41,710 bases of DNA, from contig JBEKHC010000055.1 in assembly GCA_050012475.1 (NCBI GenBank), positions 1 through 41,710 on the forward strand, read 5' to 3'. How positions within the stretch are numbered: position 1 is the stretch's first letter; each line of letters opens with the position of its first letter. The stretch is from Candidatus Velthaea sp. (lineage in GTDB: Bacteria > Vulcanimicrobiota > Vulcanimicrobiia > Vulcanimicrobiales > Vulcanimicrobiaceae). The notes beneath the pieces were generated by a model that worked only from the letters and a program-made list of their open reading frames with translations, searched no databases and was not told the origin of the DNA. Both the position numbers and the translations under genes were made by a program. Shown piece by piece: positions 1 to 41,710 of the stretch.

Positions 1-139
1 CTTCGAACGCCGGACCTATCATGAGGCAGGGAGGTCGCGATGGCAAACTATCCGCTCCGTCCGAGCACTCCGTTTCGGCTTGCCGTTCGCGACTCTTTGG
101 GGATTGCACGGCCGCGTCACCAAGGGAAGCCGTCAGCCG

Positions 140-844
140 ATGCTCGCGTTTGCTGATCGGCGCGAGGCGGGGCGCGTTCTCGCCGAATCGCTCGGGGACT
201 ACGCCGGCCGCCAGGATGTCATCGTGCTCGCCCTGCCGCGCGGCGGCGTGCCCGTCGGGTACGAAGTCGCCCGAGCACTGCCCGCGCCGCTCGACGTCTT
301 CCTGGTCCGCAAACTAGGGGTTCCCGGCAACGAGGAGCTGGCGATGGGCGCGATTGCAAGCGGCGGGATGCAGGTGCTGGACCTCAAACTCGTCGACGAG
401 CTGCAAATCTCGCGTGCCGAACTCGACCACGCGGTCGCTCGAGAAGACCGCGAACTCGAACGTCGCCAACGCCTCTATCGCGGCCGCCGCCCGTTTCCGG
501 AGATTGCGGGCAAGACCGTCTTGATCGTTGACGACGGCCTGGCCACCGGAGCTTCGATGTTCGCCGCGTTGCGCGCGCTGCGGAAAACGCAGCCGCTCGA
601 GTTGGTCGTGGCCGTTCCGGTCGCGCCGCCGGACACGTGTGAAGCGCTGCGCGGCTTTGCCGACCGCGTCGTCTGCCCGCGAACGCCGGTGCCGTTCGGC
701 GGCGTCGGCGCGTGGTATCAAAACTTCGAGCAAGTGCGTGACGACGAAGTGCGAGCGTTGCTGAAGCAGCCGCAGGTGAACGACGCGAACTACTTTTCTT
801 CACCTTCACCGCGCCTTCGCAATCCGTTCGCGGATCGGCGATAG
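140..844 (+). CDS. Phosphoribosyltransferase family protein (type I PRTase fold)
   Basis: FADRREAGRVLA N-terminus, LALPRGGVPV, VRKLGVPGNEELAMGAIA and the PRPP-binding motif VLIVDDGLATGASM. Start placed at ATG 140. Confidence 0.9.
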   Translation: MLAFADRREAGRVLAESLGDYAGRQDVIVLALPRGGVPVGYEVARALPAPLDVFLVRKLGVPGNEELAMGAIASGGMQVLDLKLVDELQISRAELDHAVAREDRELERRQRLYRGRRPFPEIAGKTVLIVDDGLATGASMFAALRALRKTQPLELVVAVPVAPPDTCEALRGFADRVVCPRTPVPFGGVGAWYQNFEQVRDDEVRALLKQPQVNDANYFSSPSPRLRNPFADRR

Positions 845-1030
845 GCTTACTTTCCTAGGAATGTGTCGGGTTCGCCCGAGACGTGCCGAAGGGCGGCTTG
901 CGGCGAGGCCGCAAGCGCGACGGATCGGCGAAGTCGATCCACCTCGGACGTATGTGCTTGTTATTGCGAGCTCCATGGCGTCGAGGTCGGTCGGAGCGCC
1001 AAAGCGCGAAGTTCAGATCAGGGGTGCACC

Positions 1031-1993
1031 ATGAGAACCCACGACCCCTTTGCTCGCATCGTTGTCGGCCTCGATCGATCGGTCGCGTCCGAAACGGCTC
1101 TGCGCCAAGCCGTAGCGCTGGCCGAGAAACATCGGGGCGCGATCGTGGCCGTTCACGTCTCCGACTCGCCAACGCCGGCCATCGTTCCCGTGCCGAGCAA
1201 GGGCGGCCCGCCGCCTTTCGATCCGCGCCCACTTTTGCGTTCGCTGGATGCCGAACGGCGCGAAGTTTTCGATACGCTCAGCCGGCTCGTCGAACACTAC
1301 GCCGTACCGGTCTGGATGGAGATCGCGACCGACGGCGCGGCATCCGGCATTCTCGACGCGGCGCGGCGCTGGCGGGCAACCTCCATCGCCGTCGGCACGC
1401 ACGCGCGATCGGGCATCGCGCGCTTCGCCGTGGGCAGCGTCGCGGAAGACGTGCTGCGCCGCGCTACCGTGCCCGTCATCGTGACGCGCGCAAACAGCGT
1501 GCGCCGGTCGGTGCGACGCGTCCTGGTCGGCGTCGATGCTGCCGAACATTCGCACAGCATCACCGAGTTTGCCCTGGCTCTCGCTCACGAGCACGACGTC
1601 GCGCTGCGCTTTTGCACGGCAATCGATACGTCCAGCGTGCCCGACTCGGGCGTCGATGCCTCATTCGGAACCACACTGCTGTCCGGGCAGCGCACCGAGG
1701 CGCTCGCAACGCTCGACATGGCGCGCTACGAAGCAGCCCGCCGAGGCATCCGGCTCGAGACCGAGATCGCGGAAGGCGATGAGGCCGATGTCACCTTGTG
1801 CGAAATCGCTCGCCGCATCGACGCCGACGCGATCGTCGTGGGCAAGCACCAACGCGGCGATCTGGAATGGTTGTTTTTAGGCGGCACGGCGGACGCGCTG
1901 ATCCGGCGGGCGGACTGCCCGGTCATGGTCGTTCCGACCCGCCTGGCGCGGGCGCTGCACTCCGTGCGCGAGCGGCGCACCGTTTCCGCCTGA
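1031..1993 (+). CDS. Universal stress protein with two tandem USP domains
   Basis: Two USP repeats: RIVVGLDRS...IAVGTHARSGIARFAVGSVAEDVLRRATVPV and RVLVGVDA...IVVGKHQRGDLEWLFLGGTADALIRRADCPV. Start at ATG 1031. Confidence 0.9.
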   Translation: MRTHDPFARIVVGLDRSVASETALRQAVALAEKHRGAIVAVHVSDSPTPAIVPVPSKGGPPPFDPRPLLRSLDAERREVFDTLSRLVEHYAVPVWMEIATDGAASGILDAARRWRATSIAVGTHARSGIARFAVGSVAEDVLRRATVPVIVTRANSVRRSVRRVLVGVDAAEHSHSITEFALALAHEHDVALRFCTAIDTSSVPDSGVDASFGTTLLSGQRTEALATLDMARYEAARRGIRLETEIAEGDEADVTLCEIARRIDADAIVVGKHQRGDLEWLFLGGTADALIRRADCPVMVVPTRLARALHSVRERRTVSA

Positions 1994-2037
1994 CGCGGCG
2001 GCTTCCGGCGTGCGTCAGCGTCGCGGGCAGCGCAACG

Positions 2038-2781
2038 CTAACGCACCGTAATCGGATAGGCCAGCGTTTGGCCGGCCTCATCGGTAATGTGCGCGGTGCA
2101 GCTGCCGGCGGCGATCGGCTTGACCGAGTACGTTGCCGACGATTCGCCGGTCGCCGCGACGAACACCGTCGCGATACCCGCGCAATTGTCGCTTTCCTTG
2201 AACGCGGCGACGCGCGTACTGCTGGACACGAGGAACAATTCCGATTCGCTGACCGAGTCCAGCACGAGCGCAGCCGGCGCGGCAGATAATGCCGTCGAGC
2301 CTTGCGCGGCGGCCGGCGGCGCCGGCGGAGGGTTGGCTGCCGGCTGCCCCGGGCGCCACGAACTCCCATCGACGAACCGCACCGAGGCAACGTGACAGTT
2401 GACCCGCGGCGCGATGAATTGGGGCAGCACGAATGCCTGGCCCGAGCCGTTGCGATACGTGTGTTTGATCGAAATCCCCGGTGAAAACGTCCCCACGTCG
2501 CGAATCACGAATTGTTGGCCGTTCGAGTCGACCGCGAAATTCACCAAATTCGCCGTCTTGGTCGAATCGTTGACGAACTCGATCGCAATACCCGAACTCG
2601 TCGACGCCAGCTGCAATCCGCCGAAAAGCGGCGCGGGCGTGGGCTGCGTTTGCGTATTGACGATCGGTGCGCAGCTGTTGATGGTGACCGGCGGAACCGG
2701 CTGAGCTTGCGCCGGCCGCGGACCCCCCGACCACAACAAAACCGGCAGCGCGAGCGTAGCGGCTACGGCGACGAATTTCAT
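2038..2781 (-). CDS. Secreted hypothetical protein (beta-rich domain, Pro/Ala linker, C-terminal Ig-like domain)
   Basis: Signal peptide MKFVAVAATLALPVLLW...AQA, then IEFVN...IRDVGTFSPG...CHVASVRFVDGSSW, a PAANPPPAPP linker and a Cys-pair beta domain. Confidence 0.75.
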   Translation of the reverse strand: MKFVAVAATLALPVLLWSGGPRPAQAQPVPPVTINSCAPIVNTQTQPTPAPLFGGLQLASTSSGIAIEFVNDSTKTANLVNFAVDSNGQQFVIRDVGTFSPGISIKHTYRNGSGQAFVLPQFIAPRVNCHVASVRFVDGSSWRPGQPAANPPPAPPAAAQGSTALSAAPAALVLDSVSESELFLVSSSTRVAAFKESDNCAGIATVFVAATGESSATYSVKPIAAGSCTAHITDEAGQTLAYPITVR

Positions 2782-2864
2782 GCTTGCGGCCCTGCGCCGC
2801 ATGTTCGCGCGTATCCGCTTGGCCACCGTACAGGATAGGCGAGAGCACGTCACCGCCGTCGGCA

Positions 2865-2919
2865 TCCAGGCGCGCGCGAGCGCATAGCCGATGCCGCTCG
2901 AAGCGCCGGTGATGAGCAC
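2865..2919 (-). pseudogene. Short N-terminal remnant of an SDR oxidoreductase
   Basis: VLITGASSGIGYALARAW is the SDR TGxxxGIG nucleotide-binding motif. No other SDR sequence follows. Confidence 0.6.
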
Positions 2920-2940
2920 GCCGGGTCGAAGACCCGCGCT

Positions 2941-3723
2941 CTAGGGGGCATACTGAAAATCTTCGAACGATGCCTCGGCGTCGGAACCGTATGAAAAGAG
3001 TCCGGCGCGAATCGTCGCTCCGGCGGCAGCGCGCCGAATCAGCCAGTAGGGGCCTTGCTGGGCGTATGACGCCCGCACGAGATAGGGAACGCGAATCGGA
3101 CCAATGTGTTCGAATTGCAATGCTATGACTTTGAGCACATCGTACGTTGTCGCGTCGACCCACAAGTCGCGCAGCGGGTAGTCATCCGGCTTTTGGCGCG
3201 GGACGAACGCCAAATGATAGGCCCGCTGCCGATCGACTTGCTCGATGCCGACGAGGTTCACGTCGTACGGATAGTGCACCACGGCATGCACCGCCGCGAT
3301 CACCGGCAGCGGCGCGGCGCCGGGTGACTGCGTCACGCCGAGCAAGGCGTGGTCGCGGGAAACGAAACCGAACGTCTCGGTCGGCGAAAGGCGCTGCTTC
3401 TCGGGCTCGACGAAGGCCGGCGCCTGCCCTTCGGACCCGAGCATCGTGATGCGCGCGTTATGCGTCGGAACCGTATAGTCGACGCGAAAAACCCGCCGAT
3501 ACGTTTTGGCGCCGTGCGAGCCGGTGAAGTCCACCGTATACGAAAGCAAGGTCGGCCGCGGTCGCGCCTGCCAGCGCGCGATCGCCCGATCGATGACGTC
3601 GAACGGCTTGGGCGCGGGCGCCGTATCGTCGGCGCGCACCGGCACGAGCGGCACGACGAGAGCCAGTATGGTGAGAACGGTAACGGCGCGAGCGCGGACG
3701 GAGTCAAAAACGCGAACCGGCAT
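2941..3723 (-). CDS. Exported hypothetical protein, possibly LolA/outer-membrane lipoprotein-sorting-like fold
   Basis: Hydrophobic N-terminal signal ending VRA-DD. YDVNLVGIEQVD...AYHLAFVP...LRDLWVDATTY pattern resembles LolA-like beta proteins. Confidence 0.65.
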   Translation of the reverse strand: MPVRVFDSVRARAVTVLTILALVVPLVPVRADDTAPAPKPFDVIDRAIARWQARPRPTLLSYTVDFTGSHGAKTYRRVFRVDYTVPTHNARITMLGSEGQAPAFVEPEKQRLSPTETFGFVSRDHALLGVTQSPGAAPLPVIAAVHAVVHYPYDVNLVGIEQVDRQRAYHLAFVPRQKPDDYPLRDLWVDATTYDVLKVIALQFEHIGPIRVPYLVRASYAQQGPYWLIRRAAAGATIRAGLFSYGSDAEASFEDFQYAP

Positions 3724-3911
3724 GGGCAGATCCTCAGTCTGGCACCGTATCTCCGTGCGGCGCACGGACTACACGTCCTCCATTTTTCGCCAGCCGCACC
3801 TGCGCTCGGCGGTCCGCGCAAGGGTCGAGATGCGGCGCGCTCGCTCTTGCGGCGGGCTACCGCACGCGCCATGGCCGGATGCGCTTGCGCAGCGGCCGAT
3901 GCGCGTTCGGA

Positions 3912-4361
3912 CTAGTACCGCGCGATGAGAAACACGCCGCCGACGACGCACGCGGCGCCCAGGATCCGCAGCGGCGAAAGCTGACGCAGCGTGACGTCGA
4001 GCATGCCGCCTTGATCGATCGCCATCGCCGTGAACATCATTCCGAGGACGACCAGCGAGACGAGCGCGGCCGCACCGATCCGCGGCACGACCACTAGGGA
4101 GATCGCGACATACGCGACCCCGAACAGGCCGCCCGTCCAAGCCCACCACGGCACGTCGCGGGCGCCGAGCGCCAACGCCTGCAACGGCGCTCGCCGGCCG
4201 ATCAAAATCACCGCCAGCGCGAACGCACTCACCGCGATGCTGACGAACGAGGCCGCGAACGGGTCGACGATCGCCGCGCGAAGGCGTGCGTTGACCGGTG
4301 CTTGAACCGCGATGGCGCAGCCGGCGAGAATAGCCAAGATTCGGACGACGAGATCGGTCAT
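3912..4361 (-). CDS. DMT family transporter (YdcZ/DUF606-like)
   Basis: AGCAIAVQAPVNARL, PWWAWTGGLFG, VPRIGAA and IDQGG motifs. About 5 TM segments in 149 aa from ATG 4361. Confidence 0.9.
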   Translation of the reverse strand: MTDLVVRILAILAGCAIAVQAPVNARLRAAIVDPFAASFVSIAVSAFALAVILIGRRAPLQALALGARDVPWWAWTGGLFGVAYVAISLVVVPRIGAAALVSLVVLGMMFTAMAIDQGGMLDVTLRQLSPLRILGAACVVGGVFLIARY

Positions 4362-4421
4362 GGACGGGCGCTTCAGGCGGACCGCCGGCGAACCTTCGCG
4401 GGCTGCTGAGGGGAGACGCGG

Positions 4422-5423
4422 ATGATCGACGTCGCGCTGCTGGGATGCGGACGAATTGGGACCATGCACGCCGGAAACATCGCGCGGGCCGCCGGCGGAA
4501 GGCTCGCGGCGGTCTACGACCCGGTCGATCGGGCCGCCGCGGCGGTCGCCGAGCGCTATGGCTGTTCGGTAGCGGCAAGTGCCGAAGCCGCCCTGCGCGC
4601 CGCCGACGCGGTGTTGATCGCAACGTCGACGGCGACGCACGCCGATCTGATCGAACTCGCCGCCAAGCACGGCAAAGCCATCCTCTGCGAGAAGCCGATC
4701 GACCTCAGTTTGGAACGCGTCAAGGCCTGTCGCGCCGCGATCGCAAGCTGCGATGTGCCGATTCAAATCGGCTTCAACCGCCGCTTCGACCCCGGCCATC
4801 GGGCCGCGCGCGACGCTCGCGCCGCGGGTCAGATCGGTCAACTCGAGCAAGTCATCATCACGTCGCGCGATCCGGAAATGCCGCCGCGAGCCTATCTGCC
4901 GGCCTCGGGCGGCATCTTGCGCGACATGACGATCCATGACTTCGATACCGCCCGGTTCATGCTCGACGACGAACCCGTCGAGGTGTTTGCAACCGGAAGC
5001 GCGCTGGTCGACCCGAGCATCCAAACCGAGTTCGGCGACGTCGATTCGATCATGGTCGTCATGCGAACTGCGGACGGCAAACTCTGCCACATCAACAACT
5101 CGCGACGCGCAACGTTCGGCTACGACCAGCGCGTCGAACTGTTCGGCAGCGCCGGCATGGTCATTTCCGATAATCGCAAAGCACATGAACTCAAGCAGTA
5201 CGGCGCAACCGCGACCGAGGTCGCCGACCCGTATCTCCGCTTCTTCATCCAGCGCTACGCGGAGGCGTTCGAAGCCGAGATCGCCGCGTTCTTGACGGCG
5301 ATTCGCGACCAGACGCCGACGCAGGCGACATTCGAGGACGGGTACCGCGCGCTGGTGTTGGCTGAAGCGGGGGTCGCGTCACTCGCGACCGGCCGGGCCG
5401 TCAAGGTCGACGCGATCGGCTAA
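4422..5423 (+). CDS. iolG: Inositol 2-dehydrogenase (Gfo/Idh/MocA family)
   Basis: GCGRIG, CEKP, GFNRRFDP, ITSRDP, SGGILRDMTIHDFD, NNSRRATFGYDQRVE. Purine-rich RBS upstream. Confidence 0.9.
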   Translation: MIDVALLGCGRIGTMHAGNIARAAGGRLAAVYDPVDRAAAAVAERYGCSVAASAEAALRAADAVLIATSTATHADLIELAAKHGKAILCEKPIDLSLERVKACRAAIASCDVPIQIGFNRRFDPGHRAARDARAAGQIGQLEQVIITSRDPEMPPRAYLPASGGILRDMTIHDFDTARFMLDDEPVEVFATGSALVDPSIQTEFGDVDSIMVVMRTADGKLCHINNSRRATFGYDQRVELFGSAGMVISDNRKAHELKQYGATATEVADPYLRFFIQRYAEAFEAEIAAFLTAIRDQTPTQATFEDGYRALVLAEAGVASLATGRAVKVDAIG

Positions 5424-5924
5424 CGCGTATCGCAGCCGGGCCCGAGCGGTATGCTCGCCACCGATCCGGCCGCCTTGCGTGACCGCGCTTCGGGTCGTCC
5501 ACCATGAACCGCTGCGCGCAGTAACGGAGCGCGTCGAAACGCGCACCAAACCGCCGGCGCCGCGGAAAGCGCGCGCGACATTCGCGTTGACGGTGAAGAT
5601 CACGACCTCGGTGCCGGGCAAGAATGCCGGATACAACACGCCGTCCAACTCCCCGTTCAACTTTCTCGCCGAGCGCAGCTCGACCTCATCGGCGCCGCTG
5701 GCCAGCAGCGCATCGTACACCGAACAGACGGCAGACGCGTAGTCTGTGGATCCGCCGGTTTTGATCTCCGGATCCGATAGGCAACCCGGAATCGGAGGCC
5801 AGGTCCAGCTTGCGCTCGGAGCGCTGAGATTGCCGTCCGTTGCCTGAGCCCAGGCCGGAGCGCAGGTCATCGCCAGCGTGCCGGCCAGGGCGGCGAGCAC
5901 CGCCGCCACTCGTAATTTTTCCAT
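5379..5924 (-). CDS. Secreted hypothetical protein, possibly C-terminally truncated
   Basis: Signal peptide MEKLRVAAVLAALAGTLAMTCAPAWA-Q. The 3' end runs 45 nt into the convergent iolG. Confidence 0.55.
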   Translation of the reverse strand: MEKLRVAAVLAALAGTLAMTCAPAWAQATDGNLSAPSASWTWPPIPGCLSDPEIKTGGSTDYASAVCSVYDALLASGADEVELRSARKLNGELDGVLYPAFLPGTEVVIFTVNANVARAFRGAGGLVRVSTRSVTARSGSWWTTRSAVTQGGRIGGEHTARARLRYALADRVDLDGPAGRE

Positions 5925-6035
5925 CTGCAGAGAACCCTCAAGCGACATTCGTAGCGTGCGAAGAGAGGCCAAAGACTTCGGCACGGGGTCCACGAGTACG
6001 ACAATTGTCTTGGCTGCCAAGGGTAGCTTACGTGA

Positions 6036-7259
6036 GTGACGACATCTGCGATTCAAGCCGGAGCGACCACCTCGCCGGCATCCGTTCCTCCGCGGCGCGC
6101 GGAGATCACGTATTTCTACGGCATCCGCGGCATCTCGTGCGTGTACGTCATGCTGTTCCATCTCAACTACATCGTTCTGGCGGCGTACCATGGCGCCGTG
6201 TCCCCGCTCTACGCCCGGTTGACGGACTGGATGCGGGTCGGTGATTTTCGGGTCAGCGCGTTCTTCGTGATCTCGGGCTACCTGCTCACGCTGCCCACGC
6301 TCAAGACGAAGGGCTGGCAGTTGCGCGACGGCATCAAGGCCTTCATGGCGCGGCGCGCCGAGCGGCTTTTGTTTCCGTATTATGCCGCCTTCGCGCTGTC
6401 GGTCGTTCTGTATTTGGCGTGGCGTTACGTCATCGGCGATCCGCCGGGTCTGCACGGAACGCTTGCCGGAATCGTCGCGCATCTGTTATTGATCCACAAT
6501 CTCGATCCCCGAACGAACCTGATGATCAACGATACGCTTTGGAACGTCGCCCTCGAATTCCAATGCTATCTGCTCTTCGCTTTCGTTCTGCTGCCGGTGA
6601 TGCGCCGATTCGGACCGCTGGCGCAACTGCTCACGGCCGCAGCGATCGGCCTCGGACCGCACTTCTTGCTGCACGGCTTTCTCGACTGGACGCGGCCCTG
6701 GTTCATCACGCTCTACGCCATGGGCGTCACCGTCGCCGCAATTTCGAGTCCCGCAAACCCGACGCTCAAGGCGGCCGAACGCAGCATTCCGTGGGGCGCG
6801 ATCTGGCTGACCATGTCGACGGCGAGCCTGATTGCCATCGTCGCCTCGGGGGTCGACACGCCGTACGGTGCCGGCTGGCTGCAGAACATTTGTATCGGTG
6901 TCGCGGTCAGTTCGTTCCTGGTCTTTACGCGAACGGGTCTGCGCGGACCGCTCGGCGCCCTTGGGCGATGGGTGGTGTGGTTCCTCGAACGTCCGGCGCT
7001 GGTCCGCCTCGGCCGCTTCTCCTACAGCACCTACCTCATTCACTATCCGATCTTGCGCCTTGCCGTCGCGATCACCGCAATGTTCACGCCGTCGATCCTG
7101 ACCCTCGGCGCGTTGGCCTTCTTCATCTACGCACCGATCACGCTGGTGCTCGCCTACGCGTTCCACGTCCGGTTCGAGCTGCCGTGGCAAACGCGGCGCA
7201 TCTTGTCGGCGCGGCGCGTCGTTCCGGCAACCGCGATCGAGCGTCAGGAAGCGGCATAA
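6036..7259 (+). CDS. Acyltransferase family 3 (OafA/YrhL-like membrane O-acyltransferase)
   Basis: GIRGISCVYVMLFH, FFVISGYLL, FMARRAERL, LWNVALEFQCY, GRFSYSTYLIH. About 10 TM segments. Confidence 0.92.
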   Translation: MTTSAIQAGATTSPASVPPRRAEITYFYGIRGISCVYVMLFHLNYIVLAAYHGAVSPLYARLTDWMRVGDFRVSAFFVISGYLLTLPTLKTKGWQLRDGIKAFMARRAERLLFPYYAAFALSVVLYLAWRYVIGDPPGLHGTLAGIVAHLLLIHNLDPRTNLMINDTLWNVALEFQCYLLFAFVLLPVMRRFGPLAQLLTAAAIGLGPHFLLHGFLDWTRPWFITLYAMGVTVAAISSPANPTLKAAERSIPWGAIWLTMSTASLIAIVASGVDTPYGAGWLQNICIGVAVSSFLVFTRTGLRGPLGALGRWVVWFLERPALVRLGRFSYSTYLIHYPILRLAVAITAMFTPSILTLGALAFFIYAPITLVLAYAFHVRFELPWQTRRILSARRVVPATAIERQEAA

Positions 7260-7459
7260 CGCCCAGCCTTCGGGCACTTCGCCGATCGGAATTGCCAACG
7301 CGTTTGCAGCGTGTCCGAGGTGCGCTGAGCGCATGGCCAGGAAGGACGCTGAAGCACACCACATCATTGCTCGTCGAACACGGTGGCGCGGCGACGACGG
7401 AGGCTGACGCGCGGTTCGGCTCGTCATCTTCGACGGGCGAAGGGCGGACGGTCGTTCAC

Positions 7460-8147
7460 ATGGACCTCGAGCGCGCCGCCGACCTCTGCCACCAAACGGG
7501 CAACGCGCGTTTTCGCGCGCAAGCGTTCGCCGCCGCACAAGCCGTCGCGGAAAAATTGGCGGATGCGCGCGGAACGTTCGCTGATTTATTCGCGGACAAC
7601 GATATCGTTGAGCCGCTGATCGAAGCGATGTACGAGCTGACGGTACGCGAGCATGCCGAGTTCGCACGCGCGTGGCTGCTGCGCAACGCCGCGACAGCCG
7701 CGTCGGCGCGCAAGCCGGATGGAACCTATGGGCGATTCTTCGCCGGGCCGCCGGCCCCCGGAACCGTGACCGCCTGGCAAACCAACGGCGCGTTCTCGAT
7801 CATGGTCGCGGCCGGCGCGTTCCCGCCCCACGCCTCCCCGGCGCAGCCTTCGGCCTGGGCGCACGCCGGATTCGTGAAGCATACGATCCTCATTCCGTAC
7901 GCGACGCTGCGCTTTCGCGGAGCCGGGATCGCTTTGATCGCGCGTCTTCGTCGACGGCGTCGAGACGTTCAACGGCACGGGCATTTGGCAGAACAGTACC
8001 AGTTCGCTCCTGCGGCTTCCCGGCACGGTGCTCTTCGCGTGGGAGTGGCCGACGAGCGCAACGCACACGCTGACGTTCCGGCCCGGGATCTTCAATCTGA
8101 AAGAGGGCGGTGCATACCTGCACCTGACCGGTTACTACGTGAAGTGA
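7460..8147 (+). pseudogene. 5'-truncated, frameshifted remnant of a probable extracellular or carbohydrate-related protein
   Basis: Protein-like frame 7460-7940 (DNDIVEPLIEAMYEL...YGRFFAGPP...AWQTNG...IALI) continues in the +1 frame as RVFVDGVETFNGTGIWQN...VLFAWEWP...EGGAYLHLTGYYVK-TGA (8147). Confidence 0.6.
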
Positions 8148-8454
8148 CCTTGGCCGGCCGGGGCCGCGCGCTCGCATCGGGACCGGTCAGCGCTCGGGTC
8201 CAGGACCTCGGGCAGCACGCTTTTGCCGGAACACGGGGCGGCAAACGTTTCGACCGTACCGCTTACGGGTGTCTTCCGCTGTTTAAGGGGCCTTGCCCGC
8301 GCTTGCCGGAATGCAGGCCGTACGGCCAGCTTCGAAAGCGGGCCCGGATCACAAAAAACTCACCTGATGTCTGCATGTCTGCCGGGTTAATGTACCGAGT
8401 GCGATAATCTCCCAAAGACGACGCTGCCACACTCGCGTGGCATGGGGGAATGCC

Positions 8455-10044
8455 GTGTTTGTCGTGATGGTTGCTTCGGAGTGCGCTCCGGTAGCGCAAG
8501 CGGGCGGATTAGGCGAGGTCATTTTCGGTCTCAGCCGCGAGTTGGAGAACCAAGGTCACGCTGTCGATATCATCATCCCGAAATACGACAGCATGCGCTA
8601 CAATCACATCTTCGGGCTGTCCGTCGCCTTCGAGGATTTGTTGGTTCCGTGGTACGGCGGGTCCATCCATTGCACGGTGTGGTTCGGGTTCGTCCACGGC
8701 CGGCGCTGTTTCTTCATCGATCCGCATTCCGACGACCAATTTTTCAACCGCGGGCAACTCTACGGGTTCGAGGACGACCCGATGCGGTTCGCCTTCTTCT
8801 CCAAGGCGGCGTTGGAGTTCATGTTGCGCACGGCCCGCCGGCCCGACGTCATCCACTGCCACGACTGGCAAACCGCACTCGTGCCCGTTCTCCTGTTCGA
8901 GATGTATCAACAGCTGGGCATGCAGGATCAGCGGGTTTGCTATACGATCCACAATTTCGCCCATCAAGGTCAGACCGGCGAACCGATCCTCTGGGCGACC
9001 GGGTTGAATCGGCCCGAGCGGTTCTTCGACGTCACGCGCTTGCGCGACGACGGCAATCCGTTTGCGCTCAACTTGATGAAGGGCGGGATCGTCTACTCCA
9101 ATTTTGTCACCACCGTGTCGCCGCGCCACGCGTGGGAGGCCCAGAACACCGATCAAGGCATGGGCCTAGGCCACACGCTGCACGTCCATCGCGACAAGTT
9201 CGGCGGCGTCCTCAACGGGATCGATTACGACGTCTGGAACCCGCAGACCGATCCGCTGATCCCCGCGCACTACGCTCCCGAAGCGCTCGAGGGGAAATAC
9301 GCCGTCAAGGAAGCGCTGCGCAATCGCCTCTTTCTGCGCAAGGAATTCAAGCCGATCCTCACCTACGTCGGCCGGCTCGACCGCCAGAAAGGCGTCCATC
9401 TGATCCACCACGCGATCTTCTACGCGCTGGCGCGCGGGATGCAAATCGTCGTGCTGGGCGGATCGTCGGAGCCGGAGATCAACGCGCACTTCCTACACCT
9501 CAAGCACTTCCTCAACGACAACCCCGATTGCCATATCGAAATCGGCTTCGACCTCGAGTTATCGCATCTTATCTACGCCGGGGCCGACATGATTCTGCTG
9601 CCCAGTCACTTCGAGCCGTGCGGCCTCTCGCAGATGATCGCGCTGCGCTACGGGACGGTTCCGATCGTGCGCGCGGTCGGCGGACTGGCCGACACGGTCT
9701 TCGATCGCGACTTCTCAGCGCGCCCGGAGGCCGGACGCAACGGCTTCGTTTTCGAGCACAGCGACAACATGGCGGTCGAATCGGCGCTCGACCGGGCCGT
9801 CGAGCTGTGGTACACCCAGCCGGCGGAATTCCGCGAATTGATGCTCAACGGAATGCATCAAGACCATTCGTGGGTCGAACCCACGCAACATTACGTGAAC
9901 ATTTATGGCTACATCGCGGCCCGTAAACCCGCGCAGCCGGTCCTCGCTGAGGACGGAGCGCCGCGAACGGGCGGCGAGCGCATCGACACCGTGCGCGAGG
10001 ACGTCGCGACAGCGCCGGAGCGCCCACGGACTACAAGTCGTTGA
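8455..10044 (+). CDS. glgA: Glycogen/starch synthase (GT5)
   Basis: ASECAPVAQAGGLG, IHCHDWQT, TIHN, TTVSP, NGID, VGRLDRQKG and PSHFEPCGLSQM...GGLADTV. Probable GTG start at 8455. Confidence 0.93.
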   Translation: MFVVMVASECAPVAQAGGLGEVIFGLSRELENQGHAVDIIIPKYDSMRYNHIFGLSVAFEDLLVPWYGGSIHCTVWFGFVHGRRCFFIDPHSDDQFFNRGQLYGFEDDPMRFAFFSKAALEFMLRTARRPDVIHCHDWQTALVPVLLFEMYQQLGMQDQRVCYTIHNFAHQGQTGEPILWATGLNRPERFFDVTRLRDDGNPFALNLMKGGIVYSNFVTTVSPRHAWEAQNTDQGMGLGHTLHVHRDKFGGVLNGIDYDVWNPQTDPLIPAHYAPEALEGKYAVKEALRNRLFLRKEFKPILTYVGRLDRQKGVHLIHHAIFYALARGMQIVVLGGSSEPEINAHFLHLKHFLNDNPDCHIEIGFDLELSHLIYAGADMILLPSHFEPCGLSQMIALRYGTVPIVRAVGGLADTVFDRDFSARPEAGRNGFVFEHSDNMAVESALDRAVELWYTQPAEFRELMLNGMHQDHSWVEPTQHYVNIYGYIAARKPAQPVLAEDGAPRTGGERIDTVREDVATAPERPRTTSR

Positions 10045-10340
10045 CGAGAATGCCGCTCGTGCGCCGGGAAAGCTCGCAGCCGGCGTTGCGATAGCGGAAG
10101 TCGCCGGGCTCGACGCCTTTTGGCAAGCGCGCCCTCGTGAACAGCTGGCGCGATCCATCGGCAAGCACCGCGACCGCGTCGTAGCCGCGCACCCAGATTT
10201 TTTAATGAGTTCCTCGATCGCTGGGCGATTTTCGTTGCCGGCCGCGCGGACGTCGTCTTCAGGAACATTACGTTCGACCGCTAGGCTGGCTTTCGAACGG
10301 CGGCGTTCGACGGCAACGAAAATGCGGTCCGCGGCGTTAT
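10031..10340 (-). pseudogene. Small hypothetical gene with a -1 frameshift at an A6 run
   Basis: Minus strand reads ...VPEDDVRAAGNENRPAIEELIKK, then shifts to IWVRGYDAVAVLADGSRQLF...ILVNDL-TAG at the T6 tract 10198-10203. Start not identified. Confidence 0.35.
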
Positions 10341-10404
10341 GAGGATAATCACACTCTCTTCGGCTCGGAGCGACGGCCAGCCGCCATCTTTCGGGAAATC
10401 GATC

Positions 10405-10818
10405 ATGATGAACAATGCTGAAGCGCCCGTAAACGGCCGGAACACGAACGTTGTGGACATTGCGCTAAAAATCGTCACCGTGCCCGAAGCCGCCGCTCCC
10501 GACCTCGACCACAGCCCGCGCGCAGCGTTCGTCAAGCGCGAAAGCTCGCGGTTTCTGACGCCGCAGCACATCGACGTTACCGACCGGCCGATGTTCTATG
10601 CGCAGCCGAAACCGTTCGCGTTCCCGACCAAGGCGCAATTGCGGTCGAGCGATGCGAACCGCTGGGTGCGCCAGCGGCTCAACGCCGGCAACGCCGGCTC
10701 CGCCATCGAACTTCTCGCCGCCAAATACTCGATCAATAACCTCGCCCAACGGCCGAGCTTTCGCTTGAGCCAACTCTGGAGAATGGTGCTCGAACCGACG
10801 CGCCCGCGTCGCGTCTAA
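10405..10818 (+). CDS. Hypothetical protein
   Basis: ORF with plausible composition ending 10 nt before the next co-oriented gene. No family recognised. Confidence 0.55.
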   Translation: MMNNAEAPVNGRNTNVVDIALKIVTVPEAAAPDLDHSPRAAFVKRESSRFLTPQHIDVTDRPMFYAQPKPFAFPTKAQLRSSDANRWVRQRLNAGNAGSAIELLAAKYSINNLAQRPSFRLSQLWRMVLEPTRPRRV

Positions 10819-10828
10819 AGCGACCGGC

Positions 10829-11590
10829 GTGGCTTTTCCGCCGGCGCTAACGGGCATCAACCATATCGCTCCGGCGCCCCGCCGGGTCCGTGGATTGCTG
10901 GCCGGAAGCGTTTTGTTCGACACGGCGCGCGCGGTCTACGTCTGGGAAGCGCCGCATTATCCGCGCTATTACGTTCCGCGCGCGGACGTCGATATGCGTC
11001 TGCTGACGCCGGATGGAGTTCCGGTCTCGACGCCGCAAGGCGAAGCCCAAAACCACCATATCGCCGCCGGCGGCGTCATCCGCCATGCCGCGGCGCGGCT
11101 GATTCTGAACTCCGAATTCGATGCGCTGCGCGACACGGTGCGGTTCGAATGGGGCAAGCTCGACCATTGGTTCGAAGAAGACGAAGAGATCTTCGTCCAT
11201 CCCCGCAGTCCCTACGTGCGCGTCGACGCGCTGCGCGCGAGGCGGACGGTGCGCGTCGAGTTGGACGGCATCGTCCTGGCCCAATCGTCGTCGCCGGTCA
11301 TGGTCTTCGAGACCGGACTGCCGGCGCGTTCCTACGTCGATTTTGCTGACGTCCGCTTCGAGCATCTGGTGCCGTCGCGCACCCGCACCGAATGTCCCTA
11401 CAAAGGGCGTACGACCGGGTATTGGTCGGTCGCGATCGACGGTACGGTCTACGCGGATCTGGCTTGGACGTATTCGTTCCCGACGCGACAACTCTCGCCG
11501 ATCGCCGGCCTGATCGCGTTTCTCGACGAAAAAGTCGACGTGTTCGTCGACGGGGTCGCGCAACCGCGACCGCGCACGCATATGAGCTGA
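10829..11590 (+). CDS. DUF427 domain-containing protein (tandem)
   Basis: PRRVRG...VWEAPHYPRYYVP, WFEEDEEIFVHPRSPYVRVD, FETGLP, TECPYKG...YWS, AWTY. Confidence 0.9.
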   Translation: MAFPPALTGINHIAPAPRRVRGLLAGSVLFDTARAVYVWEAPHYPRYYVPRADVDMRLLTPDGVPVSTPQGEAQNHHIAAGGVIRHAAARLILNSEFDALRDTVRFEWGKLDHWFEEDEEIFVHPRSPYVRVDALRARRTVRVELDGIVLAQSSSPVMVFETGLPARSYVDFADVRFEHLVPSRTRTECPYKGRTTGYWSVAIDGTVYADLAWTYSFPTRQLSPIAGLIAFLDEKVDVFVDGVAQPRPRTHMS

Positions 11591-11656
11591 GCCGGTTGGC
11601 CGTCCCGGCGGTGCGCACCGAGCAGGCTCGAACGACCGTTGCCCTAACTTCACCGC

Positions 11657-12127
11657 ATGCAGCTTCAACTGACCGCGCTGTGCGCTCTAGCCGTCATGAG
11701 CTTGTCAACCGTGCCGGCCGGCGCGCAGTCTTCCGGGACGCCGGTGCCGCAAGACGTCAAGGCTGCGGCCGACGCAACGCAGGCCGCGCGCAAAATCACG
11801 TTCGAGACCCGCAACGGATCGGGCGTCAGCGGCAGTGTCGGCCTGTATACGATCGGCCGCTCGCGCACGCGGGTCCTCGTGCGCTTGCCGGCGGGGCACA
11901 ACTTTCGCGTCATGCTCTATCCCGGCAGCGACTGCATCGACAACCGGACGGCCAGCGCCGCCGACGTTACGCTCCGGCCGTTGAATTTCAGCACCACCGG
12001 AGCGTCGACGTCGTCGACGATCGTGTCGCTGCCGATCCAGAAGGTCCAGTCCAACTACGTCGTCGACGTTCGGGAGGCCACCAGCCGGGCAGCGGTTTCA
12101 GAAGCCTGCGCCCGGCTGAATCACTGA
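11657..12127 (+). CDS. Small secreted protein, CHRD/SOD-like beta-sandwich-type
   Basis: Signal peptide ending AGA-Q. NGSGVSGSV...PGSDC...STSSTIV...ACA pattern with two Cys in the mature part. Confidence 0.7.
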   Translation: MQLQLTALCALAVMSLSTVPAGAQSSGTPVPQDVKAAADATQAARKITFETRNGSGVSGSVGLYTIGRSRTRVLVRLPAGHNFRVMLYPGSDCIDNRTASAADVTLRPLNFSTTGASTSSTIVSLPIQKVQSNYVVDVREATSRAAVSEACARLNH

Positions 12128-12132
12128 TACTC

Positions 12133-12414
12133 TCAGCGCGTCGAGCCGATGCGAAAGCCGCGGTGACCGACGGGCGGAGCAGTCAGCGTTTCCGCTGATT
12201 CGATGCGCGCGTAGCGCGGCGGATGTGCGAAGATCTCGGCGACGAAGGCGTTCAGCTCGGCGGCCGGCCCCTCAACGTCCAGCGTGACGTGCAGGTCTTC
12301 GTTGTAGACCTGCCCGGTAATCCCCGGAAACCGTCCCACGATCCGCTCGACGGTAAACCGAAACCCGACTCCCTGGACCCAGCCGTGAAAACGGATGATG
12401 CGACGTTCCTTCAC
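12133..12414 (-). CDS. acyP: Acylphosphatase
   Basis: GWVQGVGFR phosphate loop, GQVYN and VEGP. 93 aa. The GTG start overlaps the MFS TGA (GTGA). Confidence 0.9.
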   Translation of the reverse strand: MKERRIIRFHGWVQGVGFRFTVERIVGRFPGITGQVYNEDLHVTLDVEGPAAELNAFVAEIFAHPPRYARIESAETLTAPPVGHRGFRIGSTR

Positions 12415-13652
12415 GGCGCGGGCGTGACGCTCACGCGTGTTTTCGATCGGCGGCGCAGGCTGAGCCAAAGCACCGGCGCGGCCGCGACCAACATCGCGAC
12501 GGCGACGCCGGTCCAAGCAGCGTGCAGCGACGAACGGTCGGCAGCGAGCCCGAACACCCACGGCGCAACGGCCGACGCGGCGAAGATGCCCGTGAGACCG
12601 ACCCCCAGCGCGCTCGCCGCGCGTTCGGGACCGCCCACTTCGGAAAGCGCCGCCGCCATCAATCCGTTCCAGCCCGAAGCACTCAATCCGAGCAACCCGG
12701 AGGCCACGAAGAGTTGCGCGACGGCATGCACCGAGAGCATCGCGAGCAGACTGCTGCCGACGCACGCCACGACGCCGACGATCGCGAGCGGCACGAGCCG
12801 GTCACCGCCGAAACAACGATCGCTCACGACGCCCCAACCCAGCCGGCCGAGAATCGCCGCGAGGAAGGCCAACGCCAGCGCCAAGCTCGCAACGTCGACC
12901 GACGTTCGAACGACGTTCGTGGCCGTAATGGTCAAGAAGGCGTTCATGATGAACTGACCGGCCGACAACAGCATCGACGTCAGGGTTACCGCGATGAGCC
13001 GGGGATCGCGCGCCAAGCCGAGCATTGCGCGCGCGACGTCGCCGAACCGGACGGGCGCGCCGCCTTCATCGGACAATTCGTGATACAGAAGATACGCGGC
13101 TGCGTTCGGCAGCACCACGACGAGCGTCGCGAAAACGAATGCCGTTCGATAGCCGCCATACGCGGCGCAGAGCGGCAACGCGAGCGCACCGATAAGGCCG
13201 CCGACCGAAACGCCCGTTTGCCGGATGCCCATTGCGAATCCGCGGTCGCGATCGAACCAGGCGAGGATCGCCCGTCCGCCCGCCGGCGTCGAAGCGGCGT
13301 AGCCGGCACCGTAGATCACCATCATTGCGACGAGCCAATGGTAGTCGACTTTCAGGGTCGCGCCGAGCAGGGCCGCCGCCATGACGCCGGCGGCGGCGAG
13401 CAGCATTTTGCGCTCGCCCCAGCGATCGGTCAAGGCGCCGGCCAGCGCGGTGCAACACATCGCGCCGGCCAGAATCGCGCTGAACACCACGCCCAACTGT
13501 GCTTTCGACAGCGCGAACGTCGCGACGAGCACCGGCGACAACGCTCCGAGCGCCTGCTGCACGACGGACGATCCGGCTTGCGCCGTGGTCAGTAACGCCA
13601 AGACACGCCAGCGCTCGTTCCCATCGGTGACTCTCGTTCCCGCCGGCGCCAT
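12411..13652 (-). CDS. MFS transporter
   Basis: Motif [11 protein letters not shown], second-half [25 protein letters not shown]. About 12 TM segments. Confidence 0.92.
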
Positions 13653-13801
13653 CGCACGGAGACTTTGCCTGCCGGCACTGCGCTCCCCGTCGGATGAGCT
13701 TCGGCTGCCGGCCTTCGGTTTGTTTCCGGTTAAGCCGAAAGCGCCGGGGCGACGGATGTCACGCACGTTTACAGACGGTCATGGTTTACCCCGGCGCAGC
13801 T

Positions 13802-13809
13802 GCCGATAG
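13802..13809 (+). promoter_or_regulatory. Possible sigma-28 (FliA) -10 element upstream of the chemoreceptor
   Basis: GCCGATAG matches GCCGATAA at 7/8 positions and lies 7 nt before ATG 13817. No convincing -35. Confidence 0.3.
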
Positions 13810-13816
13810 TCTGATA

Positions 13817-16510
13817 ATGGGTTCCCTGTCGTTTGCTGCAAAAATGGCGATCATCGGCGCAGTCTTTGTGCTTCCGATCGCCTTGCTCATCGTGGTCTTG
13901 TATTTTCAGATCAATGGCGACGCAACATTCTACAAACTCGAGCGAGTTGGCGTAACGTACACCAAAGCGCTGCGACCGCTGTTCACCGATCTCGAAGCCT
14001 ATCGGGTCGCCGGGCGCTCCGACGAGCGTGCAGCGATCGCCTCACGCGTCGATGCCGATTTTCGCGCAGCTTTCGCCGTCGACGCCGAAGCCGGAAAACC
14101 GCTCCACCTGACCGGCGACTTGACCGCGCTCGAAACCAAATGGCAGGCTCACGCGGGGATCGACACGCTGCTCAACGATTTCATCACCTTGCTCGGCTCG
14201 GTGTCCGATAACTCGAAGATCACGCTCGACCCGATCCTCGACGGCTACTATGTCGGCGATACGATGGTCAACAAGGTTCCCAGCCTCATCGACGGCGCGG
14301 CCCAAGCTGCCGTCGTTGCTGCCCGGACCCTGTCGGGCGCCCGTTTTCCGACCGACGATCGGATCTCCATGACGATCCTATCCGGTCAAATCGAAACAGC
14401 GCGCGATGGCATCGAACACAATCTGCCGATCGCCGTCAGCGCTGCACCCTATTTGCAGTCGGCGGTCGAAACCGCCCGCCGGCGCGAAAAGGAAACCAGT
14501 TCGACGTACGCCGACTGGCTGCAGTCGAACCTGCTCAAGCCGGCGACGCCGCTCGGAACGCTGCGGACCTTGAGCGCCGATCGCGATACCACGCTAAGCG
14601 CCGCTTTCGCGCTCTACGACGCTTCGATCTCGGCAATGGACCAGGTTCTCGAGCGCCGGATCGACGCGCTCAATCGCCGGTTGATCACGATATTCTCGTT
14701 TGTTTTGCTGACGATCGCAGCTGCCGTCGGGATCATGGCGGCAACGACCAAGTCGCTGGCTCGCCGGCTCGCTCGACTGACCGCCGCAGCACGGAAGATC
14801 GCTGCGGGAGCCGTGGAGGTCGACGTCGATTTACCGCGCGGCGGACGCGACGAGCTGGGGATTCTCTCGGCAACCTTTTCGGAGATGGCGCAGAACTTGC
14901 GCCGGGTGTCGCTGGCCGCCGAGGCCGTCGCCGGGGGCGACTTGCGCAGCACCCAACTTGCGCGCGGAACGCAAGACGGTTTGGGTCGCGCCTTCGAGTT
15001 CATGGTCGATGACTTGCGCCGGCTGGTCGAGTCGGTCATCAACGGCGCTGTCCGAATCACCGCCGGCGCGGCGCTGATCGTCGATTCGAGCACCGAAATC
15101 AGCGGCACGAGTTCGGCCATCGCAAGCACGATTTCACAGGTCGTAAACGGAGTGGTCGATCAACGGTCAGCCGCGCTGGAGATCGAACGCCAGTTGAGCG
15201 ATTTCAACCGGCACGTCCAAGAGCTCTCGGCCGCAAAGGTCGCCCAACAAGAGGGCGCCGCGCATTTGCAGACGGCGCTCGCCGTAGTGCGCGGAGATCT
15301 GGATCGCGCCTCGGGCAGCGTCGGCGGTGTGGCTGCAGCAGCCGAGCGCGCGGCGCAAACGGCGCGCAGCGGAACCGATGCCATCGCGGCCAGCATTGCG
15401 AGCATGGACCAAGTCCGCGCGGCGGTCGCCCGGGGTGCCGAACGCGTGGCCGATCTCCGCAATCACTCCGATCAGGTCGGCGAGATCGTCACCGCCATCG
15501 ACGCAATCGCCGAACAGACGAAGCTGCTCGCGCTCAACGCGGCGATCGAAGCAGCGCGCGCGGGTCAGCAAGGTCGCGGGTTCGCGGTCGTGGCTCATGA
15601 GATCAGCCGGCTTGCCGAGCGTGTTGCCTTGGAGACCAACAAGATTTCCAGCCGGGTCGGCGCAATGCGCGTCCAGGTCGATGGGGTAAGCGATGTGATG
15701 CTGGAGAGCAGCACGGCCGTCGTTCGCACGACCGAACTTGGAACCGCTGCGCGCGCCTCACTCGACGCGATCGTTTCCAATGTCGCCGAAACCGACGCGC
15801 AAACTCAGTTGATCGAAGACGCGATCCAGAAGATTACCGCGAGCGTCACGCTGCTGGGTGACACAACTCGTCAAGTCGCCGACACGGCACAAAGAAGCAG
15901 CGCTGCCATTAGCGGCGTTCAGCACGGCACCGACACCGTCATCTCCGCGATCAAGCGAATCGGTCAGATTACCGACGAAACCGCCGCCAGCGCCGGCAGC
16001 GTGAACACGTCGGTTTCCGAGCAAGCTGCGGAGATCACTCGGCTCAGTTCGAGCGCTTCCACCCTGACGGCATTAGCCGGCGATCTGCACGACGCCGTCG
16101 GTAAGTTTCGGATCGAGGACGATGCGACGGCGACCGCGGTCGCGCCGATCCAGCTCAGAAAATACCCGCGGTTTCGCGCAACCCTTCCGCTGACGTACCG
16201 CGTTGACGGCGGTTCGGACATGAAGGCTGGCCAAATCCACGATCTGGGCGGCGGCGGACTGTGTTTCGAAAGCGCCGAGAGCTTGCGGACAGGTACGGCG
16301 CTGACGATCCGGTTCGGGCTCTCGCCGCAGCATCGCATCGAAGTGCGCAGCAGCGTCGTCGCAAGCACCTACGATGCGGAGAAGTCCGCGCACCTCCACC
16401 ACGTCAGCTTTTCCGCCATCGCTGACGCTGCCCGAGAGTCGATCTTGGCCTATATTCTCGAAGCACGGCGTTTGACGCTCACCTCTCACCGGGAGCCGGT
16501 ACCGGCATAA
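13817..16510 (+). CDS. Methyl-accepting chemotaxis protein with HAMP domain(s) and C-terminal PilZ domain
   Basis: Two TM segments flanking a sensor domain, HAMP (RDELGIL), signalling tip [30 protein letters not shown] and PilZ motifs RKYPR and DLGGGG. Confidence 0.92.
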
Positions 16511-17369
16511 CGTCGACGGCGACGTCGACCTCGTGTTCGCTGCCTCCGGTCACGATGCCGTGGATTGGAGCGACGTCACCGTAGTCGCGCCCCCACGCCA
16601 CCGTGATGTGTTCGCTGCTGGGTAGCATGTTGTTGGTCGGATCGAAATCGAGCCAGCCGTACGGCGGAATCCAGACCGAGAACCAAGCGTGGCTGGCATC
16701 GGCGCCGACCAAACGTTCGCGACCCGGCGGTGGTTGCGTCAAAAGATAGCCGCTGACGTAGCGCGCGGCGAGCCCCATCGTGCGCACGGCTGCTATGCCG
16801 ACGTGCGCGAGATCCTGACACACGCCGGCGCGTAACGCGAACGCCTCCTTGACCGTGGTGCGCGTATCCGTCGCTTCTTTGTCGAACGTGAAGTCGGCAT
16901 AGATACGGTTGTTGAGTTCGAGCACGCAGGCCAGGAGCGGCCGGACGCGATGAAAACTGCGCCGTGTATAAGCGACCACGTCGTCGTTCGGCGCCGTCAG
17001 CGGCGTGTCGAAGGTGTATTGCAGCGCGTCGAGCGTCTGCGCATCGGCCGGGTCCTCGAAGCTGGTCCGGACCGCTTCCCAACTCATGCTGGCCTCGGCA
17101 TCGTACGGCGAGAGCGGATCGACCGCCACCTGACTCACAGCCAGAATATCGAGCATGTCGTGCGGCTCGTCGATGATGAACCAACTCGTGGTGTTGCCGA
17201 AGTAGTCGCAGCGCGCGAAGCTCTTCGCCGGCTGGGGCGACACGCCGATCTCGAACGCCAGCGCGCGCTGACGATCCGTCGTGCGCGGCGCGATGTGCGC
17301 CACGAGCCGCGAGTACGCGACATCCGATTGATAGCGATACGTCGTGCGATGCGAAACGGTATAGTTCAC
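16479..17369 (-). CDS. Transglutaminase family protein (Bact_transglu_N + core)
   Basis: [16 protein letters not shown] and triad motifs [18 protein letters not shown], plus GRDYGDV. Confidence 0.93.
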
Positions 17370-19873
17370 GCGCGAAACCGCAAAAGATGCTGCAGGTACG
17401 CTTCGCCCATCGCATCACCGATGCGATGCATCGCGTTCTCGACGCCGTCGAGCAAATCGATCAAGGCGGCGCGTTCGCGTTCGGCGTTCAACTCCGCAAC
17501 GGCGTACGCGTCGACCGACGCGATCAGCTTCTGGACTTCCTCGGCGAGCGCCTTGACCCGCCCGCGTTGCTGCACTTCGGTGATCATCGGCAAGTCGAAC
17601 GCGTGGCGCACGATCGCTTTGATTTGGAACGCGGCGGCGCGCGGATTGCTGTCGTCGAGCAGGAGCAGGTCGACGGCCGGCGCCGCCTGGAAGGCGTTGC
17701 GATACCGGTACGAATAGGTCATCGCGCTGTCGGCAATTTCGAGCGCCAGCTGAATCGCGCCGCTTTCGCGTTCGACGACCGTCGTGAGGGTGTGACGAAC
17801 GAGGGAGCATGCCGCCAAGGTCCGCTCGATGCGCCGGCCGAGATCGTAGAACAGCCAGTTGTTGCCCCGGGTCATGTTTTCGTCCGCAAGCCCAGAGAGC
17901 GCAGCGGTGCGCCGGATGAGCATGTCGAGATACGCGATCGCACCCGTGCCGTCGAACGCAGCGACGGAATCGAGCGCATCGGCGCTGGTCAAGATGTAGA
18001 TCGCGCGCCAGGTGTCGAGCGAGAGCCGATCGCGGGCGATCCACGCCGTGCGCGCAACGCGTCGAAGCAGCCGCTGCAGGCCTTTGGACTCCTTGCCGAA
18101 GATCGTGTCCTCGACTTCGTCGCGCAGCTTGGCGTCGTCGCCGGCGACGGCTTCTTCAATCGCCTCCTCGCTCACGTGCTCGAGTGGAACGAGGAGCCGG
18201 CGCGCGACGGCGGTCGCGCTCATGGTCGTGGTCGAAACGGTATCGCCGGCGAGACGCAGCACGACCGCGCGCAAGACGCGCACGAGATTCTCCGTACGTT
18301 CCGCGTAGCGTGCGAGCCAGAACAAATTGTCCATCGCGCGGCTGGGCGCTTCGTTTCCGGAGCGGCGAATCTCCACCCGGGCCGACGGCGGCCGCAGTAA
18401 GCTGAAGGTATCGACGGGCCCTTGCGCCAGCGCCCACACGTCTTTGCTCGAGGCGCCGGACTGCATCGACAGGGCCCGCACGGTGTCGTCGGCGGCGACG
18501 CGCGCGAGTCCGCCAGGCATGACGACGTAGCCGTTGGGCGTCCATGCCGCGAAGACGCGCAGCGACATCGGGCGCGAGGTGAACCCACCGTGCTCGAACG
18601 CCGGCGCCGTGCCCAGCCGGGCGAGATCCTGCACGACGTAGGTAGCCGAACGCCGTTCGACGTCGTCGGCAAACCGCGCGACTTGCGCGTCGCTCAGTTC
18701 GCTGCCCAACCGCGCCGACGAATAGCGCGAAAACAGCGGCCCGGCGTCGAACGCGTTGCGAATCACGCCGCGCCGCACGCGGGCCAAACCCTCTTTGCGG
18801 CCCCACGCGGTGCCACACCAGACCGTCGGAACGTTGGGCACGAGCAGGTCCTCATCGAACAGCGCGCGCGACGCGTTCGGAAGATACGCGTCGAGCGCCG
18901 GGGACTCAACGACGCCGCCGCCCAGCGCGTTGGCCATCACGACATTGCCCGCGCGAATGACGTCGACCAAGCCCGGCACGCCCAGCGCAGAATCCGCGCG
19001 CAACTCGAGCGGGTCGGCAAAATCCGAATCGAGCCGCCGGAAGATGACCGAGACGCGTTCGAGGCCGCCCAGCGTCCGCAGATACACCAGCCCGTCGAGC
19101 ACCAGCAAATCGTCGCCTTCGACGAGCTGCAGTCCGAGATACCGCGCGAGATACGCATGCTCGAAGTAAGCTTCGTTGTAGGCGCCGGGCGTCAGCAACA
19201 CGGCCTGCCCGTTCGCCCCCAAAGCGATCCCGACAACCGCGCTGCGATACAGCCGAAAAAACGTCGCCAAACGCTGCACGCCCAGTTCGTCGAACAGCTC
19301 CGGGAACGTTTGGCTGACGACGACCCGGTTTTCGAGCGCGTAGCCCAAGCCCGAGGGCGCGTCGGCGCGGCTGGCGTGCACCACCCACGAACCGTCGCCC
19401 GCGCGCGCCAGATCGATCGAATAGAGGTGGACGTGCACGCCGCTGGGCGGCCGGAATCCCGCGAGCGCGCGCAGATACTGGGGATGACCGAGCACCAGCT
19501 GCGGGGGCACGATGCCCTCGCGCAGCAAACGCTGCTCGCCGTAAATGTCGCGCAGGATCGCGTTCGACAAGCGCGCGCGCTGGACGACGGCGGCTTCGAT
19601 CAGCGCCCAATCGTCGGGGCTGACGATGAACGGCGCGATGTCCAGCTGCCACAGCCGTCCCAGACCCGGCGATTCGTCGTAGACGTTGTACGTGACGCCG
19701 TTTTCGCGCACCATGCGCAGCGCCGATTCGGTGCGCTGCGCGTAGTCTTCGGGCGGCATCGTGGTCAATGCCGTGGCAAGCTGTTCCCAATGCGGACGGA
19801 GCTTGCCGCTGGGATCGAGCAGCTCGTCATAGCGTCCCGACGTTTCGTCAGAAAAGAACGGCGCAACGTTCAC
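17366..19873 (-). CDS. Circularly permuted type 2 ATP-grasp protein fused to an alpha-E domain
   Basis: YDELL...RPHW, APSGLGYALENR, LLTPGAYNEAYFEH, MPGGLARV, SKDVW, and alpha-E ER motifs LFWLARYAERTE and LGRRIER. Confidence 0.92.
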   Translation of the reverse strand: MNVAPFFSDETSGRYDELLDPSGKLRPHWEQLATALTTMPPEDYAQRTESALRMVRENGVTYNVYDESPGLGRLWQLDIAPFIVSPDDWALIEAAVVQRARLSNAILRDIYGEQRLLREGIVPPQLVLGHPQYLRALAGFRPPSGVHVHLYSIDLARAGDGSWVVHASRADAPSGLGYALENRVVVSQTFPELFDELGVQRLATFFRLYRSAVVGIALGANGQAVLLTPGAYNEAYFEHAYLARYLGLQLVEGDDLLVLDGLVYLRTLGGLERVSVIFRRLDSDFADPLELRADSALGVPGLVDVIRAGNVVMANALGGGVVESPALDAYLPNASRALFDEDLLVPNVPTVWCGTAWGRKEGLARVRRGVIRNAFDAGPLFSRYSSARLGSELSDAQVARFADDVERRSATYVVQDLARLGTAPAFEHGGFTSRPMSLRVFAAWTPNGYVVMPGGLARVAADDTVRALSMQSGASSKDVWALAQGPVDTFSLLRPPSARVEIRRSGNEAPSRAMDNLFWLARYAERTENLVRVLRAVVLRLAGDTVSTTTMSATAVARRLLVPLEHVSEEAIEEAVAGDDAKLRDEVEDTIFGKESKGLQRLLRRVARTAWIARDRLSLDTWRAIYILTSADALDSVAAFDGTGAIAYLDMLIRRTAALSGLADENMTRGNNWLFYDLGRRIERTLAACSLVRHTLTTVVERESGAIQLALEIADSAMTYSYRYRNAFQAAPAVDLLLLDDSNPRAAAFQIKAIVRHAFDLPMITEVQQRGRVKALAEEVQKLIASVDAYAVAELNAERERAALIDLLDGVENAMHRIGDAMGEAYLQHLLRFRA

Positions 19874-19888
19874 TTGCGTGTCACCGAA

Positions 19889-22800
19889 CTAGCGGCGCCG
19901 AAGATCGAGGGTGTGCGGAAAGTCGACGTTGCGCCGTTCGTCCGGCGGCACGAACGTTCCGGGCGTGAAACCGAAGGGCTCGAAACGCGCCAGCCGGCGT
20001 CCTTCGGCCTCGTACGCGTTGACGGGGAACGTCTCGTAATTGCGGCCGCCCGGGTGCGAAACGTGATACGTGCAGCCGCCCAACGACCGCGACAGAAATT
20101 CGTCCCAAATCTCGCACACCAACGGCGCGTTCGGCGCAATCGTCGGATGCAGCGCGTGCGGCGCGCGCCAGGCGCGATAGCGCACGCCGCCGACCGCCGC
20201 GTCGATCGCGGTCGCCGCGAGCGGCACGCGCCGTCGATTCACCAAGACGTGATGCCGGCCGACGGTCAAGCCCGAAATCGTGACTTCGAGCCGCTCGACG
20301 GAGCCGTCCACGTAACGCACGGTTCCCCCGGGACTTCCTTCTTCGCCCATCACGTTCCATGGCTCGAGCGCGCCGCGCAACTCCAGCTTCACGCCGTCGT
20401 ACTGCACCGCGCCGTACAGCGGAAAGCGGAACTCCCAGTGCGGCCGGAACCAAGCGGGATCGAACGCGAACCCATGCGCGTTCAGATCGCGCAACACGTC
20501 GAGAAAATCGGTCCACACGTACTGCGGCAACATGAACTTGTCGTGCAAGGCGGTGCCCCAGCGCACGACGCCGTTGTCGTACGGCTCTTCCCAGAACCGC
20601 GCGATCAGCGCGCGCAGCAGCAATTGCTGGGCCAAGCTCATCTCGGCATGCGGAGGCATCTCGAACGAGCGGAACTCGACGAGTCCGAGGCGCCCCGTCG
20701 GCCCGTCGGGCGAATACAGCTTGTCGATGCAGATTTCCGTGCGGTGGGTGCTGCCGGTAACGTCGATGAGCAGATTGCGGAAAATCCGGTCGACCAGCCA
20801 CGGCGAAACTTTGAAGGGCGAACGCGGCGGCACTTCGGCGAACGCGATCTCGAGTTCGTAGAGTGCGTCCAGCCGTGCTTCATCGACGCGCGGTGCTTGA
20901 CTGGTCGGGCCGATGAACAAGCCCGAGAACAGATACGACAGCGAGGGATGATTCTGCCAGAACGCGACGACGCTGCGCAGCATGTCGGGCCGGCGCAAGA
21001 ACGGGCTGTCGGCCGGCGTCGCGGCGCCGACGACGATGTGATTGCCGCCGCCGGTTCCGGTATGTTTGCCGTCGAGCTGAAACTTCTCGGTGGCCAAGCG
21101 CGCCAGCCGCGCTTCCTCGTACAGCGTGGTCGTGATCGCGACCGCTTCGCGCCAACTGCGCGCGGGATGAACGTTGACTTCGATCACGCCGGGGTCGGGC
21201 GTTACCTTGATGACGTTGATGCGCGGATCGTACGGCGGCGGGTACCCTTCGATGTGCACCGGGGTCGCAAGACCTGCCGCCGCGCCCTCGACGGCGCCGA
21301 GCAGTTCGAGATAGTCGGCGGCCGATTCGGTCGGCGGCATGAAGACGCACAAGCGCCCGTCACGCGGTTCGACGGAAATTGCGGTGCGCACCGAACCGTC
21401 GATCGCGATGCCTTGCTCGACGAATTGCTGGCGCTGCCGCTGCTGCTCTTGCGCGCTGGGCCCGACCACCCGCTGTGGGGGCGCGAACGGATCTTCGGGT
21501 TCGGGTAGGGGCGGCAACGGCGCGAACGGATCGGGCGCCGGAACGATCGGCCGATCTTCGGGTTCGAGATATTCCAGCGACGCCAGCGGCAGGCGGAATC
21601 CCGCCGGTGCGTCGCCGTTCACGAGCTGAATGCGTCCGACCCGCGTCGACCACTGCTCGGAGCGCCAGCGCCGCAGATCGGCGGTATTCCAGCGCTGCAC
21701 CGGCAGGACGTACGCGGCGGGCGTATTGAGCCCGCGCCGGAAGCTGCGCGCGAGCCGGGCGCGTTCTTCGGGATCCTCGAGTTTAGAATCGAACGTCGTC
21801 ACGTTTTCCGGCAGTTCGGCTTCTTTGATGACCAGCGCGCGCGCATCTTCGAACGCCGGCGCGACGAAGGCCGGATCGAGATCGATGCGCTGGGCGATGC
21901 CGCGCGCGAGCGCGGCGGCATCGTCGATGGTGGGATTGGCGTCGGCCGTTTCGCGGGCGACCTGCTCGGCATCGTGCCACAGCGGCATCCCGTCGCCGCG
22001 CCAATACAGCGCGAACGCCCAGCGCGGCAACGATTCACCGGGATACCATTTTCCCTGCCCATAGTGCAGCATGCCGCCGGGCGCAAAGCGATCGCGCAGC
22101 CGCCGGATGAGCTCGTCGCCGAAGGCGCGCTTCGTCGGACCGACCGCCTCGGTGGTCCATTCGGCGGCATCCATGTCGTCGATAGCCACGAAGGTCGGCT
22201 CGCCGCCCATCGTGAGCCGCACGTCACGTTCGCGCAGCACGTCGTCCACGTGGTCGCCCAGCCGGTCGATCGCCGCCCATTGGGCGTCGGAATAGGGCTT
22301 GGTCACGCGCGGCGGCTCGTGGACGCGCGTCACCGACATCTCGAAGCCGAACGTCACTTCGCAGGGATCGACGGTGCCCGAAATCGGCGACGCCGAGACG
22401 GGGTTCGCCGCGCAGGCCAGCGGGATGTGTCCTTCGCCGGCAAACAGCCCCGAGGTGGGGTCGAGCCCCACCCATCCGGCGCCGGGCAAGTACACCTCGC
22501 ACCAGGCGTGCAGATCGGTGAAATCGTGGCTCGTTCCGGACGGCCCGTCCAGCGCCACGACGTCGGGCTTGAGTTGGATGAGATAACCGGAGGCGAACCG
22601 GGCGGCGAGCCCGAGGCGGCGCAGCAGCTGCACGAGCAGCCAGGCCGAGTCGCGACACGAGCCCGAGCGTTTCTCGAGCGTTTCGTCCGGCGTTTGAATG
22701 CCGGGCTCCATCCGGATTACGTAACCGATCTCGTGCTGCAGCGCAGCGTTGAGCGCGAACACGAACGCGGTCGTCGGCCGCTCGCCGCGGTCGATCCCGG

Positions 22801-23194
22801 CGAGAAACGTCTCGAAGCGCTCACCCAGCGTTTCGGCCACGAGGTACGGCGCAAGCTCGAGCGCCAGCCACGGCTCGTACCGGAAGGGGTAGCGCTCCGC
22901 GGACTCTTCGAGAAAAAAATCGAACGGGTTGATGACCGCGAGATCGGCGACGAGGTCGACGGTGATCTCGAACCGTTCGGTCGCATTCGGCAACAGCACG
23001 CGTGCCAGCCAGTTCGATTGCGGGTCTTGCTGCCAATTCAGAAAATGGTCGGCCGGCTGCACGTCGAGCCGATACGATACGATCGGCGTCCGGCAGTGCG
23101 GCGCCGGCCGCAGCCGGATCACCTGCGGCCCCAGTTTGATCGGCCGATCGTAGGTGTAGCTGGTCTTGTGATGGAGGGCAGCCCGAAGACTCAT
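19889..23194 (-). CDS. Transglutaminase + DUF2126 (putative amidoligase) fusion
   Basis: GSCRDSAWLL, DLHAW, GLDPTSG, then LTMGGEPTFV, VTPDPGVIEVN, GTGGGNH, GNL-like GSTHRTE and GLVEFRSFEMPPH. ATG at 23194. Confidence 0.93.
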   Translation of the reverse strand: MSLRAALHHKTSYTYDRPIKLGPQVIRLRPAPHCRTPIVSYRLDVQPADHFLNWQQDPQSNWLARVLLPNATERFEITVDLVADLAVINPFDFFLEESAERYPFRYEPWLALELAPYLVAETLGERFETFLAGIDRGERPTTAFVFALNAALQHEIGYVIRMEPGIQTPDETLEKRSGSCRDSAWLLVQLLRRLGLAARFASGYLIQLKPDVVALDGPSGTSHDFTDLHAWCEVYLPGAGWVGLDPTSGLFAGEGHIPLACAANPVSASPISGTVDPCEVTFGFEMSVTRVHEPPRVTKPYSDAQWAAIDRLGDHVDDVLRERDVRLTMGGEPTFVAIDDMDAAEWTTEAVGPTKRAFGDELIRRLRDRFAPGGMLHYGQGKWYPGESLPRWAFALYWRGDGMPLWHDAEQVARETADANPTIDDAAALARGIAQRIDLDPAFVAPAFEDARALVIKEAELPENVTTFDSKLEDPEERARLARSFRRGLNTPAAYVLPVQRWNTADLRRWRSEQWSTRVGRIQLVNGDAPAGFRLPLASLEYLEPEDRPIVPAPDPFAPLPPLPEPEDPFAPPQRVVGPSAQEQQRQRQQFVEQGIAIDGSVRTAISVEPRDGRLCVFMPPTESAADYLELLGAVEGAAAGLATPVHIEGYPPPYDPRINVIKVTPDPGVIEVNVHPARSWREAVAITTTLYEEARLARLATEKFQLDGKHTGTGGGNHIVVGAATPADSPFLRRPDMLRSVVAFWQNHPSLSYLFSGLFIGPTSQAPRVDEARLDALYELEIAFAEVPPRSPFKVSPWLVDRIFRNLLIDVTGSTHRTEICIDKLYSPDGPTGRLGLVEFRSFEMPPHAEMSLAQQLLLRALIARFWEEPYDNGVVRWGTALHDKFMLPQYVWTDFLDVLRDLNAHGFAFDPAWFRPHWEFRFPLYGAVQYDGVKLELRGALEPWNVMGEEGSPGGTVRYVDGSVERLEVTISGLTVGRHHVLVNRRRVPLAATAIDAAVGGVRYRAWRAPHALHPTIAPNAPLVCEIWDEFLSRSLGGCTYHVSHPGGRNYETFPVNAYEAEGRRLARFEPFGFTPGTFVPPDERRNVDFPHTLDLRRR

Positions 23195-23309
23195 ATCCCT
23201 ATACAACTCGCGCTCGGTCGCCCAGGACCTACCGAAAAAGGTGACGTTCCTCGACCCTTTCGCGCAGACGCCTTGCGCAGTTCGAACATTTGTTCGATTT
23301 TCAGGTTCC

Positions 23310-23711
23310 TCATTTTGCCGAAACCGGCCGCGGTCGCCGGTCGCCGTCGATGGCGACCAAGGTAAAGAGCGCGCTGGTGACCTGGTTCGTCCCATCCATG
23401 TCGCGGTCGCGGCGCCAGGCCTCGACGGCAATGCGCATCGACGTTCGGCCGACCGACGCCACCGCCGCATAGATGCTCACTTCGTCGCCGACGAACACCG
23501 GACTCAAAAAGGACATCGCCTCGACGGCAACGGTCGCGCAGCGGCCGTGGGCGTGACGAGCCGCCGCGTTGCCGGCAGCAAGGTCCATCTGCGCCATCAG
23601 CCAGCCGCCGAAGATGTCGCCGTCGGGATTGGTGTCGGCCGGCATCGCAATCGCTCTGATCACCGGGCATTCCGGCAGGAGGGGATTTCGTTGAACCTCA
23701 GATCTCGCCAT
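23310..23711 (-). CDS. Acyl-CoA thioesterase (hotdog fold, YciA-like)
   Basis: AMPADTNPDGDIFGGWLMAQMDLAA, PVFVGDEV, VGRTSM, FTLVAID. Confidence 0.92.
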   Translation of the reverse strand: MARSEVQRNPLLPECPVIRAIAMPADTNPDGDIFGGWLMAQMDLAAGNAAARHAHGRCATVAVEAMSFLSPVFVGDEVSIYAAVASVGRTSMRIAVEAWRRDRDMDGTNQVTSALFTLVAIDGDRRPRPVSAK

Positions 23712-23819
23712 TTGCTTGGCGTTCGGTTCAGCGCCGCATGAAACCGGCCCAGCTCCCGCGCAAGCCAGAGCCGTAGTGCCCTTTTGCCGGCGAACCGCAT
23801 CACCTACGCTACGACTATC

Positions 23820-24005
23820 GTGAACGCGCGCGTTGTTTTTCTTTTTCGCGACCAGAACGTCCGCAAACTGGTGCATGCCCGGCATCGGCAAGCGCGCATC
23901 GAAGCGCTGCAGCGGGGCATCCCCGAGGTCGTCGATCCCCAAACCGCGCCGCCCGACGAACTCGCTGCGCGACGGGCGCGCAAAGCAGCGGTCGCAACGC
24001 CGTAA
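23820..24005 (+). CDS. Small hypothetical protein
   Basis: ORF (FLFRDQNVRKLVHARHRQARIEALQRG...) whose stop overlaps the presumptive start of mug. Start uncertain (GTG 23820 or TTG 23784). Confidence 0.5.
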   Translation: MNARVVFLFRDQNVRKLVHARHRQARIEALQRGIPEVVDPQTAPPDELAARRARKAAVATP

Positions 24006-24565
24006 CGACGCTTCCCGATCTCCTTGCCGCTTCGCTCGACGTGGTGTTCGTCGGGATCAACCCGTCGTGCTACTCCGCCGAGCGCGGCCATTATTTCGCG
24101 CGCGGCAGCAACCGCTTCTGGCCGTGTCTGTCCGCTTCGGTCTTGAGTTTGCCGGCGCGCCGCGCGCTCGCGGTTGAAAAGCTCGGCCCGCTGTGCGATC
24201 GCGCGCTGCTCGCACACGGCATCGGCTTCACCGACGTCGTCAAACGCGCGACGCCGAAAGCGAGCGATCTCACGCCATCCGAACTGCGCGCGGGCGTCGC
24301 CGTTCTGCTGGCCAAACTCGAGCGCTACCAGCCGCGCATCGCCTGTTTTCACGGCGTGACGGGGTATCGCTACGTCCACCGCGTGCTCACGGGATCGACC
24401 ACGAAAGTGGAGCTCGGACTGCAAGAGCTGCTGCTCGGGCCCACGCGCGTGTTCGTCGTTCCCAACCCGAGCGGCGCGAACGCGCACTTTACCCGCGCCG
24501 ACCAAACACACTGGTACGACCGGCTCGCGGCGTGCCTTGAGACCCAGCGGCGCGCGGCCGGCTAG
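24002..24565 (+). CDS. mug: Mismatch-specific uracil/thymine DNA glycosylase (UDG family 2)
   Basis: TLPDLLAASLDVVFVGINP, GHYFARGSNRFW, GIGFTDVVKRAT and VPNPSGAN. First canonical start is GTG 24041, downstream of the conserved LPD. Confidence 0.88.
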   Translation, partial: VTTLPDLLAASLDVVFVGINPSCYSAERGHYFARGSNRFWPCLSASVLSLPARRALAVEKLGPLCDRALLAHGIGFTDVVKRATPKASDLTPSELRAGVAVLLAKLERYQPRIACFHGVTGYRYVHRVLTGSTTKVELGLQELLLGPTRVFVVPNPSGANAHFTRADQTHWYDRLAACLETQRRAAG

Positions 24566-25317
24566 TCGCCGCCGCCGTAGGCCGGAAAAGCCGACCTCCA
24601 GCCCGGCGGCGGCAAAAACCGCCCCGGTTCGGCGCGCCGATGGGCGAGATAGCGGTCCCAGTTTTCGCTCGCAAAGGTGACCTCGAGCGCGCGATCGACG
24701 CGCGGGCTGGTCGAAAAGGTCGCCGTAAGGCGGAGTTCGGCGGCGATGGTCGCGTACGACGACGCGATCTGGCGCAGCGTATCGTCGTGCAGGGCGGCCA
24801 CGTCGATGAGGTTCTCGATGCGAATGCTTTCCTGCGGCCGCTGCGGATCGAGCGCCGCGAGCACGTCGAAGCGCACGTAATCGAAGAATTGCGTGGCGTC
24901 GAACTGGTAGCTGATGCGCCCGTCGAAGGTGCTGAGGTCGGCGCAGATCGGCACGGCGCTCAGCGTCCGGCCGAGGCTGCCGTGTCCTTCGAGGCGCCAC
25001 GGGTCGTTCGTCGCGAGCAGCCGTAAATACGCGTCGACGGTGCGCTCGGGATCCTCGAAACAATTGACCTCGAAAGCTTCGGCCTGCGCGTCGCGCCGCG
25101 CGACCCAGGCCCGAATCTCTTCGCGCGTTCCGGCGACGGGCGGCTCGCTCTCGAAGAGCGTGATTTCCGCGTCGTCGCCAAAGCTCAGCTGGACGTCCGA
25201 CACGACCTGGCGGCAATCATCGTACAACACGTAAGCGGCAAAATGGCGCTTCGCCGTTTCGCGATCGGCGGCAGCGATGCGCGCGATGCGCGTCGTCGCG
25301 TAAAAGACTTCGTACAT
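24562..25317 (-). CDS. Hypothetical protein
   Basis: 251-aa ORF with GAGGAG next to the ATG and globular composition. No family recognised. Confidence 0.7.
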   Translation of the reverse strand: MYEVFYATTRIARIAAADRETAKRHFAAYVLYDDCRQVVSDVQLSFGDDAEITLFESEPPVAGTREEIRAWVARRDAQAEAFEVNCFEDPERTVDAYLRLLATNDPWRLEGHGSLGRTLSAVPICADLSTFDGRISYQFDATQFFDYVRFDVLAALDPQRPQESIRIENLIDVAALHDDTLRQIASSYATIAAELRLTATFSTSPRVDRALEVTFASENWDRYLAHRRAEPGRFLPPPGWRSAFPAYGGGD

Positions 25318-25387
25318 GCTCCTCGACGTTCACGCACGACCCGAAAAACCCGGCCGGACGCGCTGCGCGCCCGGCCGGGTCGTGCCC

Positions 25388-27178
25388 TCAGAATTGCGAG
25401 TTGTTGATCGAACCGATCCCGGTGGTTTGATCGTAGCCGCGCGTCGCGTTCCACTGGAGACCGGTGTTGCCGCTCGTGATGTCGTAGAACAGCCCGCCGT
25501 AGACGCCTTGCGGAGCGAAACCGAAGACATCGAAGCTCGCATACAGCCACGGGTTGACGAAGCCGACTTGGGTGTGCAACTCCTGGTTCCATTCAGCGAC
25601 GAGCGCCGACGCTACCGGCGAAGCAACCGACGTACCGGCAACCTCGTACCAACCGCCGATATCCGACTCGTAGAACGCGGTGTACGCACTCGGAACATAC
25701 GCAGAATTGAACGAAATATCCGGCACATTGCGACCCGCAAAGCCACGATTGATCTGTGGCGATGGCGGCGCGATGGTCACGTTCGGAACGTTGGCCATGC
25801 CGCCAACATTGTTCTGGTAGAACGGACGCGGGAAGTAGCTCGACACGCCGCCGCCGCCACCAAGATCGACGGTCGGATCCCAATTCCAGGCAGTTTCGGA
25901 AATACGCGCACCGGTCTTGGGGTCGGCTTGCAGCTGCGTTCCGCCAACGGACAAGAAGTGCGGATCGGCCCCCGGAATAACGACGCCATACGGTTCGTAG
26001 TACAGCGATCCGTCAGCCGCCACGCCCGGAGCATATGCACCCCAGTCGCCGGCGACCGACATAAACGTCATACCTTCGGCGGCACCCTGAATCGCCACGT
26101 TCTCGGTTGCAATCGCGAACGGAATGTCATCGAGTTCGCCGGTACCGAAGCTCGAGCTTACAACCTGAACCGCGTGCTGATCGAGAATCAGGTTGTAGCC
26201 GTCTTCGACCGATGGATCCGAAAGGTCGGCGATCATATAGAGATCGACATTGGCTGCCGGAGCAAGGCTCGACGATTGCTGAACATCGAGTTCCGCTTCG
26301 CCTTCGTCTCCCGTTGCCGCTTGATAGCCGGGATAGGTATCGACCGTAATGCGGTTGATATTGCCCGTCCGTTTGATCTGCGCGGCTTGCCAGAACGCTA
26401 CGAGATCGCTCTGAGGAATATCGGAATCCATGACGATACCGATCGACTGCCCGAGACCCGTATACCCGAACTGGCTTGGAAACTGATACGCTTTCGCATA
26501 CGCCGTCGGATAGTAGCCCTCGAACCCATACTCGTCGATACGCTCGATCGGAGCGCCGGTATCGTGGCCTTTGCCGCCCGGATGCGAATGCTGAAAAACA
26601 AGCGAACTCGTCTTGATCTTGATCAAGTTGTCCAACCCGGAAACAGTTAGAACATCCCCGGCAATCGACGCCGGCACCGAGGCCGCGGTCGCGTTGGCAT
26701 ACCGAATGCCGTGCTTCGTCTGAAGCACCCGATGAATCTCGGTCTTGAACAGACCCGTTGCAGCAGCGGCCGTGCCGGTCGCATCGATCATCGTTCGGTT
26801 GCGGTAGGTTCGCGTGACCCGAAAGCCCGCTGCCGTCAGCGATTGCGCGACTCGCCCGTAACTTGCCGGCGTGGGTCCGAATTCGGCCGCGAACTGCGCC
26901 GGCGTGAGGTAATGCCGAAACAGCGGCGATCCGGGCGTACCTTGCAGATCGACCAGCCGGGTCAGCTCGGCTGCGTTGCGGTAGTTGAGGGCAACCGTGA
27001 TGTTGACCTTGGTCGCGGCCGGTGCGACGCCGAGATCACGCAGGTCATGCCGCACGACGGCGGACGTAATGAGACGGGAAACGGGGGCGCTTGAAAGGTG
27101 CGCTGCGCTCGCCGGAGCGGCAATCGACACGATTGCCGAGCCCGCGAACGTTGCGAGAACGAAGAGGGGAAGATTCAC
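25388..27178 (-). CDS. S53 family (sedolisin/kumamolisin) serine-carboxyl peptidase with pro-domain
   Basis: Signal peptide, pro-kumamolisin domain (PGSPLFRHYLTPAQFAAEFGP), catalytic EAELD, AGDWG, GTSVASP and Ca-site GYDQTTGIGS. GTG 27178 follows GGAG. Confidence 0.92.
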   Translation of the reverse strand: MNLPLFVLATFAGSAIVSIAAPASAAHLSSAPVSRLITSAVVRHDLRDLGVAPAATKVNITVALNYRNAAELTRLVDLQGTPGSPLFRHYLTPAQFAAEFGPTPASYGRVAQSLTAAGFRVTRTYRNRTMIDATGTAAAATGLFKTEIHRVLQTKHGIRYANATAASVPASIAGDVLTVSGLDNLIKIKTSSLVFQHSHPGGKGHDTGAPIERIDEYGFEGYYPTAYAKAYQFPSQFGYTGLGQSIGIVMDSDIPQSDLVAFWQAAQIKRTGNINRITVDTYPGYQAATGDEGEAELDVQQSSSLAPAANVDLYMIADLSDPSVEDGYNLILDQHAVQVVSSSFGTGELDDIPFAIATENVAIQGAAEGMTFMSVAGDWGAYAPGVAADGSLYYEPYGVVIPGADPHFLSVGGTQLQADPKTGARISETAWNWDPTVDLGGGGGVSSYFPRPFYQNNVGGMANVPNVTIAPPSPQINRGFAGRNVPDISFNSAYVPSAYTAFYESDIGGWYEVAGTSVASPVASALVAEWNQELHTQVGFVNPWLYASFDVFGFAPQGVYGGLFYDITSGNTGLQWNATRGYDQTTGIGSINNSQF

Positions 27179-27480
27179 CGGGGTTGACGCTCCGTAATGG
27201 CAAGAGAAGAAAACGAAGACGAGCGCGACTCTAACGAATCGCGAACAGTTAAAACCAACTACAAGCATAGCAGTAAGCGGCGTCTTCGGGCGGTGATATG
27301 TATCTCGTTTGCGGTGCGCGTCGTCCTTCGTTTCGCATGATGATGCGCGCGTAAATTAACCTCCGCCAAACGAACGTACCACGGGGGCATTTTCGGTCAG
27401 CGCGAATCGCGCGGAAATCGCTGCCGCCCGCGAAAGCCGGCGCCTGAACGAACGCATCGCCAAACGCTGCGGTGCATGCA

Positions 27481-27555
27481 GACTGCCTCTATTGACTAGG
27501 CAGTCAAGTCACCCGTATATTCGACCAGCAAAAGAGCGAACTTGCCACAAATGTG
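27481..27555. promoter_or_regulatory. Palindromic candidate operator sites
   Basis: GACTGCCT-N9-AGGCAGTC (27481-27505), TTGACT-N4-AGTCAA (27492-27507) and CACA-AA-TGTG (27546-27555). Confidence 0.5.
27492..27521 (+). promoter_or_regulatory. Sigma-70-type promoter of the deo operon
   Basis: TTGACT (27492-27497), 18-nt spacer, TATATT (27516-27521), followed by GAGGAG RBS at 27559-27564. Confidence 0.6.
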
Positions 27556-27571
27556 AACGAGGAGTGTGGGC

Positions 27572-28603
27572 TTGGCCCGGGACGCGCATGCCGGCAATCG
27601 CCCTGACCTGATGCTCGACGAAGAGCAAGGCTCGGTCCGTTTGCCGTCCGACGAAACGCGCGAACACCTCATGGTTGCAGCGGCAAAATTGTATTATGAA
27701 CTCGACAATACGCAGAACGAGATCGCCCGCGAACTGGGTCTGACGCGCTGGCAAGTCAGCCGGCTCATTCACGAGGCGCGAAAGCTGGGCGTAGTGCGCA
27801 TCGAGATCGTGCCGCGTTCGCAGCGTCGCAGCGATCTCGAAGCCGCGCTGCAAAAGGCGTTCGGTCTGCGCGAAGCAATCGTCGTGCGCCAGCATCAAGG
27901 CCACGACGATGCACTCGTCATCGAGAGTGTCGCCCGTGCCGCGGGACAGTTCCTGGCGAGTGTCAATCCGCGCCCGACGCTGGTCGGCGTGTCCTGGGGG
28001 CGCACGATGGCGACGGTCGCAAAGTGGCTGCCGCCGGCCTGGAGCAGCAACGTTCACGTCGTCCTCGTCAACGGCGCGACGACGCGCCGCTCGACATCCT
28101 AACAGGCCAACTACGTTGCCGAACGCTTTGCGGAGACCGCACTCAACGGTCAAGCAACGCTTCTTCCCGTGCCCGCAATCGTTGGCAAATCAACGACCCG
28201 CGAGGTGCTCGAAGACGATCCGGCGATCGCCGATGTGCTGGAATTGGCCCGTCGGGCGCCGCTGGTCTGCTTCAGCCTGGGCGCGCTCTCGGCCGGCTCG
28301 GTGCTGGTGGGATCGGGCTATCTCGAAGCCCGCGACATCGCGCGGCTGCGCCGTGCGGGCGCGGTCGGCGACATTCTCGGACGCTTTGTCGACCGCTTCG
28401 GAACGATCGTCGATGCGGAACTCGACGCGCGCACGATCGGATTGCGGCCCGAAGCGCTGCGTCACGTTCCGCTTGCGATCGGGGTCAGCGCCGGCGCGGC
28501 GAAGCACGCCGTCGTGCGCAGCTGCGTCGAGGCCGGCTACGTGAAGGTTCTCATCACCGATGAGGGAACCGCGCGCTACTTGCTCGAGTCATGCCGTGGC
28601 TGA
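27572..28603 (+). pseudogene. SorC/DeoR-type sugar-binding transcriptional regulator interrupted by an in-frame TAA
   Basis: HTH AAKLYY...TQNEIARELGLTRWQVSRL, GVSWGRT, GAVGDI and LITDE. TAA at 28100-28102 is followed by in-frame continuation QANYVAERFAE...LPVPAIV. Confidence 0.85.
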
Positions 28604-29546
28604 CCCGGCGCGAAGCCGGCCGCTGTGCGTCGATTGGTTCGCCGACGTTCGCGTCAACCTAAGCGCGGCCGAACGCCGGGCGGCGACGCTGGCAACGCGC
28701 CGTTCGGTCAAAAAAGAATATCAGGCCGCGTGGCTGGTCAAAGCGATCACCTGCATCGACCTCACGACGTTGTCCGGCGACGACACGCCGGGCCGGGTGC
28801 GGCGGCTCGCGGCCAAAGCCCGCCGTCCGCTGCGCGCCGACATCGTCGCGGCACTCGGGCTGAGCGATGCGCCGCCGACGGTCGGAGCGCTCTGCGTGTA
28901 TCCGGCCATGGTCGCGCCGGCGGTCAAAGCGCTCGTCGGATCGGGCATTCCGGTAGCCTCGGTCGCAACGGGTTTTCCGGCCGGTCTGACGCCGCTGCCG
29001 CAGCGGCTGGCCGAGATCCGCTTCGCGCTCGAAGCGGGCGCGGCCGAGATCGACATCGTCATCACGCGCGGCCACGTGCTGCTCGGCGATTGGAACGCGC
29101 TCTACGAAGAGATCTGCGCGATGCGCGAAGCCTGCGGGCCGGCCCACCTCAAGACGATCCTGGGCACCGGCGATCTCAAAACGCTGCGCAACGTGTACGC
29201 GGCCAGCATGGTCGCGATGATGGCCGGTGCCGACTTTATCAAGACTTCGACCGGTAAAGAAGAGGTGAACGCCACGCTGCCGGTGAGTCTGACGATGCTG
29301 CGCGCGTTGCGCGATTTCGGCGAGCGCACCGGCGTGCGGGTCGGCTTCAAGCCCGCCGGCGGCTTGAAAACCGCGAAAGATGCGTTGACCTGGCTGATGC
29401 TGATGAAAGAAGAATTGGGCCGGCCGTGGCTGGAGCCCGATCTGTTTCGCATCGGCGCGAGTTCGATGCTGGGCGACATCGAGCGCCAGCTCGAGCATTA
29501 CGTGACCGGCCGCTATGCGTCCGCGGCGCACCATCCGCTTGCATAA
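28596..29546 (+). CDS. deoC: Deoxyribose-phosphate aldolase
   Basis: IDLTTL, VASVATGFPAG, EIDIVI, ADFIKTSTGK (Schiff-base Lys), GFKPAGG, FRIGASS. Confidence 0.95.
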   Translation: MADPARSRPLCVDWFADVRVNLSAAERRAATLATRRSVKKEYQAAWLVKAITCIDLTTLSGDDTPGRVRRLAAKARRPLRADIVAALGLSDAPPTVGALCVYPAMVAPAVKALVGSGIPVASVATGFPAGLTPLPQRLAEIRFALEAGAAEIDIVITRGHVLLGDWNALYEEICAMREACGPAHLKTILGTGDLKTLRNVYAASMVAMMAGADFIKTSTGKEEVNATLPVSLTMLRALRDFGERTGVRVGFKPAGGLKTAKDALTWLMLMKEELGRPWLEPDLFRIGASSMLGDIERQLEHYVTGRYASAAHHPLA

Positions 29547-29561
29547 CGAGGGAACCGCGCG

Positions 29562-31982
29562 ATGCCGCTAGTCAAGGATATCTTGCAGACGATGGAATAC
29601 GGACCGTCGCCCGAAGCGAACGAGCACGTTACCGGCTGGCTCGCGCAGCACGCCGGCGGCTTCACGCATTTCATCGACGGCGCGTTCGCCGCGCCGCACG
29701 GCGGCGAGACGCTCGAGATCGTCGATCCGGCGCACGCGACGCGCCTGGCCACCGTCGCGCGCGCCACGGCCGCCGATCTCGATGCGGCCGTGGCGGCGGC
29801 GCGCCGCGCGTTCGCGTCGTGGTCGGCGCTGCCCGGACACGCGCGCGCCCGCTATTTGTACGCGATCGCGCGCCACATCCAGAAGCGCGAGCGCTTTCTC
29901 GCCGTGCTCGAGTCGATGGACAACGGCAAGCCGATCCGCGAAACGCGCGACATCGATATTCCGCTGGTCGCGCGCCATTTCTACCATCACGCGGGCTGGG
30001 CCGAATTGATCGAAACCGAGTTCGCGGGATACGGCCCCGTCGGCGTCTGCGGGCAGATCATCCCCTGGAATTTTCCGCTGTTGATGCTCGCCTGGAAGAT
30101 CGCGCCCGCCCTTGCCGCCGGCAATACGGTCGTGCTCAAGCCGGCGAGTTTCACGCCGCTCACGGCGCTGGCGTTCGCCGAGATTTGCCAAGAAGTCGGG
30201 CTGCCCGCCGGCGTCGTCAACATCCTCTTGGGCGACGGCGCGCTGGGCTCGGCGCTCGCCGCGCATCCGGACGTCGACAAGATCGCGTTCACCGGTTCGA
30301 CCGAAGTCGGCCGGTCGATCCGCGAAGTCACCGCGGGTTCGGGCAAACGGCTCTCGCTGGAACTGGGCGGCAAATCGCCGTTCATCGTGTTCGAAGACGC
30401 CGACCTCGACGCCGCGGTCGAGGGCGTCGTCGACGCGATCTGGTTCAATCAAGGGGAAGTGTGCTGCGCCGGTTCGCGGCTGCTGGTGCAAGAGGGGATC
30501 GCGGAACGCTTTCATGCCAAACTCCGCCGCCGGATGGAAACGCTGCGCGTCGGCGATCCGCTCGACAAGTCGACGGATATCGGCGCCATCGTGGCGCCCG
30601 TGCAGATCGAACGCATCCGCGAACTCGTCGAGCAAGCCCGCCGCGAAGGCGGCCGCGTTTGGACCGGGCCCGGCGCGCTGCCCGACGGCGGCTGGTTCTA
30701 TCCGCCCACACTGATCACCGAGGTCGATCCCGCGTCGACGGTGGCCCAGATCGAGATCTTCGGCCCCGTGGCGGTATCGCTGACGTTTCGCACGCCTGAC
30801 GAGGCGCTCGCGCTGGCGAACAACACGCGCTACGGGTTAGCCGCGTCGATCTGGTCGGAGAACATCAACCGCGCGCTCGACGCGGCCGCCAAGGTGAAAG
30901 CCGGCGTCGTCTGGATCAACGCGACGAACCTCTTCGACGCGGGCGCCGGTTTCGGCGGCTACAAAGAGAGCGGCTTCGGCCGGGAAGGCGGCCGCGAAGG
31001 CATGGCCGGCTATCTCGTCGCCGATTGGGAGCGCGGCCGAACGCCGGCCCCGGCGCGGGCGGCCTTCGCGCCGTCGGCGGCCCCGGCGCCGCGGGGCGGC
31101 ACCCCAGCGAACGGCGCGGCCGTGACGCGCCTCCCCGCGATCGACCGCACCGCGAAACTCTTCATCGGCGGCAAACAAGCGCGGCCGGATTCCGGCTCCA
31201 GCTTCACGGTATTCGATGCGGCCGGTTCGCCGCTGGGTCAAGCCGGTTTGGGCAACCGTAAAGATATTCGCAACGCCGTCGAGGCAGCGGCGAAAGCGAG
31301 CAGTTGGAGCAGCGTCACCGCACACAATCGCGCCCAAATCCTGTACTACGTGGGCGAGAATTTGGCGGCGCGCGAAGCGGAATTCGCCGCGCGGCTCACC
31401 GCCCTGACGGGACACGCCCCGCAAGCAGCGGCGCGCGAGGTCGCAGCCGCGATCGCGCGCAGCTTCTGGTATGCGGCGTGGGCCGATAAATACGACGGCG
31501 CCGTTCACGCGACCAAGTCACGGCACGTAACGCTGGCCATTCCCGAGCCCTGGGGCGTCATGGGCGTCGTCTGTCCCGACGAAGCGCCGCTGCTGGCGTT
31601 CATCTCGCTCGTGATGCCCGCGCTGGCCCTGGGCAATCGGGTTGTCGCCGTGCCGTCGGAACGTTACCCGCTGGCCGCGACCGACCTCTATCAGGTGCTG
31701 GACACCAGCGACGTGCCGGCCGGCGTCATCAGCATCGTGACCGGCGAACGCGACGCGCTCGCAAAGGTTCTCGCTCTGCACGACGACGTCGACGCCATCT
31801 GGTACGCGGGCTCGCAAGCCGGCAGCGCGATGGTCGAAAAAGCATGCGCCGGTAATATCAAGGCGAGCTGGGTCAACGACGGTCGCGAACGCGACTGGCA
31901 TCGCGCGCCCGAAGGCCAAGGCCGCGACTACTTGCAGCACGCGACGCAAGTGAAGAACATCTGGGTGCCGTACGGCGATTGA
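29562..31982 (+). CDS. Aldehyde dehydrogenase, ALDH16-type (extra C-terminal ALDH-like domain)
   Basis: IPWNFP, FTGSTEVG, LELGGKSP, catalytic GEVCCAG, EIFGPV, then a second partial ALDH domain ending KNIWVPYGD. 806 aa. Confidence 0.93.
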   Translation: MPLVKDILQTMEYGPSPEANEHVTGWLAQHAGGFTHFIDGAFAAPHGGETLEIVDPAHATRLATVARATAADLDAAVAAARRAFASWSALPGHARARYLYAIARHIQKRERFLAVLESMDNGKPIRETRDIDIPLVARHFYHHAGWAELIETEFAGYGPVGVCGQIIPWNFPLLMLAWKIAPALAAGNTVVLKPASFTPLTALAFAEICQEVGLPAGVVNILLGDGALGSALAAHPDVDKIAFTGSTEVGRSIREVTAGSGKRLSLELGGKSPFIVFEDADLDAAVEGVVDAIWFNQGEVCCAGSRLLVQEGIAERFHAKLRRRMETLRVGDPLDKSTDIGAIVAPVQIERIRELVEQARREGGRVWTGPGALPDGGWFYPPTLITEVDPASTVAQIEIFGPVAVSLTFRTPDEALALANNTRYGLAASIWSENINRALDAAAKVKAGVVWINATNLFDAGAGFGGYKESGFGREGGREGMAGYLVADWERGRTPAPARAAFAPSAAPAPRGGTPANGAAVTRLPAIDRTAKLFIGGKQARPDSGSSFTVFDAAGSPLGQAGLGNRKDIRNAVEAAAKASSWSSVTAHNRAQILYYVGENLAAREAEFAARLTALTGHAPQAAAREVAAAIARSFWYAAWADKYDGAVHATKSRHVTLAIPEPWGVMGVVCPDEAPLLAFISLVMPALALGNRVVAVPSERYPLAATDLYQVLDTSDVPAGVISIVTGERDALAKVLALHDDVDAIWYAGSQAGSAMVEKACAGNIKASWVNDGRERDWHRAPEGQGRDYLQHATQVKNIWVPYGD

Positions 31983-32110
31983 CGCTCCCTTCTCCGCGGT
32001 TCGGCGCGCAGCACCGAACGCCACCGCGGCTTGCGGCGCAGCCGCAAACGCCACGGATTGCGCGAAGCGCAATCCTTAGGATTCGTCGAGCGAAGCCGAG
32101 ACGAATCCAA

Positions 32111-32848
32111 CTAGGGCGAAAGATCGATCCGCACGACGATCGTCACGAGGTGCATTTCCACGGCGGCGGCGACGGTGAAGCGATCGAGCATTGCATCGAT
32201 GTCGGCATGCATCGCGATCGCGGGCGGACCGCTCTGCGGCAAGTACGAGGAGCTTTCGGCGCGCGCGTGTATGCCCTCTCGCGCGAGCCGGTGCGTGTGT
32301 CGGAATTCCGCGCGCGTCGTGCGCGCCGGATCGATGCCGAGCGCGTGCGCCAGAGCGCTCGCGCGCCGCTGTTCGGTGGCGTCGCTGGCATAGCGGCGCA
32401 CGATCTCACCGTAGGCCGCCGTGAACCGATCGCGTTCGTCGCGTTCGTTGTAGACCACCGCAAGGCGTCCGCCGGGCCGAACGATGCGCCGAACTTCCGC
32501 CGTCGCCGCCGCCCCCTCGACCCAATGCCAGGCTTGGAACGCCGTCACGACGTGGACCGAAGCGTCGGCCAAGGTCGTGTTTTCTGCGGTGCCGTCGATC
32601 CACTCGATGCGGGGATCGACGCGCGCGGCAGCGCGCATCGCGGCATTCGGCTCGATCGCGAACACGTGCGGACCCCGGTCCGCGACCAGCCGCGAAGAAA
32701 TCCCCGTGCCCGCACCGAGATCGGCAACGCTCAGTGTCGCCGGATCACCCAATCCCGCGAGGATCGCGTCGATTGCTTCGGGGGGATACGACGGACGGCT
32801 CGTGGCGTAGGCCGTGGCACGCGTGGTGAATCGCTCGGTGGACGACAT
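32111..32848 (-). CDS. Class I SAM-dependent methyltransferase
   Basis: YATSRPSYP, ADLGAGTG, AIEPNAAM, GTAENT, FQAWHW, VRPGG. Confidence 0.92.
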   Translation of the reverse strand: MSSTERFTTRATAYATSRPSYPPEAIDAILAGLGDPATLSVADLGAGTGISSRLVADRGPHVFAIEPNAAMRAAARVDPRIEWIDGTAENTTLADASVHVVTAFQAWHWVEGAAATAEVRRIVRPGGRLAVVYNERDERDRFTAAYGEIVRRYASDATEQRRASALAHALGIDPARTTRAEFRHTHRLAREGIHARAESSSYLPQSGPPAIAMHADIDAMLDRFTVAAAVEMHLVTIVVRIDLSP

Positions 32849-33255
32849 TGCTCTTCTCAGTTACCCGCCGGGACCGGCAAATTCTCTCGTGCCGGCCGGC
32901 AGCCACGGGCTCGCCGCGCGTACGGCTCGAGACCGGCGGCTGCGATGCGACCGATTCTATCCAATCTTGCGACCGATCGCTTGCTTAGTCGTAGACGTTA
33001 TTGCACCCGCCGGCGCGCGCAAAGTGCCGTTCCCCGGAAACCTTTGCGCAGCCCGGTCGTCAGTCCGGCCGGCGTGCCGCAAGCCGGGCGACCCTGGATT
33101 CGAGCGCCGCCACTGGGTCCGCGAAGGCCATGCCGCGCGGGCATTCGCAGGCGCCGCGCCGCGCGCCCTCAGGCGCTGCGACTATCCAAATCGACGATCG
33201 ACCCGGGCGCGCAATGTATCGAATCAGCATAATTTTCCGCTGCTGTTACAACAGC

Positions 33256-33630
33256 GTGCGCTTTTGCCGATACCTTTCGTTAGGATATTATCATCGGGAT
33301 ACGCTGCTGAACATCTCAAACTCGCGTTCGAACGGCTTGCTGCTGTTTCGCTCGGATCATATCGTGCTGCAGCAAATCACTGTTGATCCGCGCAAGCGGC
33401 GTCACCGCCACGGCTCGGCAATGCTCGATCTCGCCATCGAGATCGCCAATCAAGCCGGGCTGCGGCTCGAACTCATCGCTGAAGCACCGTCACGTCCGAT
33501 TAAGGCAGACCTCAGCAAGAACGAATTGCAGGCCTGGTACCGGCGGCACAAATTCGTCGATGCCGACGACGTCCTGATGAGCCGCCTCCCCGATGCCGAT
33601 GCGACCAAAGCATCATGGTCCGTCGCGTAG
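33256..33630 (+). CDS. GNAT-like acetyltransferase (divergent)
   Basis: ITVDPRKRRHRHGSAML (motif A-like), LRLELIA, LQAWYRRHKF. Start uncertain (GTG 33256 or ATG 33214). Confidence 0.6.
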   Translation: MRFCRYLSLGYYHRDTLLNISNSRSNGLLLFRSDHIVLQQITVDPRKRRHRHGSAMLDLAIEIANQAGLRLELIAEAPSRPIKADLSKNELQAWYRRHKFVDADDVLMSRLPDADATKASWSVA

Positions 33631-33796
33631 CCGCTTAACCGTTGCTGCGACTTTTCAAGCAGCCCACCGTGCGCAAAACGCCGGCGATCACGCCTTTGCC
33701 CTCACTCCCGTGGCGCGTATGCAGATGCCGCACGAATACCTCCTGCGGATTGATGCGCCGTGAGCGCCAGCACGCACGCGAACGCGATCGGCCCCG

Positions 33797-35293
33797 TTAG
33801 GTTTCGCGCGATGCGCGTAACGGGCCGGCCGGAATCGTGCGCCACGCAACGAGTGCGGCGAGCCATGCCGCCAGCGCACAGACGACCATGTTCCAGCGAA
33901 AGCCGGCCGTATAGGCCGACGCCAGAGCGCCGTCGACGAGCGTGCGGTCCCGTTCGCCGACGTTGGAGACGGGCCGTCCCGTACTCAGAGCGGCGCGGTC
34001 TCGCTCGAGCGTTTGGCGCGTCGCCGCGGACAGCGGCAGTTTGCTGACCGTTCGATCGAATTGAGAATAAAACGTTGTCGACAGCACGATGCCGAGTACC
34101 GCAATCGCCAACAATCCGGCGACGCGCGCCACGGCGTTATTGATGCCCGATGCGACTCCGGCTTGCGCCGTGTCGAGTGCGCTCATCACCGCGGTCGTCA
34201 GCGGGGCGACGAACAAAGCGCCGCCGGCACCGAGAACGACGGCAGCGGGAAAAAAGGTGGTCCAATACGAGCCGCCCACGCCGATGCGCGCATAACACAA
34301 AAAACCGAAGCCGGCGACGATCGCGCCCGTCACCAAAGGCAGCCGTGCCCCGACCGCGGCGGCGAGTCCGCCCGACGGACGCGCGAAGGCGAACATGATC
34401 AGGATGAACGGCAGCATGGCGGCTCCGGCCGCAGTCGGCGAGTAACGCTGCACGTTTTGAAGATCGAACGGCACAAAGTAGAAGCTGCCGCCGAGCGCGG
34501 CGTACAACAGCAACGTATAGAGATTCGCGCCGGTGAACGCCGCGTTTCGAAAGACGTGCAGCGGGACCATGGGCGATCGCGCGCGCTTTTCCCACCCGAC
34601 GAACGCGACGAGCAAGAGCGAACCGAGGACCGTGCTCAGCGCCGCAACGCCATCGCGCGTGCCGTCCCCGAAGCCGGTCAGACCGAACGTCAATCCGCCC
34701 AGCCCAAGCGTCACGAGGATCGCGCCGGCGACATCGACCGACGGGCTTGCCTCGCGGTCTCGGCTTTCGGGAACGGCGAGCGACGCGGCCACGATCACGA
34801 ACAGCGCCGGCGGCAGGTTGATCAAAAACACGTAACGCCAAGAAGCGCTTTGGGCGAGCCAGCCGCCCAGCAATGGGCCGATCGCCGCGGTGATCGCGGC
34901 AAAGCCCGACCAGGTGCCGATGGCCCGGCCGCGCGCGGGTCCGGCGAAGTTCGCGCTGATCAAGGCCAGGCTGCCGGGTGTCGCGAGAGCGCCCCCGGCG
35001 CCTTGCAGGCAGCGCGCGACGTCGAGCTGTTCGATGGTTTGCGCGGCGGCACACGCGGCCGACGCGAGCGCGAACACGGCGATGCCGGCCACGAACGTGC
35101 GGCGACGCCCGAACCGGTCGCCCAGTGCGCCGCCGACGAGGATCAGCGCCGACATAAACAACGCGTACCCCTCGACGACCCAGGCCAGTTTCGCGGCATC
35201 CGAGCGCAGATCGACCTGGATCGACGGCAGCGCAACGTTGACGGCGCTCGAGTCGATGAACGCCATGCTCGAACCGGCGATCGTCACCGCCAA
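33797..35293 (-). CDS. DHA2 (EmrB/QacA-type) MFS transporter
   Basis: GSSMAFIDSSAVNVALP, GALGDRFGRRR, GPLLGGWL, WRYVFLINLP, ASGINNA. About 14 TM segments. The true start is probably upstream of TTG 35293. Confidence 0.92.
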   Translation of the reverse strand: MAVTIAGSSMAFIDSSAVNVALPSIQVDLRSDAAKLAWVVEGYALFMSALILVGGALGDRFGRRRTFVAGIAVFALASAACAAAQTIEQLDVARCLQGAGGALATPGSLALISANFAGPARGRAIGTWSGFAAITAAIGPLLGGWLAQSASWRYVFLINLPPALFVIVAASLAVPESRDREASPSVDVAGAILVTLGLGGLTFGLTGFGDGTRDGVAALSTVLGSLLLVAFVGWEKRARSPMVPLHVFRNAAFTGANLYTLLLYAALGGSFYFVPFDLQNVQRYSPTAAGAAMLPFILIMFAFARPSGGLAAAVGARLPLVTGAIVAGFGFLCYARIGVGGSYWTTFFPAAVVLGAGGALFVAPLTTAVMSALDTAQAGVASGINNAVARVAGLLAIAVLGIVLSTTFYSQFDRTVSKLPLSAATRQTLERDRAALSTGRPVSNVGERDRTLVDGALASAYTAGFRWNMVVCALAAWLAALVAWRTIPAGPLRASRET

Positions 35294-35344
35294 GACCCAG
35301 GACGACGTGCGTCCGCGTGTGGCCGCGTTACGCCGAATGAAGCA

Positions 35345-35932
35345 TTACTGCCACTCGACCTCGATGCCGTAGGCGCGGCGCAGGTGGTTGACGATGTCCG
35401 ACCGCGCATCGGCATAGCGCCGGGGCACCAACAAGCGTTGTGGATACGCGAACTGCGCGCGATACCCGTGCTCGTGGACGATCACTCGCCCCCACAACGC
35501 AACTTTTCCGTACACGTGCGGCGTCATCTTCCCGCGCGACTGCTCGTCGAAATACGTTTCGGCCTGACTGCGGCTGGTGAACGCATGGATGCCGTGGCGC
35601 AAGCCGGTGCGACCCGAACCGCAACACGCTTTCATCGGTTCGCCGGCCGGCCAAACCGAGGCCATGAACGTGCTCAGCAGCGGCGCATGCTGCTCGGTCG
35701 GCTGCGCCAAACGCCAGACGCGCCAGCCGATCATCGTCTCCGCGAACTCCCGGACGCGCCCCGATTTCGGCGGCTCGTCGCGCAAGATAAACTCGCGCGT
35801 GTCTTCTATGCAGGCATCGGTTGGGGCGCGGCCGGCTGCGGAATCGCAGGCAGTTTGCTCGGTATCGGCAGCTCTTTGGGGATGACGATTCGTTCCTCGA
35901 TCGGAAGGCCAATCTCCATCGATTCTCTCCAT
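35345..35932 (-). CDS. Hypothetical protein with GWRVW / GIHAF / VALWGRV...GYRAQFAYP motifs
   Basis: Conserved-looking C-terminal domain after a disordered N-terminus. Confidence 0.7.
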   Translation of the reverse strand: MERIDGDWPSDRGTNRHPQRAADTEQTACDSAAGRAPTDACIEDTREFILRDEPPKSGRVREFAETMIGWRVWRLAQPTEQHAPLLSTFMASVWPAGEPMKACCGSGRTGLRHGIHAFTSRSQAETYFDEQSRGKMTPHVYGKVALWGRVIVHEHGYRAQFAYPQRLLVPRRYADARSDIVNHLRRAYGIEVEWQ

Positions 35933-36145
35933 CAACGTGTGTACTCTCGTCCAAACATCAGCGGCTGGGCTGGAGCGACTAAGGAATTGCCGCTTCTTTA
36001 CCCGGAGACGAGCCAAAATCAACGAACGCCGCGAGACTGCATGCGCAAGCTTAACAAGAGTCTAGCCGTTCGTCGAACTTGTCGGACAAACGGCCAGGGC
36101 GCCCTTCGCGACGCCGCACGAACGCATGCTTGGACACCGTGCTTG

Positions 36146-36910
36146 CTACATGTCTTGTTCGGTGGGCCGCACGAGCATTTCGTTGATCGCGACACGCCGC
36201 GGACGGGTCACGATGTAAGCGATTGCGTCGGCGATGTCGTCCGCTTCCAGACGTTCGGTCTCGCCGAAACGCGCTCGAATCATCTCCTGGACCTGCGGCT
36301 TGTTGTGTGACGCCAGTTCGGTCGCGACGGCGCCCGGCTCGACCAGCGCAACGCGGACGTGGCGCTTCGTCACTTCTTGGCGCAGCGATTCGCTAAACGC
36401 GTTGACGGCGAACTTCGACGCGTTGTACACGCCGCTGCCCAGGCGCGCGATGCGGCCGGCGGTCGAGCTGACATTGACGATGTCGGCGACACGGCGCGGG
36501 CTGCTCTCGGCAGCCCGGATCAGATGCGGCAGCGCGGCGTGCGTCACGTGCAACAGACCGGTTACGTTGAGATCGATCATCCGCGACCATTCGCTCGTTT
36601 CGGCATCGACGATCGGGCCCAGCAGCATCACGCCCGCGTTGTTGACGACCGTATCGAGCCGGCCGAATTCGGCGGCCGCGCGCGCAACGGCGCCGCGCGC
36701 CTGCTCCTCATCGGTGACGTCGACTTCGATCGCGAGCGCCCCGACGCCGGTCGCCCGGACGCGCGCGGCCAGCTCGTCGAGCCGGTCGCGCCGGCGCGCG
36801 ACGAGGGCCACCGATGCGCCGGCTTTGGCCAGCGCCAGTGCGGTCGCCTCGCCGATGCCCGAACTCGCGCCCGTGACGAGCGCCGCCGTTGAGTCGAGTC
36901 GTTCAGCCAT
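36146..36910 (-). CDS. SDR family NAD(P)-dependent oxidoreductase
   Basis: TGASSGIG, ARR (NADP preference), NNAG, catalytic S...YNASK, EPGAVATE. Confidence 0.95.
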   Translation of the reverse strand: MAERLDSTAALVTGASSGIGEATALALAKAGASVALVARRRDRLDELAARVRATGVGALAIEVDVTDEEQARGAVARAAAEFGRLDTVVNNAGVMLLGPIVDAETSEWSRMIDLNVTGLLHVTHAALPHLIRAAESSPRRVADIVNVSSTAGRIARLGSGVYNASKFAVNAFSESLRQEVTKRHVRVALVEPGAVATELASHNKPQVQEMIRARFGETERLEADDIADAIAYIVTRPRRVAINEMLVRPTEQDM

Positions 36911-36953
36911 GGCAAGCATGTAGCACAAAATCGAGCCGGCGAAACGGCGCGGT

Positions 36954-39746
36954 CTACTGTTCGCGCAGAATCAAACCGTGGGGCAACGATTCACCGAACA
37001 AACTGATCCGTTCCGCGCGTTCCATCGGAACGTATTCTCGCAACGGGATCGTTTTTGCCGGCGGGACGCCCGAGCGTTCGAGCCGATCGGCGATCCGGTT
37101 GCGCACTGATTTGGGCACGTCGAGACTGCGATTGTTGATCAATCGCGCAGCGCGCAAAAAGAGCGTTTGCAGCTCTTTGAGTTTGGGTCCGTCCCACTCG
37201 AGCCGCGCGAAGGCCTCGAACGCCCGTGCCACCAGCTCCGGCGCCACCACGGTTTCCGGCCCGGCGTACAGCGGCGTCCGGTTGAGCAAGAGCGCGAGCG
37301 CAGCAAGATAATGCGCGTAGTGCTTGTTTCCCGCGGCGTGCGCCGACGCCGCGTCGATGAAGCCTTCGACCAGCCCGGTTTTCATCTCCGGACCGATGCG
37401 TTCGAGTGAACCGGCGAGCAGCACGAGCTCCGGCGAAGGGTTCGGCTGGCGGCACAGCGCGTCCAGATGCGGTGCGACGATACTTTCCTGGCGTTCGCGC
37501 GACAGACCGCCGCCCACGCGGCGCCACAAGATGTGCTCCTGGATCTCGAGCGCTTTGCTGCGAAAGGCCAGCCCCGTTTCACGCAACGTCCACAGCCGAT
37601 CGATCCGGGCCTCGTCGAGCGCCGCGCCGAAGCCGGGGCGCAACAGAAATCCGGCCAGAATGAGCCACGCCTCCTCGTGCTCCAGCGACGTTCGGCGGCT
37701 GGTCATGCATGCGTCCAGCGTCGACCACAGCGCGCGGACCAGCAGCACGTTCCACTCGCTCTTGGGCATGCCCAGCAGCAGTTCCAAACTCTTGATCAGC
37801 CGGCTCGCGGTCAGCTTGTCGCGTCTGTTGAGCGGTTGGCCGAACATGGCGGCGATTCGGCCGCGCGCGGCATCGAGCGCCGCCGGCGCGGCATTGGGTC
37901 CAGACTCGGCCGGTGTCGCGGACGGCTGCGAGCGGCCCGGCTCGCCGCCCGCGCCGGCTTCACTCGGGCGAAGATTGAACTCCAGCGGCCAGTTTCCGCG
38001 AATCTGGGGATCCGTGCTGCGGCAGGCGAGTTCGAGCAGCCCGAGTTCGTTGAGCTTGGCGTTCAAGCGAACCGGGACCGCCTGGCTCTCCGCTGCATGG
38101 TCGGCGCCGGCGGCTCGCGCGACGGTCTCCAGCGGCGGTAACGCTTGAAAGTCACGATCGTTCCAGGCCACGACGTCGCCGGCCTCATTCGCGCCGTGCC
38201 GCGTCGAGTAGTAGGTCCGGAATTGCACGGGCCGATTGATGCGCAGTTCCAGCGCCAGATCGGCGATCTCGTAGCGGCGTTCCGTCGGCGCGTTGCGCGG
38301 CAGGATGCAGACCAGCGGCGGACCCTCGGCTGCCTCGCCGGAGAGCGACGCGCGATGCGCCTCGAGAAAGATTGCGCGCGCGCTGCCGGCCGCGATCCGT
38401 TCGCCGCCGCGCCCGAGCGCGCCGAAGCACGCGGCGCCGCGGGCAACCGCGAGATCCAGTTCGAGATTGTCCAGCATGGGCGGCGGCGGGCGATTCTGCC
38501 AGCTTCCGATTTGGCGGCACAGCCGCTCGCGCAGGACCAGTGGAGCGAGGGCGCCGCCGTTGAACAGCACGGCGTCGACCGCCGGCCGGTCGCGCAGAAA
38601 CGCGGCGAGATGCCGGGTCACCGCAGGATCCGCCGCGTAAGGAAGCCCCCATTCACCGAGCGCTGCTTTCTTTTGCAGCGGACGTTCGTCGGCGTAGCAG
38701 TCGGGAAAGAATCCGTCGATGATCGCCGCTTCGATCTCCGCGCGCGTCAGTTGCGCCGAGCGCGCGCCGGCGATGAGGCTCGAACCGCGTCCGGCCAACA
38801 CGATGGGAAACGTCTGGCCGGGCGGACCCGCGTGCGACAGAGCCGATTCTTTCGCGTCGCGGCAGCGGGCGACGAGCGCGGCGAATTGTCCGCCGGACAG
38901 CCGTTCGCCGGCATCGACGAATTGCGGTTCGAGCCGATGGGCGAGCGCGAGGTCCATGTTGTCGCCGCCGAGCAGGATGTGATCGCTCACCGCGATGCGC
39001 GTGATCCGCGGGCTGCTGCCGTCCGCGCCCGGCGCGTCGAACGCGAACAGACTGAAGTCCGACGTGCCGCCGCCGATGTCGACGACGAGGACATGTCCGG
39101 GCTGGTCGAAGTGCGCGCGTGCCGCTCCGGCGTGTTCGAGCCAACGGTAAAACGCCGCCTGCGGTTCTTCGAGCAGGCGAACCGTCTCGGGAAAGCCGGC
39201 CTCGGCTGCCGCGGCGAGCGTCAGACGCTGCGCGACCGCGTCGAACGACGCCGGAACGGTGATCGTGACGATCTGGTTATCGAAGGCGAAATCGGCCCCG
39301 GCGGGCGCGAATCGCTCGTTCCACGCGGCCCGCAGATGCTGCAGGATCAGCGCGGAAGCGCCGACGGGCGAGAGTTTGTTTTCGCGAGCGATGTCGCCCG
39401 AACCCCAAGGCAGAATCGGCGCCGAGCGATCGACGGCGTGATGGCAGAGCCACGACTTGGCCGAATGCGCGACGCGTTCGGGGCGCTCGGCGGATCTCGT
39501 TCGCGCCAATCGGCCGATCACCCAACGCTCGCCGTCCGTCGGCGCGCCCGCGAACGCGCCGGCCTCTTCGTCGTCGGGAAGATACAGAAACGACGGCAGC
39601 GTCGCTGCTTCGACGACGACGTGCGACGACTCGCGTTGCGGGATCGGCACCACGTCGGAGCCGGCGTCGCGATCGAGCGCAACGCACGCCAGGGCACAGT
39701 TGGTCGTGCCGAGGTCGATGCCGACGCTGAACCGCGCGCGCGTCAC
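36954..39746 (-). CDS. Atypical Hsp70-family protein with C-terminal DUF3731-type helical domain
   Basis: GIDLGTTN, TVPASFD, LEEPQAAF, DIGGGTSDFS, LLGGDNMD, then WLILAGFLLRPGFG...ISLFGESLPHGL. GTG overlaps the upstream TGA. Confidence 0.9.
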   Translation of the reverse strand: MTRARFSVGIDLGTTNCALACVALDRDAGSDVVPIPQRESSHVVVEAATLPSFLYLPDDEEAGAFAGAPTDGERWVIGRLARTRSAERPERVAHSAKSWLCHHAVDRSAPILPWGSGDIARENKLSPVGASALILQHLRAAWNERFAPAGADFAFDNQIVTITVPASFDAVAQRLTLAAAAEAGFPETVRLLEEPQAAFYRWLEHAGAARAHFDQPGHVLVVDIGGGTSDFSLFAFDAPGADGSSPRITRIAVSDHILLGGDNMDLALAHRLEPQFVDAGERLSGGQFAALVARCRDAKESALSHAGPPGQTFPIVLAGRGSSLIAGARSAQLTRAEIEAAIIDGFFPDCYADERPLQKKAALGEWGLPYAADPAVTRHLAAFLRDRPAVDAVLFNGGALAPLVLRERLCRQIGSWQNRPPPPMLDNLELDLAVARGAACFGALGRGGERIAAGSARAIFLEAHRASLSGEAAEGPPLVCILPRNAPTERRYEIADLALELRINRPVQFRTYYSTRHGANEAGDVVAWNDRDFQALPPLETVARAAGADHAAESQAVPVRLNAKLNELGLLELACRSTDPQIRGNWPLEFNLRPSEAGAGGEPGRSQPSATPAESGPNAAPAALDAARGRIAAMFGQPLNRRDKLTASRLIKSLELLLGMPKSEWNVLLVRALWSTLDACMTSRRTSLEHEEAWLILAGFLLRPGFGAALDEARIDRLWTLRETGLAFRSKALEIQEHILWRRVGGGLSRERQESIVAPHLDALCRQPNPSPELVLLAGSLERIGPEMKTGLVEGFIDAASAHAAGNKHYAHYLAALALLLNRTPLYAGPETVVAPELVARAFEAFARLEWDGPKLKELQTLFLRAARLINNRSLDVPKSVRNRIADRLERSGVPPAKTIPLREYVPMERAERISLFGESLPHGLILREQ

Positions 39747-41581
39747 TCCGTTCGAACGGCGAACTCGACTTTCCAGCGCCGATCGGAGTTCGTGTGCTTC
39801 ATCCACAATTCGAGCGTCCCGAGTTCGGTGACGACCGCATTGATGTGGACCGGGACAGCCTGACCTGCCGGAAATCCGTCGACCGGCGGAAGGTCGACTT
39901 GCAGCAGACCCGTCTCTTCGAGTTCGCGCTCCGCATCGGGCAGAATTTGTCCCGGCTGGTCGCCGCTGCGCGTTTCGGAAGAAAAGAACCGGAAATCCGC
40001 CAGGTGCCCGGTCATCAAGCCGAATTCGCGCCCCTCGATGAGCAGCTCCGACCCTTCTTCCATCGCCTGCGGAACGACGCACAGCGCTTTGACCGGCGGC
40101 CTGAATCCGGGCACCGCGGGCATCGACGTTTCCAAGCCGATGTAGTACGAACGCGCGGTTCCGGCCTTGATGCGCGTGCCTTTCCCGGTGACGCGATTGC
40201 GGCCGTACAGCGCGGCGCCCTTGGCCACCGCGAGGTCGAGCTGCGCGCCTTCGAGTTCACGCACCGGACCGTTCGTCCACGACGCCAACAGATCGCGCAC
40301 GCGCGCGCGCAGCGGCGCGGCGTTGAACACGCCGCCGTTGAACAGCACGGCCGTCGGCGCGAGCAGGGTTTGCGCTTCGGCGCGCGCGCCGACCAGCCGC
40401 GCGAGCGAATCGCTGGCCTTTACGTTGGCCAGGCTGCGCACCAAAAACCGCGCCAGATGTTTGCTGATCGCTGCGTCCGCGGCGTACGGCAGACCGAACT
40501 CGCGCAGTCCGGCGCCGCGCGACTCTTGGGGCAGATCGCCGGCGCCGGTGAGCGGGAAGAAACCGTCGAGCACGACGCGTTCGAGCGTCGCGCGCTCGAG
40601 CGTCGTCGACACCGCGCGCGCGAACAGACTCGATCCGCGCGACGGCACGGCAATCGGCACATCAGTCAACGCCGGATCGCCGAAGAGCGCGATCTTCGCG
40701 CGCGCGGCGGCGTGCACGAGCGCGAGCAATTGCCACGCATCGATGCTTTTCCCGTCGGCTTCCAGCTGCGCTTTGAGCGTGTAGGCCAGCGCCAGATCCA
40801 TGTTGTCGCCGCCGAGCAAGATATGCTCGCCGACGCTGATGCGTTCCAACTGCAGCGCGCCGTCGATTTCGGTGACGGCGATCAGACTGAAATCCGCGGT
40901 GCCGCCGCCGATATCGCAGACCAGCACGACGTCGCCGGGTCCGACTTGCGTGCGCCATTCACGCGCCGCTTGCGAGATCCAAGCGTAGAACGCTGCTTGC
41001 GGTTCTTCGAGCAGAACGACCGCGCCGAGTCCGGCGGCCTCGGCGGCTTGCGCCGTGAGATTGCGCGCCACTTCGTCGAACGAGGCGGGCACGGCGAGCA
41101 CGACCGTGCCGTCGGACAAACTCCGTTCTCGGCCGTGCACGCGTTCGGCGTAAAGAAACCCGTCCTTCAAATGTTCCAAATAGCGGCGCGAGCATTCGAA
41201 CGGAGACAGCTTTTGCTCTTCGATATCCGAATTCCAAGGCAGCACTTGCCGGCGCGCATCGATGTGCGGATTCGAAAGCCACGACTTGGCCGAGGTTACG
41301 AGCCGGTCGGGAACGAGCGCGCCGTGGTCGCGCGCGAATTGCCCGACGATCGCGTGGTCGTCGGTCGGCGTGGCCCACGGCAACCGCAGCGCCTCTGCCG
41401 GAAACTCGTCGGGGTGCGGGATGTAGAGCGCGGACGGCAGCGTCGGCTGTTCGCCGATTTGGTTCGGCGAGAGAATTTGGGTGACGTCGACGATCTCGGT
41501 GCGGTCGTTTTCGAGATCGGTGACCGCGATCGCGCTGTTGGTGGTTCCGAGATCGATGCCGAAACTGAATCGTGCGCTTAT
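39743..41581 (-). CDS. Atypical Hsp70-family protein (probable ATA start)
   Basis: The frame is open 66 codons upstream of the ORF-track TTG and includes FSFGIDLGTTNS. Also VPASFDE, EEPQAAF, DIGGGTADFS, ending WKVEFAVR. Confidence 0.9.
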   Translation of the reverse strand: MSARFSFGIDLGTTNSAIAVTDLENDRTEIVDVTQILSPNQIGEQPTLPSALYIPHPDEFPAEALRLPWATPTDDHAIVGQFARDHGALVPDRLVTSAKSWLSNPHIDARRQVLPWNSDIEEQKLSPFECSRRYLEHLKDGFLYAERVHGRERSLSDGTVVLAVPASFDEVARNLTAQAAEAAGLGAVVLLEEPQAAFYAWISQAAREWRTQVGPGDVVLVCDIGGGTADFSLIAVTEIDGALQLERISVGEHILLGGDNMDLALAYTLKAQLEADGKSIDAWQLLALVHAAARAKIALFGDPALTDVPIAVPSRGSSLFARAVSTTLERATLERVVLDGFFPLTGAGDLPQESRGAGLREFGLPYAADAAISKHLARFLVRSLANVKASDSLARLVGARAEAQTLLAPTAVLFNGGVFNAAPLRARVRDLLASWTNGPVRELEGAQLDLAVAKGAALYGRNRVTGKGTRIKAGTARSYYIGLETSMPAVPGFRPPVKALCVVPQAMEEGSELLIEGREFGLMTGHLADFRFFSSETRSGDQPGQILPDAERELEETGLLQVDLPPVDGFPAGQAVPVHINAVVTELGTLELWMKHTNSDRRWKVEFAVRTE

Positions 41582-41710
41582 TGGAGTTCGACCTCAGCGG
41601 GAGCGATGGTCGGCAGTTCGCTGCCGGCGCGGGGGAGAACGCGCGGGAGCTTCACCGACGCGGTCTTCCAACCGCGATGCATGAGCGTTCCCGAAAACGG
41701 CGCGCGGCCG
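41578..41710 (-). CDS. DUF2760 domain protein, C-terminal end (runs off the window)
   Basis: GRAPFSGTLMHRGWKTASVKLP...IAPAEVELQ-TAA, the C-terminus typical of DUF2760 proteins that precede such Hsp70 pairs. Confidence 0.75.
   Translation of the reverse strand, partial: GRAPFSGTLMHRGWKTASVKLPRVLPRAGSELPTIAPAEVELQ

Follow-up and report, generated by a model that had tools for sequence, protein, structure and literature searches.

The window, the whole stretch of 41,710 nucleotides analysed here, belongs to an assembly of Candidatus Velthaea comprising 5.36 Mb (64% GC, 204 contigs, completeness 93.8%, contamination 5.3%). The bacterium is one of soil and peat. Three junctions within the window (Table 1) had been described in an earlier note, two as clear and one as weaker examples of near-cognate initiation at coupled genes. 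The canonical GTGA overlaps that the same note reported alongside them are present, all on the minus strand.

Table 1. Genes and stop/start overlaps at the junctions considered, in coordinates of the window
Feature	Position	Strand	Remarks
GTGA overlap, canonical	12411..12414	-	sequence
GTGA overlap, canonical	17366..17369	-	sequence
61-codon ORF, putative gene	23819..24005	+	TAA overlapping GTA; weak coding score, 13.5
Uracil-DNA glycosylase (UDG) family gene, lacking a canonical start	24002..24565	+	Pfam UDG from residue 6
MFS transporter gene	33797..35338	-	Pfam MFS_1 from residue 22; homolog N-termini
ORF upstream of MFS gene, hypothetical	35345..36022	-	TAA overlaps an ATG
Second Hsp70-like/DUF3731 gene	36954..39746	-	linked through canonical GTGA overlap, 39743-39746
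Hsp70-like gene, 612 codons, intact	39743..41581	-	Pfam HSP70 from residue 7
ATAA stop/start overlap, ATA the inferred Hsp70-like start	41578..41581	-	homolog ATG, contig L252, locus L170
DUF2760 gene, 3' end	41578..41710	-	Pfam PF10816; runs off contig end; stop TAA 41580-41578

Three junctions in the window

The Hsp70-like gene follows the DUF2760 gene in the same direction with a 4-nt overlap, in which the place of a canonical start is taken by ATA. The reading frame is closed four codons upstream of ATA, and the first ATG, GTG, or TTG lies 66 codons in. In most of 79 homolog loci an ATG stands exactly seven codons ahead of a GIDLG motif. In the window ATA stands there, so the gene has a near-cognate codon where its homologs have ATG, and a canonical alternative is absent. 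The DNA of the junction, sought as a pattern in the same register, was found at 31 genome and 50 metagenome loci, giving 61 distinct contexts. Fifty-eight of them are canonical (33 GTGA, 21 ATGA, 3 ATG with a 1-nt overlap, and 1 TTGA), and the remaining three are one GTAG (with TTG two codons on), one ATAG, and one ATAA.

Elsewhere in the family the gene occurs as five copies, in 4 of 150 other genomes. One of these copies (L170) has an ATAG overlap, and the other four have ATG 12-22 nt past the stop, so that ATA occurs in two of the six family copies, the window's included. The L170 copy is 83% identical, with an open frame. An SD-like GAGGT, encoded by Glu-Val codons of DUF2760, lies 9 nt 5' of ATA in the window, and GGAG precedes ATA in L170; judged by eye, both are short and neither is an extended, strong SD. 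The window and L170 copies differ by 213 synonymous and 107 replacement codon differences. The gene has been under purifying selection, and we regard the ATA start as real and translation from it as probable. A single origin of the two ATA copies is possible but unsupported: a quick tree does not place them as sisters. Fusion of DUF2760 with the Hsp70-like gene through a programmed -1 frameshift was rejected, because a slippery run is absent and only four codons upstream are open. Four runs were compared at the level of contigs, and one contig from RNA run X17 covers the site at 41581 with three letters differing; such contigs reveal neither expression nor the letters of the junction.

The junction at 24002 yielded a more qualified result. 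The first canonical codon of the UDG gene, GTG at 24041, lies within the UDG domain, so a non-canonical start is required, as the earlier note supposed. The candidates are GTA (24002) and ACG (24005 and 24008). The two ACG codons come directly after GTA, and the first of them overlaps the stop in the manner of TAATG. The 61-codon ORF upstream has no Pfam match and no homolog. With ACG ACG adjoining and the ORF matchless, neither GTA as the codon nor coupling is established: the geometry of an overlap is present, but the upstream gene is unproven. UDG homologs were found in 5 of 60 relatives, none of them syntenic and so none informative about the GTAA junction. In one family homolog (L085) the matching codon is TTG, and the others have ATG or GTG further upstream. 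A contig of run X1 covers the site, a statement at contig level that does not extend to the exact letters of the junction. The genome-wide overlap screen described below missed this case.

The weaker case, an ATT start, we took to be that of the MFS gene at 35338. The ATG on the TAA of the ORF upstream opens a frame of only five codons (35345-35328), 1 nt out of the MFS frame. The ATT (35338-35336) lies 6 nt past that TAA, without overlap, and 24 codons ahead of a MAFID motif; the alternative is TTG at 35293, 9 codons ahead of the motif. Among the matches listed, three close homologs have Met at 24 and the others at 10-58. An ATT start is therefore plausible but not forced. Truncation by gene callers, which had been predicted for such genes, does occur: for 13 of 87 database copies of the MFS gene, including one 99% identical that begins 24 residues late, the start is annotated at the Met of the motif itself.

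Gene ends across the genome

The ends of 4793 genes, called with a self-trained hexamer model, were classed by their last four letters. A gene was considered a candidate when its first canonical codon lay at least 10 codons in and was preceded by coding-like sequence. Canonical 4-nt overlaps numbered 663 (ATGA at 345 of 540 ends, GTGA at 241 of 536, and TTGA at 77 of 347) and candidates 26 (CTGA 13/791, ATAG 5/240, ATAA 2/208, GTAA 3/406, and GTAG 3/408), with six candidates at the 1317 ends of the non-start controls CTAR and TTAR. The commonest non-canonical class is thus CTGA, followed by ATAG.

The earlier note had proposed that RTGA overlaps drift to RTAA, and enrichment of RTAA junctions throughout the genome was set beforehand as the test. 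It is absent: candidates make up 5 of 614 RTAA ends vs 1 of 742 YTAA ends (p=0.10). Uncorrected p values in the same screen are 0.008 for CTGA, 0.026 for ATAR, and 0.39 for GTAR. A second screen compared observed with expected numbers and gave 18 vs 9.1 for CTGA (p=0.002) and 6 vs 3.1 for ATAG, with ATAA (1 vs 2.4) and GTAA (2 vs 4.8) below expectation. An enrichment specific to RTAA is accordingly rejected. The GTAA and ATAA cases found together in the window are a local cluster.

Pfam searches covered every candidate outside the window, 31 in number. Among CTGA candidates, 10 of 13 have a domain that begins ahead of their first canonical codon, as do 2 of 5 ATAG, 2 of 3 GTAA, and 1 of 3 GTAG, together with the one ATAA candidate outside the window (two of two when the window's case is counted), for a total of 17 near-cognate junctions supported by Pfam across the genome. 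By these counts, non-canonical starts would make up about 3-5% of the 4-nt overlaps in the genome, mostly as CTG. The second screen also turned up candidates at different offsets or separated from the upstream stop by a spacer, with CTG, ATC, ATT, or ATA as the codon, in genes that we take to be lpxC, truB, metI, rsfS, and recG. Since near-cognate starts occur there too, coupling can be only part of the explanation.

Alternatively, the genes of the window may have been recently silenced by loss of their starts or, for MFS, by a 1-nt shift that put the gene out of frame with the ATG on the upstream stop, or the letters may be errors of assembly. An in-frame TAA at 28100 interrupts a regulator gene in the window, three of the six YTAR control candidates resemble broken genes (two others seem to start at a near-cognate codon further in), and the number of contigs and the level of contamination are what might invite errors. 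However, ATAA is retained in a metagenome contig (L252) with 2 mismatches to the window in 867 letters, which counters the notion of an error private to this assembly, and the 83% identical family copy has both ATAG and an open frame. Furthermore, of the 4793 genes called, only 9 come after an in-frame stop and have no start nearby, several of these being real gene pairs, and a contig of run X1 crosses the MFS junction without a gap. Silencing or error is thus a very improbable account of the window.

Orthologous junctions and the initiation machinery

In the counts of relatives that follow, rows from genomes flagged as unpublished are left out. The genes rluD, thiL, hisB, rsmA, glycerate kinase, and cobS were picked as non-canonical in this genome, hisH was not so picked, and kin are not independent of one another. 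Within these limits, orthologs are seen to swap ATGA, GTGA, CTGA, ATAR, and GTAR at one and the same junction. In 13 of 28 family copies of rluD, the region of the homologous start holds no canonical codon (CTG in 9, ATAR in 2, and GTAR in 2), and both GTAR copies have an in-frame ATC immediately before. Other GTA junctions are similar, with in-frame ATC, ACG, or AGG adjoining in several cases. The 4-nt overlaps of the his operon are non-canonical in 12 of 34 family instances (CTGA at hisB in 8 and ATAG at hisH in 4), as against 1 of 41 in Thermoleophilia (the class of a Solirubrobacteraceae genome), 0 of 30 in the class of a genome titled Dormibacterota, and 0 of 24 in the phylum of a Myxococcales genome. 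Glycerate kinase has ATA at the junction in all four readable orthologs, this genome's included, one of them with ATG seven codons on. GTAR is found at cobS in three of four members of the genus and CTGA at thiL in 8 of 26 raw rows. One part of the earlier proposal, near-cognate starts at coupled junctions, thus survives: they are in the genome and recur in the family at rluD, the his genes, rsmA, and glycerate kinase. The ATA and GTA overlaps in particular recur in Vulcanimicrobiaceae at certain genes, above all rsmA but also hisH, rluD, glycerate kinase, and the Hsp70-like gene.

Unselected junctions were taken from the dcw regions of 20 genomes per group, in counts that omit other non-canonical rows arising from mis-called upstream frames. 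The family has 136 canonical vs 7 non-canonical rows, but five of the seven are hisB and one is doubtful, leaving one or two further cases. Thermoleophilia have 40 vs 0, and the Dormibacteria class has 76 canonical and 7 non-canonical rows (about 4-7 cases), of which 4 are CTGA, plus ATT starts at rsmH. The genome-wide comparison consisted of two control genomes, 400 kb of each, treated by the same script as 400-kb samples of this genome. Eight batches from this genome gave 13 CTGA, 3 ATAR, 3 GTAR, and 10 YTAR vs 346 canonical overlaps. A Thermoleophilia genome (G244) gave 6 CTGA vs 88 canonical, four of the six supported by Pfam, and the other control (G348) gave 0 vs 23. The CTGA rate is as high in G244 as here, so CTG overlaps are not specific to the lineage. 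The overall rate is not above that of G244 or of the dcw regions of the Dormibacteria class. ATAR overlaps are absent from the his, dcw, and 400-kb control sets, in which only two or three would be expected at the rate of this genome. An excess of ATA-type overlaps in Vulcanimicrobiaceae is possible, though the numbers are too small to support it statistically.

One might expect weak starts to reflect an unusual initiation apparatus, and a check of infC, the initiator tRNA, and the 3' end of 16S rRNA for substitutions had been suggested. None was found. The alignment of IF3 is unremarkable, its invariant columns being common to Bacillota and actinobacterial IF3 (the 19 closest loci match at 70-88%, and 16 of them bear names of the Vulcanimicrobiota/Eremiobacterota type). 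tRNA-fMet is canonical, with its three G-C pairs kept, and the tail of uS9 ends in SKR. The assembly lacks 16S, so the anti-SD and helix 44 were read from relatives; the anti-SD, CACCTCCTT, is intact in five of five, and RsmH and RsmE are present in five of five. Thus no alteration of IF3, tRNA-fMet, the anti-SD, or the uS9 tail, and no loss of RsmH or RsmE, offers itself as a cause. With no RTAA enrichment, a control genome that equals this one, and ordinary machinery, a lineage-level RTAA system is unsupported.

Helix 44 does differ. The family has Watson-Crick pairs, at what we take to be about positions 1415-1485 in E. coli numbering, where four control copies of 16S from Thermoleophilia and Myxococcota have G-U wobble. 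Perhaps, then, discrimination of start codons (ATA, CTG, and GTA) is relaxed throughout the lineage by way of this helix. The non-canonical his overlaps (12 of 34 for the family, against 1 of 95 over the three control groups), the lack of a canonical start in so many copies of rluD and rsmA, and the absence of ATAR overlaps from every control set would all agree with such a change. However, hisB, rluD, thiL, and rsmA were preselected as non-canonical in this genome, and the unselected dcw regions give the family fewer cases than the Dormibacteria class, not more. Among the matches listed, the 3' pattern of helix 44 recurs in many other phyla, with Coriobacteriia and Spirochaetia among the groups that have it. 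Since G244 has CTG overlaps, as many of them as here, with a standard helix 44, the variant is unnecessary for CTG starts and was rejected as their necessary cause. Moreover, RTAA is not enriched, and infC itself starts with ATA behind GGAGG in this genome and in its 19 closest loci (20 of 20), which, if it serves feedback, would require that discrimination work. We consider relaxed discrimination unlikely. A search of mostly openly readable main text found no literature on the effect of this helix 44 pattern.

Probable weak starts at gene overlaps and at rsmA

The genes in question are intact, they have no ATG, GTG, or TTG where their homologs start, and a CTG, ATA, or GTA sits on the upstream stop codon. 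Most likely, genes without a normal start codon begin at that weak codon. From the sequences we infer both the start sites and the coupling at these junctions. It is probable, then, that near-cognate starts at translationally coupled junctions, served by an ordinary initiation apparatus, are common to this bacterium and to other GC-rich soil bacteria. This looks like a scattered habit dominated by CTG, found in other GC-rich bacteria as well, rather than a special RTAA system. A ribosome ending on the upstream stop would already be positioned over the near-cognate codon, often with an SD-like stretch within the last codons of the upstream gene, and could re-initiate with fMet-tRNA at a rate of a few per cent of that from AUG. 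One substitution would suffice to create such a site (ATGA to ATAA, or ATGA, GTGA, or TTGA to CTGA). Since neither change harms the upstream stop, the weak start could persist where demand for the protein is low.

The components of this process have precedents. Huber et al. (2019, PMC6728339) describe gene pairs with ATGA and TGATG overlaps that are linked through termination-reinitiation. Going by the portion of that work available, these share with the junctions here the co-directed genes, the 4-nt overlap, and the frequent SD-like motif in the upstream gene. They differ in that here the overlap codon is CTG, ATA, or GTA and coupling is presumed. Weak starts are conserved at E. coli infC and pcnB (AUU; 10.1101/063800), and in S. 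aureus AUA is used by infC, ccpN, and citZ and AUU by cvfC1 (PMC13009471). The junctions here resemble infC, pcnB, and ccpN in having a weak codon at the homologous position, which some relatives keep, and infC of this genome is a plain member of that set. However, sites of the infC/ccpN type, as they are presented in the accessible parts of those reports, have strong extended SDs, whereas those here mostly lie on the upstream stop, behind SD-like stretches that are short, and the codon changes from one relative to another. AUA, AUC, AUU, and CUG yield 1-2% of AUG in E. coli, a near-cognate group that, in the available part of the report, does not include GTA (10.1101/063800). Behind strong SDs in S. 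aureus, near-cognate codons reach about 10-30% (PMC13009471). Among annotated starts, switches from ATG to CTG or ATT are very rare (PMC5622118). GTA has a precedent in an E. coli recJ mutant with GUA initiation, suppressed by alleles of IF3 (Haggerty and Lovett 1997, via PMC2268962). There too, GUA stands at a gene apparently coupled by re-initiation, a process on which IF3 acts, but in recJ GUA is a fault that mutations in IF3 alleviate, as far as that secondary account goes, and here the GTA junctions are natural and IF3 looks ordinary.

If so, surveys of start codons and overlaps that are based on annotation undercount non-canonical starts at junctions, and in GC-rich soil bacteria callers limited to ATG, GTG, and TTG would cut short a few per cent of coupled genes (here these include hisB, rluD, rsmA, and recO). 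Junctions whose orthologs alternate between ATGA, GTGA, CTGA, ATAR, and GTAR may also provide a natural series bearing on the codon stringency of IF3 in re-initiation. We found no literature on start codons in Vulcanimicrobiota, searching mostly openly readable main text.

A non-AUG start of rsmA (ksgA) across the phylum is a more interesting lead than the RTAA idea. Of its copies in 26 family genomes, 15 have no canonical start, with an ATAR overlap in 7, a GTAR overlap in 3, and other arrangements in 5. In a tree of 25 of the 26 copies, the start label changes at least five times, two of the changes forced by well-supported branches. The same outcome has thus been reached through different codons, with and without overlap, as might be expected if weak starts were selected gene by gene as negative feedback where the product adjusts the fidelity of initiation or matures the ribosome, at infC and rsmA and perhaps at rluD, rsmH, and rsfS, the cases in the window being by-products. 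Loss of KsgA in E. coli leads to more near- and non-cognate initiation (PMC6868393), and loss of RsmH raises initiation at AUU 1.8-fold (PMC2831307), so far as the accessible portions of these reports describe it. In G244 rsfS starts with CTG, and rsmH starts with ATT or CTG in several dcw loci. However, 11 of the 26 rsmA copies start canonically, the same pattern is found in hisB, hisH, thiL, and glycerate kinase, which have nothing to do with the ribosome, and low demand alone could explain weak starts. As an account of the junctions in general, selected feedback is quite unlikely, and near-cognate starts tolerated at coupled junctions remain the preferred reading.

For rsmA itself, the weak starts could be a feedback of the infC kind. 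In the fuller form of this idea, its non-AUG start in Vulcanimicrobiota, whether ATA, GTA, ATT, or ATC and in most cases placed on the upstream stop, would be kept as a sensor of fidelity: immature, unmethylated 30S subunits would discriminate poorly, more RsmA would be made, maturation would recover, and a second loop like that of infC would result. The boldest form adds a ribosome altered in helix 44 that would tolerate ATA and even GTA at coupled junctions better than the ribosomes of other bacteria. The proposal is doubtful, but the rsmA pattern offers a direct test of whether enzymes of ribosome maturation are autoregulated through start-codon fidelity. No literature on a non-AUG start of ksgA was found in mostly openly readable main text. 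In five genomes outside the family set, rsmA starts at ATGA, at GTGA, at GTG, probably at GTG, and, in a genome of another family within the same phylum, at ATT behind an SD.

Candidate starts across the genome

In the genome-wide list of near-cognate candidates from this Candidatus Velthaea genome, ATC lying 7 bases before the end of the upstream stop (the ATCGTAA type) was observed 3 times, against 0.2 expected, and ATC may be the true start of some genes that apparently begin with GTA. The list also holds several overlaps of the ATTAG/ATCNNTAA type.

Starts of rsmA, rsmH and rsfS, and helix 44

No canonical start (ATG, GTG or TTG) was found for rsmA/ksgA in 15 of 26 genomes of the Vulcanimicrobiaceae, and a possible reading of these sequences is that the gene would be subject to a fidelity feedback. 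CTG serves as the start of rsfS in the control Thermoleophilia genome (L718:4218-4556), and apparently also in the Velthaea genome (contig C26, near 36168), in a gene we take to be rsfS. Separately, rsmH shows an apparent ATT or CTG start on the upstream stop at three loci of the class holding a Dormibacterota-titled genome and at one locus of the family (rsmH loci L525, L527, L531 and L499).

The upper part of helix 44 is non-standard in 16S rRNA of Vulcanimicrobiia. It is similar in a genome of the Dormibacteria class (16S loci of this comparison: L477-L481, L547 and L549), and among the matches listed, Coriobacteriia, Spirochaetia and Synergistota carry its 3' pattern as well. The Velthaea genome has two IF1-like genes, on contigs C17 and C73.

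Other features of the window and its genus

Coordinates of the features discussed
Feature	Position	Strand	Remark
SorC/DeoR-type sugar-binding regulator	window 27566-28603	+	upstream of deoC-like gene; in-frame TAA at 28100-28102
Short repeated/palindromic stretch	window 31985-32110		follows aldehyde dehydrogenase gene
DUF2760 gene and two Hsp70-like genes	window 36954-41710	-	cluster
rsmA/ksgA	L560-L589		own copy G000:C31:28266-29111

The two halves of the TAA-interrupted regulator match successive parts of PF04198. The UDG homolog contains a TAG within the match in one genus member (L083 in G001) and lies in two frames in another (L086-L087 in G002), so the gene may be undergoing decay in the genus. 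The DUF2760/Hsp70-like cluster is patchy in the family (5 of 151 genomes) and common to Verrucomicrobiota, Alphaproteobacteria and Myxococcota, a distribution that suggests horizontal spread. When contigs of sequencing runs were compared with the window, their depth was far greater at the palindromic stretch, which is probably a dispersed repeat.

Follow-up and report, generated by a model that had tools for sequence, protein, structure and literature searches.

A probable AUA start codon on the stop codon of the preceding DUF2760 gene in an Hsp70-like gene of Candidatus Velthaea, and possible tolerance of weak start codons at stop/start overlaps in the Vulcanimicrobiaceae

Results

The reading frame at the ATA junction

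The analysed window, a stretch of 41,710 nucleotides that makes up the entire contig C55 of a Candidatus Velthaea sp. genome, carries on its minus strand a gene for an Hsp70-like protein (Hsp70-like A) that lacks any canonical start codon in front of its ATP-binding motif. It is probably a working gene, at which a ribosome ending translation of the preceding DUF2760 gene would restart at an AUA codon by termination-reinitiation. The features of this region are as follows.

41578..41710, minus strand: DUF2760 gene, 3'-terminal 43 codons (...PTIAPAEVELQ) and TAA stop at 41580-41578 (Pfam PF10816, E 1e-9)
41594..41596, minus strand: in-frame TGA, upstream limit of the Hsp70-like frame, 4 codons before the ATA (sequence)
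41591..41595, minus strand: SD-like GAGGT, 9 nt before the ATA, part of the Glu-Val codons in DUF2760 (sequence)
41578..41581, minus strand: ATAA, putative AUA start over the TAA stop, -4 overlap (sequence, orthologues, contigs)
41537..41560, minus strand: GIDLGTTN phosphate-1 motif, codons 8-15, upstream of all canonical starts (aligns to the N-terminal DnaK motif, PDB 5obx)
41381..41383, minus strand: TTG, codon 67, the first canonical start, picked by ab initio gene callers (P0001/P0122, 546 aa)
39743..41581, minus strand: intact gene for Hsp70-like protein A (612 aa), not classified as DnaK (Pfam; NCBI P0121, 612 aa, MSARF)
39743..39746, minus strand: second operon junction, canonical GTGA overlap of the A stop and the B start (sequence)
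36954..39746, minus strand: Hsp70-like protein B with C-terminal DUF3731, ~930 aa (Pfam)

The minus strand reads, in this order, TGA (41596-41594), GGT CGA ACT CCA, ATA (41581-41579), 612 sense codons and TGA (39745-39743), while the DUF2760 gene ends in GAG GTC GAA CTC CAA TAA. The original prediction had placed an ATA over the DUF2760 TAA, with an in-frame TGA four codons upstream and an otherwise intact frame of 612 codons behind it, and all of this was found in the sequence. It had also stated that no canonical start precedes GIDLGTTN. The frame indeed contains no ATG, GTG or TTG before the TTG at codon 67 (41383), which is located downstream of the motif, and a start at this TTG would delete the ATP-binding motif from the protein. 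The NCBI record P0121 already begins at the ATA. Residues 5-27, upstream of this TTG, form the predicted tryptic peptide FSFGIDLGTTNSAIAVTDLENDR.

With DnaK and HscA, Hsp70-like A shares the phosphate-1 and phosphate-2 motifs and a match over the NBD (Pfam HSP70, residues 7-338; DnaK entries of the PDB, E 1e-15). It differs from them in having no match beyond about residue 340, in a score of 75 bits against the NCBIfam DnaK model with its cut-off of 822.55 (below all NCBIfam cut-offs), and in its operon context, which is DUF2760 / Hsp70-like A / Hsp70-like B (DUF3731). By these matches it is classified as an Hsp70/actin-fold family protein of the DUF2760 operon and not as DnaK. Hence, the Hsp70 identity given in the original prediction holds at the level of the Hsp70/actin-fold family, but the protein scores far under the cut-offs for DnaK and HscA. 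Contig C1 encodes another, more distantly related Hsp70 homologue (29% over 300 aa), presumably dnaK. In the literature searched, which covered few subscription journals, no mention of DUF2760 was found.

The ATA in independent assemblies

The ATA junction is located 130 nt from the contig end, and an assembly error was therefore tested. Among the sequencing runs compared over 40900-41710, X1 and X8 bridge the ATA site, and X2 and X4 do not reach it. The DNA contig from X1 (40900-41691, depth 6.9) reads ATAA, not ATGA, at 41578-41581 and shows just 2 differences from the window, both elsewhere. The contig from X8, an RNA library of another study (41205-41710, depth 6.05), spans the site with no listed change at 41579; of its 3 differences from the window one is at 41396 and two are unlisted and presumably near contig ends, differences being listed only away from these ends. 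Both are contigs and not raw reads, in which rare alleles would not show. Furthermore, the 90% cluster of Hsp70-like A comprises 3 members, P0121 and proteins from two other assemblies (162-kb and 3-kb contigs) that were called from the TTG at codon 67, as the absence of an ATG predicts. The DUF2760 gene is whole, since its 5' part with an ATG start is found at the end of contig C14, and the ends of C14 and C55 share an exact 18-nt overlap. The ATA is not an assembly error. The proximity to the end of a MAG contig and a MAG contamination of 5.3% speak for such an error, but contigs from two studies agree on the base and two more assemblies were called as though they lacked an ATG. This explanation is refuted to near certainty, barring raw reads of all these samples showing a G.

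Orthologues and their start codons

The table of orthologues comprised 83 rows with more than 58% identity, in which the codon at position -7 from GIDLG was scored. ATG was found at exactly this codon in 71 out of 83 rows, another canonical start in 8, and ATA in 3; one row was cut by a contig end and could not be scored. The three ATA rows represent 2 genomes, that of the window and that of L002 and the identical L082, the latter from a Vulcanimicrobiaceae genome like that of the window. L002 shares 82.5% amino acid identity with the window and has ATAG at the same place, without a canonical start in 58 open codons. Its SD-like motif is unlike that of the window, namely GGAG at a distance of 5 nt. 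An untranslated or decaying copy with close relatives all having ATGA had been named as an alternative in the original prediction; the relatives are not all of this type. ATGA in the same register was present in 8 loci of about 68-73% identity (L070, L181, L189, L254, L271, L276, L298 and L317), and the closest ATG relatives (L027, L001, L084 and L003) have a spacer at the junction instead of ATGA. Overlaps at both operon junctions were found in the window and L002 only, with GTGA at the second junction also in L002; in four ATG relatives, a spacer separates the genes at each junction.

In the wider DUF2760/Hsp70-like family, 239 out of 240 junctions among the matches listed were NTGA (122 ATGA, 112 GTGA, 5 TTGA), the pattern used for their selection favouring overlaps by design because it required short gaps. 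These scans revealed no further ATA case among the matches listed (Burkholderia-type NTGA junctions). NTAR and ATAR pattern scans of genome contigs (3 and 15 matches) yielded a true ATA case only on the L002 contig. In L379, GTAG is followed by a TTG two codons downstream, and this locus was not counted; L385, L392 and L395 are real homologues in which the ATA is out of frame, and the remaining matches are chance. Family-wide and phylum-wide searches found no further close orthologue. The operon is patchy and occurs in 5 out of 348 genomes of the family.

Among the best 120 database homologues, 5 were truncated at the N-terminus by gene callers: those of the window and of L002, and three at 84-87%. 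The internal starts called in relatives vary (about codons 37, 41, 52, 54 and 67, as estimated from protein lengths). In a tree of 58 rows, the window groups with P0016, P0018 and P0123 in a clade of 96/92 support whose ab initio calls are all truncated. A node of 99/98 support unites this clade with full-length proteins and leaves L002 outside. Thus, judged from this tree, the ATA would either have been gained twice or be old and later have been reversed.

Selection on the N-terminus

Between the window and L002, codons 2-66 showed 78% identity and a dN/dS of 0.17, the rest of the gene 83% and 0.13, pairwise values being averages over long branches. At 34 N-terminal positions invariant in the four ATG relatives, neither ATA gene carries an amino acid change. 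The N-terminus is therefore under purifying selection, which indicates that the stretch before the TTG at codon 67 is translated in both ATA genes, or was until very recently. With its intact frame and this constraint, the sequence does not have the appearance of a decaying or untranslated copy. Initiation at the ATA, the central claim of the original prediction, is well supported by the ATG at this position in most orthologues, by the second species with ATA and by the selection on the N-terminus.

Initiation signals and initiation machinery

The original prediction had also pointed to GAGGT 9 nt upstream of the ATA. Its position is right, but it is no more than the coding sequence for Glu-Val in the conserved AEVEL terminus of DUF2760, so that it is compatible with initiation at the ATA and not evidence for it; GAG accounts for 50% of the Glu codons in this genome. 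The duplex of GAGGT with a generic anti-SD sequence, which may not be that of the host, was calculated at -7.7 kcal/mol. No 16S rRNA of its own was found in the assembly. An extended, conserved SD was not found in the two ATA genes, which have the 5-nt GAGGT here and GGAG at another spacing in L002. Likewise, comparison of 70-nt windows with shuffles gave no stable structure over the start region (z -0.47 for the window, 0.55 for L002, -0.02 for L070), such as coupling through RNA unfolding would call for.

IF3 of this genome is full length, and R25, Q33, R66 and Y75 are conserved when it is aligned with E. coli IF3. Y75 we take to be an important residue. R25, Q33 and R66 are named in the accessible part of PMC9723500. 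The initiator tRNA has a CAU anticodon and three G-C pairs. Hence, neither the IF3 sequence nor the initiator tRNA revealed a trans-acting cause of start tolerance. The infC gene itself appears to begin at an ATA behind GGAGG.

Missing start codons in cobS and rsmA

The same erosion of start codons is found across the genome and the family, which the original prediction had overlooked. Of the 30 cobS loci in the family, 11 are without a canonical start at a distance of up to 25 codons from the conserved motif. Each of these 11 carries a -4 overlap, which is CTGA in 6 and GTAA or GTAG in 5. In the family, missing starts and -4 overlaps are thus correlated. The GTA overlaps come from two genera, represented by 3 and 2 species. 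CTAA or CTAG was found in 4 cases, each with a GTG or ATG directly after it. The outgroups were drawn from the class to which a Burkholderia genome belongs and from the phylum of an Archangium genome, and none of their 25 scorable cobS loci lacked a canonical start; the partial match L555 was dropped from this set, and counting it gives 1 out of 26. The p value for cobS (0.003) overstates the pattern, because related genomes are not independent. In rsmA, a canonical start was missing in 10 out of 30 relatives, from family to class level, and in 0 out of 4 outgroups. Three of these 10 startless genes have no -4 overlap, among them L441 from the unpublished genome G011; the unpublished genomes G048, G420 and G495 contributed ordinary cases only. 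These sequence comparisons suggest that the Vulcanimicrobiaceae tolerate weak start codons where a ribosome restarts right after the preceding gene.

Census of overlaps in this genome

A census with a rough and noisy hexamer gene model (4330 genes) listed 20 -4 overlaps without a canonical start. By overlap codon these were ATA 5 out of 407, CTG 8 out of 704, GTA 3 out of 715, CTA 3 out of 779 and TTA 1 out of 414. The enrichment of ATA over CTA, GTA and TTA together (7 out of 1908) is weak (p 0.044). Out of 89 genes that the model called startless, 70 have no -4 overlap, and many of these calls probably are model noise. The overlap of the window itself was missed because the DUF2760 gene is cut by the contig end.

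Sequences were retrieved for 10 census candidates, of which 9 were compared with orthologues. rluD has GTAA in this genome and GTGA in all 3 genomes of the same genus; its first downstream start falls inside the S4 domain, and an in-frame GTG lies 20 codons upstream. A ThiL-like gene has ATAG here versus NTGA in 5 out of 5 relatives, and hisB has CTGA here versus TTG, ATG or GTG in 5 out of 5. A polysaccharide deacetylase gene showed ATAR in 4 out of 4 genus members and TTGA or GTGA in two other genera. Within the genus a DUF1345 gene has ATAG, GTAG, ATAA and ATAG, with ATGA in G017. The glycerate kinase gene has ATAA, and ACG where G001 has ATG. In certain related genomes a canonical codon is present a few codons inside the gene, for glycerate kinase in G001, for the deacetylase in G001 and G003 and for DUF1345 in G002 and G003; like the upstream GTG of rluD, this weighs against the use of weak starts. 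An ABC ATPase gene on contig C9 added nothing to the pattern, as the closest relative of this gene starts at an ordinary ATG and lacks the overlap. The CTA and TTA candidates mostly look like broken genes.

Discussion

From the geometry of the junction and the family-wide pattern we infer translational coupling between the DUF2760 and Hsp70-like A genes. A ribosome finishing DUF2760 would terminate at the UAA, step 1 nt back and restart on the overlapping AUA, perhaps assisted by the GAGGU close to the end of DUF2760, and the output probably is lower than that of an AUG. The junction would most simply have originated from an ATGA overlap by a change of the stop codon from TGA to TAA or TAG, which is silent for the upstream gene and would have removed the G of the start codon. 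The same change would convert ATG to ATA or GTG to GTA, and rluD shows this swap. An ATGA ancestor is suggested by the more distant relatives (about 68-73% identity), the closest ATG relatives having a spacer. ATAA probably is tolerated because the family accepts near-cognate codons at -4 overlaps, namely ATA, CTG and apparently GTA, but not CTA.

The AUA might also be used in de novo, SD-led initiation, as in S. aureus ccpN and infC, with the overlap being incidental. The 9-nt distance of GAGGU is the largest in the range of 5-9 nt given in the accessible part of PMC2268962, the calculated duplex would serve this purpose, and the start region is not more stably folded than shuffles, so that no ribosome need open it. 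We consider this unlikely, because the motif is short, not extended and placed differently in L002, and because the non-canonical codon tracks the position of the stop and not an SD, as in all 11 startless cobS loci. An even smaller probability is assigned to a recent loss of the start codon that left the gene silent or nearly so, with decay not yet begun. E. coli initiates only weakly at ATA, an operon this patchy may be dispensable, and the averaging inherent in pairwise dN/dS might hide a recent change. In this case neither an intact frame, nor a second species with ATA at the same codon, nor a clade of about 13% divergence uniformly truncated by gene callers would be expected. In addition, an RNA-library contig spans the junction, although DNA carry-over is possible, and housekeeping genes show the same pattern. 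The gene is not decaying, to judge from its sequence.

Translation from the TTG at codon 67 would yield a 546-aa protein without the phosphate-1 motif. This codon is the first canonical start and the choice of the ab initio callers (P0001, P0122), but residues 2-66 are constrained like the rest, and the differing internal starts called among relatives mark caller artefacts; we regard it as very improbable. The -1 ribosomal frameshift motif is a slippery heptamer, X XXY YYZ. The Hsp70 frame is the -1 frame relative to DUF2760 and is open from 4 codons before the stop, and a frameshift there would produce a DUF2760-Hsp70 fusion. No such heptamer is present in either ATA species, and no fused protein occurs among the best 120 database homologues, the longest of which has 636 aa. 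RNA editing restoring an AUG would be the related possibility, but the RNA-library contig has no change at the site. Both would leave the GTGA-to-GTAA swaps in unrelated genes unexplained and are hardly credible. Restart at the AUA after termination on the DUF2760 stop thus remains the preferred reading.

Stop/start overlaps of the -4 type (NTGA) act by termination-reinitiation according to the accessible parts of PMC12548453 and PMC10666635 (see also PMC6728339), and the first two describe them as the commonest coupled arrangement. The junction reported here shares their geometry, with the start beginning 1 nt before the upstream stop and the upstream gene intact. It differs from the NTGA pairs in the available text of PMC12548453 and PMC10666635 in that a TAA or TAG stop forces an NTA start. 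The non-canonical overlap case discussed in the same portion of PMC10666635 is ATT in -5 overlaps. Natural AUA or AUU starts have been described for infC, ccpN, citZ and cvfC1 of S. aureus, the AUA starts having about 10-30% of AUG output (PMC13009471, accessible part). These likewise are intact, conserved genes whose AUA starts were missed by gene callers. In contrast to the extended SD motifs reported there for infC, cvfC1 and ccpN, the SD here is short and the codon overlaps a stop, a position in which GTA and CTG are also found; the accessible part of PMC13009471 does not describe stop overlaps.

In E. coli, AUA yields 1-2% of AUG output, and 57 other non-canonical codons, GUA included, yield 0.1-1% (10.1101/063800, accessible part). 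Excess IF3 reduces re-initiation in this organism, an effect softened by an SD, and a GUA start mutant of recJ is suppressed by IF3 mutations (accessible part of PMC2268962, which cites Haggerty and Lovett 1997 for the latter). The low AUA output and the effect of IF3 in E. coli speak against the preferred reading. The recJ mutant resembles the present cases in having GUA at a gene for which coupling through re-initiation is assumed, but according to that text it is a laboratory mutant needing altered IF3, whereas the GTA overlaps here are natural and the IF3 is normal-looking. No paper describing natural ATAA/ATAG or GTAA/GTAG start overlaps was found in a search that covered few subscription journals, and the supplements of PMC10666635 and PMC13009471 may list such cases. 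The search likewise found no paper on Eremiobacterota initiation describing AUA or GUA starts at stop overlaps.

The single gene adds one more case to a known exception, AUA starts being known and this ATA being annotated by NCBI, and the gain from it is modest. The distinctive part is the repeated use of GTA in one family, and the family-wide pattern matters more. Such genes lose their N-termini in gene calling, and annotation-based overlap surveys are blind to NTAA and NTAG overlaps. Matched natural pairs are available in rluD (GTGA versus GTAA), cobS (GTGA, CTGA and GTAG) and the DUF2760/Hsp70-like A junction (ATGA, ATAA and ATAG). The family-wide pattern provides natural, repeated evidence on the question, open in the accessible parts of PMC12548453 and PMC2268962, of whether re-initiation at overlaps is proofread like de novo initiation. 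It is an evenly balanced possibility that ribosomes of the Vulcanimicrobiaceae read starts at -4 overlaps loosely, with AUA, CUG and GUA, but not CUA, as natural starts (cobS, rsmA, rluD, hisB, ThiL-like gene), and that stops can drift from TGA to TAA or TAG without loss of the downstream gene. If true, GUA would be a natural, conserved start codon, and re-initiation would partly escape IF3 proofreading in this lineage.

Distribution of the operon and Hsp70-like paralogues

The operon is present in just 5 of 348 Vulcanimicrobiaceae genomes, but Verrucomicrobia, Rhodospirillales and Burkholderia carry it widely; horizontal transfer is probable. No mention of DUF2760 was found in the literature searched. 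One family genome carries two copies (loci L001 and L027), both of which have ATG starts and spacers. The third Hsp70-like paralogue of the genome under study (G000) is not preceded by DUF2760, and its open frame, 588 aa long with a match to residue 460, stops short of the point where the protein A frame ends.

Features of the window and the third paralogue
36954-41710 (-), operon DUF2760 / Hsp70-like A / Hsp70-like B (DUF3731)
29562-31982 (+), 806-aa ORF, from translation
G000:C24:7407-8747 (-), third Hsp70-like paralogue, 37% identical

Judged from its translation, the 806-aa ORF resembles an aldehyde dehydrogenase (ALDH) to which a second but incomplete ALDH domain has been added.

Candidate non-canonical starts elsewhere in the genome

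Five additional ATAA/ATAG overlaps were found in G000, each preceding an intact gene; these genes encode a polysaccharide deacetylase, a ThiL-like protein, DUF1345, a glycerate kinase and an ABC ATPase. ATA, preceded by GGAGG, also appears to be the start of infC, whose product continues for about 45 aa past the end of the NCBIfam model in an acidic C-terminal extension. Eight CTGA overlaps resemble CTG starts; from this set hisB was compared with relatives and the C80 gene with Pfam only. A further gene lacking a canonical start, which we take to be NuoF-like, contains ATTAG, which suggests that it starts at ATT and overlaps the TAG of the preceding gene by -5.

Positions of the overlaps and genes in G000
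ATAA/ATAG overlaps: C1:147316 (+), C106:13290 (+), C49:13873 (+), C81:13124 (-), C9:74986 (-)
CTGA overlaps: C114:12038 (-), C80:13820 (+), C19:15775 (+), C25:31354 (+), C31:31940 (-), C57:49555 (+), C72:15610 (+), C11:29340 (-)
C91, L396:1252 (+), infC, ATA behind GGAGG
C128 near 2145 (-), NuoF-like gene
C18:36106 (-), rluD (L404)
C31:28266 (+), rsmA (ksgA) (L403)
C32:32239 (+), cobS (L405)

The rluD overlap reads GTAA in G000, whereas three genomes of the same genus have GTGA. When 30 relatives were compared, rsmA lacked a canonical start in G000 and 9 more, and 7 of these 10 showed a GTAG, ATAG, GTAA or CTAA overlap. For cobS, the canonical start is absent from 11 of 30 family loci (L498-L501 and L511-L536 were compared), every one of which has a CTGA or GTAA/GTAG overlap. 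In two genera cobS is a candidate for a natural GUA start.
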